The notes below the pieces were generated by a model. The model was not told the origin of the DNA and did not search any database. It saw nothing but the letters and a program-made list of their open reading frames with translations. A stretch of 64,000 bases of DNA from an uncultured Chthonomonadaceae bacterium (lineage in GTDB: Bacteria > Armatimonadota > Chthonomonadetes > Chthonomonadales > Chthonomonadaceae). The stretch's first letter is position 1. Each line of letters starts with the position of its first letter. The stretch lies in the NCBI GenBank assembly GCA_963835065.1, contig CAWIEK010000063.1:205296-269295 (forward strand), given 5' to 3'. This document shows positions 1-64,000 of the stretch, one piece after another. The position numbers were made by a program, and so were the translations under genes.

Positions 1-14
1 CAGATTGGAAGTTT

Positions 15-1521
15 CTACCACAACTCTATCTTCTCCAAAGACGCAGTTGCAAGCACAGACGTAGCCGCCACCGCTTCCTGCCAATCCCCGCCCGCATAAA
101 ACGCCAGGTTCAGCGCGTCCATATCGTCCGGCGAACGGCCCAACCGCTTTTTTGTGTCCGCTTTCGGTTCCACGACCCGCCGCCCCTGCGCATCCACCTT
201 CCACGTCGGAGCCATCGCCTGCGCCCGCAGCAGATTGCGCGACGCTTCGCTCAGGCGCGACAAATCCAGCCGTCCTTCCGCCGCCCGCCCGCTTGCGGCA
301 AACCACAATTCCGTGCGCGTGTTCGGAAAACGCTCCTCTTCCAAGGCCCGGCTGCTGCTGTTCACGCCCACAAACGTAAACCCTTCCGCAAGGTCAACCA
401 CCGCGCCCTGCACGTCGTCAATACGGCACGTCACGGTTTGCGGGTCTTCCTGCGGCAGCGCGTACGTTCGGCACAACTGCTTCAAGCGCCCCGCAATCTG
501 CCTGTTGTCCCAGCCGTTATGCGTTTCGTGCCACAGCGCGCAATTGCCCCGCCGCGCCACGATGCTCGTAAAATCATCCCCGAACCGCGCCTTATCGCAC
601 CCGATTTGCAGCCGTTCGCCCTCCATCACCTTCTGCGGTTCCAGACATGCCAGCCACAATCCTTCCGTCCACACGCTCACGCTCCCCTGCGTGGGCCACA
701 ATCCCAGCACCCGGCTTTCAAACAGCGGGCCGGGACGATGCCATTTCCCGCTCCCGCTCGGAAACTCGAAATCCTGCGCCTGACGGTCTTCTGTCAATAC
801 AGCCGTACACCATTCCGCGATCCGCCCCTGCACCCATTCCAGCCGAACGGCGCGGGGAAACGGCGCAGGCTTGCCTTCCAGCTCCGCCGCGATATTCGGA
901 TGCTCCAAAGCCGAAATCTCCATCACATGCCACTTCTGCGTGTTCTGGCACTCCTCATACGCGCGGCTCGCCGCGTCCGTCGGGTTCAAAATCACCAGCC
1001 AGTAGCACTCCACACCCGTCATCATGCCTTCCGCCGCATCCCAGAACGCGCTGTCTACGCCCGTCGCCTCATCAAACACGATCAGCACATGCTCCGCATG
1101 GCAGCCCTGAAAGCCGCTGTCATCCCGCGCCGTATACCCGATGGCGAAATGTTCCGGGCTTGTCTCCATCCGGCAGGCGCGCGGCAGCAAAACGCCCCGC
1201 TGTGATGCGGGGCGCTGGGAGCGTATCTCCTTCCACAAAATATCCTGCACCTGCCGCGCTGTCGGCGCAGTGGTAATGCACAAGCCCGGATCAAAGCAGT
1301 CAAAAAACCAGTTGACCAGTCCACCCGCCAGAAACGATTTTCCGACGCTGTGACTGGCCTTCACGAACACCCGCTTATGCTGCATCAGCGCCCGCGCCAC
1401 CTCCACCTGCTTGTCCCACCACCTGTACGCCCAGCACCTCCTGCGCGTACCTCACAGGATCATTGCGATACCGCGCCAATGCCGCGCTGTCCTTCCCCGT
1501 TGCTTTCTCACCACCCTTCAT
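15..1521 (-). CDS. Phage terminase large subunit (one frameshift near 1422)
   Basis: Walker A ASHSVGKS, Walker B LIVFDEA, nuclease motifs IGCDKARFGDD and SPDDMDAL. The upstream frame MKGGEK...RYRNDPVRYAQEVLGVQ joins WWDKQVEVARAL if one G is removed. Confidence 0.8.
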
Positions 1522-1808
1522 TTCCTCACCTCAATCAGTAATCGGCAATCAATTCCTTGTGAGCAGAATACCGCGCGCCCACACGGTACATTCTCGTTTG
1601 TCTGCTGTTTTAGAAGGTCGGGTTGGAGAAATTTGGAAGTTTTTTGAAACTATTTTTGAGGTAGCCTTTGCCGGAGATTTTCTCCTTGGTAAGACAACGC
1701 AAGGCCGGGTGTTTTCAACACCCGGTAGGAAAAAACAAGCGTCTTGCAGACACGGGATTGTGCAATGTTCAAGTGGGCTGTCTATAGTATGACGAGGGGT
1801 GGAGTAGT

Positions 1809-2672
1809 TTACGGCAAGCCAAGCAACTCCGTCCAGCTTTCCACATCTATAATGCGGTCTGCGAGATCTTCGAGCGTTTCCAGCGTCGTGATTCCCGCCA
1901 GGGTTGATTGCACCGCTTCGGAAGGCGGCCCAAAGCGTTTGCCGCCCTGTCGCAGCAGCAGGCGGCGCGCTTCTTCTGCGCGTCCTTCCTGCCGTCCTTC
2001 CTGCCGTCCTTCTTCCACGATTGCTTGATACGTGACAGATTCTTTCATGTTCATTACTCCTTGTAACAGTTGCTGCGTGAACGCGGCCTCATAGCGCAAG
2101 CCCATCAGCACATTTGTTGCTGTCCACAACTTGCCCGCTTGTTCGGGCGTGGCCTCGGCATCTATGCGCGTCTTCATCCGCTCAATAACAGCAGGCAGCT
2201 CTTCCTCCGTAACATTGGAAAGCGGCGCAAGCGGCAATGTTCCCAACCCGCCTGCCAAAACCTCTTCTACCGGCTTTTCCCACACGCGCACCACCTGATA
2301 CCGGAACTCCAGGTACACGCCCGTATCCGGCAAGCGGTACTGCAATATGCCTGTGATACTGCTTCTGTCCGCGTCCTCACTCAGCAGCAAAACCGCACTC
2401 CGAACCGGCAGTTTATGGCGGACATGCAGCACCACGCTGTAGTGCAAAGTACGTTCCGGCAAGGTGGGATCGTGCCGGCTTTGAAACTCTATATGCAGCA
2501 GCGAAGGCGCAGCGCCCATGATGCGCAGAACCTTGTCGGCTGCCAGCGAGATTGTAGACAGTTCCGCTTCCACAACCTCCACTTCCTCCAGCGGCAGGCC
2601 AATATACGGCAGCCAATCCGAAGGACGCAGTTGCACAAGGTCTTTCGTCGTCGCATCGTACTTTTTCGTCAT
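1809..2672 (-). CDS. Rpn-family PD-(D/E)xK nuclease / putative transposase with DUF4351-like C-terminus
   Basis: AADKVL...LLHIEFQS motif; C-terminal ESVTYQAIVEEGRQEGRQEGRAEE repeats and LEDLADRIID tail. Confidence 0.75.
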   Translation of the reverse strand: MTKKYDATTKDLVQLRPSDWLPYIGLPLEEVEVVEAELSTISLAADKVLRIMGAAPSLLHIEFQSRHDPTLPERTLHYSVVLHVRHKLPVRSAVLLLSEDADRSSITGILQYRLPDTGVYLEFRYQVVRVWEKPVEEVLAGGLGTLPLAPLSNVTEEELPAVIERMKTRIDAEATPEQAGKLWTATNVLMGLRYEAAFTQQLLQGVMNMKESVTYQAIVEEGRQEGRQEGRAEEARRLLLRQGGKRFGPPSEAVQSTLAGITTLETLEDLADRIIDVESWTELLGLP

Positions 2673-2726
2673 ATATCCTTTTGCCTTTCGAGGGAACCAC
2701 GTACAGTCTAAACACGCGAACACATC

Positions 2727-2805
2727 GTAGAGGTTCTGCTTGCTGAACCCACCTTAAAACGGGCGCAAGCAGCGCAAATCAAGGCGCAGCAAGCAGCGCC
2801 CCTAC
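2727..2805. repeat. Inverted pair of GTAG-type REP-like palindromes
   Basis: GTAGAGGTTCTGCTTGCTGAACCC ... GGCGCAGCAAGCAGCGCCCCTAC. Confidence 0.6.
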
Positions 2806-2829
2806 ATAAAGGCTTTATCTTGACAGGTA

Positions 2830-3813
2830 TCAGTCTTTAGCCCAGAACATCGCGCCGGGTTTTTCCTTGACGACGGCGATTTCCAGCGTTTGCAGGGCTT
2901 TGGTCAGGCCCTCTTTGGTACTCATCATGCCGTCTTCATGCTCGATGGACAGCACCCAATCGTAGCCGGTCATTTTCAGCGTGGTCACGAAATCGTTCCA
3001 CCATTCCTGCGAATGTCCGTAGCCGACCGAGCGGAACACCCAACTCCGCTCCGCAATCGCGCCGTAGCTTTTCACGTCCAGGTTGCCGTTGATGCCCGAA
3101 TTGATGGTGTCAATGCGCGTGTCTTTGGCGTGTACGTGGAAAATCGCGTTTTTGGAGCCGAGGTAGCGGATGGCGGCAAGCGGGTCAATGCCCTGCCACC
3201 AGAAGTGCGACGGGTCGAAGTTGCAGCCGATGTTTTCGCCCGCCGCTTCCCGCAATTTAATCACCGTTTCCGGGTTGTAGACGACAAAGCCGGGATGCGC
3301 TTCAATGGCGAATTTGACCTTATGCTCCTGCAAAAACTTGTTCTGCTCCGTCCAGTAGGGAATGGCGACCTCGTTCCACTGGTATTCCAGAATGTCGCGG
3401 AACTCGTCAGGCCAGGGGCAAGTCACCCAGTTCGGGTTTTGCCCGCCCGGGCCGGAAGGACAGCCGCTGAAGCCGTTGACCACGCCGATGCCCAGTTTTT
3501 CCGCCAGCAGCACCGCGTTGCGAAACGCCGTGTGGTGTTCCTGCGCAATGGTTTTGTTCGGGTGGATGGGGTTGCCATGCACGGAAATAGCCGTCAGTTC
3601 CAGCCCCCGGCTGTCGAGCATCTGCTGAAGCTGCTTGCGCTTGCCCTCGTCGTTGATCAGGGCTTCCGGCCCGCCCACATCCTGCAAGTGCTTATCGCCG
3701 GGATACGCGCCCCCGCCGAACTCGACGGCCTGAATGCCCGCGCCCGCAATGTAGTCCAGCGCCTCTTCGATAGGCCGGTCATGGAACAAAGCCGTAAAAA
3801 TACCGATTTTCAT
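2830..3813 (-). CDS. Sugar phosphate isomerase/epimerase (xylose isomerase-like TIM barrel)
   Basis: AIEAHPG, NFDPSHFWWQGIDP, HVHAKD and SIEHED motifs; AAGGAG RBS before MKIGIF. Confidence 0.85.
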   Translation of the reverse strand: MKIGIFTALFHDRPIEEALDYIAGAGIQAVEFGGGAYPGDKHLQDVGGPEALINDEGKRKQLQQMLDSRGLELTAISVHGNPIHPNKTIAQEHHTAFRNAVLLAEKLGIGVVNGFSGCPSGPGGQNPNWVTCPWPDEFRDILEYQWNEVAIPYWTEQNKFLQEHKVKFAIEAHPGFVVYNPETVIKLREAAGENIGCNFDPSHFWWQGIDPLAAIRYLGSKNAIFHVHAKDTRIDTINSGINGNLDVKSYGAIAERSWVFRSVGYGHSQEWWNDFVTTLKMTGYDWVLSIEHEDGMMSTKEGLTKALQTLEIAVVKEKPGAMFWAKD

Positions 3814-3830
3814 CAATGTCTCCTTTGTCA

Positions 3831-5219
3831 TTACTTCGTCGCCACTTTCGGCGGCGCTTTTTTCGCCAGCGCCGCTTCCGTGTACTTGCAGCCGGCGTTC
3901 CACAGCAGAAACTCGTGGATGCCGAGTTCATGGAGCGCCTTGATTTGCGCTTTCACTTCCGTTGGGCCGTAGTGGGGCGGGCCGAGCGTGAAGTCCTGTA
4001 TCCAAGGACGCAGTTTGCAGGTCGGTACGCTGCCAATCAGGTCTTTGGCGTCACCGACAGATTTGAGGATGATTTTGTAGGGTTCCGCGTTGGGGTTGGC
4101 GATGCCGAATTCGCCGTGCGCGTAGTGCGAGGGGTACGTCATGGGGCACATATAATCCACATGGGTCGCCATCTGGCTGAACAGCTGGCCGATGCCCATG
4201 TCTTTGGCAATCTTATCATCCTTGACACTCTTGCCTGCCATGCTCTTGCTCGTGGCGGATGCGGCAGTCAGCGTAGTTTTGCCGTTTGCAGGCTGCCCCG
4301 CCGGTTTCGGCGTTGACATCCCTGACGCGCCCGGCGCAGCATTGCCCATCTTTGCGCTTGCCCCATTCGCGTTTGCCGTTTGCGGCGTGTCTTCGCCGTG
4401 CAGGCGTCGGAAGCGGCGTTCCACTGTCGGGGTCAGGCCGAACACGTCGGCGGAGAAATACGCGCCATGCGCCCGTATCTTCTCCCCCGCGTATTTCAGG
4501 AAAGCGTTGATCTGGTCAATGCGCAGCGAACCGGGAGGCTTGCCGGGATATTGCAGCGTGGAGATTTTGCCCTCGCTTGGAAACCGGACGTAATCGAACT
4601 GTATCTCCTTGAAGCCGTGCTTGATGGCGTCCAGCGCCACATCCACGTTGTAATCCCATACCTCCTTTTTATAAGGGTTCAGCCAGTAGTGGCGTGAGCG
4701 GTCGTGCCATACCTGGCCGTCCGGCCCATGCACCGCCAGGTCCGGGTGGGATTTGGCAAGCGGCGTGTCGCGCATACAGGCAATACGGGCAATCGGCCAG
4801 ATGTGGTGCTGATTGAGTGTGGCAATTACCGTATCCACTTTGTACATTCTGCGGGACGCATGGGAGGATATGGCAAGCGGAACATCCGCGTCGTAACTGA
4901 GTTCGCCGTCATCCTTGACATCAATGACCATCGCGTTGAGTTCCGTCCGATCCACCATGCCGCACAGCGCATTAAGACGGTTGTGCAGTCCCGCCGTCCA
5001 GCCGGTCAGATAAATGCCGCGAACGCCGCCTTCGGGCAGGGGCGGGAGCGGAATCGCGGCAGGGGCAGCGGCAGCCATTTTCCCGGCAGGTTTCTGCGCG
5101 GCAGGCGTGGTAGCAGCCGTGTTGCTAGTGGAACGGTGACAGCCGCTCGACAGCAGCATCGCGCCCAGCAAAGCAAAAGTGCGGCTTAACAGAAGGGAGT
5201 TCGGCAGCGCGCCGCTCAT
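3831..5219 (-). CDS. Putative glycoside hydrolase (DUF4015-like) lipoprotein
   Basis: Lipobox LLSSGC; RGIYLT, NAMVIDVKDDG, EIQFDYVRFP, PMTYPSHY and RPWIQDF motifs. Confidence 0.75.
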   Translation of the reverse strand: MSGALPNSLLLSRTFALLGAMLLSSGCHRSTSNTAATTPAAQKPAGKMAAAAPAAIPLPPLPEGGVRGIYLTGWTAGLHNRLNALCGMVDRTELNAMVIDVKDDGELSYDADVPLAISSHASRRMYKVDTVIATLNQHHIWPIARIACMRDTPLAKSHPDLAVHGPDGQVWHDRSRHYWLNPYKKEVWDYNVDVALDAIKHGFKEIQFDYVRFPSEGKISTLQYPGKPPGSLRIDQINAFLKYAGEKIRAHGAYFSADVFGLTPTVERRFRRLHGEDTPQTANANGASAKMGNAAPGASGMSTPKPAGQPANGKTTLTAASATSKSMAGKSVKDDKIAKDMGIGQLFSQMATHVDYMCPMTYPSHYAHGEFGIANPNAEPYKIILKSVGDAKDLIGSVPTCKLRPWIQDFTLGPPHYGPTEVKAQIKALHELGIHEFLLWNAGCKYTEAALAKKAPPKVATK

Positions 5220-5580
5220 TGGGCTGCGTCGCTGAAAAGTACGTCGCTGAAAAGAAGGCACATATTTCGGCATGGTTTGATTACAAACTTTCTGCGCCCG
5301 GATTGCGTCAAGAGCGCATCAATAGGAGTGAAAAGGGCGGATTGCGCGGCGCGGGGGAACACGTCAGACATAGAAACCCCTGCGCCTTTGCGGTATATTT
5401 CGGGGAAAGCCGCGCATATTCCTTTGCTTTTATGGAGGATACGTTTTCGAATTTAAGGCAGTCGCCTGAGCCGGAAATTGAAATCAACATAAGCGAACAG
5501 TGAAAATTCATTTTTTATGACAGTCAGAGAGCAAGCAGAAACGGCGGCAAAAATAATTTTGTAAATGGGACAAAAATGGC

Positions 5581-5609
5581 TTGACAGAATCAGCAAGGTA
5601 TGTTATTGT
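5581..5609 (+). promoter_or_regulatory. Possible sigma70 promoter of the Rhs gene
   Basis: TTGACA-17 nt-TATTGT with TG extension. Confidence 0.45.
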
Positions 5610-5668
5610 GTAGAAGCCTGCTGGAAATACCGTATACTTTGTTCCTATTCTCAAGAGGACACACTCTG

Positions 5669-8600
5669 ATGCCGGACAACTCTTCGCGTGATCGCTCTGC
5701 CGGTACTGGTTCTGCTAAACACGTAGACAAAAGTACCCCCCCCGAATTTTCTTCTCCTGCGGACGCCGCTTCGGGAACGGCTGACAACCCGGAAGTTAAC
5801 GCTTCGCGCCGCTCGTTCCTGAAAGGGCTGGCGTCGCTTGGAACCGGCTTGGCTGCTTCCACACTGCTGCCCGCTTCTTCCGACGCGCAGTTTGGCGGCG
5901 GCGGGGGAGGAGGCGTACCCGTTGCGCCGGGTTCTCCTAAATCGTGGCAGGCGAGTGTGGGTCTCTATGGCGGCAACTTCTGCCTGAGCGCCGGCAACAC
6001 GCAGTTGAGTTTGCCTGTGTGCGGCTGGGGCGGACTTGGGCGGCGGCATTTCCTTTGCCCTGACCTTCAACAGCCAGAGCAGCCGAACCAGCACCGTCGG
6101 ACCCAAGTGGACGCACAGCTACAACATGTTTCTCACCGGCACATCTCCTGTTGTGCTTGTCGAGGGGGATGGAACCGAAACCGCGTATGCGGTGAGCGGA
6201 ACCACGTATACGCCGCCTGCCGGGTGCTATGACAGCCTTGTTCAGAACGGTAACGGAAGCTGGACGCTGACGCGCAAGGGTGGCGTAAAGCTCAACTTCA
6301 CGGCTGCGGGCGTATTGAGCAGCATTGTGGACACCAACGGCCTGACGACTACTTTGACGTACACGGGTGGACTGTTGACAACCGTGACCGACCCTGCCAG
6401 CCGAACCCTGACGCTTGGGTATACGAGCGGACAGTTGACAACCGTGACGGACTGCCAGAGCAAGACCTACACGCTCGGCTACACAAGCGGCAAACTGACC
6501 AGTCTGACCACACCGCCTTTGTCCGGGCAAACGTACAATCAACAGATGACCTACGACAGCAACAACAACGTCGCCTCGCTTTCAGATCGTCTTAGGCCGC
6601 ACATGGGGCTATGCGTACTCCGGCAACGTCCTGAGCAGCACCACGCTGCCCGGCGGCGGCGGCGGCGGCTACATGCACATCGTTTCCGGCACGTTCGGTG
6701 GCTCCCCCTGGCCTGCCACTGCCACCAACTTCAGCCACTGGCACGACGCCAACGGCAACATCACGCAGTACGGCATGGACAACTTAGGGCGCATCGTGGG
6801 CGTCGTGGACGCCAACAGCAACATGAGCGTGTTCACGTATGACAACAGCCACAACCGCACGGCAACCCAACTCCCCTCCGGCAAAACGTTCAACTCCACC
6901 TTCGACACGCTATGGCAATGAACTGGTGTCACAAGACCCGCTCGGACACCAGACGGTCAAGACAGTAGACGGGCCAAGCGGCAGATTGCTCACCAGTACG
7001 GACGCATTGAGCCATGTGACGAACTATGGCTACGACACGCATGGCAACCTGACCAGTGTTCAGGACGGAAACGGACATACCACAAGCTACGGCGTCAACA
7101 CGCTTGGACAGCAAACGAGTTTGACGGATGGGGAAAGCCGAACGTGGCTGACGGGCTACGATGCCAATGGCTTTCCCAACAGCTCTACGGATCCCCTCAG
7201 CCATGTGACCTCGTGGGTCAACAACAGCCTGGGACAGCAGACACAGCGAACCGATCCCCTGAGCCGCGTCACCAACTACACCCTTGATGATTGGGGCAGA
7301 ACAACGGCAGTAGCGTACCCCACGAGCGGCAACACGGGACTTGGCTTCGTGTACAATGCAGCCGGGCAGTTGACGCAAAGCAGCGATGTGACGGGTATTC
7401 GCAACTACGGCTACAACACGCTCGGCCAGCGAACGAGCATGACCGATCCACGCGGCAACACAGCAGCCACGTATGACCCGCTTGGCAACCTACTGACACA
7501 AACCGATGTGAGCAGCAGGCAGGTGAGCAACACCCTCAACAGCCTCTACCAACTCGCCTCCGTGTTGGACGGCAACGACAGCGCCCATGCTGACTACGCC
7601 TACAACGTGGATGGGCTTGTCAGCACAATAACCTACCCCAACGGCACACAAACCACGTATGGCTACGATGGCGCAAACCGCCTCACCAGCCTCAGCCACA
7701 AAGTGGTGGCAACGAACACGGTTCTGGTCAGCTATGCCGCCACGTATGATGCTGCCAACCGGCTGACGAGCATCACGGAGCAGCCAAGCGGGGACGTAAC
7801 CACGTTCAGCTATGACAATGCCAACAACCTTCCTTAGCGAAGTCAGGACAGGCACAAAGCCCTACAGTGGCACGTACACGTATGACAACAGCAACCGGCG
7901 CAAGACGGCTCTTGTCGTCACCAACGGAGTAACCACGCACAACGGCGCGTACACCTACGACGGAGCCGGAAGGTTGACGCAGGTGGTGGACAGCGCCACC
8001 AGCCTGACAGAGTTGTACACGTGGAACAACGACGGAACGCTGGCAAGCGCGCCGGGAAGCGGGTACACGAAGCTGTTCCAGTATGATGAAGAGCAGCATC
8101 TCACCCGCATCCAGCACAACACCGGCAGGAACCATCACAACCGCTTACGACTACGGCTATGCGGCGGATGGCGGCAGGCGATGGAGGAAAGACTATGCCA
8201 ACAACGTGTGGACATGGTATCCCTGTGGCGTGGCCTGCAACGCGGGAGAACTCGTGGAGCAAACAAGCGACCTGACAGGCGCAACGTGGACAACAAGCGC
8301 CCTGTACTTGAAGGCGGGAAGTGGATGCGGCACAGGCATTGTTCGCCGCAACAGTGAATACCATCACGCAGGCATTGGCGGCAACATCAATCTGGTGAGC
8401 GGAGCCGGCGCGGCTGTGCTTGCCACGCGCATTTCCAACGCTTTTGGCGTACAGCAGTATGCCAGTGGCAGCGCGCAGACACCCTGGATTACCAACGCGG
8501 TTTCTGCGGACGCAGAGGGACTGCAACTGCGCGCAAACTGCCTGCTGGTTGCGGAACGCGCTCTCAGTGTTTCTGCTGTTTGCCAGGTAGTTACTCCCGT

Positions 8601-8868
8601 TATACCGGAAGAGGACAAAACCTGTGAGCAATTGGGCTTGCCCGAAGGCACTGGTTACAAAAAGTGGCGAGACTGTACGGGAAAACGACTGACAGATTGC
8701 GAGGGACCTTGTGGCATTGCAGGAGGAAAAGTAAAAAAATGCTGTGAGGTTCAGACTGCCCCGATTCATGGGACAGATAAAACTATCCATCAGTCGCATT
8801 GTGAATGTGAAGGTGTGCCAGTTCGCATTCCCGGCCAACCTACGCCCACGCCTGTTGCAGCTGTCTGA
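5669..8868 (+). CDS. Rhs/YD-repeat protein with Tat signal peptide and Cys-rich C-terminal domain (split over about 6 ORFs by frameshifts)
   Basis: SRRSFLK twin-arginine motif plus hydrophobic stretch; DUF6531-like GPKWTHSYN; many YD repeats (YDSNNN, YDTHGNL, YDAANRL); contiguous ORFs 5600-6232, 6036-6842, 6673-6921, 6839-7837, 7812-8357, 8083-8868. Confidence 0.8.
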
Positions 8869-8879
8869 GGAGAATCATC

Positions 8880-10073
8880 ATGGTCAAACAAGGCCTAGCA
8901 GCGCTTTGCCTGTTGCTTCTGGCAGTAGCATGGTGTCAGGCAGAAGCGCAGGCAGATACCAGCCATCAGCGAAATATTCCCCTGCACAACGTGCTGGCAA
9001 CCGCGAAGTCCCTAGCGTTCACCGCCAAGCTGACGTATAGCAGTTATGGAGCGCCTTCAAACGTACGCAAACAGGGGCCAACCTTCCTGGTCAAAGTCCG
9101 CAAGCCCGACTGCCTGCGCATAGAGGAGCGTCTGGAGGACCTTCGCCACGCAAAGGGCAACTTTATTGTTGTTCCTTACGACGCTCTGATCACAAATGGC
9201 AAGTCGCAAATTGATCAGAACTTAACCTCAAAGAAGTACACACTACGCCCACCAGCCAGATCATTGGCTGAGGTGCAAAGTGAAGAAGGCATTGATTCCC
9301 TCGTCTGCTGTAGCCTTCTGTTCGCGCCTGACATGCTGCGCACTACCAGTGCGAAATATGAAGGAGAGGAGGTAATTGAGGGACAGAAAGTGGCCGTATA
9401 CCGCGCGCCGCCCCCACAGATCGGCCACGCGCAGTATGTACTTTACCTCGATCCCGAAAGCGGCTTGCCGCGCCGCATCTCACTGTTCGACAAAGACGCA
9501 GACGGGCATATCTTCGAGTGGGAGCGCACAGACTTTAGTGACTGGCAGCTCAATCCAAACCTGCCGGACGCCTTGTTCGACACCACGCCGCCCGCTGACT
9601 TCCACTTGGATCCACCGGATGAACCCGCCTATGATGCCAAGTGGAAAGCGGGCATGATGCCTACACCCTTACGCGCTTCCACTTTAGGGGGCAAGCCGCT
9701 GACGTTGGACACGTACAAGGGCAAAGTGCTGCTGGTGGACTATTGGGCGTCGTGGTGCGGGCCGTGTCTTGGGGAAATACCCGATGTATTGGCGATGTAC
9801 CTGAAACTGCACAAGCAAGGCTTCGACATCATCGGCATCTCACTTGACAAACCAGACCAACGCGCCCAACTGCACGAGTACCTCAATCGAAAACAACTGC
9901 CCTGGCCGCAGGTCTGCGACTATAAAGGCTTTAACAGTCCGCTTGCCGCTGCGTATCAGGTAAACGCCATTCCGTTCAACGTGCTGATTGGGCGCGACGG
10001 CAAGATTGCGGGCATCAACCTGCATGGCGACGAACTCAAGCAGGCCGTGCAGAAAGCGTTAGGCAGCAAATAG
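8880..10073 (+). CDS. Secreted LolA/DUF2092-like domain fused to TlpA-type thioredoxin
   Basis: Signal peptide; LYLDPESGLPRRI...FSDWQLNPNLPDALF; GKVLLVDYWASWCGPC; IPFNVLIGRDGKI. Confidence 0.85.
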   Translation: MVKQGLAALCLLLLAVAWCQAEAQADTSHQRNIPLHNVLATAKSLAFTAKLTYSSYGAPSNVRKQGPTFLVKVRKPDCLRIEERLEDLRHAKGNFIVVPYDALITNGKSQIDQNLTSKKYTLRPPARSLAEVQSEEGIDSLVCCSLLFAPDMLRTTSAKYEGEEVIEGQKVAVYRAPPPQIGHAQYVLYLDPESGLPRRISLFDKDADGHIFEWERTDFSDWQLNPNLPDALFDTTPPADFHLDPPDEPAYDAKWKAGMMPTPLRASTLGGKPLTLDTYKGKVLLVDYWASWCGPCLGEIPDVLAMYLKLHKQGFDIIGISLDKPDQRAQLHEYLNRKQLPWPQVCDYKGFNSPLAAAYQVNAIPFNVLIGRDGKIAGINLHGDELKQAVQKALGSK

Positions 10074-10172
10074 ACATACATCCCTGCGGCTCGGCTCTTT
10101 GAAACAAAAGTACGGGACGCAGGGATGTTGTTTTACACCGCCCCAAATTGTGAGTCGAATGACGTATCTTGT

Positions 10173-10610
10173 CTAACCCGTAAGAGGGCCGTAGTACAGG
10201 CCGCGCGCCTGCGCCAATTCCTTGCCCTTGTCCAGCAGGGCGAGGCGTTCCGCGCTCGAAAGCGGCTTGTAACTGCGCGCTACTTTGACGGCCTGCCGCA
10301 CCTCGTCCGCGCTGCTGAAGCCCACTACCGCGCAGCACACGCCCTTTACGCCCAGCGAATAGCGAATGGCCTGCGCGTGGTACGCGGCCAGCGTTGCCGG
10401 GATTTTGCCGTCGTACTTCCAGCCCATGCCCCGCCCAGCACCTTCATCGCTACAACCGCCGTGCCGTGCTTTTGCGCGGCGGGCAGCGCCAATCCCTCGA
10501 AATCATACGTGTGCCGATCCGCGAAGTTGAGCGCGTTCATCGTCGGGTCAATGTGGCCGGTTTCAATTGCCTGCGCGAACCGGGGCGGGTGCATGTGCCC
10601 GCTGGTTCCG
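10173..10610 (-). pseudogene. Aldo/keto reductase C-terminal remnant (5' truncated, frameshifted)
   Basis: GTSGHMHP...LALPAAQKHGTAVVAMKVLGG and AIRYSLG...AVVGFSSADEV in two frames; the N-terminal half is absent. Confidence 0.7.
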
Positions 10611-10649
10611 CTGGTTCATGCAAGACACGATGTTTACAAACTGCTGCGC

Positions 10650-13589
10650 CTACTTGATGATGGCAATCGGGAAATCCGGTACGGAGGGGGGCTTGGTGGT
10701 GGTTGGGTGCTGGCCGCCGCCGGTCAGTTCCTTGACGCGCTCGGACAGGAAATAGTCCAGACTTGTCACCGTGACGCGCCCGTCGCCCTTCAGGTCAGCC
10801 TTGCCGCTCAAGCCTTCCAGCAGGGCTTTGGTGAACGCGCCGTGTCCCCATTTAGCGTCTTCCAGCGCATACTCCTTGCCGGTTGAGGCGGCAAATACGA
10901 CCGCGCCATTTGGGGCGTCCGCCAGTTCGTTGACGATTTTCACGATGTCCGATTCCAGCCCGCGCGTTTTGCCGCCCGCGCCGCCCGAATGACAAGTATC
11001 CACAAAGAACAGCACCTTACCCGCAATGTCTTTGACGGTCTTTTCCACCTCGTAAAACAACACGCCCGTACTGCGCTTGTGTTCCATGTCGAAGTTATAG
11101 GGCGCGTAATAGTAGTCGCCGTTGCTGTCGTTAACGCCATGCCCGGACAGGAAAATCATGGCAATATCCCGCGAGGTGGTCTGCTTTTGTATCCATTCCA
11201 GCCCGTCCAGAATGGAGTCCTTGCCTGCGCCGTCGTCCGTGAGCAGTTTTACTTCCACGTCCCGGTACAGTTTGCCGCCCTGCTGTTTCAGCGCGTCTGC
11301 AAAGTCTGTCGCGTCTTTGGCAGCGTAATTAAGCGTGTAATCGGGGTTTTTGTATTTGCTGACGCCACACGCCAGAATGTAGAGTTTGGGTTTGGTAATG
11401 TCAACCGGAGCCTTGCCCTTCCAGCGCAGGCGAACGGTTGCGGGCTGGCCCGCGCCGTGTTTGTTTTCCGCGATAATGGACAATTCGCAGTCGTGGTCAG
11501 GAAGGGTCACATCCAGCGTTTGCGTGGACTCGGCGCTCGGCTTGTCGGCCACCTCCTGTATGCGCCGCGCATTGCTCATTGGACGCCCATCTATGAGGGC
11601 GCGAACGCCCGTGATGGGCGCGTCGGCAGGCGAGCGAACCGTAAACTGAACCTTCACGCTGGCATCGGCCTGTTCGGTATTGTTTTGCGGCGAAACAATG
11701 GCGACAACGGGCGGCAGGGTTTTATTGACATCCGCCACATTGGTTTTGCGGCCCCGCGCCGCATCCGCCTGTTTCAAGGCCGCGTCTTCATCCCCGGTTT
11801 TGAGCATCCGCTCCACAACATCCGGGCGATAGTACGTATCGCGGAACCGGGACGCGGGGAAAAAGTCCGCCGACTGGGCCTTACCCCGATTGATGTGCCA
11901 GCCAATCAGGTCTTCACTGCCGACTGCCGCGTCGTAATAGCCGCTCGCGGTCCAGGCGATCCACTGTTTCTGGTCTATGTGCGGAAACACCGATAGCAGC
12001 AGAGTGGGTTCCTTGATATGAATCCAGCGAATCGTTCCATCGTTAATCAGCAGCACGGCGGTTTCGCCGTCTTTGCTGACATTGATCTGCCAGGCAACGC
12101 CGGGTGTGGCAAGCGCCCACTCCTCTTTGCCGTTCGCGTCCAGCAGGCGCAGCGCGAAATCGCCGCCGAGCAGAAATCGCTTATGATCGGGCAGAATTGC
12201 CAGGCTGCGGGCCGCTTCGTTCATGCTCAGTTCGATGGGCTTACCGTTCACTTTGGGGTGCATGCCGTTTTCCCAATCCGTGATTTTCAGTCCGGGTACG
12301 CCCACAATAGCATCATGCAGTCCGGCTTTTTCTCCCGCCGCAAGCGCGTCCCTGGGATTGTCGGCAATGCCGGTTTCCATTTTGCGCTGTGAAGCGTGGA
12401 AGCGGACGGTTGCTTTGTCGTTGGGCAGCGTGGAAAACTGAACGGTTTCGGCATCATCGGAAATCAAAAACGTGGTGCGCTGCATGTCAACGGTGGGGGA
12501 TTCAAACAGGCGGGCTTTATCGCCCTCCAGAACGCCCCACAGCGGATCGCCTGCCGCGTAAAGCATCGGCCCGATTTTGAGGGGACGCAGAGCCGTGATC
12601 GTCTGGCTGGATGCGGCTATGTCCACGAACTTGCCTTTACCGCCCTGATCGTAACGGCGAATGATCCGAACGGCGGTGTTGTTTTGAACCACAGCCGTTC
12701 GACCTGCCGCAAACAACGATTTGCCGTCGGCAGACCACGCCACCTCATCAAAGGCGGAACCGGGCAGTTTGACATCCTCGGTTGCGGGCGCGTACAGCAG
12801 GGACAGGTCTTTGACGGCAAGCACGTTGATGTTTTTGGTGTCGCCGAATCCGACCGCGAGTTTGTCGCCTTCGGGCGAAAACGCGACCGCATGGGGGTGT
12901 GTGCCGCCGGACGCTTTCTGGCGAATGGCGAGTTTGTAATCCGGCGTGTAGACGCGAATAAAGCCGTCTATGGCGGCAACGGCCAGCACGCCATCGGATC
13001 GGAAATCCATCCCTACACAGTCCCCGGCATACTCTTTGTCCTCCAGAACCGTGCCGCCATCCGATACGCGCAAGACGCGCAGCCCCTGCTTGCCGGCCAG
13101 CCCCGCCGCAATGGTTTTGCCGTCGGGCGCATAGCGCAACACCTGCACGGCTTCCGGCAGGCCGGTCAGGCGGCGCGTGAGTTCGCCCGTCGTTCGGTCG
13201 AACAGGTAGATGCTGATGGCCTTATCCCACGCATAGCCCGTGATGCCGCTGCACGCGATCTGTTTGCCATCGGGCGAAATCGCAACGGAATACAACTGCC
13301 CGTCGCCGCTCCCGAAGGGAACATGAACCGTTCGCTGCAATTCGCCCGAAGCCAGGTCCCAGATACGGAGTGTGCCGTCCAGCGAACACGTTGCGAAGAA
13401 CGTTTCTTTTGCGTCTACCGCCAAATCTTTAATCACGCCCGTATGGGTTTTGGTTTCCACCCGCAGCATGGGCTTTGTCGGCGGCTCGTCCGCGTATCCG
13501 CGCGTTCCGATTGCGCCGAACAGCAGGGCCAATCCCGCCAGCAGCGAACCTTTATTTACGACGCGACGCGCGTTTGTGATGCCCAACAT
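10650..13589 (-). CDS. Secreted WD40-repeat protein with C-terminal caspase (peptidase C14) domain
   Basis: Signal peptide; WD repeats (SLDGTLRIWD, VAISPDG, VAFSPEG); catalytic FLSGHG and VDTCHSG; GHGAFTKALLEGL. Confidence 0.9.
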   Translation of the reverse strand: MLGITNARRVVNKGSLLAGLALLFGAIGTRGYADEPPTKPMLRVETKTHTGVIKDLAVDAKETFFATCSLDGTLRIWDLASGELQRTVHVPFGSGDGQLYSVAISPDGKQIACSGITGYAWDKAISIYLFDRTTGELTRRLTGLPEAVQVLRYAPDGKTIAAGLAGKQGLRVLRVSDGGTVLEDKEYAGDCVGMDFRSDGVLAVAAIDGFIRVYTPDYKLAIRQKASGGTHPHAVAFSPEGDKLAVGFGDTKNINVLAVKDLSLLYAPATEDVKLPGSAFDEVAWSADGKSLFAAGRTAVVQNNTAVRIIRRYDQGGKGKFVDIAASSQTITALRPLKIGPMLYAAGDPLWGVLEGDKARLFESPTVDMQRTTFLISDDAETVQFSTLPNDKATVRFHASQRKMETGIADNPRDALAAGEKAGLHDAIVGVPGLKITDWENGMHPKVNGKPIELSMNEAARSLAILPDHKRFLLGGDFALRLLDANGKEEWALATPGVAWQINVSKDGETAVLLINDGTIRWIHIKEPTLLLSVFPHIDQKQWIAWTASGYYDAAVGSEDLIGWHINRGKAQSADFFPASRFRDTYYRPDVVERMLKTGDEDAALKQADAARGRKTNVADVNKTLPPVVAIVSPQNNTEQADASVKVQFTVRSPADAPITGVRALIDGRPMSNARRIQEVADKPSAESTQTLDVTLPDHDCELSIIAENKHGAGQPATVRLRWKGKAPVDITKPKLYILACGVSKYKNPDYTLNYAAKDATDFADALKQQGGKLYRDVEVKLLTDDGAGKDSILDGLEWIQKQTTSRDIAMIFLSGHGVNDSNGDYYYAPYNFDMEHKRSTGVLFYEVEKTVKDIAGKVLFFVDTCHSGGAGGKTRGLESDIVKIVNELADAPNGAVVFAASTGKEYALEDAKWGHGAFTKALLEGLSGKADLKGDGRVTVTSLDYFLSERVKELTGGGQHPTTTKPPSVPDFPIAIIK

Positions 13590-13599
13590 GGCGAACTCC

Positions 13600-14817
13600 T
13601 TATTTTGGCGTGGTAATGCGCAGTTTCTGAACGCGCCAGCCTTCGGGCGCATGGGAAATCTCATCCAGCAGTTGTTTCAAAGCGGAGGCAGGTTCGGAAC
13701 GGTTTTCCTGATTGCCGACGCCATTGAGCATCTGAACGGACGCTTCATTCTGCTCCTGGAGGCATACACGCAGGGAATAAGCCGGCGCGCTCTGTAGCGA
13801 CGGAATAAATTTCTTCGCTATGCGCCTGCGGCGGAGTGTCCGAAGGACACAAGCGTCTGCCGTAAGGGAGTTCCGTCCGAAGGATGATTTGGCGGAACGC
13901 CGCGCAGCAAGGAAATGAATTTCCTTGCCCGCATTTAGTCGCTTGCCGGGGGCGCGAACTACATTGAAAATGTTACTTCCCGGCTTTGATGGCCCGCAGA
14001 ATACAATCCACGCCTCCCCCGAACCCTCCGGCAACAAAACCGCCTTTGATAAGGATGTTTGTCCCTTGCGAACCGTCCAACATTCGCCCGCTTCGGATAG
14101 ACGCGCCAGATGAAGGCCATTGGCGGAATCACTCAGGAGCAGGTAGGCGCGGCAGGAAACATTCCGGCGGGAGCGCAGGCGGAACGAATGGCCTGCTGTA
14201 ATCTGGCGCAGGGGGCGCGCTTCATCATCCGCGCTGACGATTTCCCAGAGCGCGTTTTGCGTCGTCAATTGGGACAAGAGGCGCGTCCATTGCGCCGGGA
14301 CAGCGACCGCATCGGCGTTTAAGCAGGCGACAATCCGGCTTCCCGTTTCGCCCACCAATCCCAGCGCGTGAACGCGCGGGTCGCGGCGGAGATTGACGGT
14401 CAGGCTGCGCAGGGAATCGGCGGTTCCCGCCCATTGCCCGACCAGAGCGTGGGGCGCGGACTCTCGAAACAGGCGCGTGACCAGCAGAAAACGCGCGTTT
14501 GTTTCGTCCGCGCCACCGGTAAAACTCAACTCCCCCTCCACAGTATAGCGCAGGGAAGAGGAGATTTGCTGTGAGGGCGGGCTGCCTTCCACCCCAACCT
14601 GAACTGTTTTCGGGGCGTGATCGGTCAGGAAGCGGGCAAGCGCGGTTGTCAGGCGCGCGTTCAGGCCGCGTTCCAATCCGCCGCCGTCGCGCAGGGGGCG
14701 GATGGTCAGCGTCGTTGCTTGCGCGTGTGTCCGCGTCAGGCAGGTACACGCCAACATCAGCGCCATCAGAGTTGCGCCTGCGCGTTGTATCAACACACAC
14801 ACGAAGCCTCGCATCAT
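13600..14817 (-). CDS. Secreted hypothetical protein in the caspase cluster
   Basis: 405-aa ORF overlapping the upstream stop; signal-peptide-like N-terminus (THA-QA). Confidence 0.55.
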   Translation of the reverse strand: MMRGFVCVLIQRAGATLMALMLACTCLTRTHAQATTLTIRPLRDGGGLERGLNARLTTALARFLTDHAPKTVQVGVEGSPPSQQISSSLRYTVEGELSFTGGADETNARFLLVTRLFRESAPHALVGQWAGTADSLRSLTVNLRRDPRVHALGLVGETGSRIVACLNADAVAVPAQWTRLLSQLTTQNALWEIVSADDEARPLRQITAGHSFRLRSRRNVSCRAYLLLSDSANGLHLARLSEAGECWTVRKGQTSLSKAVLLPEGSGEAWIVFCGPSKPGSNIFNVVRAPGKRLNAGKEIHFLAARRSAKSSFGRNSLTADACVLRTLRRRRIAKKFIPSLQSAPAYSLRVCLQEQNEASVQMLNGVGNQENRSEPASALKQLLDEISHAPEGWRVQKLRITTPK

Positions 14818-16190
14818 TCCACTCCGAACGTCAGGCCGAACGTGTAGTAGGGCTGGCGCTGCGTTTCCGTTTCTATGATACGCTTCATTTTGCGCGGTTC
14901 CGCCCCGTCCTGCGGAAACGCCTTGATTAAGGCGGCGGCATTAGCTTCGTCGGTAAACAGCAGGGCTTTCACGCGCTCCACGCCCGGAGTGTCGGCGGCA
15001 TACGAGCGGCCTGAAGCGATGGGCAGGCGAACCACGCTGTTGGCCGAAACCCGCGCCGCGTCCATGCTGCGATTGGCAGGAAACAGCAGGTACACTTTGC
15101 CATCGGTATCTTTTTCCAGCAAAACCAGCCAGCCACTTTGCGCGCCGATTTTGGCTTCAAAAGTAAACGTCTGTTTTACCTTGACCGTGTTCAATCCCGG
15201 CGTCATGGTCAGCGCGAACAGCGCAGTATCGGTATGGTCCTGGTTGAAATCGTCCCATGCGGTGCGCTTCGGCTCCGGTTTGGGGGACGGGTCGGGTGGG
15301 GGCGCGGGCGTATCCTTGCCGTCAAAGACAGGGCGCGTGGCATAATCGGTCGGGCTGAGTTTGGGCGTTTGCGTCTGCTCCATGTAATCGGCCACTTCGC
15401 CGGTCACGTCCTTTTGCACCTCGTTCCACAGCGTTTGCGGCGTTGTTTTTTGCAGGCGGGCTGTCAGAAAATGCGTAAACACGCCGCCGCGCTGTCCATC
15501 AAAATCGTCCTCGCCCGAAGTCTGATTGGCAAGCGAGGCCGTGAAATACACGATTTCCGCGCCTTTTGAGATGTGGTCGTTGCTGTCGCTCTGCACTTCA
15601 AGAATGGCGCGGCGTCCGTCATTGCCGCCATTGTTTCCGCCGTTGCCGCTTCCATTTGCCGCAGTCCCGCGCTTGTAAAAGCGAGTTTTTTTAACCTGAT
15701 GTCCTAACGCGCGCCGACTTAGCCCGCCCGAAAAGCACGAGTCGAGCAGCACGGTTCGGCTGCGGGCGGGAACCGCCATCAGCGCGTTGTACAGTTCATC
15801 GCGCAGCAGGTCGCTGGCTTCTGTCTTTTCGCTGGCATCGCCTGGCAACAGGGCGGACGCGCCATCCGACCCCACGACGCCATGACCGGCAAAGTAGAAT
15901 ACGAACCGCTCGTCACTCCGAACCTCGGTTTTCATTTGGGCAAGCGCGTCCAGAATGGCGCGTTTGGACGCCTGCTCGTTTACCAGCGTTTTAACGGTAA
16001 AGCCCCTTCCGGTCAGCGTCTTTTCCATGTTGCGCGTGTCGTTGACGCAGCCCTCCAGATTGCTGCCCCGCGTCAGTTTCGGGTACTCGTTGACGCCGAC
16101 AAGCAGCGCCTTATCGGCCCGCGCGTTCGCCCCCACGCCCATCAATCCGCTCACCGCCGCTAACGCAAATAAACCATGCAAACATTTCAT
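14814..16190 (-). CDS. Secreted caspase-family (C14) protease with DUF4384-like C-terminal domain
   Basis: KALLVGVNEY, LEGCVND, YFAGHG, LDSCFSGG, GVFTHFL; C-terminal GKVYLLFPAN...PGVERVKAL. Confidence 0.85.
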   Translation of the reverse strand: MKCLHGLFALAAVSGLMGVGANARADKALLVGVNEYPKLTRGSNLEGCVNDTRNMEKTLTGRGFTVKTLVNEQASKRAILDALAQMKTEVRSDERFVFYFAGHGVVGSDGASALLPGDASEKTEASDLLRDELYNALMAVPARSRTVLLDSCFSGGLSRRALGHQVKKTRFYKRGTAANGSGNGGNNGGNDGRRAILEVQSDSNDHISKGAEIVYFTASLANQTSGEDDFDGQRGGVFTHFLTARLQKTTPQTLWNEVQKDVTGEVADYMEQTQTPKLSPTDYATRPVFDGKDTPAPPPDPSPKPEPKRTAWDDFNQDHTDTALFALTMTPGLNTVKVKQTFTFEAKIGAQSGWLVLLEKDTDGKVYLLFPANRSMDAARVSANSVVRLPIASGRSYAADTPGVERVKALLFTDEANAAALIKAFPQDGAEPRKMKRIIETETQRQPYYTFGLTFGVE

Positions 16191-16192
16191 TC

Positions 16193-17179
16193 TTATTTCT
16201 CCGCAGGCTCTAAAATGATACTGGCCGTCAGTTGCACGGGTTTTGTCGAGCGGGCAATTGGTCCGCCTGGGCGCTGGCCCCAGCCCTCGATGGCCTGATT
16301 GGCGACAAAATCCTCATCCAGCCAGACGAATCCCTTGTTGGCCCATTTGTCCGACCACGAATTGACCATCAAAAAGGCGTGTTTGTCTTCGTCGTAGCCC
16401 ACGATGCACACGGCGTGAAGTCCGGCCAGTTCGCCCTTTTTCTCCGTTGGTTTGTACACGAAATCAGGGTCATGGGGAACGCCGAAAAACTCCTGGTAAA
16501 CAGGGATGCCAATGACGAACGGCTGGCGGGTTTCCCACAGCCAATTACGCAGTTTGTCCGCGTCCCCGGCCTCGCCCGCAACGCTGCCTTTGAACAGGCT
16601 AACGGTTTGCCGCGCTTTGTAGCGCGCGGCCCGCGATTTGATTGCATCCGAGGGCTGGCTGTCCGGGTCGGATTCTTTCCAGGGCATGTCGGCAAGCGTG
16701 GCGCAGCCCTGTTTGGCAAGGATGTCGAATGCCTGATAGATGTGCATCCCTTTTTTGGGGTTGCCCGCATTAAACTGATGCCAGATGAACGCGGGGCTGA
16801 ACTGAAAACGCGCGTCCTTGCGCTCTTCGGGCGATAATTTGCGCTGTCGCGCAATGGACGTGGAGTAGCAGTAGTACGCCGTTGACCAGCCTACGCACGA
16901 CCCGGTTTCGCCCTGATTCGCCACGTCGGGCAAGTCGGCGGCAAGGCTGAATTGTTTGGGACGATCCGCGCTCCGCGTGGCGGCGATACGCGCATGGGGA
17001 TGACTGGCGAACGCCTCAGCAGGGGAAGCCACGCAGCCCATTCCCTGCGCGTTACTCCGTGAAGCCAACCCCGCCATGCCCACGAACAGAAGCGCGGAAA
17101 CTCGAAAATACCGCGCCACTCTGCGCGAACGTTGTGTATTATGCGAGGCGCTGCGGAAATAGGGTTTGAGTAGAGCCAT
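16193..17179 (-). CDS. Secreted papain-like (C1) cysteine peptidase
   Basis: NQGETGSCVGWS, GLHAVCIVGYD and VNSWSDKW catalytic motifs. Confidence 0.85.
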   Translation of the reverse strand: MALLKPYFRSASHNTQRSRRVARYFRVSALLFVGMAGLASRSNAQGMGCVASPAEAFASHPHARIAATRSADRPKQFSLAADLPDVANQGETGSCVGWSTAYYCYSTSIARQRKLSPEERKDARFQFSPAFIWHQFNAGNPKKGMHIYQAFDILAKQGCATLADMPWKESDPDSQPSDAIKSRAARYKARQTVSLFKGSVAGEAGDADKLRNWLWETRQPFVIGIPVYQEFFGVPHDPDFVYKPTEKKGELAGLHAVCIVGYDEDKHAFLMVNSWSDKWANKGFVWLDEDFVANQAIEGWGQRPGGPIARSTKPVQLTASIILEPAEK

Positions 17180-17465
17180 AGATATTCCCCTCGAAAAACT
17201 ATGATATGTCGGATTTAAAGCGTGATGGTACCCAGCCAAAAATTAGGATGGCAAACGTTAGCAGCGGCGACAAAGGTTTCGGGAGCGTCATACGCGCGGC
17301 GGTAGTCGTGCCTTTACTCGCCGCCCGGTTCGCAGGCGCCGGCACAGCAAAGAATAGCCCGCTTGTATTTATTACCCTGCGTGACAAGTGACCTAGCAGG
17401 TTAAAAAAGAAGGGGATCGAAATCCGGGCGTGTTACAAAATTGATTTGGCGTAAAGCCGAGGGAC

Positions 17466-18306
17466 TCACCGGGCGGAAGCGACGTGGGTTTGATCGTTCA
17501 ATTCGTTCAATTCGATGGTGGCGGCGGCGCGGCGCGTGTCTTTGCCGTTGCTCAGTTCCATGTAGATGGTCTGCTTGCCGGTGGTGGCATCCAGTTTCCA
17601 GGAGCGCTTCGCCTGAAACGGTTCCCATTCGGTCCAGTGAATGCCGTCGCTGCTGTAACGCGCCTGCTGCGCCCATTTCTCGCCATGCGCGTAAATCTGC
17701 ACGTCCGGGGATTTGGTCTGCGGCACATCGTTGTTAATGATCAGCGGGAAAACGTCACGGCGCGTGCCGAAGTCCTGTACCCAATAATCCTGCAAGTCGC
17801 TGTTCGGCGCGTGGACATAAGCCACGCCGATCTCGCGGAAGTCGGGGTTCAGCAAATTGGCGCGGTGACCGGGGCTGCGCATCCATTCGACGACAACCTG
17901 CTCCGGCGATTGCTGTCCGCCCGCGATGTTTTCGCCGATCATGGCATAGCCCTTATAACCGAAGTCCGGCAGGCGCGGCTCGATGTGCCGTCCCTGACGA
18001 TCCTCGTGCGCAAAATAATTATTGGTCGCCATGTCGTCGGCCATCCAATGCGCGGCGCGGGTCAGGCTGTCTTCGCGCTTGACCGGAGCGACGCCGGCTT
18101 TGGCGCGCTCCACATTGGTCAGTTCGATCACGCGGTCAATAAAGCGCGAAGCGCGGGCTTCTGCCGCCGCCGAGAGAAACCACCAGGGAAGGACGCGCTG
18201 TTTTCTGCGCCATCGCCGCCATTCCACAGCACAACAGACCGATTGCCATCAGAAGAGAGAAAGTCAGAAAAGAAACATTCCGAAAAGAAAAAGTCCGAAC
18301 TCGCAT
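17466..18306 (-). CDS. Secreted CAP/SCP-domain protein (frameshift near 18175)
   Basis: LTNVERAKAG, GENIAGG, WMRSPGHRANLL, YWVQDFG; the signal peptide lies in the overlapping ORF 18136-18318. Confidence 0.8.
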
Positions 18307-18878
18307 TGCACGTTTCACCTTTCAGCGCGCAGCATCAAGCCGTTTGAAATGTCGGCGGCTGCTCCCATGATCTCACAGTGTGAGTTTCACGGGAACAAGG
18401 ATAACCGCAATGCTTTTCCGTCGCCGTTACTCACGTTACATTATCAGTGTGAGACGCGGCAATCTTCAGGCATAAATGCGCGAAAAGGACGTAAAAGTAT
18501 CGAGGCGCGGCCATTCCAAACCATTCAGACCCAAATGTGGCGCTGGCTGTAATAACAACGGGAAAACAAAATACAGGCGGAAAATGGAAAACGGCAGGGT
18601 GTTCCAGACAGAAGCATCGAGGCTGCTGCGTTGCGGAGCGTCAATACGGCAACGCGGCAATGACTGTATTATAACGTATAAAAGCGCGAATATGACGCGC
18701 GGAAAGCAACCAAATTAACGAAAACCGGTAAATTTACACCTAAAGGTTTACCGTCAGAATCGCCTTTGCCGCAAAGATGCAACAGACATTTGCTATAGTG
18801 ACGAATTTTGGCGGAAAGGCGCATTCAGAAAATAATGACTCTGCGGGGAACGCGCCGCCTGTTGTGTTTTGATTCGCC

Positions 18879-18907
18879 TTGACTTTCACCAAACCCTATG
18901 CTATAAT
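18879..18907 (+). promoter_or_regulatory. Sigma70 promoter of the tRNA-tuf operon
   Basis: TTGACT-17 nt-TATAAT with TG extension. Confidence 0.8.
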
Positions 18908-19078
18908 TCATTGCATACTCGGTAGAACCCAATGTTCGCCGAGTAAAACTTTGTCTGCCGACAGTGCGCACTTTTTCACAAGCCACACTGTCATGTAGAT
19001 AGAGTGAGAGTGAAGCGTGAGACTGAGAGTAAAATTCACTTTTATTCTCATTACTCTCCTCTCACTGTTTGCTGACGT

Positions 19079-19163
19079 GGCGAGATACCCAAGCGGCCAA
19101 CGGGGACTGACTGTAAATCAGTTGTTTCTAACTTCAGAGGTTCGAATCCTCTTCTCGCCACCA
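19079..19163 (+). tRNA. tRNA-Tyr(GTA)
   Basis: GGCGAGA/TCTCGCC acceptor stem, anticodon arm ACTGA-CTGTAAA-TCAGT, long variable arm, GGTTCGAATCC, encoded CCA. Confidence 0.97.
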
Positions 19164-19167
19164 GCGT

Positions 19168-19240
19168 AGGGTATTGGGTATCGGGTGTCGGGTGTCGGAA
19201 AGCCTATTTTCTACACCCGACACCCGACACCCGATACCCT
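19168..19240. repeat. Inverted heptamer-array element (GGGTRTC)
   Basis: (GGGTRTY)x4 ... (GAYACCC)x4 between the two tRNAs. Confidence 0.9.
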
Positions 19241-19252
19241 GCCAACCACCCC

Positions 19253-19324
19253 GCCCACATAGCTCAGAGGCAGAGCACTTCTTTGGTAAAGAAGAGGTCA
19301 TGGGTCCGATTCCCATTGTGGGCC
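19253..19324 (+). tRNA. tRNA-Thr(GGT)
   Basis: GCCCACA/TGTGGGC stem, CTTCT-TTGGTAA-AGAAG anticodon arm; CCA not encoded. Confidence 0.93.
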
Positions 19325-19421
19325 GGTTCAACTTCTGACGCGGAACCGATTCGATTGCAGCGATGCAAAGGATTATCAACAATTTCGTGCCGGAACACTT
19401 GTTTGGGAGGAGTTTGAGGAA

Positions 19422-20621
19422 ATGGGCAAAGCGAAGTTTGAGCGCAATAAGCCGCACGTAAACATTGGAACGATTGGACACGTCGATCACGGCAAAACCA
19501 GCCTGACCGCCGCCATCACCCGCATGTTGTCGGTGTACAACGGCAGCAAGGCGATGAGCTACGACGATATTGACAGCGCGCCCGAAGAGCGCGAGCGCGG
19601 CGTTACCATCAACGTCGCCCACCTGGAATACCAGACCGACGCGCGACACTACGCGCACGTTGACTGTCCGGGCCACGCCGACTACATCAAGAACATGATT
19701 ACCGGCGCGGCGCAGATGGACGGCGCGATTCTCGTGGTATCCGCCGCCGATGGCCCGATGCCGCAGACCCGCGAACACATCCTGCTGGCCCGTCAGGTCG
19801 GCGTTCCCCACATTGTCGTGTTCCTTAACAAGTGCGACATGGTGGACGATGCGGAACTGCTGGAACTGGTTGAATTGGAAGTGCGCGAACTGCTGTCCAA
19901 GTACGAGTTCGACGGCGACAGCGCGCCCGTTATTATGGGTTCCGCGACCGCCGCCCTGTCGAGCGAAGAGTTTGGGCGCGACGATCCCGGCCACAAGCCG
20001 ATCTGGGCGCTGATGGACGCGGTGGACGCGCACATCCCGACCCCGGAGCGCGAAAACGACAAGCCGTTCCTGATGAGCGTCGAAGACGTGTTCACCATCA
20101 CGGGACGCGGTACAGTTGTCACGGGACGTGTCGAGCGCGGCACGACCAAAGTGAACGACCAGGTGGAAATCGTCGGCCTGCGCCCGACCCGCGCCACCAT
20201 CGCCACCGACCTGGAGCAGTTCCACAAGAAGTGCGACATCATCTACGGGGGCGACAACGCAGGTATGCTGTTGCGCGGTATCAACCGCGCCGACGTGGAG
20301 CGCGGCCAGGTTGTTGCCAAGCCGGGAACCATCAAGCCGCATACCAAATTCCAGGGTGAGCTTTACGTCCTGACCAAAGAAGAAGGCGGACGCCACACCC
20401 CGTTCTTCACGGGCTACACGCCGCAGTTCTTCTTCCGCACAACGGACGTGACCGGCAAGATGAACCTGCCGGAAGGCGTCGAGATGGTCATGCCGGGTGA
20501 CAACATCCGCATCACGGGCGAACTGATCCAGCCCATCGCTATGGAAGAGGGTCTCCGATTCGCTGTCCGCGAAGGTGGCCGCACGGTGGGCGCGGGCGTT
20601 GTGACCAAAATCTTCGACTAA
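19422..20621 (+). CDS. tuf: Elongation factor Tu
   Basis: [36 protein letters not shown]. Confidence 0.99.
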
Positions 20622-20683
20622 TCGGTTGATTTGCGCGTAGCCGCCGGGCTTGTTTCCGGCGGCTGCGGGCATTGGATACGCAG

Positions 20684-20854
20684 ATGGCCTCAAAAGAAAC
20701 TCGCATTGTCATTAATCTGGCATGCACGGTCTGTCGTTCGCGAAACTATACGACCTCCAAGAACCGTATCAAGCATCAGGCGCGCATGGAGTTCAACAAG
20801 TATTGTCCGCGCCCGACGTGCCGCAAACATACGCTTCATCGGGAAGCGAAGTAG
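20684..20854 (+). CDS. rpmG: 50S ribosomal protein L33 (Zn-ribbon type)
   Basis: [14 protein letters not shown]...[16 protein letters not shown]; canonical gene position. Confidence 0.95.
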
Positions 20855-20928
20855 GCATTAGATATTAGGCATTAGGCATTAGGAACAGAATCAGTCTCCT
20901 AATGCCTAATATCTAATGCCTAGTGCCT
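20852..20928. repeat. Inverted heptamer-array element (TAGGCAT)
   Basis: (TAGRYAT)x4 ... (TAATGCC)x4; the first unit supplies the rpmG stop codon. Confidence 0.9.
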
Positions 20929-20933
20929 CATAT

Positions 20934-21009
<76 letters not shown>

Positions 21010-21091
21010 TTTTTCCGGCGCATTCGCGCCACGCAAACCGGGCGGGAAGTCGCTACAGGAAGATTTCCGTACGATTTCCCGCTCATTCATT

Positions 21092-21205
21092 AGGTTTCAG
21101 GTTTCAGGTTTCAGGTTTCAGGCACAAGCAACTTCTATATTTGCTGTGACATCTTATGATTGAGATGTACTTCCTGAAACCTGAAACCTGAAACCTGAAA
21201 CCTGA
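21092..21205. repeat. Inverted heptamer-array element (AGGTTTC)
   Basis: (AGGTTTC)x4, 50-nt spacer, (CCTGAAA)x4. Confidence 0.95.
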
Positions 21206-21220
21206 CAAACAGGTGCAGCC

Positions 21221-21448
21221 ATGTCGGTAGAACAACCCGGTCCCATTGTCGCTGAAGCCGCTCCGCAAAAAGCCAGTTACTTGCAGGAAGTTCTTACGGA
21301 ACTGCAAAAGACTACCTGGCCGACGCGCCCGGAAGCCTTGAAACTTACCTATATCGTCATTGGCGTGATTGTGGTGCTTGGCATCTACATGGGCATTATG
21401 GATGTGATACTGGGCGCTATTTTCGCCCGCATCCTGCATCACGGCTAA
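21221..21448 (+). CDS. secE: Preprotein translocase subunit SecE
   Basis: YLQEVLTELQKTTWPTR plus one TM helix; lies between tRNA-Trp and nusG. Confidence 0.95.
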   Translation: MSVEQPGPIVAEAAPQKASYLQEVLTELQKTTWPTRPEALKLTYIVIGVIVVLGIYMGIMDVILGAIFARILHHG

Positions 21449-21524
21449 TTCTGCGCGAGTTTGCCGCAACTTTTTCCGCACCCGGACTGCGCCGGAACCC
21501 GCCGCATCGCAAGGTGGAGGAACC

Positions 21525-22079
21525 ATGCAACGACAGTGGTATGCCATACATACCTATTCGGGCCACGAGAACAAGGTCAAGACCAACATCGAGCAGCGCG
21601 CCAAGACCATGAAGCTGGGCGAGAAGATCAACCGCATTCTCGTGCCGACGGAAACGGAAGTCAAGTCGCGCGCCGGCAAAGCCGGCAAGCCGTCCACCAA
21701 AGTCGAGGTAAAGCGCAAGCTGTACCCCGGCTATGTGCTGATCGAAATGGAAATGGACGACACGACGTGGTATCTGGTGAAATCCACGATTGGCGTCACC
21801 GGCTTTATTCCGCCCCCGCCCCCCGGCAACCGTCCCACGCCCCTGCCGGAGCGGGAAGTGAAAGAAATTTTGACCGCCATGGAAGGCACGGTTGCCATCC
21901 CGGTCATCAAGTACGAAAAGGGCGATGTCGTGCGCGTCACCGCCGGCCCCTTCACCGAATTTACGGGCAAAATTGAAAATGTGGAAGCGGCCAAAGAAAA
22001 ACTGAAAGTGCTGATTTCCATCTTTGGACGCGATACGCCTGTGGAACTGGATTTTTCGCAGGTGGAGAAAGTAGTTTAG
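21525..22079 (+). CDS. nusG: Transcription termination/antitermination factor NusG
   Basis: WYAIHTYSGHENKV, YPGYVL, KOW motif GPFTEFTG, IFGRDTPVELDF. Confidence 0.98.
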   Translation: MQRQWYAIHTYSGHENKVKTNIEQRAKTMKLGEKINRILVPTETEVKSRAGKAGKPSTKVEVKRKLYPGYVLIEMEMDDTTWYLVKSTIGVTGFIPPPPPGNRPTPLPEREVKEILTAMEGTVAIPVIKYEKGDVVRVTAGPFTEFTGKIENVEAAKEKLKVLISIFGRDTPVELDFSQVEKVV

Positions 22080-22081
22080 GA

Positions 22082-22203
22082 GGTAGACGGTAGACGGTAG
22101 ACGGTAGACGGTAGGAGTCTCATTCGCTAAACTTTCCTATGCTTATGTAGCGTTGCGAAAAACAGAGTTCCTGCCGTCTACCGTCTACCGTCTACCGTCT
22201 ACC
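22082..22203. repeat. Inverted heptamer-array element (GGTAGAC)
   Basis: (GGTAGAC)x4 ... (CCGTCTA)x4 between the nusG stop and the rplK RBS. Confidence 0.95.
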
Positions 22204-22222
22204 CCTCTGAAAGAGGACTCTC

Positions 22223-22645
22223 ATGGCAAAAAAGATTACCGCCGTCGTCAAGCTGCAAATTGCCGCAGGCAAGGCGACGCCCGCTCCCCCCGTCGGCTCC
22301 ACGCTTGGCCCTTACGGCATCAATATGATGGAGTTCATCAAGGGCTATAACGAGAAGACGGCTGCGCAGGTCGGTTCGATTATCCCGGTGGAAATCACGA
22401 TCTTTGAAGACCGCTCGTTTACGTTTGTTACCAAAACGCCGCCCGCCGCCGACCTGATTAAGAAAATGGCGGCGGCGGCCAAAGGTTCCGGGCGTCCCAA
22501 CCGCGAAAAGGTGGGCAGCCTGACTCAAGAGCAAATCCGCCAGATCGCCGAGCAGAAAATGCCCGATTTGAACGCCAACGACATCGAAGGCGCGATGAAG
22601 ATCATTGCCGGCACGGCGCGTTCGATGGGGGTAGATGTTGCGTAG
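22223..22645 (+). CDS. rplK: 50S ribosomal protein L11
   Basis: [26 protein letters not shown]. Confidence 0.99.
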
Positions 22646-22774
22646 GTGTTCAGGTATTCAGGTATTCGGGTGTTCAGGACAATGCCGCATGGAAGTAAGT
22701 TGTGTGGGATGCACAAACTTATAATGAAGGATGTATTTACCTGAATACCCGAACACCTGAACACCTGAACACCT
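22644..22774. repeat. Inverted octamer-array element (AGGTRTTC)
   Basis: (RGGTRTTC)x4, about 60-nt spacer, (CCYGAAYA)x4. Confidence 0.92.
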
Positions 22775-22794
22775 GCCTGGAAAGGAGCGCCCGC

Positions 22795-23208
22795 ATGGTT
22801 GTTTCCTCTGCTGCCGTAAGTTTGATTGTGCTTAGTCTGTTTGCCATGTTCTGGATGGCGATACGTGAGCGCGTCACGCGTCTGGATGCCAGATTGCCCT
22901 ATCATCAGGCCGCCTATCAGCAGGATCGCCGCAAGGGGCGCTTTTATTTCAAGTCGGTGTGGACAGGGCTGCTGTCCGCGTTTGCGGGCATGGCCTGCCT
23001 GCAAGTGATGGCAAATACCCTGCTCAACGCCAACAACACCCGCAATGTCGTCAACGGCGCGGCCTATGGATTGGGGTTGTGGGGATTGCTGGTAATCGGC
23101 CTGGTCTGGTCGCAAATCGGCCAGCGCACCCTGGAACCCAATTCCGACGGCAAGATGCTGACACCGACCGAGGAAAGGCATAAGGCACAAGATAAAAGGC
23201 AAAAGTAG
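22795..23208 (+). CDS. Hypothetical membrane protein (3 predicted TM helices) inserted between rplK and rplA
   Basis: AAAGGAG RBS, 137-aa ORF with three hydrophobic segments. Confidence 0.7.
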   Translation: MVVSSAAVSLIVLSLFAMFWMAIRERVTRLDARLPYHQAAYQQDRRKGRFYFKSVWTGLLSAFAGMACLQVMANTLLNANNTRNVVNGAAYGLGLWGLLVIGLVWSQIGQRTLEPNSDGKMLTPTEERHKAQDKRQK

Positions 23209-23263
23209 TCAGTAAATTGTACTTTTATCTTATATCTTTTGCCTTCTATCTTATGCCTTGTAT
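23175..23263. repeat. Degenerate inverted heptamer-array element (AAGGCAY/AAGATAA)
   Basis: AAGGCAT AAGGCAC AAGATAA AAGGCAA ... CTTTTAT CTTATAT CTTTTGC CTTCTAT CTTATGC CTTGTAT. Confidence 0.8.
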
Positions 23264-23266
23264 TTC

Positions 23267-23299
23267 GTGGAAGGAACCATTCGGCTCCGCTAACACCAC
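23267..23299 (+). promoter_or_regulatory. Probable L1 autoregulatory binding hairpin
   Basis: GTGG-AAG-GA...CC-GCTAACA-CCAC stem with asymmetric internal loop directly before the rplA RBS. Confidence 0.55.
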
Positions 23300-23315
23300 A
23301 GGAGACACTAACAAA

Positions 23316-24128
23316 ATGGCAGATGTAGAAACAACCCCCGCGCCGCAAGTGGCGGACGAGGGCAAAGAAGAAAAGCATGGATTATCTACCGCAGCGCGGC
23401 GTCAGGCGAAACACAACCGCGCCAAGCACAGCAAGCGGTTTACGGCGATTGCCAAAGGCGTAGATTCGATGGCGCTGATGGAGCCGGATGCGGCGTTTGC
23501 GCGCGTGAAGGAACTGGCGACCGCCAAGTTCGACGAAACCATCGAAACAGCCATCAACCTGGGCGTTGATCCGCGCCACGGCGATCAGATGGTGCGCGGC
23601 ACGACGAACCTGCCGCACGGCACGGGTAAAACCCGCGTTGTGTGGGTATTCGCGCGCGGCGACAAAGCGGCGGACGCGCAGGCGGCAGGCGCGGACTTCG
23701 TGGGCGCGGAAGATTTGGTTGAGCGTATCCAAAAAGAAGGCGGCGCGACGTGCGATATTCTGGTCGCTTCGCCGGATATGATGCCGCTCGTGGGTCGCCT
23801 GGGCCAGATTTTGAAGCAGAAGATGCCCAACCCCAAAGCCGGAACTGTCAGCCCGAACGTCGGGCAGGTGGTGCGCGATATCAAGGGGGCTACCCGCGCC
23901 GAATTTCGCGTGGATAAGAACGGCATCGTTCATGCGCCGATTGGCAAGGCGAGTTACCCCGTCGAGCATCTTCACGCCAACTTCACCGCGCTGCTCAACG
24001 CCCTGATTAAAGCCAAGCCCGCTGCGGCCAAAGGCAAGTACGTCAAGAAGATCACGCTCACCTCCACGATGGGGCCAAGCCTGCAGGTGGATACGGCGGT
24101 TGCCCAAAAAATGGCCGAACGTCCGTAG
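23316..24128 (+). CDS. rplA: 50S ribosomal protein L1
   Basis: AKFDETIE, LGVDPR, LPHGTGK, MPNPKAGTV, STMGPS. Confidence 0.98.
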   Translation: MADVETTPAPQVADEGKEEKHGLSTAARRQAKHNRAKHSKRFTAIAKGVDSMALMEPDAAFARVKELATAKFDETIETAINLGVDPRHGDQMVRGTTNLPHGTGKTRVVWVFARGDKAADAQAAGADFVGAEDLVERIQKEGGATCDILVASPDMMPLVGRLGQILKQKMPNPKAGTVSPNVGQVVRDIKGATRAEFRVDKNGIVHAPIGKASYPVEHLHANFTALLNALIKAKPAAAKGKYVKKITLTSTMGPSLQVDTAVAQKMAERP

Positions 24129-24380
24129 TTCTTACCTCACCGGACGTTCTCTTGTAAATATACCCTTCTCCTGGCCGCGCCCTTTACATGAGCGCGTTGT
24201 AAGCGAACGCGCTTCCTTACGCTAGGGGAAGGGCTTTTTATATCGATTCTCCAGCTTCGGGGGTGAGGTAATCCTTTCACCTTCCTGAAACCGCTTCCGT
24301 TTCCCCGCGTAGTAGCACTGTTACCAATGTCCCTGATTAAAAGCCGGGCATTGAAAATACCCGTCTGAATGGCATTCCGC

Positions 24381-24438
24381 GTAGGGACATAACATGTTAT
24401 GTCCGGGGTGCAGAGGACATAACATGTTATGTCCCTAC
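24381..24438. repeat. REPIN-like inverted pair of GTAG-type palindromes
   Basis: GTAGGGACATAACATGTTATGTCC and its exact reverse complement, 10 nt apart. Confidence 0.8.
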
Positions 24439-24676
24439 GGACGCAATTCATTGACACACAGGCATTTACGTCCGCAGGACGTTCCGCCGCAGGCTATTCA
24501 GACGGTGGTTTTCAACCACCGGCCAAATGTGTCTTATTTACAGGCAGGGGAAGTCACTCTCCGTGCCGAATATCCCATTAACGTGTTGACAGCGTTTCTC
24601 AATCTGCGAACTTCGTCCGCGAAATTTCCATTTGTGAATTGTCTTTTGTTCTTTTCTTTGCAAAGGCTTGAACTCT

Positions 24677-26996
24677 ATGCGCCTGCCTCATGCCTGGCAC
24701 GTTTCCCTTGTTCTGCTCATCGGGTGTACCCTGCTGCTTGGCCTGTCTTCCCCCGTCCGTGCCGTTGACATAGACGTGCTGGTTGGGTTTGGGCAGAGCG
24801 TCACCAGTGGCGCGCGGTATCGGCCCGACTCGTGGACGCCGCTGACCGTGTATCTCACAGGGCCAAGCGCGCGCGGCGAGGGACAGCTACAGATCACGCT
24901 CACCCATGCGGGACACACGACCACGTATACCCGCCGCGTGCCCCTGCGCGACGGCGCGATGAATCAGGCCGAAGGCTTCGTCCTGAACCTGCATGGCACG
25001 GACAACTACGGTCAGCAGGGAACGCGCGACATCGAGGTGCAACTGCTGTCGGAAGGGCGCAAACTCGCGTCCAAAAAGGTCGCGCTGTCGGCTCCCATTG
25101 ATTCGGCGGCGTACACCGTTCTCGCCATGACCCGCGACAACAGCGGCTTGAACTTTCTGAACAAAAAGAAACTCGGTTTAATTCATCGGCATACCAACCC
25201 GGCCACGCTTGCCAATGGGCGGGGCTATATGGGCGGCGAACAATCCGAGCGCAACGGCATCAATCCCCTCGCCACCCTCCAATTGCTGTATACCGATGCG
25301 CGCGCTCTGCCGTCCATGCCGCAGGGGTACGAAGCCATTGACACGCTTGCCCTTGCCGACCAGCCCATTGACAGCCTGACGGACGCGCAAACCGCGGCCA
25401 TCAAAACCTTTGTCCGGCAGGGCGGGCTGCTGATTGTGTCGGGCGGCGGGGATTTGTCGCGCCTGCGCAGCCAGTTTTTCGCGGACCTGCTGCCGCTTGT
25501 CCCGTCCGGCGTAGTATCCCTCAGTTCCCTGCCCGCATTGGAAACACGCTACCAATCCTCCCTTAACTTGTCCACTCCCACCGCGCTGACAACCGGAACG
25601 CTTGCGCCCAACGCAACGGTGTTACTGGCCGGCCCCAACGCTTCTACGCCGCTTGTCACGTCCCGGCCTTATGGCGCGGGGCGCGTCGTATTCACCAGTT
25701 TCGATTACGTAGACCCGACGTTTCGGGGCTGGAAAGCGGCTGCCCTGCTGTGGCGCGACCTGCTGCGGACGGGCAATGAGGAGATTTCCGCCCGCTACCT
25801 GCTGGATACCGCAACCATGCTTGGCGGTTCGGGGCAGCGCATGGTGGACGCGCTTGCGGGCAAACAGGCCAGCAGTTTCCCCGATTATCGCGTCCTGATG
25901 GCCTTTCTCATCGCGTATATCCTGCTGCTCGCCCCCATTAACTATCTGATTTTGAAGCGCTTTGACAGGCGCGAAATGGGCTGGGTTTCCATCCCGATCT
26001 TGATTGTCGGCTTCGTGGCCGCGTCGTACTTGATTGCGCTCACCATCAAGGGCGGCGCGTTAAGCGCCAACCGCGCCGTGATCGTGGAAACGCAGGCCAA
26101 TACCCCACAGGCGGCGGGATACGGGCAAATGACCGTGTACTCCCCGCGCCGTTCCGCGTATGACATTGCCATCGCGTCGGAAGGCGGAACGGACGCGCAG
26201 CCGTTTGCCCTGCGGGATGCGCTCGGCAATGAGGGCGGCAGCGAACATGACCTGACGGTTGACAGCACGCTCGGTTCGCTTGCGGCGCGGGGCGCGCTGA
26301 TACGCCTTTGGGATAAGCGCACGTTCGACACGCCGCTCAACCTTGCGCTTGGAAACGGCATACAGGCGCAAACCCGTTTCGTATCCGGCAAGAACGTGGA
26401 AGTCACCGTCACCAACAACACGCCGTTTGCCCTGCGGCATTGCGCTCTGATTGCCGACGACCAGCATGTTGATGTGGGAGACGTTGCGCCCGGACAAACC
26501 GTTGGCCCCAAAACGATCAAATGGGCGCTTCGCCCCAATGCCACCAACATCGCGCTCGGTTCCCTGCCCGACAATCTGCCGCTCATAACTATGGACAGTA
26601 ATGGCAACGGCAATTATAATTCCAATTATAATCCCAATGGATATGTCCCTTCGTCCTCCCCGCTTTCCACGCCGAACAAAATTACATTAGCGATGGGAAA
26701 CGCGCTGGCGCAGGGCTTCGATAACAATCAATATGGCTATGGCGAAACGGGCCGGCTATGGGCGCAGCCTGAATGCGTTTGTCGGCTGGTTCGACGCGCC
26801 CCTGATGTCGCCGCGCATTGACGGCAAGCCCGCGCAAACAGGCGAGGAGGTGAACCTGCTGGTCGTTCATCTGCCCGCGCCTTCCAAAGCCTCGCCTGCC
26901 ATACGCGCCCTTGCCAATCCATTCGAGCAAACGCCCGTGCTGAATCTGGAAGACGAACTGCCGCCGGGAGCCAGAAAGATGGGGCACAATGGATGA
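24677..26996 (+). CDS. Large exported/membrane protein associated with the ABC-MoxR operon (frameshift near 26750)
   Basis: Signal peptide; GATase-like segment (AIKTFVRQGGLLIVSGG, YGAGRVVF); TM pair YILLLAPINYLILKR...WVSIP. Confidence 0.75.
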
Positions 26997-27814
26997 TTTC
27001 TAATCCGGTCTTGCGAAAAGAACTGCTTGTCCGCCTGCGCTTCGGACGGATGCCGCACATACAGCGCGTCGGCATTCTGATTGCCATTGCGCTTATGTTG
27101 GGCTATGTATATTTTCAGGTCTTCAACGCCCTGCGCAGCGACCCGCTGCCTTCTACGGGGCATGGCGCGTGGGTTCTTATTCTTTGCCTGCAATTTACGT
27201 TCGTGTGCCTGCTGGCCCCGGTTATCGCCGCCAATGCCATCACGCAGGAGCGCGAACAAATGACGTGGGAAATGCTGATCTTCACGCTGTTACGCCCTTC
27301 GGAAATCATTTTCGGCAAGTTGCTGGCGCGTATGCTGACGATTGTGGTCGTTCTGGCGTTGGGGTTTCCCGCCGCGTGTTTCGCCTGGGGCTTCGCCAGT
27401 TTTGCCGGACATGGCTCTTCAGAGTATATTTCGCCGGGGCAATTTGTGGGCGCGTATGTGACGGAATTCATCGTCGGCTTGTTTTTTGCCACGTTCGGCC
27501 TGTTCATGTCCTGGCTGTTCAAGCGCACCCTGTACGCAATCATGGCCGCGTATACGTTCGTTGTCGCGGTGCTGATTATCGGCACAGTTCTGGTGACAAG
27601 CATTCTGTCGCAACTTGTGGGCGATTGGAACTTCCTGACAAGCTGCCCCCTGATGTGGTTCAACCCCATCATGATGATTATGGAAGTGGTCGTTCCATCC
27701 CACCCGTTCGACAGCCTGCAATTATTCTACGGCCTGGTCGGGTATTGCGCCCTGACCGCTCTGATGCTCTGGCGCATGGTCGCCGGTTTCCGCCGTTTCG
27801 CGTTCGAGAGTTAA
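26993..27814 (+). CDS. ABC-2 type transporter permease
   Basis: NPVLRKEL, AITQEREQMTWEML, IIFGKL; six TM segments. Confidence 0.9.
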   Translation: MISNPVLRKELLVRLRFGRMPHIQRVGILIAIALMLGYVYFQVFNALRSDPLPSTGHGAWVLILCLQFTFVCLLAPVIAANAITQEREQMTWEMLIFTLLRPSEIIFGKLLARMLTIVVVLALGFPAACFAWGFASFAGHGSSEYISPGQFVGAYVTEFIVGLFFATFGLFMSWLFKRTLYAIMAAYTFVVAVLIIGTVLVTSILSQLVGDWNFLTSCPLMWFNPIMMIMEVVVPSHPFDSLQLFYGLVGYCALTALMLWRMVAGFRRFAFES

Positions 27815-27817
27815 AGC

Positions 27818-27934
27818 GAATGATGAATGATGAATGATGAATACAGTTCCACGCTGACTTATCTGCAAATCGGCTGAAGAAACGTCCGCACTCATTGTTT
27901 TCCACTCATCACTCATCATTCATCATTCATCATT
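27818..27934. repeat. Inverted heptamer-array element (GAATGAT)
   Basis: (GAATGAT)x3.5, 60-nt spacer, (CAYTCAT)x4.5. Confidence 0.9.
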
Positions 27935-27947
27935 TCAGGAGTTCTCT

Positions 27948-28985
27948 ATGTCGCCGATGGTTCAGCTTCAGCATCTTCGGAAAGAGTATCGTGGGGAAGG
28001 CAAGGACAAGACTTCGGTTGCTGTCAAGGATTTGAGCCTGGAACTGGAACAGGGCGATATTTTCGGGTTCATCGGGCCGAACGGCGCGGGCAAAACAACC
28101 ACGCTGAAAATGCTGTGCGGCCTGATCGTGCCTTCGGCGGGAACCGCGCTGCTTGACGGCATAGACGTGGTGCGCCATCCCGAACAGGTGCGCAGTATCG
28201 TGGGCTACATGCCGGACGTGTACGGCCTGTATGACGACATCAAAGTGTGGGAGTACCTGGACTTTTTCGCCGCCGCATACCGCATCCCCAAAGAAAAACG
28301 CGCGCAGATCGTTGACGACGTTCTCGCCCTGACCGACTTGACCGAGAAAAAGCAGTCTTATGTCAACAAACTGTCGCGTGGTATGCAGCAGCGGCTGTGC
28401 CTTGCCAAAGTTTTAGTTCACGACCCCAAAGTGATGCTGCTGGACGAACCCGCGTCCGGCCTGGACCCGCGCGCCCGTATCGAAATCCGCGAACTGCTCA
28501 AAGAATTGCAGTCTATGGGCAAAACCATCATTGTCAGTTCGCACATTCTGCCGGAAATGGAAGAGTTCTGCAATAAAATCGGCATCATCGAGCGGGGCGA
28601 ATTGATTGTCGCCGGCGATGTAAACACCATTGCCCGGCAGGTGCGCGGCCAGCAGGTTCTTAATGTCGGCGTGATGGAAGAAGTGGAGCGCGCGGAAGCC
28701 CTGCTGATGTCCATGCCGGAACTGGTGCGCGACGTAAAAGTAACGACGGGCCTGCGCGAAATCCCCAATCAGCCCGAAGAAGCCCGCCGCACCCAAACCC
28801 TCCAGCGCATCGAACAGTCCGGCAAGGGCGGCGTAATCCAAATCGGCTATGTGGGCGAAATAGACGAAGAATACAAAGTGCTGGCCGCGCTGGTGCAGGC
28901 GGGCATCAAAGTGCGCTCGTTTCACACGCCCGAAACCGATCTGGAAGACGTGTTTTTGCGGGTGACGAAGGGACAAGTGGCTTGA
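27948..28985 (+). CDS. ABC transporter ATP-binding protein
   Basis: GPNGAGKTT, LSRGMQQR, LLDEPASGLDP, SSH. Confidence 0.97.
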   Translation: MSPMVQLQHLRKEYRGEGKDKTSVAVKDLSLELEQGDIFGFIGPNGAGKTTTLKMLCGLIVPSAGTALLDGIDVVRHPEQVRSIVGYMPDVYGLYDDIKVWEYLDFFAAAYRIPKEKRAQIVDDVLALTDLTEKKQSYVNKLSRGMQQRLCLAKVLVHDPKVMLLDEPASGLDPRARIEIRELLKELQSMGKTIIVSSHILPEMEEFCNKIGIIERGELIVAGDVNTIARQVRGQQVLNVGVMEEVERAEALLMSMPELVRDVKVTTGLREIPNQPEEARRTQTLQRIEQSGKGGVIQIGYVGEIDEEYKVLAALVQAGIKVRSFHTPETDLEDVFLRVTKGQVA

Positions 28986-28986
28986 G

Positions 28987-29114
28987 AAAGTAGTCAGTAG
29001 CCAGTAGTCAGTAGTCAGTAGTAATGCTTGACTACTCATAATTTTGCATCATAAACATAATTTCCAATAGCCGGGTTCTCTACTGACTACTGACTACTGG
29101 CTACTGACTACTTT
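28987..29114. repeat. Inverted heptamer-array element (AGTAGTC), perfect 35-bp arms
   Basis: AAAGTAGTCAGTAGCCAGTAGTCAGTAGTCAGTAG and its exact reverse complement; 58-nt spacer. Confidence 0.97.
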
Positions 29115-29124
29115 GGAGTTCTCC

Positions 29125-30867
29125 ATGTCGCTAATAACGCGATTGCTGCCGGACAACCCGGTGCTGACAAAAGAATTGCGCGTACGGATGCGGGGCGCGC
29201 GGGCGTACTGGGTAATGTTCGCGTACCTGGCGTTTTTGACGCTGGTGATGCTGTCTACATACTACCCCTGGTGGAGTAACGTCAACAGCACGGGCGGGGG
29301 CGGGGCGCAGTCTTCAGAAATGGGACAACAATTGTTCTATTCCATTCTGGTGACGCAGATATTCCTTGTCCTGTTCATTACGCCTGCCATTACGAGTGGG
29401 GCGCTGACGATTGAACACGAACAGCGCACGATGGACATGCTGACCCTCACGCGAATGCCGCGCCGCTCCATTGTCATCGGCAAATTACTGGCGGCGGTGT
29501 CGTTTACATCGCTGCTGATTTTGACTTCCCTGCCGCTCATCTCCATTTGCTTTATGCTCGGCAGCATTGACCCCGCATTGGTACTGAGCGCGTATCTGGA
29601 AATGCTGCTCGGCAGTTTTCTCGTGGGCGCAATGGGCCTGATGTGGTCGAGCATTGCCCGCACCACAACCCTGGCCGTGATTTACACGTACCTGACGATG
29701 GTACTGATGTCCATGTTAGGGATGGCCGCGTTTGGATTTTCACAGGATCGCATGGGCGGCGACATCGCGCAGAATGTCGGACAGGCAATCGGCATGACGT
29801 GGTTCGGCAACCAGTTCTTCGGTTTTCAAGTGCTGGACGGCCTGGGCTTTGTGTTCATTTGCATCCTGGGCGGTATCTTGATGGCGACCACAGCGCGCGT
29901 TCGCCTGGAAACCTACCCGGAGCGCAAAGGCTATCTGCTGCGCGGCCTGACCCTGCTCATCCTCGGTTTGCAACTGTTGAGCGCCGATTTGTGGTGGCTG
30001 AATATGTGGTATCATCGGGGAGGGCGCGCGATACAGGTGCAAATCAGTCCGCCAACCGGCATGTTGATGCTGACGGCGATTGTGCTGCTGCTGCTGATTC
30101 CCGCTTTTGCAACCGGCGAATTAAAGCCTTCTGAGGCGCGGCATTACGGCGCGTATCTGCTGCGGGGCTGGACGCCCAGAGGACTGATGCGCGCCAAATT
30201 GAATTCCGCGCTGCCGTTTCTGCTGCTGACGTGCCTGCTATGCGTGGGCATGTACGCGCTGGCATTCGGATGGGTGGGCAAAATCGGAGATGTCAGCCGG
30301 CCTGCGGTATCGTCCGCGCTTTCGGTGGGTGTACCGGCGCAGATGCCGCCTCAGATGGTCAACGGCAAGCCCGGTCCCCCGCCGAAGCCTGATCCGATTG
30401 TTGTTCGCGCCACAAGCCCGGACTATGCGGCGAAGATCGGCGGCTTTCCGCAAATCGCGCTGATGCTGCTGGCGGTGACGGCGGGCTATACGCTGTTTTG
30501 CCTGTTGCTGTCCATCGTTTTCCGTAACCGTTGGGTGTCCTGGGTGCTGGCGTACCTGCTGATTGTGGCCGTGTGGATCGTGCCGATTACCAGTCGGGGC
30601 AACGGCCAGAGCGTGAAAACGGGCATGATGGTCAACCTGTATTATCTCGACCCCTTGCAGGCCATTTACCAGATCACGGAGCCGCTCAGTTTTTACCAGT
30701 TCAACCATTTTCTGAACATCAAGGAAGTGGCGATGTGGCGAGCCGTCAGCCTATCGTGGCTTGGCTTGGGATTGCTGTGCTTCCTGCTCACGCTGCCCTT
30801 CGTGTCCCGTGAACGCAAGCAGAACGGCGAGGACATCCCGTTTGAAGAAACGGTTGCGGATATGTAA
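29125..30867 (+). CDS. ABC transporter permease (extended)
   Basis: NPVLTKELRVRMRG, GALTIEHEQRTMDML, IVIGKL; many TM segments. Confidence 0.9.
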   Translation: MSLITRLLPDNPVLTKELRVRMRGARAYWVMFAYLAFLTLVMLSTYYPWWSNVNSTGGGGAQSSEMGQQLFYSILVTQIFLVLFITPAITSGALTIEHEQRTMDMLTLTRMPRRSIVIGKLLAAVSFTSLLILTSLPLISICFMLGSIDPALVLSAYLEMLLGSFLVGAMGLMWSSIARTTTLAVIYTYLTMVLMSMLGMAAFGFSQDRMGGDIAQNVGQAIGMTWFGNQFFGFQVLDGLGFVFICILGGILMATTARVRLETYPERKGYLLRGLTLLILGLQLLSADLWWLNMWYHRGGRAIQVQISPPTGMLMLTAIVLLLLIPAFATGELKPSEARHYGAYLLRGWTPRGLMRAKLNSALPFLLLTCLLCVGMYALAFGWVGKIGDVSRPAVSSALSVGVPAQMPPQMVNGKPGPPPKPDPIVVRATSPDYAAKIGGFPQIALMLLAVTAGYTLFCLLLSIVFRNRWVSWVLAYLLIVAVWIVPITSRGNGQSVKTGMMVNLYYLDPLQAIYQITEPLSFYQFNHFLNIKEVAMWRAVSLSWLGLGLLCFLLTLPFVSRERKQNGEDIPFEETVADM

Positions 30868-30913
30868 GTGGGATCGTTCAGATAAGTTCAGGTAAGCGCC
30901 GTGAGTTGAAACT

Positions 30914-31014
30914 CGCGGCTGTGATAACGAAGTCCGCCTTCGCGGACTCCATCGTAGAAAGATGATCTGTACCGCCTTGAGTCCGCGAAGGCGGACTTCG
31001 TTATCACAGCCGCG
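30914..31014. repeat. Perfect 36-bp inverted repeat (REP-like palindromic unit)
   Basis: CGCGGCTGTGATAACGAAGTCCGCCTTCGCGGACTC and its reverse complement; a related copy lies at 32785-32834. Confidence 0.9.
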
Positions 31015-31066
31015 CAATTTATTGCACGGGCTGAAATCTTGAATCTGGAACCGTAGGAATCGCTTC

Positions 31067-33982
31067 ATGTACACACCGATTTGGAACGCGGTTCGCAAGC
31101 ATCTGGACGCCGAGCGGATGCAGGCCGATGTTGCCGAGTTCTTTGAATTTTCGCGCTGGTCTTCCTTTGATAAGATCGTTGGCCTGGCGCAATGTATCGC
31201 CGCGAAAATGGAAGACATAGGACTGGAAGACGCGCGGCTGATTGAGTTTCCTGCCGATGGCCGAACCGCGCATGGCGGCTGGATGATGCCCCGCGCTTAC
31301 GATGTGCAGGCCGCGCGCCTGACATTACTTGGGTCAGGGACGGGAACGGACGCGGCAGACACGATTCTGGCGGATTATCATGCCAATCCCGTCAGTCTCA
31401 TGCTTTACAGCCTGCCCACGCCGCCCGAAGGGATTACGGCGGAACTTGTTGTTGCCGACAAACCGGAAGACATGACAGCGGAGCGCGTGTCAGGCCGGCT
31501 TGTGCTGACTTCGGGAATCGGCGTGGAGTTTAGTCAGGCGGCGATGCGGTCGGGGGCGTTGGGAGTGGTAAGCGACTGCCGCAACGCGCACCGGGTTTTC
31601 AAGAACGGTCCCGGAGTGGACACAAGCAATGAGTGGCACAACTACACCATTGCGCCCTGGGATGATGCCAACAAGGGCTTCGGGTTTTCGCTTTCACCGG
31701 AACGGGGGCGGGAATTGCGCGGACGGATTGCCGGGGGAGAGACGCTGCGTTGCCATGCCCTCGTGCAGACGCGCCATTATGACGGGATGCTGCCGGTTGT
31801 CAGCGGGCGCTTGCCGGGGGCGGAACCGGACGAGATCGTTCTGACCGGGCATTACGACGAGTTCGGGGCAGATGACAATTGTTCACAGGTCGCTGTTGCC
31901 CTCGAAGTATGCCGCGCCATTCGGACGATGCTTCAAAACGGCGAACTTCCTCCCTTGCGGCGGGCAATTCGCGTCCTGCTGCCGATGGAGGTGCGCGGCT
32001 TCAACGCCCTGATACAAAACGACGCCGAAATCCGCCATATACGCGCCGGGCTGAATATAGATACGGTCGGCACGGATCAAAATCAGGTCACGTCCACCTG
32101 TACCCTGTCCGACAACTTTGTGGCTCTGCCCTCCTATGCGGAAGAGTTCGCGGCGGAACTGCTAGCGCGGATTGCGGAGGAAAATCCGCTGTTTCGCTGG
32201 CGTCGTACAGATGCCGAAACCATTGACAACATTTTTGGCGAACCATTGATCGGAGCGCCCACGCCGTCCATCTGGCACTTCAGCGCCACGCACCATCTGG
32301 CAACGGACACGCCGGATCGTATTTCTGGTCGGATGCTGACGGACATGGCCCGCGTAACGGCAACGTATGCCGCGTTCCTGGCAAACTCCCAATTGCCGGA
32401 AGCGCTCTGGCTGTCGGAACTGGTGTTGGAACAGGCCAATCGCCGCATCGGGGAACTTGCAATACGCAGTTTGCGGTACGAAGCGGAAGGGGCGCAGACC
32501 GAATCAATGAAAAGGCAGTTGGAAAGCGTTTACGAGCAGTACGCGCAGAAACTGGCTTCCCCAATTGCGCTGGTTCCGTCCCTGTCGTTTGTGCCCTGCG
32601 CGGAACTCGCAAACGCGAACAGGCAGCATCTTGTCGGCGAAGACTACCTCTTGCCGCAGGAATTCTTTCAAGCCTGCGTTGCCGCCCTTCAATCGCAGTT
32701 GGAGCGCGTTCGTGACGAGACGATAGCGCGGATAGATCGCCGCAACGGGGAATTCTCAGGGAATCTCACGGCAATAACGGTTCCAGTCCGCGCAGGCGGA
32801 CTTCGTTATCACAGCCGAGGAATTTATTCCCCGGACTCGAAAAGTAACGATTTAATTGTTGAAAACCCCTTACCTGCCGCCGAATCCGTTCCTCCGGCGT
32901 TTGCGGCAAACGCTACGCCTGCGCCCGCAAGCCGCTGCGTCCCGTTGAAAACTTTTCGGGGATTTGCCGCCTTTGAGGATTTGAATGCCGAAGACAGCGC
33001 CTACGTCCGCGACGTTTTGGAAATTTCCGGCGGATGGGGAGCGCCTTCGTGGGTGCAGAACGCGCTGATGTACGCCAATGGCAAGCGTACCGCCGGAGAA
33101 ATCGCTTCTCTGCTGTGGCGTCATACCGGTCACGAACTGAATGTAGAGCGCCTGGAGCAAACCTTTGCCTTTTTTGCGAAGCGCGGCATGGTTCGTTTAC
33201 GTCCATACTTAACACAGGCCGAAATCAAGGCTGCTTTGGAACAGGCGGGGCTTGTAAGCGGCGATGTGGTGTTGGGGCATTTCGCTTTAAGCCGGTTCGG
33301 ATACATTGAGGGCGGAGCGGACGGCCTGATTGACACGCTGCTTTCCATCATCGGCGCGGACGGAACGCTCGTGATGCCGACGTTCACCTTTTCCTGGATT
33401 GGACGCCTGCCCTACGATCCGCAGGTTACGCCGTCAAGAGTGGGCGCGGTGACGAATTGCTTTTGGAAGCGGGAGGGCGTACTGCGCAGCGACCATCCCA
33501 CGCACTCGTTTGCCGCAATGGGAAAACACGCAGGGGATTTGCTGGCAGGCCATGACTATACCCGTTCGCCCCTCAGCGCGGACAGCCCGCTGAGTCGCCT
33601 TGCCGATCTGGACGCGAAAATACTGCTGTTTTCTCCTCCGACAACCAACACGATGATGCACATCGGGGAGTACCGGGCGGGACTGCCGATGCAGGATTAT
33701 CTCTGCCCGATTGTGGAAGACGGTACGCGGCGCGAGGTTGTCGTGCCCGATTGTCCCTGGCATGTGCGCTTTGCGCGGGCGTATGAGAAACTGTATGCGC
33801 GTGGACAGGTGCAGGACGTTGCGTTGGGCGAGGAAATTGTGCGAACTATGCGCTGCCGGGATGCCATTGACGCGCAGGCCGAAGTGATGCGCGAAACACC
33901 CGAATTACTGCTTCAACCGGGCTGTGATTGCCCCTATTGCCGACAACTAAAACAGTACCTGCATATTGACGCAGCGATGTGA
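31067..33982 (+). CDS. Fusion of an M28/DUF4910-like metallopeptidase (with winged helix) and an AAC(3)-family N-acetyltransferase
   Basis: GHYDEFGADDNCS, PMEVRG, NIDTVG, HHLATDTPD; C-terminal GTLVMPTFT, SDHPTHSFAA, NTMMHIGE. Confidence 0.85.
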   Translation: MYTPIWNAVRKHLDAERMQADVAEFFEFSRWSSFDKIVGLAQCIAAKMEDIGLEDARLIEFPADGRTAHGGWMMPRAYDVQAARLTLLGSGTGTDAADTILADYHANPVSLMLYSLPTPPEGITAELVVADKPEDMTAERVSGRLVLTSGIGVEFSQAAMRSGALGVVSDCRNAHRVFKNGPGVDTSNEWHNYTIAPWDDANKGFGFSLSPERGRELRGRIAGGETLRCHALVQTRHYDGMLPVVSGRLPGAEPDEIVLTGHYDEFGADDNCSQVAVALEVCRAIRTMLQNGELPPLRRAIRVLLPMEVRGFNALIQNDAEIRHIRAGLNIDTVGTDQNQVTSTCTLSDNFVALPSYAEEFAAELLARIAEENPLFRWRRTDAETIDNIFGEPLIGAPTPSIWHFSATHHLATDTPDRISGRMLTDMARVTATYAAFLANSQLPEALWLSELVLEQANRRIGELAIRSLRYEAEGAQTESMKRQLESVYEQYAQKLASPIALVPSLSFVPCAELANANRQHLVGEDYLLPQEFFQACVAALQSQLERVRDETIARIDRRNGEFSGNLTAITVPVRAGGLRYHSRGIYSPDSKSNDLIVENPLPAAESVPPAFAANATPAPASRCVPLKTFRGFAAFEDLNAEDSAYVRDVLEISGGWGAPSWVQNALMYANGKRTAGEIASLLWRHTGHELNVERLEQTFAFFAKRGMVRLRPYLTQAEIKAALEQAGLVSGDVVLGHFALSRFGYIEGGADGLIDTLLSIIGADGTLVMPTFTFSWIGRLPYDPQVTPSRVGAVTNCFWKREGVLRSDHPTHSFAAMGKHAGDLLAGHDYTRSPLSADSPLSRLADLDAKILLFSPPTTNTMMHIGEYRAGLPMQDYLCPIVEDGTRREVVVPDCPWHVRFARAYEKLYARGQVQDVALGEEIVRTMRCRDAIDAQAEVMRETPELLLQPGCDCPYCRQLKQYLHIDAAM

Positions 33983-34039
33983 GCCGAGTTTCAAGTCACG
34001 AGTTAATTAGAACGATATTAGTTTCAGGAGTAGCATACG

Positions 34040-34525
34040 GTGAACGATTTTCAATCCGTTCCGCCTGCGGTGGTTTCGCGTCCGGTCAGGCGGAATACGA
34101 GCAAACTGTTGGGAATAGGTTGCGGTGGCTGCGGCATCCTGTTTCTGCTCGCGCTGATTGGTGCTGTCCACCTGTTTCAATCCGGTTCTCAGGCGGTTGA
34201 AGGCGCGGACAAGCAGGCGGACGTATTTCTGAAAACGCTGGAAAAACCGGATTATCAAGGCGCGTACAAACTGCTGTCCCCGCAAACGCAGGCCACGACG
34301 AAACCGGAAAACATTCAGGACGTGATGGAAGCGGTTCAAAAACGCAGAGGCGCGGCAACCAGCCACGAAAAACTGCCGGGCTTCAACATCAACACTTACA
34401 ACGGCGTGACGCAGGTGCGTCTTGCGTATCAGGAACACTTTCGCAACGGCAACACCTCGGTACAACTCCTGCTCACTTCTGAGCAGGGCAACTGGAAGGT
34501 AACAGCCTTCGATTTTCAGTTTTGA
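34040..34525 (+). CDS. Hypothetical single-TM protein (NTF2-like ectodomain suspected)
   Basis: GIGCGGCG TM anchor; DYQGAYKLLSP; GNWKVTAF. Confidence 0.7.
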   Translation: MNDFQSVPPAVVSRPVRRNTSKLLGIGCGGCGILFLLALIGAVHLFQSGSQAVEGADKQADVFLKTLEKPDYQGAYKLLSPQTQATTKPENIQDVMEAVQKRRGAATSHEKLPGFNINTYNGVTQVRLAYQEHFRNGNTSVQLLLTSEQGNWKVTAFDFQF

Positions 34526-34553
34526 CGCCATGCACGGATAGGCGGAGAATACC

Positions 34554-36373
34554 ATGAGCCTCCAAACTCCACAACTTCAGATGAACCGTATGGGAGGAAC
34601 GCGCGCATCCTCCGATGCCCTGAGCGCCAAACTGCAACAGGCGCGACGGCGCATCCGCAGCCTGATGCTGCTGCGCTTTGGGTCGCTCGGCCTGCTGCTG
34701 TCCGCTCTGACCGCGCTTGTGCTTGTCGGATTGGGCAAAACGCATGTTATCGAACTGGCTGCGCCCCCGATGTTAGGACTGCTGATCGGCGTTGGCGTTG
34801 CCATTGGCTTCGCGTTCGCCTTTTGGCCGCGCTTGACGGACGTGGATGTTGCAAAACTGACGGAACGCCGCGCCGACTTGAAGGAGCGTTTGAGCAGCGC
34901 AGTCGAGTTTCAGCATCAAGGGGTTGACGCAGCCGCCCCCTTCTTTAAGGAGCAATGGACGGACGCCAATGTCCACGCGCAGGGCATCAGCATCCCCGCC
35001 CTGTTTCCCGTTCGCGTTCCCCGTACCTTTTATGGCGGCCTGATCCTGGCACTGCTGCTGTTCGGCGCGTTTTTCCTGCCCAATCTGCCCGTGTTCTGGT
35101 CCAAAGAGCGCAAAAAGGATTTGGAAGATGTGAAAGTGGCGGCGATTGCCATCCAAAAGGTTGCGGAAGACACGGAAAAATCCGCCGATACGCAAAAACT
35201 GGACGAAGCCAAAAAAGCCGCGCAGGATGTGAAGGCGCTTACCAACAAAATGAAGATGGGCAAATTGGAAAAGAAGCCCGCCCTGCTTGCCATGTCCAAG
35301 CTGACGCAGAAACTGGAGGAGCAAAAGCAGAAACTGGAAACCGGCCTGCCCAAAAAGTCTATGGACGATGCCGCCAAACAGTTCAAGCAGTCGCTGGACA
35401 AAATGCAGCAGGATGTGGAAAAGTCGCAGCAGGACAAGCAGGCTAACGCCGCCAAACCGCAAACCAAAAACGGCCAAAAGCCAATGGACAAAACCGCGCA
35501 GAACAACCCCGCCAACAAGCCCAACGAAGCCATGAAGCAGATGCAGCAGGCGCTTCAAAAAATGCAGCAGGCCATGCAGATGAACGATACGTCGCAAATG
35601 CAGATGGCGATGGAAAAGATGGCGCAGCAGATGCAGCAGAACGGGCGCAAATGACGCCGCAGCAAATGCAGCAGATGCAGCAGGCATTAGCCCAACTGTC
35701 GCAAGCCCTGCAAAATACGGAAATGCAGCAAATGTCGGAGCAGATGCAGCAGCTTGCGCAGCAAATGCAGCAGATGCAGGGGCAGATGTCGCCGGAGCAG
35801 ATGCAGCAACTCGCGAACGCGCTCAAGAAAATGGCCGGCCTGGCAAAAAACCCCGGCAAAGGCATGGCAAAAGGCCAATTGGACGCCAAAGCGCTGGAAG
35901 AACTGTTGCAGGCGCTCAAGGATGGCAAGCTGACGATGTGCATGGGGCAGGGAAACAAACCCGGCTTCGGGGGCAAAGGACCGGGCAAAGGCTTCGGCGG
36001 GCAGGGCGACCTGAAAAACCCCATGAAAGACCCCGGCGTCACCAAAGCCGAACTGCTCGTCGCCAACAAAAGCCAGTGGAGCAAGGCAGCCGGCAAGCAG
36101 GGCGACCCCAAGAAGTTTGCCGAGTACCTCGCCATGTCGTCCAAACCGTCCAAACACGCCCCGAACGGCATGGTGATGGGAACCCGGACGCAGCAGGGCG
36201 ACGAACTCCAACTCAACATGACTGGCGATCCCGACCCGACCCAGAGCAGCTCGCCCTACTACAAAGCCTACGAAACCAGCAAAAAGCAGGCGGAAAGCAC
36301 CCTGGACAAAGAAGCCGTCCCCGCCGCCTACAAAAAGCAGGTGAAGGATTATTTTGATAGTATTCATCCTTGA
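34554..36373 (+). CDS. Membrane-anchored Gln/Met/Lys-rich coiled-coil protein (frameshift near 35650)
   Basis: TM segments, LKERLSSAVEF, long coiled coil; C-terminal VPAAYKKQVKDYF typical of MoxR-associated proteins. Confidence 0.8.
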
Positions 36374-36500
36374 AGTAGTCAGTAGTCAGTAGTCAGTAGT
36401 CAGTAGAGAACCTCCTTCTATTAGCTGGTGTCACAATGAACAAGACTTTGAGTAAGCAGGCATTTCTACTGACTACTGACTACTGACTACTGACTACTTC
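36372..36500. repeat. Inverted heptamer-array element (AGTAGTC), perfect 35-bp arms
   Basis: (AGTAGTC)x4.7, 59-nt spacer, (GACTACT)x4.7. Confidence 0.97.
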
Positions 36501-36515
36501 TCCGCAGGAGAACCA

Positions 36516-37523
36516 ATGCCCGCCATCGAACAGCAAACCGTCCAATTCAAAACAGATTTTGAGCGCGTCAAGAACGAGATACGCAAGGTGATTGTCGGCA
36601 ATGAGCCGATCATAGACGGCGTGTTGATCTGCCTGCTGGCGGGGGGACACGCGCTGCTCGAAGGCGTACCGGGGCTGGGCAAGACCCTGCTCGTGCGGAC
36701 GCTGGCGCAGGCCGTGCATCTCAAATTCGCCCGCGTCCAGTTTACGCCCGACCTGATGCCCGCCGATATTACGGGCACGAACATTCTGGCCGAAAACGCG
36801 GCGGGGCAGAAAGAATTCCGGTTTCAGGCCGGGCCGGTGTTTGCCAACATCGTGCTTGCCGACGAAATCAACCGCGCCACGCCCAAAACGCAGTCCGCCA
36901 TGCTGGAAGCCATGCAGGAGCATAACGTGACCGTAGCCGGAACGCGGCACGGGCTGGACGAGCCGTTTTTCGTCCTGGCAACGCAGAACCCGATTGAAAT
37001 GGAAGGCACGTACCCCCTGCCGGAAGCGCAGATGGACCGCTTTTTGTTCAAGCTGCTGGTGCTGTCGCCCACGTTTGAAGATATGTCCGCGATTGTGGAT
37101 CGCACGACGGGCATTGCGGCTCCGCCGATTGACGCCGTGATGGACGGCGCGACTATTCTGCAAATGCGGCAACTTGCGCGGGAAGTGCCGATTTCGCCGT
37201 CCGTGCGGGAGTTCGCCATCAAGGTCGTGTTGGGAACGCACCCCGATTCGGAACACGCGCCGCCGGCGATTCGGCAGTTCGTGCGCGTCGGAGCCAGTCC
37301 GCGCGGCGCGCAGGCGATTGTGATGACCGCCAAAATCAAAGCCTTGCTTGCCGGACGGTACAACGTCGCTTTGGAAGACATAGCCTCTGTTGCCCTGCCC
37401 GCCCTACGCCACCGCCTGATTTTGAACTTCGAGGGCGAAGCCGAAGCCATCGCGCCCGACACGCTGGTACAAGCCATCCTCGACAAAGCCAAACTCGGAA
37501 CCGAAGTAAAAGTAGCCGTGTGA
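36516..37523 (+). CDS. moxR: MoxR family AAA+ ATPase
   Basis: EGVPGLGKT, QFTPDLMPADITG, LADEINRATPKTQSA, ATQNPIEMEGTYPLPEAQMDRF. Confidence 0.95.
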   Translation: MPAIEQQTVQFKTDFERVKNEIRKVIVGNEPIIDGVLICLLAGGHALLEGVPGLGKTLLVRTLAQAVHLKFARVQFTPDLMPADITGTNILAENAAGQKEFRFQAGPVFANIVLADEINRATPKTQSAMLEAMQEHNVTVAGTRHGLDEPFFVLATQNPIEMEGTYPLPEAQMDRFLFKLLVLSPTFEDMSAIVDRTTGIAAPPIDAVMDGATILQMRQLAREVPISPSVREFAIKVVLGTHPDSEHAPPAIRQFVRVGASPRGAQAIVMTAKIKALLAGRYNVALEDIASVALPALRHRLILNFEGEAEAIAPDTLVQAILDKAKLGTEVKVAV

Positions 37524-37532
37524 GTAGACGCC

Positions 37533-38002
37533 ATGGAACCAATTAGGACAGCACAACCGTCCGATTACATCGCAGTAGTGCTGAAGCCTCACGAACTTGC
37601 CTATGCTCATGCCACAGGTGTGATGCGCTACCATGAGCGCGGCGGCTCGGATTAGCAAGTGGTTATGCTTCCGAGGAACGAGATAGAGAGTCTGCGGCGG
37701 CAGAACTGGCGTTTGCCATTGCCCTTAATTTGAGCCGCCAACTCACCGTCAACAAATTCAAAGAGCCTGATATTGCCGGGTGGCAGGTTAGAAGTACAAG
37801 GTATGTGTTCGGATGCCTTGTAGTACGGCCTGACGATGCCGATGAGGAACCCTTTGTTCTGGCGCGAGGTACTGGAAGTGGTTGGGAGGTTGTTGGATGG
37901 CTGCGAGGCAAAGATGCGAAACAACTCCAATGGGCACGTAATCCGGGAGGCAAGGGGAGATGCTGGATGGTTCCCGCCTGGGAACTGTTACCTGTGAAGT
38001 GA
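37533..38002 (+). CDS. Phage-like hypothetical protein (possible PD-(D/E)xK fold), frameshift near 37637
   Basis: MEPIRT...YHE joins ARRLGLASGY...AAAELAFAIALN...FKEPDIAGWQVRST...LVVRPDD...VVGWLRGKDAK if one base is restored. Confidence 0.55.
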
Positions 38003-38090
38003 ATGATATAATCATTTTGAGTGTTTGTACACACCTGGCAAGAGCGCGAGGTGAAAACATAATCAACCATGATTTGGCTGGAGTCCCATA

Positions 38091-38303
38091 ATGACGGTAA
38101 AGACAGTTGAAAATCTGCAAACCCCTGTACCCGTGTCAGAAGAGGAGCTTTTGGAGGCAGAGGCGGCGGAGTATCTCGAATACTTGAATGAACGTGATAC
38201 GCGCGTGAGACTGGCCCGCGAAAAGTACCCGGAAGAATACGCGGAGTATAAAAGACGCGAGTTAGAACTTGCCAACCGTATCGTTGCGTCAGAAGCAACA
38301 TAG
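38091..38303 (+). CDS. Small acidic hypothetical protein
   Basis: GGAG RBS; 70-aa helical Glu-rich ORF. Confidence 0.5.
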   Translation: MTVKTVENLQTPVPVSEEELLEAEAAEYLEYLNERDTRVRLAREKYPEEYAEYKRRELELANRIVASEAT

Positions 38304-38379
38304 ACCTGACACATTCCCAAACGCCTAAGTCCGCAAAGCCATACAGGAAGCGTCCAACAACCAGAGTAACAACTGTAAC

Positions 38380-38419
38380 ACGCCACTTTGCCATTAGAAA
38401 GCAGAGTGGCGTATTTTTT
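38380..38419 (+). terminator. Intrinsic terminator
   Basis: ACGCCACTTTGC/GCAGAGTGGCGT hairpin followed by a T run. Confidence 0.65.
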
Positions 38420-38614
38420 ACGAAATTTATGTGGAAAAGAAGGAATCTATTTTGCGATCTGTGAATTATGGTATGCTAGTACAGTTACCGGCTTATGCAA
38501 GATGTTTGCAGGGAAAGGAGGTTTGTTTCCATTCTATTGATGAGTTCCGCCAAAACGTTGTTCCCGTTTGCATACGATGCCCTTACCGCATCGTTATATC
38601 GAAGGAGATAGGCA

Positions 38615-39412
38615 ATGGTACTTCGTTCCAAAAACGCATTCACCCTGATTGAACTGCTCGTGGTCATCGCCATCATCGCCATCTTGGCCGCTATTTTGTT
38701 CCCCGTCTTCGCGCAGGCGCGCGAAAAAGCGCGTCAGATTTCCTGCCTTTCCAATCTCAAGCAGTTGGGCACGGGCATGGCGATGTATACGCAGGATTTT
38801 GACGAAAATATGTGCGCCCCGTTCGTCGGCGCTCCGGGACCTCTCGCCCTCACCTGGGATCGGCTGATCCAGCCGTATGCCAAAAGCACCCAGATCATCA
38901 CCTGCCCCAGTGACATTTACTCGCCGTCCGTAGATGTGGCGGGCGGCAAAATTGTGGCAGGCCGCATCCAGCGCTCCTACACCATGCCCACGCAGTTGGG
39001 ATGGCTGTACTGGGATGGACAGAACAACGGCTATGGAAGCGTGTTCAGCGTTCCGCTCGCCAAGATCGGCTTTCCCACCATCACCTTCCAACTGTTCGAG
39101 CGCGACAACTGCAACGGCATCGGCGGCGATTGGAACTGGTGTTCGGTCAGCGACGGCAGCAATGAATGGGCCTATCGGCACACCGGCCGCGCCAACCTCG
39201 TTTACATAGACGGCCATGCCAAAAGTTCTCCCCCCGGAGACCCCGCCAAGCAGAAGTACGCCATTCTGCCCGGCTATCGCTGCTGGCCGCACCGCGCCCC
39301 CAATTCCGCCATCCGGTTCACGGGCAACTGGCATGACATCATCCCCATACATGACGGCATAGACGCGACCTGTCCCGGCGGCACGGAGGGCGACCCGAAT
39401 CCGCAGCCGTAG
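38615..39412 (+). CDS. Prepilin-type N-terminal cleavage/methylation protein (DUF1559-like, H-x9-DG)
   Basis: [56 protein letters not shown]. Confidence 0.93.
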
Positions 39413-39587
39413 TTCGTTCCGTGAAACCTTCTGTAAGAGCCTATCCCATCAGGCGCTGCGCTGAACTAAGCGGTAGGGCACTGAAAGTTCGTAGTTCCTG
39501 CATCTCTATCAACCACGAACTATCAACTATCAACTGCTTAGAGAATTGTCCTATGAGGATAGGCTCTAAGGCATGGGAGCCAAAAAC

Positions 39588-39890
39588 ATGAAACAAGAGA
39601 TTCATCCTATCGCGCTTGTCGGAGCTATCGTGGTCCTCGTCGCCTTGATTGCGGTGTTTGGCTACCGCGCTCTCCAGCCCGCGCCGTATACGCCTTCGCC
39701 CGGCGTGGTTGGCGGGAGCGGAGCCGTGCCGGGCAGTGTTCAAAAATCCGCGCGCCCGTCAACGCCTGAAGCGTCCGCCACGCCTGCCGCCACTCCTGCC
39801 GCCAATGCGTCTGCGACCAACACAGCCACCTACTATCCCTCCGCTCCCCCCGGCTCCATTCCCGGCAAGCCGGTCAACAGCGGTCACTGA
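39588..39890 (+). CDS. Small single-TM Pro/Ala-rich protein
   Basis: MKQEIHP plus TM helix and low-complexity tail, downstream of a prepilin-like gene. Confidence 0.7.
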   Translation: MKQEIHPIALVGAIVVLVALIAVFGYRALQPAPYTPSPGVVGGSGAVPGSVQKSARPSTPEASATPAATPAANASATNTATYYPSAPPGSIPGKPVNSGH

Positions 39891-40004
39891 GGGGAGTAAG
39901 AACCTATCCCAGCAGGTTCCCCTTCTCCCAACTTTGGGAGAAGGGGTTAGGGGTTGAGGGCCGGTTGGGAGAAGTTTAAGACGCCAGAGTTGCCCACGAA
40001 CAAA

Positions 40005-40042
40005 ACTCCGGCGAGAGAATGGAAACATTCTCTCGCCGGAGT
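40005..40042. terminator. Hairpin between convergent genes
   Basis: Perfect 17-bp stem ACTCCGGCGAGAGAATG with GAAA loop. Confidence 0.75.
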
Positions 40043-40098
40043 CTTATTGTTTACGCAGCCATCCTGCTATCAACTACGAACTATCAACTATCAACTGC

Positions 40099-41016
40099 TT
40101 ATTTGAGGCTGTAGGTCACGCCGAAGCTGCCCAGGTTGCTCGTGCCTGCCGCGAGGAAGGCCTGGGGAGCCGTGCCCGTTGTCGCGTTCTGCGCATTGGA
40201 GCTGGAAGCGGCATTGCCGCCTGCGGAAACCTGCCCGCCCTTCAAGGATTTGGAATGTCCATCTCCCAGAGCGTAGATGCCGCCCTCGCTGTGGCGACCC
40301 TTGGGGAAGGTGGCGCTGAAGCCATTGCTGCAGGTCAGAGTGCTGGGGGGCGTGGGGTTCGTGCCGTCGCACTTGTAGCCACCGGGAACGCCGGCTTCGT
40401 ACACAACGACGCCATTATTCGGGGGAGCCGCGCCGGGCGCGAGTTCCGTGAAGTACAGCACGTTGATACCATCGCCGGCAGACGAGGAATAGCCGTTGCT
40501 GCCCAGAGGAGTTTCGCCACTGGTCACCGCGTTGGCGAGGTCGCCTTTAACTTCCGTCAGCAGCACCGTGCTGGCGGGGGCCGTCATCGAAGCCAGCGCC
40601 GCGCCATTGGCGCAGTTGTAGTTGTAGCTGTAGGAAACCGGGTACAGAGCCGGCGTCGTCGTCGTAGCGGCAACGGGAGCCGTGGGATCATCCGGGCAGC
40701 GAAGCACCTGCGCGTTTTTGGTGTAGGAATACGTGGAACCCGCCCAGCCGACGCCGGGAGTGATGGCGGTGTTGGCGCTGGCCTTGACGCCGCGCCCGGA
40801 GGGGAACTGCTCATCGAAATCCTGGACGTACATCAGGATGCCCAGGCCGACCTGCTTGGTGTTGCTAAGGCAGCTGGCCTGCCGCGCCTTTTCGCGCGCC
40901 TGCGCAAAGACCGGGAACAGAATGGCCGCGAGAATCGCGATAATGGCGATCACGACGAGCAATTCGATCAGCGTGAAGCCCTGTGCGGACTTGCGGGGGG
41001 TTGAAGCGTGTGTCAA
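40099..41016 (-). CDS. Prepilin-type N-terminal cleavage/methylation protein (DUF1559-like, H-x9-DG)
   Basis: TTG start after [16 protein letters not shown]...; [16 protein letters not shown]. Confidence 0.92.
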
Positions 41017-41302
41017 CGTGTCTCTCTCCTCTTGGTGTAAGAACGGAACCACAAAGGCTTTCCGTTTGGTGCGTGAAGTCCTGTGTCTAAAGATGTCTTT
41101 GTCAACAGGGCTGTCACTCAAGCGCGCACAAAGGACCGGCGCAGACACGTCATCGTGGATTGCAGTCCATACCCGATACCGCCGTAAGAGCAAATCGGGC
41201 GCCGTATAGGAAAATAAGTGCGGAAAAGGCCGGAGCGCCTGGAAACCGGTGCGCGTCCGCCTTCATACATCGTGTCCGCTCTTTATGCGCTATGCTGTTG
41301 GT

Positions 41303-41331
41303 AGTATAGTGAATCCTTTCGCGTTTGTCAA
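41303..41331 (-). promoter_or_regulatory. Sigma70 promoter
   Basis: TTGACA-17 nt-TATACT on the minus strand, about 280 nt upstream of the prepilin start. Confidence 0.75.
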
Positions 41332-41634
41332 GGCATTTGGAAGAAATTTATGAAAAATTCGCTTCCGAACCCCTTCGCGGGAACTTTTTTCTGTATTCAT
41401 GGGACATAAACTTGTATTTGCGCTGTATTTTGATTTAAATATAGGCTAAATTCCGCAACGGACGCTGTAAAAAATAGTGGCTGTGAGAGAAGGAAAACGA
41501 AGCCTTCCTGTTCAATTGACGCTTTATTCCAACAGCCTCCATGCGCTTCGCGCCTTAGAGCATGAACATACTGGATTGTCCGAACACCGAATACCGAACA
41601 CCGAACACCGGCATTTGCAGCACAGGTACATTTC

Positions 41635-42594
41635 TTGGAAAACACGCGCCATCTTTTAATGGGAATAGCAACGCTGGCAGGCGCATGGCTGACGCTGAAT
41701 GTGCCCGCCGCGCTTTGCGCCCGCGCCGAACCGCCTGTCCCCCGCGTTGTCACCACATTCGCGTACAGCCCGGCTCCTGACCGGGGCATGCCCCTCGTCC
41801 GCGTACGCCTGAACAACGGACACCGCAATACCGCGTCGGCGGCCTTTGTGCTGGATACGGGCTTTACGGCAAGCTTGATGACCGACCGATTGGCGCAGGA
41901 ATTGAACATGGAGGGCGAACCGGCCCACTTCGCGGATGGCTCCCCGGCCTGCTTCGCCGATGGCAAGCCCTTGCGGCAGGTCACGGCGGGTCTGCTGATG
42001 GGCAGCCTGCAAACGGATGCGCGCAATTTTCTGGTAGTGAAAGCCTATCGGCTGGATTTGCTCGATTGTCCTCTGGATGGGGTTTTGGGAGGGGATTTTC
42101 TGGCGAATTATGCGGTTCTGTTTGATTTTCGAACGCATACGGTGACGCTGTGGCAGGGCGGGGATTTGACGGAAGCGGAGCGGCGAAGTGTCAACATGCA
42201 GGATGCTGTTACGCTTCCCCGCGCTAACAAAACACCGGAAAGTTTTGACGTCCGCGTCCGTTTAAGCAGCCCGCGCGGACAAAGAGACGTGACATTGGCA
42301 ATAGACACGGGCGGGACGCGCACATTGATTGCTCCACAGGACGCCCGCGCCCTGGAACTGGAACCGACCCGCATAGCCGTGCCGCAGCGTACCGTCTTCG
42401 GAAATTTGAAAGCAAACGAGGCAAAAATTCCTGCCCTGGAATTCGGAAGCATCCGCATTTCCGACTTGCCCGTACGCTATCTGGTGCAGGAACACCCCAA
42501 TATGCCGCCGCATCTGGGCCTCGATGTGCTTTCCCACTACCGCCTGCTCCTGGATTATCCCGCCAACAGGCTTTATCTCAAACCCAACGGGTAG
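41635..42594 (+). CDS. Secreted aspartyl protease with two retropepsin-like lobes
   Basis: FVLDTGF and LAIDTGG; DGVLGGDFL and HLGLDVL. Confidence 0.85.
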   Translation: MENTRHLLMGIATLAGAWLTLNVPAALCARAEPPVPRVVTTFAYSPAPDRGMPLVRVRLNNGHRNTASAAFVLDTGFTASLMTDRLAQELNMEGEPAHFADGSPACFADGKPLRQVTAGLLMGSLQTDARNFLVVKAYRLDLLDCPLDGVLGGDFLANYAVLFDFRTHTVTLWQGGDLTEAERRSVNMQDAVTLPRANKTPESFDVRVRLSSPRGQRDVTLAIDTGGTRTLIAPQDARALELEPTRIAVPQRTVFGNLKANEAKIPALEFGSIRISDLPVRYLVQEHPNMPPHLGLDVLSHYRLLLDYPANRLYLKPNG

Positions 42595-42712
42595 GGTTCA
42601 GGTGTCAGGTTTCAGGTTTCAGGAAATGCTCTGCTGTTGCTCTTAATATCATAGTAACAACAAAGCGATGAAAGCATGGTCCCTGACACCTGAAACCTGA
42701 CACCTGACGCCT
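42593..42712. repeat. Inverted heptamer-array element (AGGTKTC) between convergent genes
   Basis: (AGGKKTC)x4, 58-nt spacer, (CCTGAMA)x4. Confidence 0.92.
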
Positions 42713-42715
42713 CCC

Positions 42716-43858
42716 CTACCGCCACTGCACCCCCGCCGACACGCTAAAATCCGGGCCGATATTGCTGAACGCGGGCAGATGGTAATTGTGGATGTCGCCG
42801 TTTTCGGAAAACGAGAGGGTGAGCAAATGGTGGCGATCCAGCACCCGGCGGTAACCGAAGGTTGCGGTAGACTGCCAGCCATCCGCAAAGCGGTTGCCGG
42901 TACGAACCACGCGGGTATTGCCATCCAGTTGCAGGACAAAACTATCGCGGTTGTTGGCGCGGTATTCCAGCGCGGCCAGCGTTTGCAGCGTGTTCGGCTC
43001 CGCGACAGGAACCCGACTTGCGTGTCCCAACAGCGCGCCGCCCACATTGGCGTACACGATAATGTCGCGTCCCAGGCTGTATTGCCCATCCACGCTCACG
43101 CCCACATCCACATTGCCACTGCCCATCAGCAGCGTCGGGTTGCCCGTCGGCAGTTTCAATCCGGCGCGCAGGGCAAGGGCGGCGCGGCCATTGGGCCGAA
43201 GCAGGCCACGCTTGATCGTGATATTGGTTTCGCCCAATCCGAACGCGCTGCCCTGATTAACCACAACCTGCCCATTCGCGTTCGCCAGAAACAGCGTGCT
43301 CTGGTACTTCCGGTAAAAATCGCGCCCGGCGGGATTGTCTTCGCCGTCGCCCTGAAACCCGAAAAGGCTATGGTAGCCGCTCAGGATGCCGTCCAGAATG
43401 CCGCCGTTGCGCCATTGCAGCGGAATGGAAATGCCAAGTTCCGTTTGCCGCCCCAGCCCTCGCTTCCACGCGAACGCCACGCGCTGATACTCATTGTCTT
43501 CCCGCACCTGCGCCCGCCCCTTGGAAGCCGGAATCAGCAGATTGTTGCTGATTTCCAATTGCAGGTTATAGGCGTTGGCGCGGGCCGGCAGCGCAACGGC
43601 TGTTTCCGGCGCAAACTGGAGAAACAGCAGATTGTACGGGCGCGCGTCCCGAACCGGAATCGGCCCGCGCGGATTGCCGTACAGCGGATTGTCGCCCGCG
43701 CCCTGCGCCTGGCAGAAGGCAGAAGACAGAAGGCAGAAGACAGAAGGCAGAAGACAGAAGGCAGAAGGCAGAAGACGGAAGATGGAAGATGAAAGATGTA
43801 AGATGAAGCGTACAAGGCGAATTGCGCAAGGCAAGAGTTGTTTGAAGCGCGATGGCAT
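42716..43858 (-). CDS. Outer-membrane beta-barrel protein (DUF3187-like)
   Basis: GPIPVRDARP, GGILDGILSGYH, LKLPTGN..GSGNVD, FSENGD...PDFS, aromatic C-terminus. Confidence 0.7.
   Translation of the reverse strand: MPSRFKQLLPCAIRLVRFILHLSSSIFRLLPSAFCLLPSVFCLLSSAFCQAQGAGDNPLYGNPRGPIPVRDARPYNLLFLQFAPETAVALPARANAYNLQLEISNNLLIPASKGRAQVREDNEYQRVAFAWKRGLGRQTELGISIPLQWRNGGILDGILSGYHSLFGFQGDGEDNPAGRDFYRKYQSTLFLANANGQVVVNQGSAFGLGETNITIKRGLLRPNGRAALALRAGLKLPTGNPTLLMGSGNVDVGVSVDGQYSLGRDIIVYANVGGALLGHASRVPVAEPNTLQTLAALEYRANNRDSFVLQLDGNTRVVRTGNRFADGWQSTATFGYRRVLDRHHLLTLSFSENGDIHNYHLPAFSNIGPDFSVSAGVQWR
43711..43808. repeat. 14-unit heptamer array within a signal-peptide coding region
   Basis: GRCAGAA x9 grading in phase into GACGGAA, GATGGAA, GATGAAA, GATGTAA, GATGAAG. 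Confidence 0.95.
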
Positions 43859-44138
43859 CCTGTTTACGGTATCCTCATTTCGTTATTTGCTTTGTTTTTC
43901 ACCATTGAGACGGCTATCTCCTAAAGATTCTCGCTTTCTTTTGCGTTGAAAGCCCCGGAAAGCAGCAAATTCGCTAAAATAAAAGAGGAGAACATACGAT
44001 AAAGGGAGAACAACGCCTCACAGCCCCCATAAACTTCGTTACTGACCACATTTTACAGATAAACTGCTCCCCCTTCTGGCGCGCGGCGCGGCCAGGAGAG
44101 GGATCGGGGGTGAGGTAATTTATATTGCGGAGACCGCC

Positions 44139-44858
44139 ATGCACAATTCCCCCCAACACCGAATACCCAATACCGAATACCGAACACCCAACACCGCCTT
44201 CACCCTGATCGAGTTGCTCGTCGTAATCGCCATAATTTCCATATTGGCCGCGCTGCTGTTTCCCGTGTTCGCGCAGGCGCGCGCCAAAGCCAGGGCGACC
44301 TCGTGCGCGTCCAATATGAAACAGGCGGGTTACGCCTTTGCAATGTATGCGCAGGATTATGATGGTCTGTACCCTTGCGCCGTTGACCCCGCAGACCGCG
44401 TTACCCCGCAAATCTGGAACAATTTCCCCGACTTCAAGGCGCAAATCCCCACGCTGCCCTGGCTGCATGAAACCCTGATGCCCTACGTGAAATCCCCGGA
44501 GATATTCCATTGTCCGAGCGATACGGGTACGCTCATCGAAGACTTCACCGGGCTGTATCTTGGAGCCGACCATTCCCTGTTTCGCAAATACGGAACCAGT
44601 TACCTGTACCGCACGGAAATCGCCCTCCGTCATTCGGGCGACGCCTTTTTCCAAACCCCCTCGCAGCTCAATGTATACATGGACGGATCGGGGCTATGGC
44701 ATGGCAGCGGGGCGGACGACCTGGCTATCGGCGTGTTAAAGTTCGACCGTACCAATCCCCTGCTATTTGCGCGCCGTTTCAATACGCTGCACGGCGACGG
44801 GCATGTGAAAAGCCTGACATTCAGCCAGGTTTGGGAACTCTGGGCAACGCCGTTGTAA
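44139..44858 (+). CDS. Prepilin-type N-terminal cleavage/methylation protein (DUF1559-like)
   Basis: [17 protein letters not shown]...; [16 protein letters not shown]. Confidence 0.9.
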
Positions 44859-45037
44859 TAGTTTACTTTTGATGACGAAATTGGCTAGAATGAATCGGGC
44901 GCAACAGTCTTGCGCAGCGACTGGCATAAGGAATGGGAAGGATGCTCTGAAAGGATGGGAGGAAGGAGGGAGCGACTGGAAAATGTCTCTTACAAGCAAG
45001 TTAAGATAGAAAAGAAAGCCGGAAAGGGAAAACAAAC

Positions 45038-47095
45038 ATGTCTGAATACTCTCTAAGTGAGAACCGAGCCAATTACGCGCCCCAAAAAACGGAGGCCGCA
45101 GCAGGAGGGAATATGGAAGTACAAACCAGAGAAGCGCAATCTAAAGGCGCGCGGCCGGAACAGGGAAGTTCTCCCTCGCCCTTGCGCTCCGCCGAGGCTT
45201 TCGATAGTTACTGCGTACAGGTGCAAAGCCGTCTCGCCGAACATGCGGCGCAGCGCATTCATTTTTTACAATCCGCTTTTGAACGCTTGACGCGCCTGCT
45301 GCACACGGCGCGCGATGTAGAAGATACTTCGCTTTATAACGAACTCTGGCAGCACCGCGTTGCCGTGCGCGAACTGTTGGAGGCGCTCACGCAGGTTGGC
45401 AGTTCCGTTACAGCCGTTGCTACTTCCACTGCTTCCGCTTCCGCCGCTGTTTCCCCTGCTCCCCCCGCCTCCGGCCTGAGCCACGCGGACAGCGGTTTGG
45501 CCGGCAACAAAGCCCCTTCCAGTACGCCTCTTTATTCCCCTTCCGCTTCCTCTCCCGCCATTGCGGACAAAACAGGTTTGGACAAAACAGGGAATGACAC
45601 TGCGGCTTCCACATCAGGAACAACGTATCCTGCCGTTCCCCTGCCTGCCAAGTCCCTGCCGCATCCCTCCGGCGCGGCCAATGGACACGCGCAGCGCGAC
45701 CCGGAAATGGACGAGAATGACGAGCGCTCTTCGCCCAATTCCCGCGACTACAACAGGGACGGCCAATATGACAACAGAATGGAACCGGCCCCGCGTCCCC
45801 TGCGCCATCCTGTCCGCCCGCTGATGGACATCGAAACGGATGCCGTGGAACTGCGTAAGCAATTACAGGATTGGGCGAACCGCTTCCCCCTGCGAACCGC
45901 TTCCGGCAATCTGCACGTGCCCAACTGCCTGCGCCTGCGGGCGATGGCCTGCCGTCAGCGCCGCTTGGAAGAAGAAGCCGGCGATACGGAAGTGGAGGAA
46001 GTGACCGAATTAAGCAAAGATATTGTAGATATTTTAGATCGCGCGGGCGATGAAGAATACACGGTTGCGCTGGATTACGACGTAGAGCCGCCGCCCACAG
46101 CATTCCAGTGGGGCGAACTGGCCGAGCGCTATGATGAAACGGCGATGGCGGAAGAAGCGTTCGAGTGGTGGGTTGCCAACCGCGCCATTCTGTCGGTTTC
46201 TGACGTGCAGCAGTTAGCCGAGTCCGTTGCGGCCATTCAGCAGCGGTTTAATCGCCTCCTGTTCCGCATTGGAGCGCGCGACCCGTTCCAGCAGCAATTA
46301 TTTGATGACCTGCGCGTGTGGGCTAAAGAAGCGCAGTGTTACCTGTACAGCCTCCGCCCCAAAGTGCCGATTGCGGAACTGATTGAAAAAGCGCAGATGA
46401 TTGACGAAGCATGGGAGCAGGCGCGCGAACCCGTGCGCGCGCTGGAAGAGCGGCAGCAAAGCGTAGACGCGGTTGTAGATATGGTAGCCGCGCCCGGATT
46501 TGGCGAAAACGAGGCCGAGGACGAATCACGCTTGCAGGCCGCGCTGATGCACTGCCGCGAATTGCGTATTCCCGCGTCCGACCGGCGATTGCGCGACGCG
46601 TTGCTGCCCTGGGCGGCGTTCCTGGAAGGCGACGAGCGTTTCAAAGAATTACTGCGCGAAATCAATCTGGAATGGGAGCGGCGTCAGGAAATCGGACGCC
46701 CCGAAGCCGTAGAGGAAGAGCCGTCCGGCGCTCTGGACGAACTGGCGGCGGAACTGGAAGCCGTGCGCGAAGTGACGCGAGGCAAGCGCTGCCTGCTGCT
46801 GGGCGGAACGTGCCGCGAGGAGAACCGCCGCAAGATCGAGGAAGCGCTGCAATTGTCCGAACTGGTCTGGCCCAGCACCAAGCCGTCCGACCCGCTTTCC
46901 AAATTTGACACGGAACTGCGCCATTCCGATATTTGCGCCCTGCTCACGCGCTTTTCCCGCAAGGAATGGAAGAACGCGCAGGACATTTGCGCCCGCGATG
47001 GTAAAAAGTTCGTGCATCTGACAACGGGCTACGGCGTGTCGCAGGTGGTTCGCCACTTCTACACGCAAATCGCGCCGCAGAAGGCGGGAAGTTGA
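45038..47095 (+). CDS. Large helical hypothetical protein with C-terminal DUF2325-like domain
   Basis: Long ORF with typical codon bias; C-terminal GKRCLLLGG...LLTRFSRK...KFVHLTTGYGVSQV. Confidence 0.7.
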   Translation: MSEYSLSENRANYAPQKTEAAAGGNMEVQTREAQSKGARPEQGSSPSPLRSAEAFDSYCVQVQSRLAEHAAQRIHFLQSAFERLTRLLHTARDVEDTSLYNELWQHRVAVRELLEALTQVGSSVTAVATSTASASAAVSPAPPASGLSHADSGLAGNKAPSSTPLYSPSASSPAIADKTGLDKTGNDTAASTSGTTYPAVPLPAKSLPHPSGAANGHAQRDPEMDENDERSSPNSRDYNRDGQYDNRMEPAPRPLRHPVRPLMDIETDAVELRKQLQDWANRFPLRTASGNLHVPNCLRLRAMACRQRRLEEEAGDTEVEEVTELSKDIVDILDRAGDEEYTVALDYDVEPPPTAFQWGELAERYDETAMAEEAFEWWVANRAILSVSDVQQLAESVAAIQQRFNRLLFRIGARDPFQQQLFDDLRVWAKEAQCYLYSLRPKVPIAELIEKAQMIDEAWEQAREPVRALEERQQSVDAVVDMVAAPGFGENEAEDESRLQAALMHCRELRIPASDRRLRDALLPWAAFLEGDERFKELLREINLEWERRQEIGRPEAVEEEPSGALDELAAELEAVREVTRGKRCLLLGGTCREENRRKIEEALQLSELVWPSTKPSDPLSKFDTELRHSDICALLTRFSRKEWKNAQDICARDGKKFVHLTTGYGVSQVVRHFYTQIAPQKAGS

Positions 47096-47202
47096 TAGTT
47101 TGTAGTTGATAGTTGATAGTTGATAGCTCGAAGTTCCTGTAGCGCTATCAACCGTCAGCTGGCAGCGAATAACTATCAACTATCAACTACAAACTATCAA
47201 CT
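47090..47202. repeat. Inverted heptamer-array element (AGTTGAT), 32-bp perfect arms
   Basis: AGTTGATAGTTTGTAGTTGATAGTTGATAGTT and its reverse complement; contains the upstream TGA and abuts the downstream ATG. Confidence 0.95.
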
Positions 47203-48645
47203 ATGATAAACGCTAACGCTTTTCAAGGGTCTTTGCGCAATGCCGTGCTTGTGCCATTGCTGGGACTGTTTCTGCTGGTCGCCATTCTGTTTTTTCAGGT
47301 AAGCAATCTGATGGAGGCCGCGCGTTGGACGGATCACACCTATCAAGTGATTCTGGAAGCGCGTTCGCTGCGCCTCGCCATTCAGCGTATGCAAAATGCC
47401 GAGCAGGATTACCTGCTGGCGCATGAGAAAACCTATCAAGGCCAGTACGCGCAGGCCAGATCCGACGCGAAACTTGATATTGAACATTTATTGGGGCTGG
47501 TTGTGGACAATCCGCCGCAAGTGGCGCGGATGCAAACCATCAACAGCGGTTTCGACCGTTGGCAGGCGAATGCGCAGACTGAGAAGGTTTACGATCCGAA
47601 CCACGATTACCGCGCAATGCTGGCGCAGCGGCAAAGCGCGGTAAATAGCCTGGACGCGCAGCTCAACGAATTTCGCGGCGTGGAAGAGAAACTGCTTGTG
47701 GAGCGCACAGAGGCGACGCGAAATGCGGCGCATACAACGCGGACGGTGGTAGCCGCGCTTGCTCTGCTTTTGGGCGTTGTGATGGCAATCTTCATTCGGC
47801 GGCAGTTGGTCACGCTCGCCGGCAGCTATCAGGGCGCGCTCAGTTCGGTGCAGGAACAGGCCGATGCCCTGCGCCGCAATAGTGAGGAGATTCATCGCAA
47901 CAGCGAGGAGATCAAAGCCTTAAACGCCACGCTCGAACAGCGCGTGTTGGAACGCACGGCGCAGTTGGAAGCGTCTAATAAGGAACTCGAAGCCTTCAGC
48001 TATTCCGTTTCGCACGACCTGCGCGCGCCCCTGCGCAGCATTGACGGCTTCAGTCAGGCGCTGATGGAAGATTACGGCGACGTGATTGACGCAGAGGGCA
48101 AGAAATATCTGGATCGCCTGCGCAACAACAGCCGCCAGATGGCCGGTCTGATTGACGATCTGCTGGCGCTGTCGCGCCTGACGCGGGCGGAAATGAAGCG
48201 TGTTCCCGTAGATGTAAGCGCGTTGGCGCGGAGCGTGGCGGAAGAATTGCGCCAGCGCGACCCGGAACGCAAAATTACCATCACGGTTGCCGATAATCTA
48301 AACGCGGAGGGCGACGAGCGGCTGCTGCATGTCGCCCTGGAGAATTTACTTGGCAACGCCTGGAAGTTCACGTCGAAAACGCCCGACGCGGTGATTGAAG
48401 TGGGGCAGGAAGCGCAGGACGGGCAAACCGTATTCTTTATACGCGACAACGGCGCGGGCTTCGACATGGCGTATGCCGACAAGCTGTTCGGCGCGTTTCA
48501 GCGGCTGCACGGCGTCAGCGAGTTCGAGGGAACCGGCATCGGGCTGGCAACGGTGCAGCGCGTGATACGACGGCACGGCGGGCGCATCTGGGCAAAGGGC
48601 GAAGTCGGCAAAGGCGCGACGTTCTACTTTACGCTGAGCGTTTGA
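47203..48645 (+). CDS. CHASE3 sensor histidine kinase
   Basis: WTDHTYQV...LVVDNPPQ (CHASE3); FSYSVSHDLRAPLR; NAWKF; DNGAGF; GTGIGL. Confidence 0.93.
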   Translation: MINANAFQGSLRNAVLVPLLGLFLLVAILFFQVSNLMEAARWTDHTYQVILEARSLRLAIQRMQNAEQDYLLAHEKTYQGQYAQARSDAKLDIEHLLGLVVDNPPQVARMQTINSGFDRWQANAQTEKVYDPNHDYRAMLAQRQSAVNSLDAQLNEFRGVEEKLLVERTEATRNAAHTTRTVVAALALLLGVVMAIFIRRQLVTLAGSYQGALSSVQEQADALRRNSEEIHRNSEEIKALNATLEQRVLERTAQLEASNKELEAFSYSVSHDLRAPLRSIDGFSQALMEDYGDVIDAEGKKYLDRLRNNSRQMAGLIDDLLALSRLTRAEMKRVPVDVSALARSVAEELRQRDPERKITITVADNLNAEGDERLLHVALENLLGNAWKFTSKTPDAVIEVGQEAQDGQTVFFIRDNGAGFDMAYADKLFGAFQRLHGVSEFEGTGIGLATVQRVIRRHGGRIWAKGEVGKGATFYFTLSV

Positions 48646-48647
48646 GA

Positions 48648-48745
48648 AGTTGATAGTTGATAGTTGATAGAGACGCGCGGACGGTTAGCTGAACGCCCAT
48701 CCTGTCAGAAGTACCGATGTTACTATCAACTATCAACTATCAACT
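48648..48745. repeat. Inverted heptamer-array element (AGTTGAT)
   Basis: (AGTTGAT)x3, 52-nt spacer, (CTATCAA)x3. Confidence 0.92.
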
Positions 48746-48759
48746 ACATTGAGGGCCGC

Positions 48760-49221
48760 ATGGACAACAAAATGATACTGCTTGTTGAAGACAATCCCGA
48801 CCACGAGCTTCTGACCGTCCGCGCCTTGAAAAAGAACAACATCGCGGGCGGCCTGGTCATTGCGCGGGACGGCGCGGAAGCGCTCGACTTCTTGTTTGGA
48901 ACCGGGGAACACACAGGCCGCGACATGAGCCAGATGCCTGAAGTGATTTTGCTGGATTTGCAGCTTCCCAAAATCGGCGGATTGGAAGTGCTGCGGCGTT
49001 TGCGCCTGGATCGGCGCACCCAATTGCTGCCCGTCGTGATTCTCACGTCTTCGGACGAGGAGCGGGACATGATTTCCGGCTACAAATTCGGCGCCAACAG
49101 CTACATCCGCAAACCTGTGGAGTTTGAGAATTTCATTGAAGCGACGCGACAATTGGGCGTCTACTGGCTGAACCTGAACGAAGCGCCGCCGAAAGCGGGG
49201 GACGACGGGGAGTTTGAATGA
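48760..49221 (+). CDS. Single-domain response regulator
   Basis: ILLVEDN, ILLDLQLP, LTSS, ANSYIRKP. Confidence 0.95.
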   Translation: MDNKMILLVEDNPDHELLTVRALKKNNIAGGLVIARDGAEALDFLFGTGEHTGRDMSQMPEVILLDLQLPKIGGLEVLRRLRLDRRTQLLPVVILTSSDEERDMISGYKFGANSYIRKPVEFENFIEATRQLGVYWLNLNEAPPKAGDDGEFE

Positions 49222-50660
49222 ACAAGCCGATCCGCGTTCTTGTCGTGGAAGATAACGAGGACGACGCGTTGCTGCTTGTGCGAACTCTGCGCAAAAGCGG
49301 GTATGACCCGGAGTACATTCGCGTGGATAACGGCCCGGACATGCAGCAGGCGCTGGACACCCATGCCTGGGATTGCGTGATTTCGGATTATTCCATGCCG
49401 CAATTCAGCGCGCTTTCCGCGCTGAATATGATCCGCGAAAGCGGGCGCGATTTGCCCTGCTTTATTGTATCCGGCACGATCAGCGAGGATATGGCGGTGG
49501 CGGCGATGCGGGCGGGCGCGCACGACTACCTGATGAAAGGCAATTTGCAGCGGCTCGGACCGGCCATTGACCGCGAATTGCAGGAAGCGGCGTTTCGGGC
49601 GCAGCGGCGGCAGGCGGACATGGCCCGGCAGGAAAGCGAAGAGCGGTTTCGCGCCACTTTCAATCAGGCGGCGGTCGGCATCGGGCACGTGTCGCCGGAG
49701 GGCGAATGGCTGATTGTCAATCAAAAACTGTGCGACATTTTAGGTTACGCGGAGCCGGATTTGCGGGCGCGAACCCTCCCGGATGTCATACACACCGCTG
49801 ACCGCCCGGCTTATGAAGCCAACGCGAAGAAGCTGCTGACGGGAGAAAGCGACACGTACTCGCTGGAAACGCGGATGCTGCGGCAGGGGAGTGTGGAAGC
49901 CTGGGTCGAATTGACGGTTTCGCTTGTTCGAGCGGCGAATAGGGAGCCGAAATACTTTATTGCTGTCATGGAAGATATATCGGGGCGTAAGATTGCCGAA
50001 GAAGCCCTGCGAAGCAGTCAGGCGCAATTGGAAGCGCTCAATATCCGTTTGAAGCGCGCGATGGCCGAAACGCACCACCGCGTCAAAAACAATTTGCAGG
50101 TGATTTCCGCCCTTGTCGAACTGCAAATGCAGGAAGGCGTAGACATGGTTCCTGTCAGCGCATTGGCGCGGGTGGGGCAGCATACGCGCGCCCTCGCCCT
50201 GCTGCACGACCTGCTCACCTCGGAAGCCAAAGGCGAAGCGGAAATGGATACCGTTTCCTCCCGCGAAGCCATCAATAAACTAATCCCCATTATTCAGGCG
50301 GCGTCGGGAGGCCGCAACATTCTCCATAACGATGTGGAGGACGTGGCCCTGCCGGTAAAAGCGGGCGCGTCCATCGCGCTCTTAGTCAATGAACTGGTAA
50401 GCAACGCCATCAAGCACGGCAAGGGCGACATCGAAGTGGCGCTGACAACCGCCGACGACATGGTTACACTGGAAGTATGCGACGATGGGCCAGGCTTCCC
50501 GCCCGGTTTCAACAACGCCAAAGCCGCCAACACGGGCCTGGAACTGGTAGAAAGCATCGGCAGATGGGATTTAAGCGGCCAAACCGCCTATGAAAACCGT
50601 CCCGAAGGCGGCGCCCGCGTTCGCGTCACCTTCGCCGTACATAATACGCCCAACACCTGA
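49218..50660 (+). CDS. Receiver-PAS-HisKA_2 hybrid histidine kinase
   Basis: VLVVED/ISDYSMP; PAS FNQAAVG; ETHHRVKNNLQ; NELVSNAIKHG; DDGPG. Confidence 0.93.
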   Translation: MNKPIRVLVVEDNEDDALLLVRTLRKSGYDPEYIRVDNGPDMQQALDTHAWDCVISDYSMPQFSALSALNMIRESGRDLPCFIVSGTISEDMAVAAMRAGAHDYLMKGNLQRLGPAIDRELQEAAFRAQRRQADMARQESEERFRATFNQAAVGIGHVSPEGEWLIVNQKLCDILGYAEPDLRARTLPDVIHTADRPAYEANAKKLLTGESDTYSLETRMLRQGSVEAWVELTVSLVRAANREPKYFIAVMEDISGRKIAEEALRSSQAQLEALNIRLKRAMAETHHRVKNNLQVISALVELQMQEGVDMVPVSALARVGQHTRALALLHDLLTSEAKGEAEMDTVSSREAINKLIPIIQAASGGRNILHNDVEDVALPVKAGASIALLVNELVSNAIKHGKGDIEVALTTADDMVTLEVCDDGPGFPPGFNNAKAANTGLELVESIGRWDLSGQTAYENRPEGGARVRVTFAVHNTPNT

Positions 50661-50705
50661 CACCCAACACCGAATACCTGAACACCTGAACACCCGAATA
50701 CCGAA
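50649..50705. repeat. Solo (unpaired) 7/8-mer array
   Basis: CCCAACA CCTGACA CCCAACA CCGAATA CCTGAACA CCTGAACA CCCGAATA. Confidence 0.8.
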
Positions 50706-50718
50706 GGAATGAACACTA

Positions 50719-51012
50719 ATGGTAGAACATATTGTTTTGTTTCGCTGGAACGCCGATGCCGCGCTCGACGCTATCGAAAGCGCCTTGACCGAGTTGCGCG
50801 GCCTGCAAACGAAAATTCCCGGTATCCTTGACCTGACCTGCGGCGCGAATTTTACCGACCGGGGCAAGGACTTCACGCACGGGCTGGTGGTACGCTTCAC
50901 GGACAAAGCCGCGCTTGAGGCTTATGGCCCGCACCCGGAACATCAGCGCGTGGTTCAGAACTTCATCAATCCCATCCGCGCCGACATTCTCGCCTTCGAT
51001 TTTGAAGCCTGA
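50719..51012 (+). CDS. Dabb family stress-responsive A/B barrel protein
   Basis: HIVLFRW, IPGI, FTHGLVVRF, YGPHPEH. Confidence 0.9.
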   Translation: MVEHIVLFRWNADAALDAIESALTELRGLQTKIPGILDLTCGANFTDRGKDFTHGLVVRFTDKAALEAYGPHPEHQRVVQNFINPIRADILAFDFEA

Positions 51013-51075
51013 ATGTTTCCTGCCCACCTTCGATTGAAGGCGTAAACGCTTCCCGAATGGCCTGTTGTACCCGCA

Positions 51076-52218
51076 ATGAAAATTCTTTACCGCTATATGC
51101 TGCGCGAAATGGCTGTGCCGTTTCTCATCGGGCTGGGCGGCGTCGTGATGATGCTGACCGGCTCCGTGTTGTATAACAACGCCGACACGTTTCTGCAAAA
51201 CCAGATTCCCATCAGCTATGTGGCGCGATTGGCGCTGTATTTCGTGCCGTTCCTCATCAACATGACGATGCCCGTCGGCATGGCGGTTGCCGCGTCGCTT
51301 GCCGTCAGCCGCATGGCGCGGGACTCGGAAATCACGGTTTTGCGCGCGTCGGGAGCCAGCCTGGTACGCATTTTTATGCCGATTTTCGTGGCGGGCGCGC
51401 TGGTCAGCATTGCCGATTTTTACTGGGGCGAGTACGTGGTTCCGGCCTCGTTCACGCGCTTCAACGCCGTGATGAACGAATTGCCCGCCCACATCAAGCA
51501 GCTCGCGCCGCCAAGCGGGGAATACATCATCTCCTCCGATCAGAGCTACGTCATCGGCGTCCGCAACATCATCCAAAAACCCGGCTATCTGGAATTGCGC
51601 GGCATTCACATCGACTCCGGCTTCCGCTCCTTTTACGCGGCGGAAGCGCAGCCGTTCGTGCTGTCGGCGGACAAGGGGGAGTACCGGTCAGGCAAGTGGA
51701 TACTCAACGACGCGCAAGTGTATACGTACAGCGTCAAAGACTCGCGGGATTGGGCGCGGGGCAGCGCGCATCGTATCATTAAAACCATCAACGTAGACCC
51801 ACAATCCTTTTCCAGCAACTTCGTGCTGCAATTGCCGATGGGCAAGATGGCGGGCAAATCTACGGAAACGTTCGCCCAGCTCGGCGAGGAAATCCGCGCC
51901 AACCGACGTATCGGCGCGTCCGACGTTTCCGCCGAACTGGATTACCACTTCAAGCTGTCCGTGCCGTTTTCGTGCCTGGTCATGGCCTTATGCTGCCCTC
52001 CGATGGCCCTGCGCTTCGCCAAGGGCGGTGGCTTCATGGGAACGCTGCTGTCCATTTGCCTGGTCTTCGTGTATTGGAACACGCTGCTGCTCGCCCGCAT
52101 GTTGGGTTCCGCCGGACCGGGCGGCAGCGCGCCCCTGCTTTCCCCGCATGTCGCCGCCTGGTCGCAAAACGTGCTGTTCGTCGTCCTGGGCATCATCGTG
52201 CTGAAGAAAAGCGAATGA
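51076..52218 (+). CDS. LptF/LptG family permease
   Basis: YRYMLREM, RMARDSEITVLRASGAS, KLSVPFSCL, AAWSQN. Confidence 0.9.
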   Translation: MKILYRYMLREMAVPFLIGLGGVVMMLTGSVLYNNADTFLQNQIPISYVARLALYFVPFLINMTMPVGMAVAASLAVSRMARDSEITVLRASGASLVRIFMPIFVAGALVSIADFYWGEYVVPASFTRFNAVMNELPAHIKQLAPPSGEYIISSDQSYVIGVRNIIQKPGYLELRGIHIDSGFRSFYAAEAQPFVLSADKGEYRSGKWILNDAQVYTYSVKDSRDWARGSAHRIIKTINVDPQSFSSNFVLQLPMGKMAGKSTETFAQLGEEIRANRRIGASDVSAELDYHFKLSVPFSCLVMALCCPPMALRFAKGGGFMGTLLSICLVFVYWNTLLLARMLGSAGPGGSAPLLSPHVAAWSQNVLFVVLGIIVLKKSE

Positions 52219-52236
52219 TGAACCACCCGCTGCGCT

Positions 52237-52517
52237 AGAGACACAGAGGCACAAAGGAAGAAGGGGAGAAGAGGAGAGATAGGAACCGCGAAACACACGA
52301 ACCAAAACGAAAAAAGAAAACAAAAAAACCGCAAAGGGGCAAAGGCAGCAAAGAAAAACGTAGGGATAATCCGTATGAGGCCAATGTTGGGAACGGTGAT
52401 TGCGTAAGGAAGACTTGCCAGTCTGCTGTTTTCGGTTATTTTCTTTGCGTGACTTTGCCTCTTTGCGGTTTTTCTCTCCTTTTCTCCTCTTCTCCTTTTC
52501 TCCTTTTCTTCTCTTCC
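52237..52517. repeat. Nested composite of inverted 8/9-mer arrays
   Basis: AACCGCAAAGGGGCAAAGGCAGCAAAG mirrored by CTTTGCGTGACTTTGCCTCTTTGCGGTT, inside GAAGRGGA / TCCTYTTC arrays. Confidence 0.75.
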
Positions 52518-52528
52518 GAGGTAGTTAC

Positions 52529-53743
52529 GTGGCTGATCTTGTAGACGCGGTGGTGGTTGGCGGGGGCATTTTGGGAACGGCGCTGACGTGGGCGCTGGCT
52601 AAGCGTAATGCGCGGGTGGCGCTGCTGGAAGCGCAGACGTTGGCGGGCGGAGCAACGGGGAACGGCTTCGCGTGGGTCAATGCCACGTACAAGTGCGACG
52701 ATGCCGACTACTTTGCCCTGAACGCGCAGGCGGTAGGCCATTATGACCGGCTTGTCGTGGAAGCCGGGCGGGACCATATCGGCGTTTATGGAGGCGGCTC
52801 GCTGTTTTGGGCGGTGGGGGGAGATACGACAGGCGGAACGCTTTTGCGGGAACGCGCCCGCCAACTGCAAGCGTGGAACTACCCGGCCCTGCTGCTCACG
52901 CCGGGGGAACTGGCGGTTTTGGAGCCGAATGTCGCGCCACCTGGCGATGCGGAAACCGGCAATACGATTCTCTTTGCGCCCGCAGATAAGTGGACGGATA
53001 CGGCTCGCCTGTGCGCGTATTTTGTCGAGCAGGCGAAGGCGCATAAAGCCGAAATCCGCGCGGGGTGTGCCGTCACCGGATTTACGCGGGGTATGGGCAA
53101 CCGCATTTCTACGGTGGAAACCACGCAGGGGCGTATTTCCACAGGTCTTGTGATTTTGGCGGCGGGCATCCACACGCCTGCCCTGGCCGGATTGCTGACG
53201 GACAGTTTCAATGGCGCGATGCAGAATTGGGTTCGGCAGGAACCCGGCCTGTTGGTACAAACGCCTTCCCTGCCGCCGCATGTTCGCTGTCACCGCGTTC
53301 TGTACCCGCCGGATGCGGGCAGTCTGCACCTGCGCCCCACGCCCGATGACGGCCTGCTTATCGGCGCGGAAGATGTGGATGCCTGGCTCAACAGCGCAGC
53401 ACCGCAGGCGCAAACGATTGTACGCGCAGCGCGAACGGCTTCCGCTTCCATTTCCATCCCCGAAACGCTGTGGCATCCGCTTGTCCATCGCGCCGCCCAT
53501 GTTCTGCCCGGTCTGCCACTCGGCAACCTGCTGGCCCGCTCCGTGCCGCGCCTTTGTATTCGCCCCGTTCCCGCCGATGGACTGCCTGTGGTCGGCGCAT
53601 TGCCCGATGTGCCCGGCGCGTATGTCGCCGTAACCCACAGTGGCGTTACCCTCGGCCCCCTGCTTGCCGAACTGCTTGCCAACGAAATCGTCACGCAGGC
53701 CGCTGCGCCCCTGCTGTCGCGCTATCGTCCCATGCGCTTCTGA
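52529..53743 (+). CDS. FAD-dependent oxidoreductase (DAO/glycine oxidase family)
   Basis: VVVGGGILG, GGATGNGFAWVN, RPVPADGLPVVG, HSGVTLGP. Confidence 0.9.
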   Translation: MADLVDAVVVGGGILGTALTWALAKRNARVALLEAQTLAGGATGNGFAWVNATYKCDDADYFALNAQAVGHYDRLVVEAGRDHIGVYGGGSLFWAVGGDTTGGTLLRERARQLQAWNYPALLLTPGELAVLEPNVAPPGDAETGNTILFAPADKWTDTARLCAYFVEQAKAHKAEIRAGCAVTGFTRGMGNRISTVETTQGRISTGLVILAAGIHTPALAGLLTDSFNGAMQNWVRQEPGLLVQTPSLPPHVRCHRVLYPPDAGSLHLRPTPDDGLLIGAEDVDAWLNSAAPQAQTIVRAARTASASISIPETLWHPLVHRAAHVLPGLPLGNLLARSVPRLCIRPVPADGLPVVGALPDVPGAYVAVTHSGVTLGPLLAELLANEIVTQAAAPLLSRYRPMRF

Positions 53744-53877
53744 ATACGTGGATCAGAAACGGTAATATCTCACTGATATTCAGTTTGACATTTACACGAA
53801 ACCACGCGCATTTGAAGCCGTATGGCAGGAATAATCGTCGCTTCATTCTGCATCTCTGGACGCTTTTGAGGAAGGCA

Positions 53878-54670
53878 ATGGATACAAATTATCAGGTTGA
53901 GCCGGAACTGCGAACTTCCGTTCGGCAGGCATTCTGGACCTCCGAGGCGCGAACGCTGCGCAAAGTAGTGTGGGGGCTGGTGCTTGCCATATTACTAATT
54001 GGTGGCTTCTTCGCTTATCGCGATTTGAGTGGTTTGTACGCGCTGCTGCGACAAGGCAAAACTGTCGCGGCGCGAGTCACGGGCAAGCAGGAGATACATG
54101 GGAAAAGCACCACGTATCAGTTGGATTATTACTTTGATGGCGGCGGGGAGCGGGTTTATGACACCGCTCATGTATCGCAGTTCCTGTATGAGTCCACGCC
54201 TGTAGGGGATGCGCTGCAAGTCACGTATTTGCCCTCCAATCCGTCCGTTCATCGGCTAGGTGACATAGATGCATCGCGCGTAACGAAGCACGAAATAAAT
54301 TGGGGCGTGGGCATTGGCGGCATCGCAGGATTTTTCGCGTTGTTGATGATGGCAGCAGAGTACAGTTACCGTCAGCAAATGCGTTTGGCCGTGTCCGGCG
54401 TCCCGGTTGTGGGCAAAATCGTGTCTTGTGAGCCACCCACGCCGGGCAGCAAAATTACAACTTACACGGTTAAGTACACGTTTGTGGATTTGCGCGGCGA
54501 TACGAAGAAACTCTGTTTGGAATGCGCCCGAAGCGCGTGGAAAGCAATTGCAGCCGGACGCGGACGTAACCGTACTTTGCGATACAGACAACCCGAACCA
54601 CTTTAGCGTGTACATGGCGCTGGATGCTGTGCAGGTAGAGGGAGCGTCACCGCCAACATCCGCTTCGTAA
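53878..54670 (+). CDS. DUF3592-like membrane protein (frameshift near 54505)
   Basis: Two TM plus beta-domain units (GDALQVTYLPSNP; DVTVLCDTDNP). Confidence 0.65.
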
Positions 54671-54718
54671 TCCAATTTATGAGCAGGAATGACCGGAACC
54701 AGAATAGGAGTTTGTTCG

Positions 54719-55258
54719 ATGACAGCAGAAATTGTGGATGTAAAGCCGGTAGAGGGCATGGAAATTCAAACGGGATTGCTGCTGGCAATGCTGGACGACG
54801 CCACGCAGGACTGGCGGCGGCATTTGGGTGAGGTGTCTGAAGACGCGCTCTGCTGGCAGCCCGCTCCCAACGCGCACAGCATCGGCGCGATTTTGCTCCA
54901 CATCGCGGACGTGGAGTCGCACTGGCTGTACGCCGTAGCAGCGGGACAAATGCGTTCCGAAGAAGAAGTCCGCCGCCTGCTTTCCAAAGAAACGAAACAG
55001 GCCATCGGTGAGTGGCCCGCGCCGCCCCGCCGCCCGCTCGCCTGGTACTACGCGCAGCACGACGAAATCCGGGAGCGAACGCGCCACACCCTACGCCAAT
55101 TGAACAACCCCGAACACATCGGAACGCGGCGCGAACAGGACTTTACCCTCCGCTGGCTGCTGCATCATGTGATCACGCACGAATCGTACCACTTCGGGCA
55201 GGCCGTGCTGCTGTCTCTTTTGTACCCCAAACTAGCGCCACAGGAACCGCAACGATGA
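54719..55258 (+). CDS. DinB family protein
   Basis: HSIGAILLHIADVESHW; WLLHHVITHESYHFGQ. Confidence 0.88.
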   Translation: MTAEIVDVKPVEGMEIQTGLLLAMLDDATQDWRRHLGEVSEDALCWQPAPNAHSIGAILLHIADVESHWLYAVAAGQMRSEEEVRRLLSKETKQAIGEWPAPPRRPLAWYYAQHDEIRERTRHTLRQLNNPEHIGTRREQDFTLRWLLHHVITHESYHFGQAVLLSLLYPKLAPQEPQR

Positions 55259-55881
55259 ACTATCTGGCATTGGGCGACTCCATCAGCATTGACGATTATA
55301 CGGATGTGGAGGGTGGCGGAGCCGTCAATCAGTTTGCCCGCCTGATTCGCGCCGACCAAGTGGAAGATTTTACGCAGGACGGGCGGACGACGGCGGGCGT
55401 CTTAGCGGACCTGGAGCGCGTGACGCTTACGCCCAATGTGGTTACGCTGACGGCGGGCGGCAACGACTTTTTACAGGCCGTGTTTCGCCATGCCGCGCCT
55501 ACGGAAAACGTTTCACCCGATTACTGGCCCCGGTTGGTACAGCCGACGCTTGCCAATCTGACGCGCATTGCCGAACGACTGGCGCAATTTCATTGCCCCG
55601 TCATTCTGAACACGGTTTACGACCCCACCGATGGCGACAACGCGCTTTTCGCGCAGATTGGCGTTCCTCCCCCGGCGCGGCAGGCGTTCGACGCGCTGAA
55701 CAAAGGCATCATTGCTCTGGCGCAAACGCATGGCTTCCTGCTGTCCGATCTGGAAACCCTGTTTCACGGACACGGCCTGCGCTCACAGGATTGCTGGTTT
55801 ATTATGAACATCGAGCCGGATTACGCGGGCGCGACGGCCATTGCCGCCCACTGGTTTCGATTGCTTCGCGCCCCAAAATAA
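55255..55881 (+). CDS. SGNH/GDSL family hydrolase
   Basis: YLALGDS, TAGGND, IEPDYAG (atypical block V lacking His). Confidence 0.8.
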   Translation: MNYLALGDSISIDDYTDVEGGGAVNQFARLIRADQVEDFTQDGRTTAGVLADLERVTLTPNVVTLTAGGNDFLQAVFRHAAPTENVSPDYWPRLVQPTLANLTRIAERLAQFHCPVILNTVYDPTDGDNALFAQIGVPPPARQAFDALNKGIIALAQTHGFLLSDLETLFHGHGLRSQDCWFIMNIEPDYAGATAIAAHWFRLLRAPK

Positions 55882-56088
55882 AATCTGCGCAATCTTCCCC
55901 ATCCCTGAACCTTTTCAACCCGCCCCGTAACTAAATCGGCAACACTCCACTGCGCTTTTAGAACCTCTCCCAATAGGCCAGGGCTTTGCAATCCCCGGCG
56001 AGAAACTACAAGCGTCCCTCAGACGCAAATGCCGCGCTGATTGGGAGAGGCTCTGAGTTTACGCTTCCTGTTTGAAAAGGAGAACGTC

Positions 56089-57553
56089 ATGTCTACCTGG
56101 AAGGTTGCCGCCGCCGCATTGCCTATCGGTCTTGTCAGTATCGGCACGGGGTTGTTTGTGCTGAGACAGGCGCATGTTTCGCATCCGCCTGCGCCTGTAA
56201 ACGCTCACGCCCGTATGGAACGCGCCGCGATGGGAGAAACGCGCACAAATTTGGACGCGCAGCGCACATTCGGAACGCCGCATATCTATCGTAACCTGAC
56301 GGTCGTGCCTGTCTATGATACAAGCGTGACCGCTACCGATACGTACATCACACTGGATGAAGGCTTGAAAGCCAAAACCGTGCAGGTGCAGGAATCCAAA
56401 GACGGCGGGAGCGTGAACACGCTGTACATCACCAACCGGGACAAAAAGCCGCTGTACGTGATGGCGGGCGAAGTGGTCTTGGGCGGGCAGCAGGATCGCA
56501 CCATCGGCAAGGACATTATCATCAGCGCAGGCAAAATCCGCGTCCCGATTGCCGTGTTCTGCGTGGAGCATGGCCGGTGGACAGGACGCGCGGATTTCGA
56601 ATCAAGCGCGCAATCCGTTGCCAGCGCCGACATTCGCCTGGACGCGCAAAACGGAAACTTCATGGCCGAGCATCAGGCGGTAATCGCGCAGGCGCAAATG
56701 GCCCGCGCCGGTTCCGCCCCGACGACGCTCAATGGCGCTGTTGTGAACGGCGCTCCCGTCAATGCTTACGGCGTCGCGGGAACGCCCCCGATTGTGGCGC
56801 GGCAAACCCCCAATGGGTCGCAGGGACTTGCCGCGAACAATCCCGACGCTCCGCAGCAAGCGCAGGTTCGCGCGCGCGACCTTTCCCGCCTGTCAAATCC
56901 CTCTGCGGCAACTCCTGTTGTCTCAGAGCCTTCCATGATCAACGGGAATATGGCAAACCCGCAGGCCGCGAATGTGGAAGCGGACAGCGCTCTGTTGGCT
57001 TCCGAAGACGTAGGCAGCGCGCAGCAGAAGGTATGGGACAAAGTGGCGACGAAAAACGCCCGCTTCAAAACCACGTCCAACACCGGCACGTACCGGGCCG
57101 CGCTGAACATGACGGGCGGCGACGTGAGCAAAAGCGCCCCCGCGTATGTCAGGGCGCTCTCAGACAGTCTGGGACACGACCCGCATCTTGGTCGGCGTGG
57201 TGGCAGCGGTGAACGGCAAAATCGTGGCGGCGGACATTTTCGGCGACACCAGTTTGTTTCAAAAGCTATGGCCCAAACTGCTGCGCTCGTATGCCGCCGA
57301 CGCCGTAGAACACGAGGCGGAGGGCAAGCCACAAGCGATAGCCGTCACGCCCGCCCAAGTCAATGATTTCTACGCCAAAGCCGTCAGCGGCAAAACGCAA
57401 GCGGAAAACAAAACCGAAGCCGGCGCGAATGTGCGTCTCGAATCCCCCGACGCCACCACCTTCCGCCTGCTCCCCACCGCCAGCGCAAAAGCAGCGGCAG
57501 CCGGCAGCATACCAACGCCCAAACCCCTGCATGAAACCATCCTGCACAAGTAA
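56089..57553 (+). CDS. ARPP-1/DUF6569-like protein with N-terminal anchor (frameshift near 57190)
   Basis: NLTVVPV, YITLDEGL, GEVVLGGQQDR, FCVEHGRW, QQKVWD, LFQKLWPKLLRSYA. Confidence 0.65.
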
Positions 57554-57604
57554 TTACTCTGCACTCCCCGCAGCAAGTTGATGAAATTCTATCTGTCCAT
57601 TAAT

Positions 57605-57647
57605 CCTACAAAGCCCCTTCCTGAAAGTTAGGAGGGGGCTTTGTAGG
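57605..57647. terminator. Hairpin between convergent genes
   Basis: CCTACAAAGCCCCTTCCT / AGGAGGGGGCTTTGTAGG stem. Confidence 0.7.
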
Positions 57648-57672
57648 CGATGTGAGGCTCACAATGTGGAAT

Positions 57673-58739
57673 TTAGCGGCGCTGCCACTGTGCGGCGTCG
57701 AACCCGACCTTCTGCGTTGTGTCTGCTTCTCCGGTGAGATCGGTCAAGCGCAGATAACCCCCGGTTCCCGCATTAAAGCGGAAGCGCCCCAGGCTTACCC
57801 AGGCATCGCTATAGTTGTACTGGTTGACGATTATGTCCGTTCTTCCATCCGCGTGGTAAACCTCGTAATGGGCGTGGCGCGTGGTTGCGTTTAGGCGGGG
57901 AATGAACACGTAGATTTCATACGTGCCGCTGTCGGCAATGATCGGACGCCAATCGGCCATATTGTCAATGTGCCCGGCATTGTTGTACGTCCAGAGCATG
58001 TGCCCGCCGTCGCCAACGCCGGAAGCGTCATGCCACCACTGCCCCGGCCCATACCGCCAGAAGCCGGGCTGCCCCTGCGCCGAAGCGCCGTCCGATTCGG
58101 AAATTAACAGTTTGGCGGTTGGAGAAGCGACATTGCTCTGTGCCAGTAGATCATGAATCGGCTTGTAGTACCAATGAAAGCCAGAGTAGAATATGCGATA
58201 GTAGGCGCCATCCCCACCGCCGCGCTCCGTATAAGGCGTGTTGTCGAAATCGCAGAAGTTGCCTTTGCTGTCTTTTCCGGCGTAAATGCCACCATGCCAG
58301 GTGTCACCCCAGCGATGCCCCTGATCTGTCGAAAGCAAGTCTCCCGCAAGCAGCGCATTCTTATCGGAGATGTATACCCAATCCCCGTTGGGCGCATCCG
58401 CGACGAGCAAGCCGCCCGTCAGCCCCAGCCAGCGTTGGCGATTATAATTGTTAGGGGGATAGTCCTCCGGGTGGGCGCCTCCGTCTGAAAGAATAGCGTC
58501 CACACTTGACGGACGTAGCCCCAACAATCCTGAACGCCATTAAAGACGTAAGGACGATTTTGTTCAGCGATCCGGTTGGCTCGCGTCAACACTCGCAGTT
58601 GAAGAGAACTCCCGAAGTTTCCGGGCTGGCTTGCCAATCGAGCGATACGATCCTTGAGAGATTGCGCTGACGCGGGTTGTCGCGCAGCAAGGAGAAACAG
58701 GACCGGCAGAGCCAGACAGAGAGAAAAGAGCCTACGCAT
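57673..58739 (-). CDS. Secreted NlpC/P60-like hydrolase with golvesin-like C-terminal beta-sandwich (frameshift near 58505)
   Basis: Signal peptide; PYVFNGVQDCWGYVRQVW; GDLL...WHGGIYAG; GTYEIYVFIP...WVSLGRFRF...FDAAQW. Confidence 0.7.
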
Positions 58740-58997
58740 ACGAAACCTCCTGTGAGGCTCCGGCCAATGCCCGGTAGCCTCGTGTCAAATGCCTGCGCTT
58801 GACAACGCAGGGCGAGAACGTAAACCGCGCGAAGATAGTACTCGCTAATAGTTTCTCGTCGAAGATGCGCCAGTTTATGGTTTCTCACAAGGCCATGAGA
58901 ATACAGATGTTCTTATGGCCTTGTGAGCAGATCAGGCAATGGGAAGTTGGCAGCGTGTTTGTCCGACAAACGCGCTGCCGCAAACCTCACATTGGAC

Positions 58998-59507
58998 TTA
59001 GCGAGGCGGATGCACAAAGCCCTGCAATGCCGTCCAATTGAGGCGATCCCCCTTAATTTTGCCCGCATTAGAGCCAGTGCCGCGCGTGATGGTTTCTCGA
59101 TCCCACTTGAGAGTGTAAACGTTGTACTCCTCGACCATCACAAGTTTGGGGTTGCTGACCTGGACGACATAGGCGACATGTCCGTAGCCGGACAAATTCG
59201 GCAGGCACATGATAGCTCCGACCTGCGGCGTCAGATCTTTGCCGCCATTGGTCTGCACGTTGTTGTAGTACCCGCTGGCATTGCCGGTGAAGCCGACGTT
59301 CCACCCCGTTTCCCGCGCCCGCCCCCACACATACCACGTACATTGACCGCGATACCCGGCGTTGTAGTACGGGTTGCCGCCTTTGAAGTAGTACCCGTTG
59401 ACGCGCGGCAAATCCTCGCCGCCGTTGCTTTGCGCCGATGTTGGCTGTATAGCAATGATAACTAATCCCAGCCAGCAAAACCATCCAGAGAGAAAGAGCT
59501 TGCGCAT
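58998..59507 (-). CDS. Secreted CHAP-domain amidase/peptidase
   Basis: GQCTWYVWGR, GNASGY, YGHVAYV, VEEYN. Confidence 0.88.
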   Translation of the reverse strand: MRKLFLSGWFCWLGLVIIAIQPTSAQSNGGEDLPRVNGYYFKGGNPYYNAGYRGQCTWYVWGRARETGWNVGFTGNASGYYNNVQTNGGKDLTPQVGAIMCLPNLSGYGHVAYVVQVSNPKLVMVEEYNVYTLKWDRETITRGTGSNAGKIKGDRLNWTALQGFVHPPR

Positions 59508-59797
59508 GCAAACCTCCTGTGAAGCTGTGCCTATATCCGGCAGCCTCGTATCAAATGCCTGCGCCCGTAAGCGCGGCGATCTATGGGACGAGAACATAAA
59601 GAAGATACTGTCGGGCAATTTTGCCGGAATGTTCTCGCCGAAGTCGAAACTATCTGTTTCCGGCTTCTGGCAGCAAAGACAGGAGATTATTGGGCAATCA
59701 ACGAACTTACCGAAAAATATTCCAAGTATTTTTCAGGGTATTCTATAAGCCGTCCATTACCGTTGAGAACACATTAACAGCAAGGAGGCAATAGAAC

Positions 59798-60390
59798 ATG
59801 TGTTCAGAACAATCCGAGTTTGAAAGAGACGCAAAACTCGTCACCCAGGCACAGGAGGCGCGACGGCAGGAATTGGAGGCTCGGCAAAGGTATAGTCGGG
59901 CATTTCAGACATTAAAGGCCGGTTATGAAAAGCAGTTGGAACGATACTGCGCTCGTATCCTCGGCAGTGAGGAAGGCGGGAGAGATGCCGCGCAAGAAGC
60001 CTTCATCCGCGCTGATCAAAAAATTCACACGCTAAGGTCAGGCCAAACATTTCGCAATTGGCTGTTCCTGCTCGCAGCACGCCTTTGTTATAACCGTGTT
60101 GAGGCGAAAAAAGATGTTCGTCATCCAAGCTTGGATGACACAGAAAGTGGCTTACGGGAGTCTGGCAGCTTCCAGAAAACATGGAAGATCAGGTACTCGA
60201 TAGTCTCGTCGTTGAGGCTATACAGCGGCAGGCGGGGGCTGAACTTGATGCGCTTGATTGTGATATTATCAAGGTTATCTTGGAGAAGGGCATTACCAGC
60301 GCAGCCGGAATAGGGAGGGAATTGAAAGTTGCTCCTTCGACCATTCAGCACAGGCTTAAGCGCCTGCAAAGTTGGTTTAAAAAGTTTTAG
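59798..60390 (+). CDS. ECF sigma factor (frameshift near 60175)
   Basis: DAAQEAFIRA...FRNWLFLLA (region 2); IGRELKVAPSTIQHRLKR (region 4 HTH) in the next frame. Confidence 0.8.
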
Positions 60391-60463
60391 GAAAACTCTA
60401 AAATGTACGCCGTAGTTTCGTTGTTTTCAGATGTTCGTCCTGTCTATAAGAATGGACTTCACC

Positions 60464-61762
60464 ATGACGGAATCGCAAATGAACAATCCTATTGAGTTCT
60501 CAACTCGTGAAAAGCAAATAATGGCCGCGCTGTTGGCGGAGCGCGAACCAACACCTGCCTGCATGGACCCGGAAGACATGCTTGATCTGGTAGAGCAAGG
60601 CGATAAACACCCGAACTATGCCGCGCTGCAAACTCACCTTAGGGGCTGCGCGTTTTGCCGTGACGAATACGCAGCACTGAAATCGAACGTGGCGGGAAGC
60701 GAGAAACCTGCCCCTTGAACAGAAAACGGCAACGACAACGGTTTCAACCGAGCCGGAACCACAGGTAAGAGTGGCGACTCGCCCGACCTTCACGGAATGG
60801 CTGCGCGGTTTATTGCCTTCGACGGCGCGACTGCGAATCGCGTTTGGCACGGCATCACTGGCTTTGCTGCTGGCAGGATTATCATTCTGGCAAGGCCAAC
60901 AGACGCGAACCGTGCTGCAAGCAACGCAGGCTCAATCGCAAACAAGGCAGGCACAAATCGTCGCTTTAAGTGAACAACTGAACCAAGCAAAGCAGGCGCT
61001 TCAGGCGAAAGTCACACCGCCTGTAACACCCCGTAACGCGCTGTTGCCCACGCGATCAGCAGAACTGGCGCAGGCGCAGAATTTGGCGAAGCAATCCCAA
61101 CAAAAAATATCTGTTTTAGAAAAGCAACTCCGCAGCGAGAAAAAAGTCTTGCCGCCGCAGAGTTACAAATTAAGATTGGCGGCGTGAAGCTGCAACAGGC
61201 AGATCAGCAGTTACAATTGGCGCGTAACGATACTGCCCGAAACGCCCTGCCGGATATGACGACGGTACAAACGGACGCCAGAACTGTGCGCGGCGGCAAT
61301 GAAATCAAACTGTTCCGGCCTGTGGCGACATTCCTTCTGGAAGATCATCCGCATTTTGCCTGGATGCTTGCCGAACCGCCGCCGATCTGACTGGATATAA
61401 ACTGATGATTAATGGCGGCAACGGCAGGTCGTTCACGAAGACACTGCCCAAAGACGCTATCGAATGGGATACGAAATCCGAGCCGGTATCGCAGTTCGAG
61501 CCGTTGGCGCGGGGCAAAGTGTATCACTGGCAGGTGCAGGCGATCACTTCTGACGGGAGCGAGTTCGCCTCGTTCGCCAATCGCCGCTTTCAAAGTTGTG
61601 CCCGCAGACTTAAAGGCGCAATTCGCTCACGCTCAACGCCGGTATGCCAATCGCCCTGACCTTCTTGCTATTGCGTATATGCAGGCCGGACTGATTGAAG
61701 ACGCTCAACGAACGCTTAACGATTGGAAAAACAACCCGAAAGCGGCACAGAAAGCCCCGTAG
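60464..61762 (+). CDS. Zinc-finger anti-sigma factor with TM, coiled coil and DUF928-like ectodomain (several frameshifts)
   Basis: HLRGCAFC ZAS motif; TM LALLLAGLSFW; VRGG..LFRPVAT..P.FAW; PLARGKVYHWQV; LAIAYMQAGLIEDA. Confidence 0.7.
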
Positions 61763-61851
61763 CGCAGGGATTTATGCCCGCTGCACAACAGCCTTTGTTC
61801 GCAATCATGTTCTCGCAACCATAAGGAACAATTGTTATGGAGGAATTCGCC

Positions 61852-64000
61852 ATGTTTTCGCCACGTCTTAGCGCCATATCCATGCTCTGACCGCAAGCAT
61901 TCTCCTGCCCGCCACAATCCACACGGTAACAGCGCTTCCTTCTCTGTTGCCGCCGGACAGAACAGCGCTGACGAAAAAGAACAGGAATTAACCCGGCTGT
62001 AGAAGCAGGGCAAAAGCTGTATGCCGCGCATGATCTTGTCGGAGCGGAAAAGCCGTGGCGCGAAGGCTTGGACAGGCAAACCAATGGCAGCACGAGCCGT
62101 CAGTGGGAATTCCTAACCAAACTGGGCGACCTGCTGGAAGATCGCGGCGAAACCGAAGCCTCGCTTTCCCTGCATCAGCGGGCGCATGATATAGCCGTCG
62201 CCGTCAAAGATGACAGGCGGCTTGCGGATAGCCTGCACAATCTCGGCCTCAATTATGAGGAACTGGCTCGGTTCCGGAAGCGCTCGATCACCTGCGCCGC
62301 GCTCTCGTCCTGCGCGAAGGGTCGAGAAATTTCCGCAGCGTTGCTACAACCAACTTCGGGCTCGGAGCGTATGCGATACGGCACAAAACGACCTTGCGCT
62401 GATATTACTTCAAAGCCCTTGAAATGCGAAAACAGCTTGGCGACGCTTTGGGAGGCGCCGGAGTTGGCGCCGGATATGGGCACAATCTATGCGACGCAGG
62501 GACGCTTAACAGATGCTTTGCAGCTTTATCGGCAGTCAAATGGGGCTTTCGAGCAAGCAGGCGACAAGCCCTCAGTGGCAAGTGGCCTTGTGAATATGGC
62601 AAACATAGCCGCAAGACAAGGCCTTTATAGCGAAGCGATCCAGATGGAAGAGCAGGCATTGGAACTGCGCCGGAAGGTTGCCGGCCCGCCGGAAGTTGTT
62701 CAGTGTTTGACGAACTTAGGGGCTATATACGACAAACGCGGGCGGGCGGGCGACTATGAAAAAGCGCTGGAACTTTACAATCAAGCTTTGCCTGATATCG
62801 AAGCCGCTCACAACCCGCAGGCGCTCGCCATGCTGCTGGATGATTTCGGCGCCGTTTACCAGCACCTGAAGAGAACCAGCAGGCCGTTGGTTATCATCAG
62901 CAGGCGCTAAACTCGCCGCAAAATTGGTAACGAACAAGATACTGTGTATCTCTAGTTAATTTGGGCGGCGCGTTCCAAAACCTGAACCGACTGGAGGAGG
63001 CCGAGGATTGTTTTCATGAAGCGGCGCAGGGCTTTGAAAAAGTCGGGGAACAAGTTAGCGAACCGGGTAAATATGGAGAATACCAGACAACTCTGTCCAA
63101 ACTGTACGCGCACTATGCGAATTTAAAACTGGCGCGTAAGCGCTATGTGGATTTGGAACTGACGCACAAGCATGATATGGAAGTGCCTGTCATGGTTGAG
63201 CGCGGAGGGCGCGTGGTCTTGCGTGGCAGGCAGCTCAGAACGCGGGTACGCTGGAAAGCCGCCTGCGCCCAGATGAGTTAACGCGCAAACGCGAGTTAAA
63301 GCCGCTCTGACGCAAGCCCGCGCTCACTGGAACGAGACCAGGCAAGCCCGAATTCCAGACAATGCCGCCAAGAGAAAAGTGTGGCAAAGCCGCCTGAACG
63401 CGGCAAAGCATATTGCCGACATTGCCGAAGATAAATGGCAGATGTGGCGGTCCGCTTATCTGGCCCGTAACCCGGAATATCGCCACATCAGCGGCCAGGC
63501 TCCTCCCGACGCCGAGGCGCTGCAACGGTTTGCCCGCCAAAACCCAGACACGCTCTTCCTGAATGGCAGGTTTTGGATGAGAACGAAATCCTGCTGTTTG
63601 CTCTGTCGCAAGGCGAGCTGCAAACCTTTCCGGCTCCTCATCAAAGCTGCTGATTTGCAGAGCCATGTAGCCGCCTGGAACCGGGCCATAGGCGATTCAA
63701 GTTCCAACAATCTGCAATGGCAAACCGCGCAGGCTGCTGAAAAGAAAGAGGCTGCCGCGCTGTATCACGTGCTGTTCGATCCACTGGAAATGCAGGATTG
63801 TTGGACTTCAACCACTTCAAGAGGCTTGTTCTCGTCGCCGACGATGTGTTGCTGCAAATTCCATTTGCCGCATTAATCGGCGCGAATGGTAAGCGGCTTA
63901 TCGAGCGTTACCCCTTGTCTCACGGCATTTCGCTTGGCAGCTTGACATGGCCGACCGATACGACTTCAGCAAAGCAAAACCTGCTTTGTATCGCCGACCC
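61852..64000 (+). CDS. TPR-CHAT (caspase HetF-associated) protein, many frameshifts, truncated by window end
   Basis: TPRs (ADSLHNLG, ASGLVNMA, YEKALELYNQAL); CHAT start LYHVLFDPL...LVLVADDVLLQIPFAAL...RLIERYPL...LLCIAD. Confidence 0.8.

What the first reader, a model, noticed from the sequence alone, without database searches (positions are those of the whole stretch)
19168..52517. Family of inverted heptamer-array elements punctuating operons: candidate undescribed mobile or RNA-processing system
Seen: at least 12 paired elements (19168, 20852, 21092, 22082, 22644, 23175, 27818, 28987, 36372, 42593, 47090, 48648). Each is 3-6 tandem 7-mers (one 8-mer), a spacer of mostly 45-60 nt (12-15 nt in three), then the reverse-complement array. 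Units differ (GGGTRTC, TAGGCAT, AGGTTTC, GGTAGAC, AAGGCAY, GAATGAT, AGTAGTC, AGTTGAT) but loosely fit N-Y-R-G-N-Y-R, and the G-rich arm is always 5'. Elements typically begin at or inside a stop codon and end just before the next RBS or ATG, even in the essential tuf-rplA cluster. Architecture is conserved while sequence is not, which simple slippage does not explain. Known: cyanobacterial STRR heptamers are similar. My unverified recollection is that such arrays flank four-helix-bundle genes elsewhere; none is in this window. Inference: non-autonomous elements, or 25-35 bp RNA stems that are processed.
Basis: partly seen in the sequence, partly recalled or inferred. Interest (0 to 1): 0.85.

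Follow-up and report, generated by a model that had tools for sequence, protein, structure and literature searches.

The report
Heptamer-armed hairpin cassettes between genes
The gaps between many genes of this soil bacterium are filled by long hairpins whose two arms are runs of a 7-base repeat; they are real, multi-copy and come and go between strains, and are gene-less miniatures of a little-studied stem-loop cassette better known from ribosomal RNA intervening sequences.

Summary
All 12 listed loci, and a 13th at 52324-52473, are inverted tandem 7/8-mer arrays that fold into long hairpins.

Genome-wide I count at least 528 such pairs and 1129 solo arrays. The G-rich arm is 5' in 524 of 528 and never 3'. 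In co-directional gene gaps the element starts a median 2 nt after the stop codon and ends a median 23 nt before the next start.

They behave as copied, gained and lost elements:
- Identical irregular arms occur at unrelated loci.
- A 134-nt element (nusG/rplK) is missing in two sister species and in a ~98%-identical metagenomic strain.
- No arrays were seen in samples from 36 of 37 more distant relatives.

All three four-helix-bundle (PF05635, Avd-like) genes of this genome sit inside the same kind of arms, as do 11 of 11 in relatives and 32 of 80 across phyla.

The best reading is gene-less miniatures of S23p/IVS-type stem-loop cassettes, probably cut by RNase III as RNA. How they move is unknown.

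This is a new variant of known heptamer repeats (Xanthomonas, STRR, Coxiella IVS). The scan has already reported the same phenomenon on other DNA: 62 earlier findings matched my word search.

The parts
19168..19240 (.). Hairpin element between tRNA-Tyr and tRNA-Thr. Arms are GGGTATY/GGGTGTC x4; short loop.
   Evidence: I9; z -12.0. G002 has a different unit at this site and G001 is empty.
20852..20928 (.). Hairpin element that starts on the rpmG stop codon TAG and ends before tRNA-Trp. Arms are TAGGCAT, with a mirrored TAGATAT variant.
   Evidence: I16, I23; z -8.3. G002 and G001 are filled with other units.
21092..21205 (.). Hairpin element upstream of secE. Arms are AGGTTTC x4.4; 50-nt loop.
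   Evidence: I8; z -13.7. In a ~98%-identical metagenome contig the arms are unchanged, while the loop carries 7 substitutions and 2 indels.
22078..22211 (.). A 134-nt element between nusG and rplK (arms GGTAGAC x4.7 at 22082-22116 and 22169-22203). It is strain-specific.
   Evidence: I6; z -13.2. The site is empty in G002 and G001 and in contigs of runs X1 and X3, which join 22077 to 22212. The loop has no other copy in the genome.
22644..22775 (.). Hairpin element that starts on the rplK stop codon. Arms are 8-mers, AGGTRTTC x4.4.
   Evidence: I5; z -11.0. G002 has 8-mers TAGGTTGT here and G001 has TTGYTTG.
23174..23263 (.). Degenerate hairpin element before rplA (units AAAGGCA/TAAGGCA; short loop).
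   Evidence: z -5.9. G002 is filled with GAGATAS units.
27818..27934 (.). Hairpin element between the ABC-2 permease and ABC ATPase genes. Arms are GAATGAT.
   Evidence: z -5.0. The site is empty in G002, where the stop codon overlaps the RBS.
28987..29114 (.). AGTAGTC-family element with a mirrored AGTAGCC variant and a 58-nt loop.
   Evidence: I4; z -12.0. G002 has a short GGTAGAT hairpin at this site.
36372..36500 (.). AGTAGTC-family element with perfect 36-nt arms and a 57-nt loop.
   Evidence: I2; z -10.4. The site is empty in G002.
42589..42716 (.). Hairpin element between convergent genes. Arms are AGGTTTC/AGGTGTC.
   Evidence: I7; z -9.4. The state in G002 is unclear.
47090..47204 (.). 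AGTTGAT-family element. The upstream stop TGA lies in its first unit, and the next ATG directly follows the 3' arm.
   Evidence: I3; z -10.2. G002 is filled with GTGGTTG units.
48648..48746 (.). AGTTGAT-family element between the histidine kinase and response regulator genes.
   Evidence: z -8.1. G002 has a 36-nt spacer with no element.
52324..52473 (.). Arms are GCAAAGG-type, 35 nt and 80% complementary; 80-nt loop.
   Evidence: I13; z -8.5.
52475..52509 (+). Solo C/T-rich 8-mer array (TCTCCTTT x4.4) just upstream of the next gene's start.
   Evidence: It fits the genome-wide rule that C-rich solo arrays sit near start codons.
43711..43805 (.). Long solo arrays (GGCAGAA/GACAGAA about 10 copies, then GGAAGAT 5 copies). 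They read as C-rich at the 5' end of the minus-strand DUF3187 gene.

Best explanation
The window elements are copies of a genome-wide family of IVS-like stem-loop cassettes, with at least 528 paired copies.

Anatomy. Each has a 20-35 bp stem built from tandem 7-nt (about 10% 8-nt) units, with the G-rich arm always 5'. The loop is one of two kinds: an AT-rich, poorly conserved stretch of about 57 nt (the miniature form, which is all the window holds), or a small four-helix-bundle S23p/Avd-like gene (three full cassettes elsewhere in the genome).

Likely nature. They are most likely selfish DNA that is copied to new sites by an unknown mechanism. They settle at the boundaries of transcribed units, from a stop codon or tRNA 3' end up to the next ribosome-binding site. 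They are tolerated there for two reasons: the arms supply stop codons, and the self-complementary insert folds out of the transcript, so stop and next start stay close in space.

As RNA, the roughly 30-bp stems should be cut by RNase III, as shown for the S23p-carrying IVS of Coxiella. Arms are kept complementary and change in concert. Loops are scrambled or replaced much faster than the flanks.

Shown: anatomy, abundance, polarity, placement, gain and loss, family structure, the link to four-helix-bundle genes, and restriction to a lineage.
Inferred: selfishness, tolerance through folding, RNase III cleavage, and the way the elements move.
For: Abundance and polarity: there are 1772 period-7 arrays against 40, 47 and 9 for periods 5, 6 and 9. 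There are 528 pairs, and the G-rich arm is 5' in 524 and 3' in 0.

Placement: 397 of 528 pairs lie between co-directional genes, 60 between convergent genes, 28 between divergent genes, 37 in genes and 6 at contig edges. The background gaps number 4782, 894 and 888. Elements start a median +2 nt after the stop (IQR -2 to +7) and end a median 23 nt before the next start. The upstream stop is TAG in 219 of 397, against 1173 of 4262 genome-wide.

Copying:
- 48 AGTAGTC-family loops align to one asymmetric consensus, in both orientations.
- The same irregular arm pattern occurs at 6 or more unrelated loci.
- 153 of 311 loops match another loop better than any shuffled control does, and about 5 near-identical loop pairs have unrelated flanks.
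- Neighbouring elements share a unit family in 38 of 284 cases, against a null of 20.4 +/- 4.2.

Gain and loss:
- The nusG/rplK element is absent in G002 and G001 and in ~98%-identical contigs of two runs.
- Of 20 G000 sites compared with G002, 5 are empty, 11 hold a different unit, 3 hold the same or nearly the same unit, and 1 is unclear.
- Array density is 21 per 64 kb in the window, 14 per 131 kb in G002, 2 per 104 kb in G001 and 3 per 20 kb in G023. It is 0 in samples of 36 other relatives.

Four-helix-bundle link:
- 3 of 3 PF05635 genes in G000 lie between inverted arrays, and one carries AGTAGTC arms.
- 11 of 11 loci examined in relatives have such arms.
- Across phyla, 32 of 80 loci have arms scoring 16 or more, against 0 of 80 controls; all 32 have the G-rich arm 5'.
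- In viral contigs, 5 of 8 loci score 19 or more.

RNA side: all 13 window hairpins fold far better than shuffles. The genome has an RNase III gene. The Coxiella IVS has a 28-bp stem, tandem GACAGAT heptamers and RNase III cuts within the stem (PMC4990558, passages).

Arm co-evolution: 204 deviations from the unit consensus are mirrored in both arms, against 437 in one arm only. About 4 mirrored deviations would be expected by chance.
Against: - No enzyme for movement was found. The two full Y1 transposase genes are not flanked by arrays, and the two reverse transcriptases belong to a CRISPR adaptation module and to a BRCT/SWIM operon.
- The loop of the most recent insertion has no donor copy in the assembly.
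- Junctions show only 2-3 nt of possible target duplication at two sites and none that can be resolved at two others.
- The inner ends of the AGTAGTC four-helix-bundle cassette are not similar to the miniature loops: scores of 16 and 19 against a null mean of 17.8. The miniature-cassette link therefore rests on shared arms and architecture alone.
- Site occupancy is conserved between species (14 of 19 resolvable sites filled in G002). One r-protein junction is filled in four genomes with four different units. Both facts could mean host function rather than selfishness.
- The arm-pairing statistics use arms that were defined by their complementarity, which biases them towards pairing.
- The gene calls are my own crude ones.
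Confidence: 0.6

Rival explanations
1. Host-selected operon punctuation. The hairpins are kept because they do something useful on the transcript. They could be RNase III processing sites that separate cistrons and tRNAs, 3'-end protecting stems, or devices that hold the upstream stop codon next to the following start so that translation stays coupled.
For: - 14 of 19 resolvable G000 sites are also filled in G002 even though units and loops differ. The L6/L18 junction is filled in G000, G002, G001 and G023 with four different units.
- Arms keep pairing through mirrored changes.
- Elements sit in the tuf-rplA and S8-L6-L18 clusters.
- At 47090 the stop codon is in the first unit and the next ATG abuts the 3' arm.
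Against: - The nusG/rplK element is missing from a ~98%-identical strain and from both sister species, which have an 8-nt gap there.
- No arrays were found in samples of 36 related genomes that have the same operons.
- Loop orientation relative to the gene is random: 19 same and 17 opposite.
- Loops have no consensus structure.
Confidence: 0.22
2. A local by-product of replication. Each array arises in place by slippage of a 7-nt seed next to the stop codon. The second arm arises by template switching (inverted duplication). Nothing moves between sites.
For: - Orthologous sites carry different units in sister species: 11 of 20.
- Unit changes spread through a whole array and both arms, for example AGATAAG in G000 against AGATACG in G002.
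- Copy number is always small, at 3-6.
- An excess of heptamers among bacterial repeats is noted in the literature (PMC4692102, passages).
Against: - A complete 134-nt element with standard arms is present or absent as a single block.
- 64 elements share AGTAGTC arms and a common loop consensus.
- Identical irregular arms occur at unrelated loci.
- The same arms enclose a gene.
Confidence: 0.1
3. A REP/REPIN-type family moved by a RAYT (Y1) transposase, or classical MITEs derived from an insertion sequence.
For: The elements are extragenic palindromic doublets with a less conserved spacer, which resembles REPINs (PMC3116915 seen only in a search listing; the REPIN features are recalled). Four Y1_Tnp matches exist, two of them full length.
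Against: - The Y1 genes at C42 and C51 have no arrays beside them.
- No consistent target duplication was found.
- No transposase shares the arms.
- Arms are tandem repeats with dozens of different units, not one conserved REP.
Confidence: 0.05
4. Intrinsic (Rho-independent) transcription terminators.
For: They are stable stem-loops placed after stop codons.
Against: - Only 21 of 397 elements in co-directional gaps have a run of 4 or more T within 12 nt after the 3' arm.
- Stems of 25-35 bp with 57-nt loops are unlike terminators.
- Elements lie inside ribosomal-protein operons and between tRNAs.
Confidence: 0.03

Closest known systems
GGGAATC heptamer repeats of Xanthomonas campestris / X. 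axonopodis and GGGGAYT of Nostoc PCC 7120 (Rehm et al. 2015, PMC4692102; passages read)
   Same: - Tandem 7-nt units, mostly about 4 copies.
- Found between aligned ORFs and rare between divergent ones.
- G-rich strand on the sense side within 50 bp after the stop codon; the complementary strand within 50 bp before an ORF.
- 70-75 convergent (inverted) pairs per genome.
- The closest solved structure to this genome's four-helix-bundle protein is XCC0516 of X. campestris (2GSC, E 1.5e-18).
   Different: - There it is one G-tract unit, read as a G-quadruplex former. Here there are more than 40 different units, and most lack G-runs.
- There are roughly seven times more pairs here.
- No loop family, gain/loss or link to four-helix-bundle genes appears in the passages I read.
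23S rRNA intervening sequence carrying an S23p ORF (Coxiella burnetii IVS; Warrier et al. 2016, PMC4990558; passages read)
   Same: - Terminal inverted repeats form a stem of about 28 bp around a PF05635-type ORF.
- Tandem heptamers (GACAGAT, 2-3 copies, varying between strains) sit in the 5' stem region.
- It is regarded as a selfish element.
- RNase III cuts within the stem in vitro.
   Different: - It lies in helix 45 of 23S rRNA as a single copy. Here the cassettes lie in mRNA and tRNA spacers.
- Here the family is dominated by hundreds of ORF-less miniatures.
- RNase III cutting was not tested here.
STRR (short tandemly repeated repetitive) heptamers of heterocystous cyanobacteria (recalled; the Calothrix heptanucleotides are mentioned in PMC4692102)
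   Same: Intergenic tandem heptamers with several unit families per genome.
   Different: STRR were described as direct arrays. Paired arms, loop families and gene-boundary placement are not part of the definition as I recall it.
TAACTGA direct repeats of Beggiatoaceae, cyanobacteria and Bacteroidetes (MacGregor 2015, PMC4679880; passages read)
   Same: - Intergenic 7-nt tandem repeats of 2-6 copies with orientation-dependent placement close to start codons.
- Stop codons in all frames.
- Patchy phylogenetic spread.
   Different: - There is a single unit, and almost all sets are direct (1 inverted set among 170).
- They are placed upstream of starts rather than filling the stop-to-start gap.
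REPINs (REP doublets forming hairpins) moved by RAYTs (PMC3116915; search listing only, details recalled)
   Same: Extragenic hairpin doublets of about 100 nt, with conserved arms, a less conserved spacer and within-genome families.
   Different: - Arms here are tandem repeats of many unit types.
- No RAYT is associated with them.

Membership tests
Bacterial intergenic heptamer tandem repeats (Xanthomonas/Nostoc/STRR type) | Tandem 7-nt units, 3 or more copies, in strong excess over other periods | tested here: met
   1772 arrays of period 7, against 40 (period 5), 47 (period 6), 212 (period 8) and 9 (period 9).
Bacterial intergenic heptamer tandem repeats (Xanthomonas/Nostoc/STRR type) | Preferred between aligned ORFs and rare between divergent ORFs; G-rich strand on the sense side near the stop, complementary strand near the start | tested here: met
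   Pairs: 397 co-directional, 60 convergent, 28 divergent. Solo G-rich arrays sit a median 11 nt from the stop. Solo C-rich arrays sit a median 60 nt from the start.
Bacterial intergenic heptamer tandem repeats (Xanthomonas/Nostoc/STRR type) | G-tract units able to form G-quadruplexes (Rehm et al.) | tested here: not met
   The commonest units (AGGCATT, AGTAGTC, AGTTGAT, AGGTTTC) have no GGG tract.
S23p/four-helix-bundle IVS-type stem-loop cassette | PF05635 ORF in the loop | tested here: not met
   None of the 13 window elements has it; their loops are 5-80 nt. Three cassettes elsewhere in the genome do have it. The window copies can therefore only be ORF-less derivatives.
S23p/four-helix-bundle IVS-type stem-loop cassette | Terminal inverted repeats forming a stem of about 28 bp, with tandem heptamers in the stem | tested here: met
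   Arms have a median length of 27.5 nt. The feature holds for 3 of 3 own cassettes, 11 of 11 in relatives and 32 of 80 across phyla.
S23p/four-helix-bundle IVS-type stem-loop cassette | Inserted in helix 25 or 45 of 23S rRNA | tested here: not met
   Window and genome copies lie after stop codons or tRNAs. I did not look at the rRNA operons of this genome.
S23p/four-helix-bundle IVS-type stem-loop cassette | Excised from the transcript by RNase III | not testable with these tools
   An RNase III gene is present. No RNA run is listed.
REPIN / RAYT | A Y1 (RAYT) gene flanked by the same repeats | tested here: not met
   The Y1 genes at C42:76421-76894 and C51:103020-103442 have no array adjacent.
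MITE | Fixed-length target-site duplication and a parent IS with the same terminal repeats | tested here: inconclusive
   A 2-nt (AG) and a possible 3-nt (TCC) duplication at two filled/empty pairs; two other pairs are unresolvable. The only longer relatives carry a four-helix-bundle gene, not a transposase.
Intrinsic terminator | Stem-loop followed by a U-tract | tested here: not met
   21 of 397 have a run of 4 or more T within 12 nt.

The most novel reading that the evidence does not exclude
The heptamer arms are the recognition arrays of the Avd-like four-helix-bundle pentamer. Cassette plus miniatures would then form a distinct class of mobile element. It would home to gene boundaries and to already occupied hairpin sites, overwrite the resident arms, and rewrite the loop each time through a break-repair or RNA/cDNA step. 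That would explain three things at once: why the same junctions stay occupied across genera, why units differ between species, and why loops are scrambled while flanks stay 84-88% identical.
Probability: 0.15. Interest if true: 0.85.

Novelty: new variant of a known kind. Interest (0 to 1): 0.6.

Why it matters
Bacterial heptamer repeats (STRR since about 1990, Xanthomonas in 2015) and the S23p/IVS protein family are two old loose ends. This genome shows both in one frame: hundreds of hairpins with heptamer arms, some of them carrying the four-helix-bundle gene.

It offers unusually clean material for study:
- presence/absence differences between near-identical strains;
- sister species with very different loads;
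- insertions inside essential operons.

If the elements are cut by RNase III, they fragment many polycistronic transcripts of this organism. If they move by a new route linked to an Avd-like protein, that route is unknown biology.

The practical consequence is for annotation. Stop codons, C-termini and starts next to these arrays are often supplied by the element, and contig breaks and mis-assemblies are likely there.

Tried and rejected
- Rfam at gathering thresholds on the whole window found only three tRNAs and nothing on the elements.
- RNAalifold on 47 aligned AGTAGTC-family loops gave no consensus structure beyond the arms. Loops on their own are only weakly structured: mean z -0.69, and 16% below -2.
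- Loop orientation against gene direction showed no bias: 19 to 17, p 0.87.
- An nhmmer profile of the loop found only 52 hits, 42 of them inside my element list. It is too weak to census the family.
- The search for a donor of the nusG/rplK insert found that only the arms match elsewhere.
- Comparing the inner ends of the C8 four-helix-bundle cassette with the miniature loops showed no similarity above shuffles.
- The reverse-transcriptase link was a lead only. Five AGTAGTC elements lie within 6 kb of the two RT genes. One RT is part of an RT-Cas1/Cas2/Cas6 module that merely adjoins a ribosomal-protein operon, and the other sits in a BRCT/SWIM operon.
- No RNA holder was listed for the window DNA, so expression and processing could not be examined.
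- Short-sided joints at 27842-27906 and 22672-22744 in the laid contigs probably come from other loci or organisms with the same arms. I did not use them.
- The C43/C69 pair, which looked like a fast-evolving loop, proved nearly identical once aligned properly.
- Protein Atlas on NusG gave no usable taxonomy. The DUF1559/N-methyl genes only hint at a Planctomycetota- or Armatimonadota-like lineage, which is an inference.
- Literature searches turned up no paper, among the listings and passages I read, that describes heptamer-armed cassettes with and without the four-helix-bundle gene as one mobile class. Subscription journals are not covered.

Full report

The inverted-repeat scan reports arms of 31-40 nt at 84-100% complementarity. 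It also shows a 13th pair at 52324-52473.

Folded as RNA, all 13 form one long hairpin. Energies run from -33.8 to -87.6 kcal/mol and z-scores from -5.0 to -13.7, and 0 of 200 shuffles fold as well. Only the 22644 element uses 8-mers.

Rfam finds nothing on the elements.

The gene map around them is: tRNA-Tyr | element | tRNA-Thr, tuf, rpmG | element | tRNA-Trp ... element | secE, nusG | element | rplK | element | ORF | element | rplA. After that come ABC-transporter, MoxR, two-component and LptF/G genes, each pair separated by an element.

**2. Is it more than chance?**

The window lies in an 8.0-Mb, 71-contig assembly. My array finder gives 1772 arrays of period 7 with 3 or more copies. Periods 5, 6, 8 and 9 give 40, 47, 212 and 9.

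I searched for a reverse-complement partner within 260 nt of each of 1978 period-7/8 arrays. The score distribution is bimodal, and it yields 528 pairs and 1129 solo arrays.

This detector missed 2 of the 12 window pairs, the two most degenerate ones. So 528 is a lower bound. The pairs cover 59 kb, or 0.74% of the genome.

- The loop-length distribution peaks at 55-60 nt.
- Median arm length is 27.5 nt.
- The 5' arm has more G than C in 524 of 528 pairs, equal numbers in 4, and fewer in 0.

An inverted repeat reads the same on both strands. This polarity is therefore a property of the element, not of the strand or of the direction of transcription.

**3. Where do they sit?**

I made crude gene calls (6635 genes). 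With these, 397 of 528 pairs lie between co-directional genes, 60 between convergent genes, 28 between divergent genes, 37 mostly inside a called gene and 6 at contig edges. The background is 4782, 894 and 888 gaps.

- In the co-directional gaps the element starts a median 2 nt after the upstream stop (IQR -2 to +7).
- It ends a median 23 nt before the next start (IQR 13-56).
- The upstream stop is TAG in 219 of 397, against 1173 of 4262 genome-wide. This fits units such as TAGGCAT, AGTAGTC and GGTAGAC supplying the stop.
- Only 21 of 397 are followed by a T-run, so they are not ordinary terminators.

Solo arrays obey the same rule. G-rich (sense) arrays sit a median 11 nt from the stop, and C-rich arrays a median 60 nt from the next start. 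This is the arrangement Rehm et al. describe for Xanthomonas (PMC4692102, passages).

**4. Families and copying**

More than 40 unit types occur. The commonest are AGGCATT (94 pairs), AGTAGTC (64), AGTTGAT (47) and AGGTTTC (34).

- The loops of 48 AGTAGTC elements are 52-60 nt long. They align to one asymmetric consensus, with 29 of the 48 in reverse orientation.
- The same loop type occurs with other arm units.
- A sub-family with one identical irregular arm pattern is found at 6 or more unrelated loci.
- Of 311 loops of 45-70 nt, 153 match another loop better than the best shuffled control. Near-identical loops with unrelated flanks are few, about 5 pairs. The other near-identical pairs lie in duplicated contig stretches.
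- Neighbouring elements less than 10 kb apart share a unit family in 38 of 284 cases, against 20.4 +/- 4.2 in 2000 label permutations with a maximum of 35.
- Loop orientation is unrelated to gene direction: 19 same, 17 opposite.
- Loops have no consensus structure, are 44% G+C, and are only weakly structured.

**5. Gain, loss and turnover**

In sister species G002 (about 86% DNA identity here), nusG is followed by TTTAG|AGGACTCTCATG. G000 has 134 extra bases exactly there, and G001 lacks the element too.

Contigs of two metagenome runs are about 98% identical to the window. They join 22077 to 22212 with a 2-nt overlap and long sides. So the element differs between near-identical strains.

The loop of this insert has no other copy in the assembly, although its arms have many.

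I compared 20 G000 sites with G002. Twelve were in the window and eight in the secY/rpoA and S8-L6-L18 region.

| State in G002 | Sites |
|---|---|
| Empty | 5 |
| Filled, different unit | 11 |
| Filled, same or one-base-different unit | 3 |
| Unclear | 1 |

At the three same-unit sites the loops are 50%, 51% and 65% identical. Shuffled controls average 47-52%, and the flanks are 84-88% identical.

In the ~98% strain, the 21092 element keeps both arms unchanged, but its 50-nt loop carries 7 substitutions and 2 indels.

Deviations from the unit consensus are mirrored in both arms 204 times and sit in one arm only 437 times. About 4 mirrored cases would be expected by chance. The arms were defined by their pairing, which inflates this figure.

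So sites persist, arms are kept paired and change in concert or are overwritten, and loops are scrambled or replaced. I cannot tell hypermutation from replacement.

**6. Distribution**

The three-unit AGTAGTC pattern occurs 142 times in G000 and 3 times in G001. It does not occur in 39 other relatives.

| Genome | Period-7/8 arrays | DNA sampled |
|---|---|---|
| G000 (window) | 21 | 64 kb |
| G002 | 14 | 131 kb |
| G001 | 2 | 104 kb |
| G023 (another genus) | 3 | 20 kb |
| 36 further relatives | 0 | 2-20 kb each |

These are small samples, so the correct wording is 'not found in those sampled'.

**7. The four-helix-bundle link**

The scan's earlier notes pointed to S23p/four-helix-bundle cassettes and to Rehm et al. 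I tested both leads.

- G000 has three PF05635 genes.
- Each lies between inverted arrays that start at the stop codon of the upstream host gene, and each is co-oriented with that gene. One has AGTAGTC arms, including a variant unit also seen in miniatures. One has AGGGAAC/AGGTTAC arms. One has 8-mers, AGAAAAGG.
- PF05635 occurs in 21 of 41 genomes of the order. All 11 loci I examined in relatives have inverted tandem arms scoring 18 or more, with controls at 10 or less.
- Of 80 loci from many phyla, 32 have arms scoring 16 or more, against 0 of 80 in the control. Nineteen have clear period 7, mostly AGGAGTC/AGAAGTC/AGAATTC units, and all 32 have the G-rich arm 5'.
- Five of 8 viral-contig loci score 19 or more.
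- The protein matches the pentameric XCC0516 of Xanthomonas (2GSC, E 1.5e-18).
- PF05635 is considered Avd-like (PMC10053308, passages).

The inner ends of the AGTAGTC cassette show no similarity to the miniature loops. The miniature-cassette relation therefore rests on arms and architecture.

**8. What is in print**

- Warrier et al. describe the Coxiella IVS as a selfish 428-nt element with a 28-bp terminal stem and an S23p ORF. It has two or three tandem GACAGAT heptamers upstream of the ORF, and RNase III cuts in the stem (PMC4990558, passages).
- Rehm et al. describe 70-75 convergent GGGAATC pairs per Xanthomonas genome near stop codons.
- MacGregor describes TAACTGA direct repeats.
- Five searches gave no paper, in the listings and passages I read, that unites these as one class with ORF-less miniatures.

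**9. How it most likely works**

*Shown:* the anatomy, placement, polarity, copying, gain and loss, and the gene link.

*Inferred:*
- The elements are selfish stem-loop cassettes.
- They are tolerated at gene boundaries because the arms bring stop codons in every frame (7 and 8 are not multiples of 3), and because the insert folds away, leaving stop and next start adjacent at the foot of the stem.
- The roughly 30-bp RNA stems are RNase III substrates. The enzyme's gene is present.
- The G-rich 5' polarity may come from the cassette's own need for a Shine-Dalgarno-like purine arm ahead of its ORF, since AGGAG is part of the commonest unit across phyla. This last point is my inference only.

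No mobilising enzyme was found. The Y1 genes are not flanked by arrays, and the two reverse transcriptases belong to other systems.

A host function in processing or translational coupling remains a serious rival, because junction occupancy is conserved across species and even genera.

**10. Verdict**

It is a more diverse, loop-bearing variant of published heptamer repeats and of the S23p IVS, and this scan has already reported it on other DNA.

Noticed in passing
window 30899-31029: A different, non-heptamer palindromic repeat: 51-nt arms, 86% complementary, 131 nt in all. It is multi-copy in the genome (43 BLAST segments on several contigs, some 93-95% identical over the full length). It sits just upstream of a gene that is not at this position in G002.
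   Followed up: partly
window 24380-24439: A perfect 25-nt-arm palindrome (10 nt between the arms) inside a longer imperfect inverted repeat at 24343-24523. It gives 22 BLAST segments in the genome.
   Followed up: partly
window 31067-33982: A 971-aa ORF that joins a peptidase M28 domain to an aminoglycoside 3-N-acetyltransferase (Antibiotic_NAT) domain. In G002 the matching DNA lies on another contig, so about 3.7 kb is extra at this site in G000.
   Followed up: partly
window 38615-39412, 40099-41193, 44139-44858: Three DUF1559/N-methyl prepilin-like paralogues. Their first ~170 nt match more than 100 places in each sister genome at 75-90% DNA identity. In the 44139 gene, a CCCAACA/CCGAATA array lies inside the predicted leader peptide, directly before the FTLIELL motif.
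   Followed up: partly
window 39506-39540 and 40067-40101: The same irregular CTATCAA array occurs twice in direct orientation, 560 nt apart. The two copies flank a small ORF (39573-39890) and a terminator-like hairpin.
   Followed up: no
G000:C49:679200-683450 (locus L105): A CRISPR adaptation module with a reverse transcriptase beside Cas1, plus Cas2 and Cas6. It directly adjoins the S8-L6-L18 ribosomal-protein genes, whose junctions each carry a hairpin element.
   Followed up: partly
G000:C50:52482-56503 (locus L104): A reverse-transcriptase gene (475 aa) lies downstream of a 663-aa SWIM/BRCT protein gene, with DUF433 and PIN-like genes after it. AGTAGTC elements separate the first genes. 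It may be a defence operon.
   Followed up: partly
G000:C3:220001-224033: Two AGGCATT elements whose loops are 98% identical, in inverted orientation 3.9 kb apart, bracket four co-directional genes.
   Followed up: no
G000 contig pairs C27/C29, C49/C51, C26/C62, C43/C69: Stretches with elements and flanks that are 97-100% identical occur on two contigs each. This is either assembly redundancy or a strain mixture. It slightly inflates the copy counts.
   Followed up: partly
G000:C5:28566, C37:219948 and similar: Nested structures: AGGGAAC arms enclose a CTATCAA array. These two units are also the commonest solo arrays (193 and 124). Of the solo arrays, 541 fall inside my called genes, spread evenly along them. 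I did not resolve whether those are true coding repeats or false gene calls.
   Followed up: no
window 6369-6490: A 60-nt unit repeated twice in tandem (76% matches).
   Followed up: no
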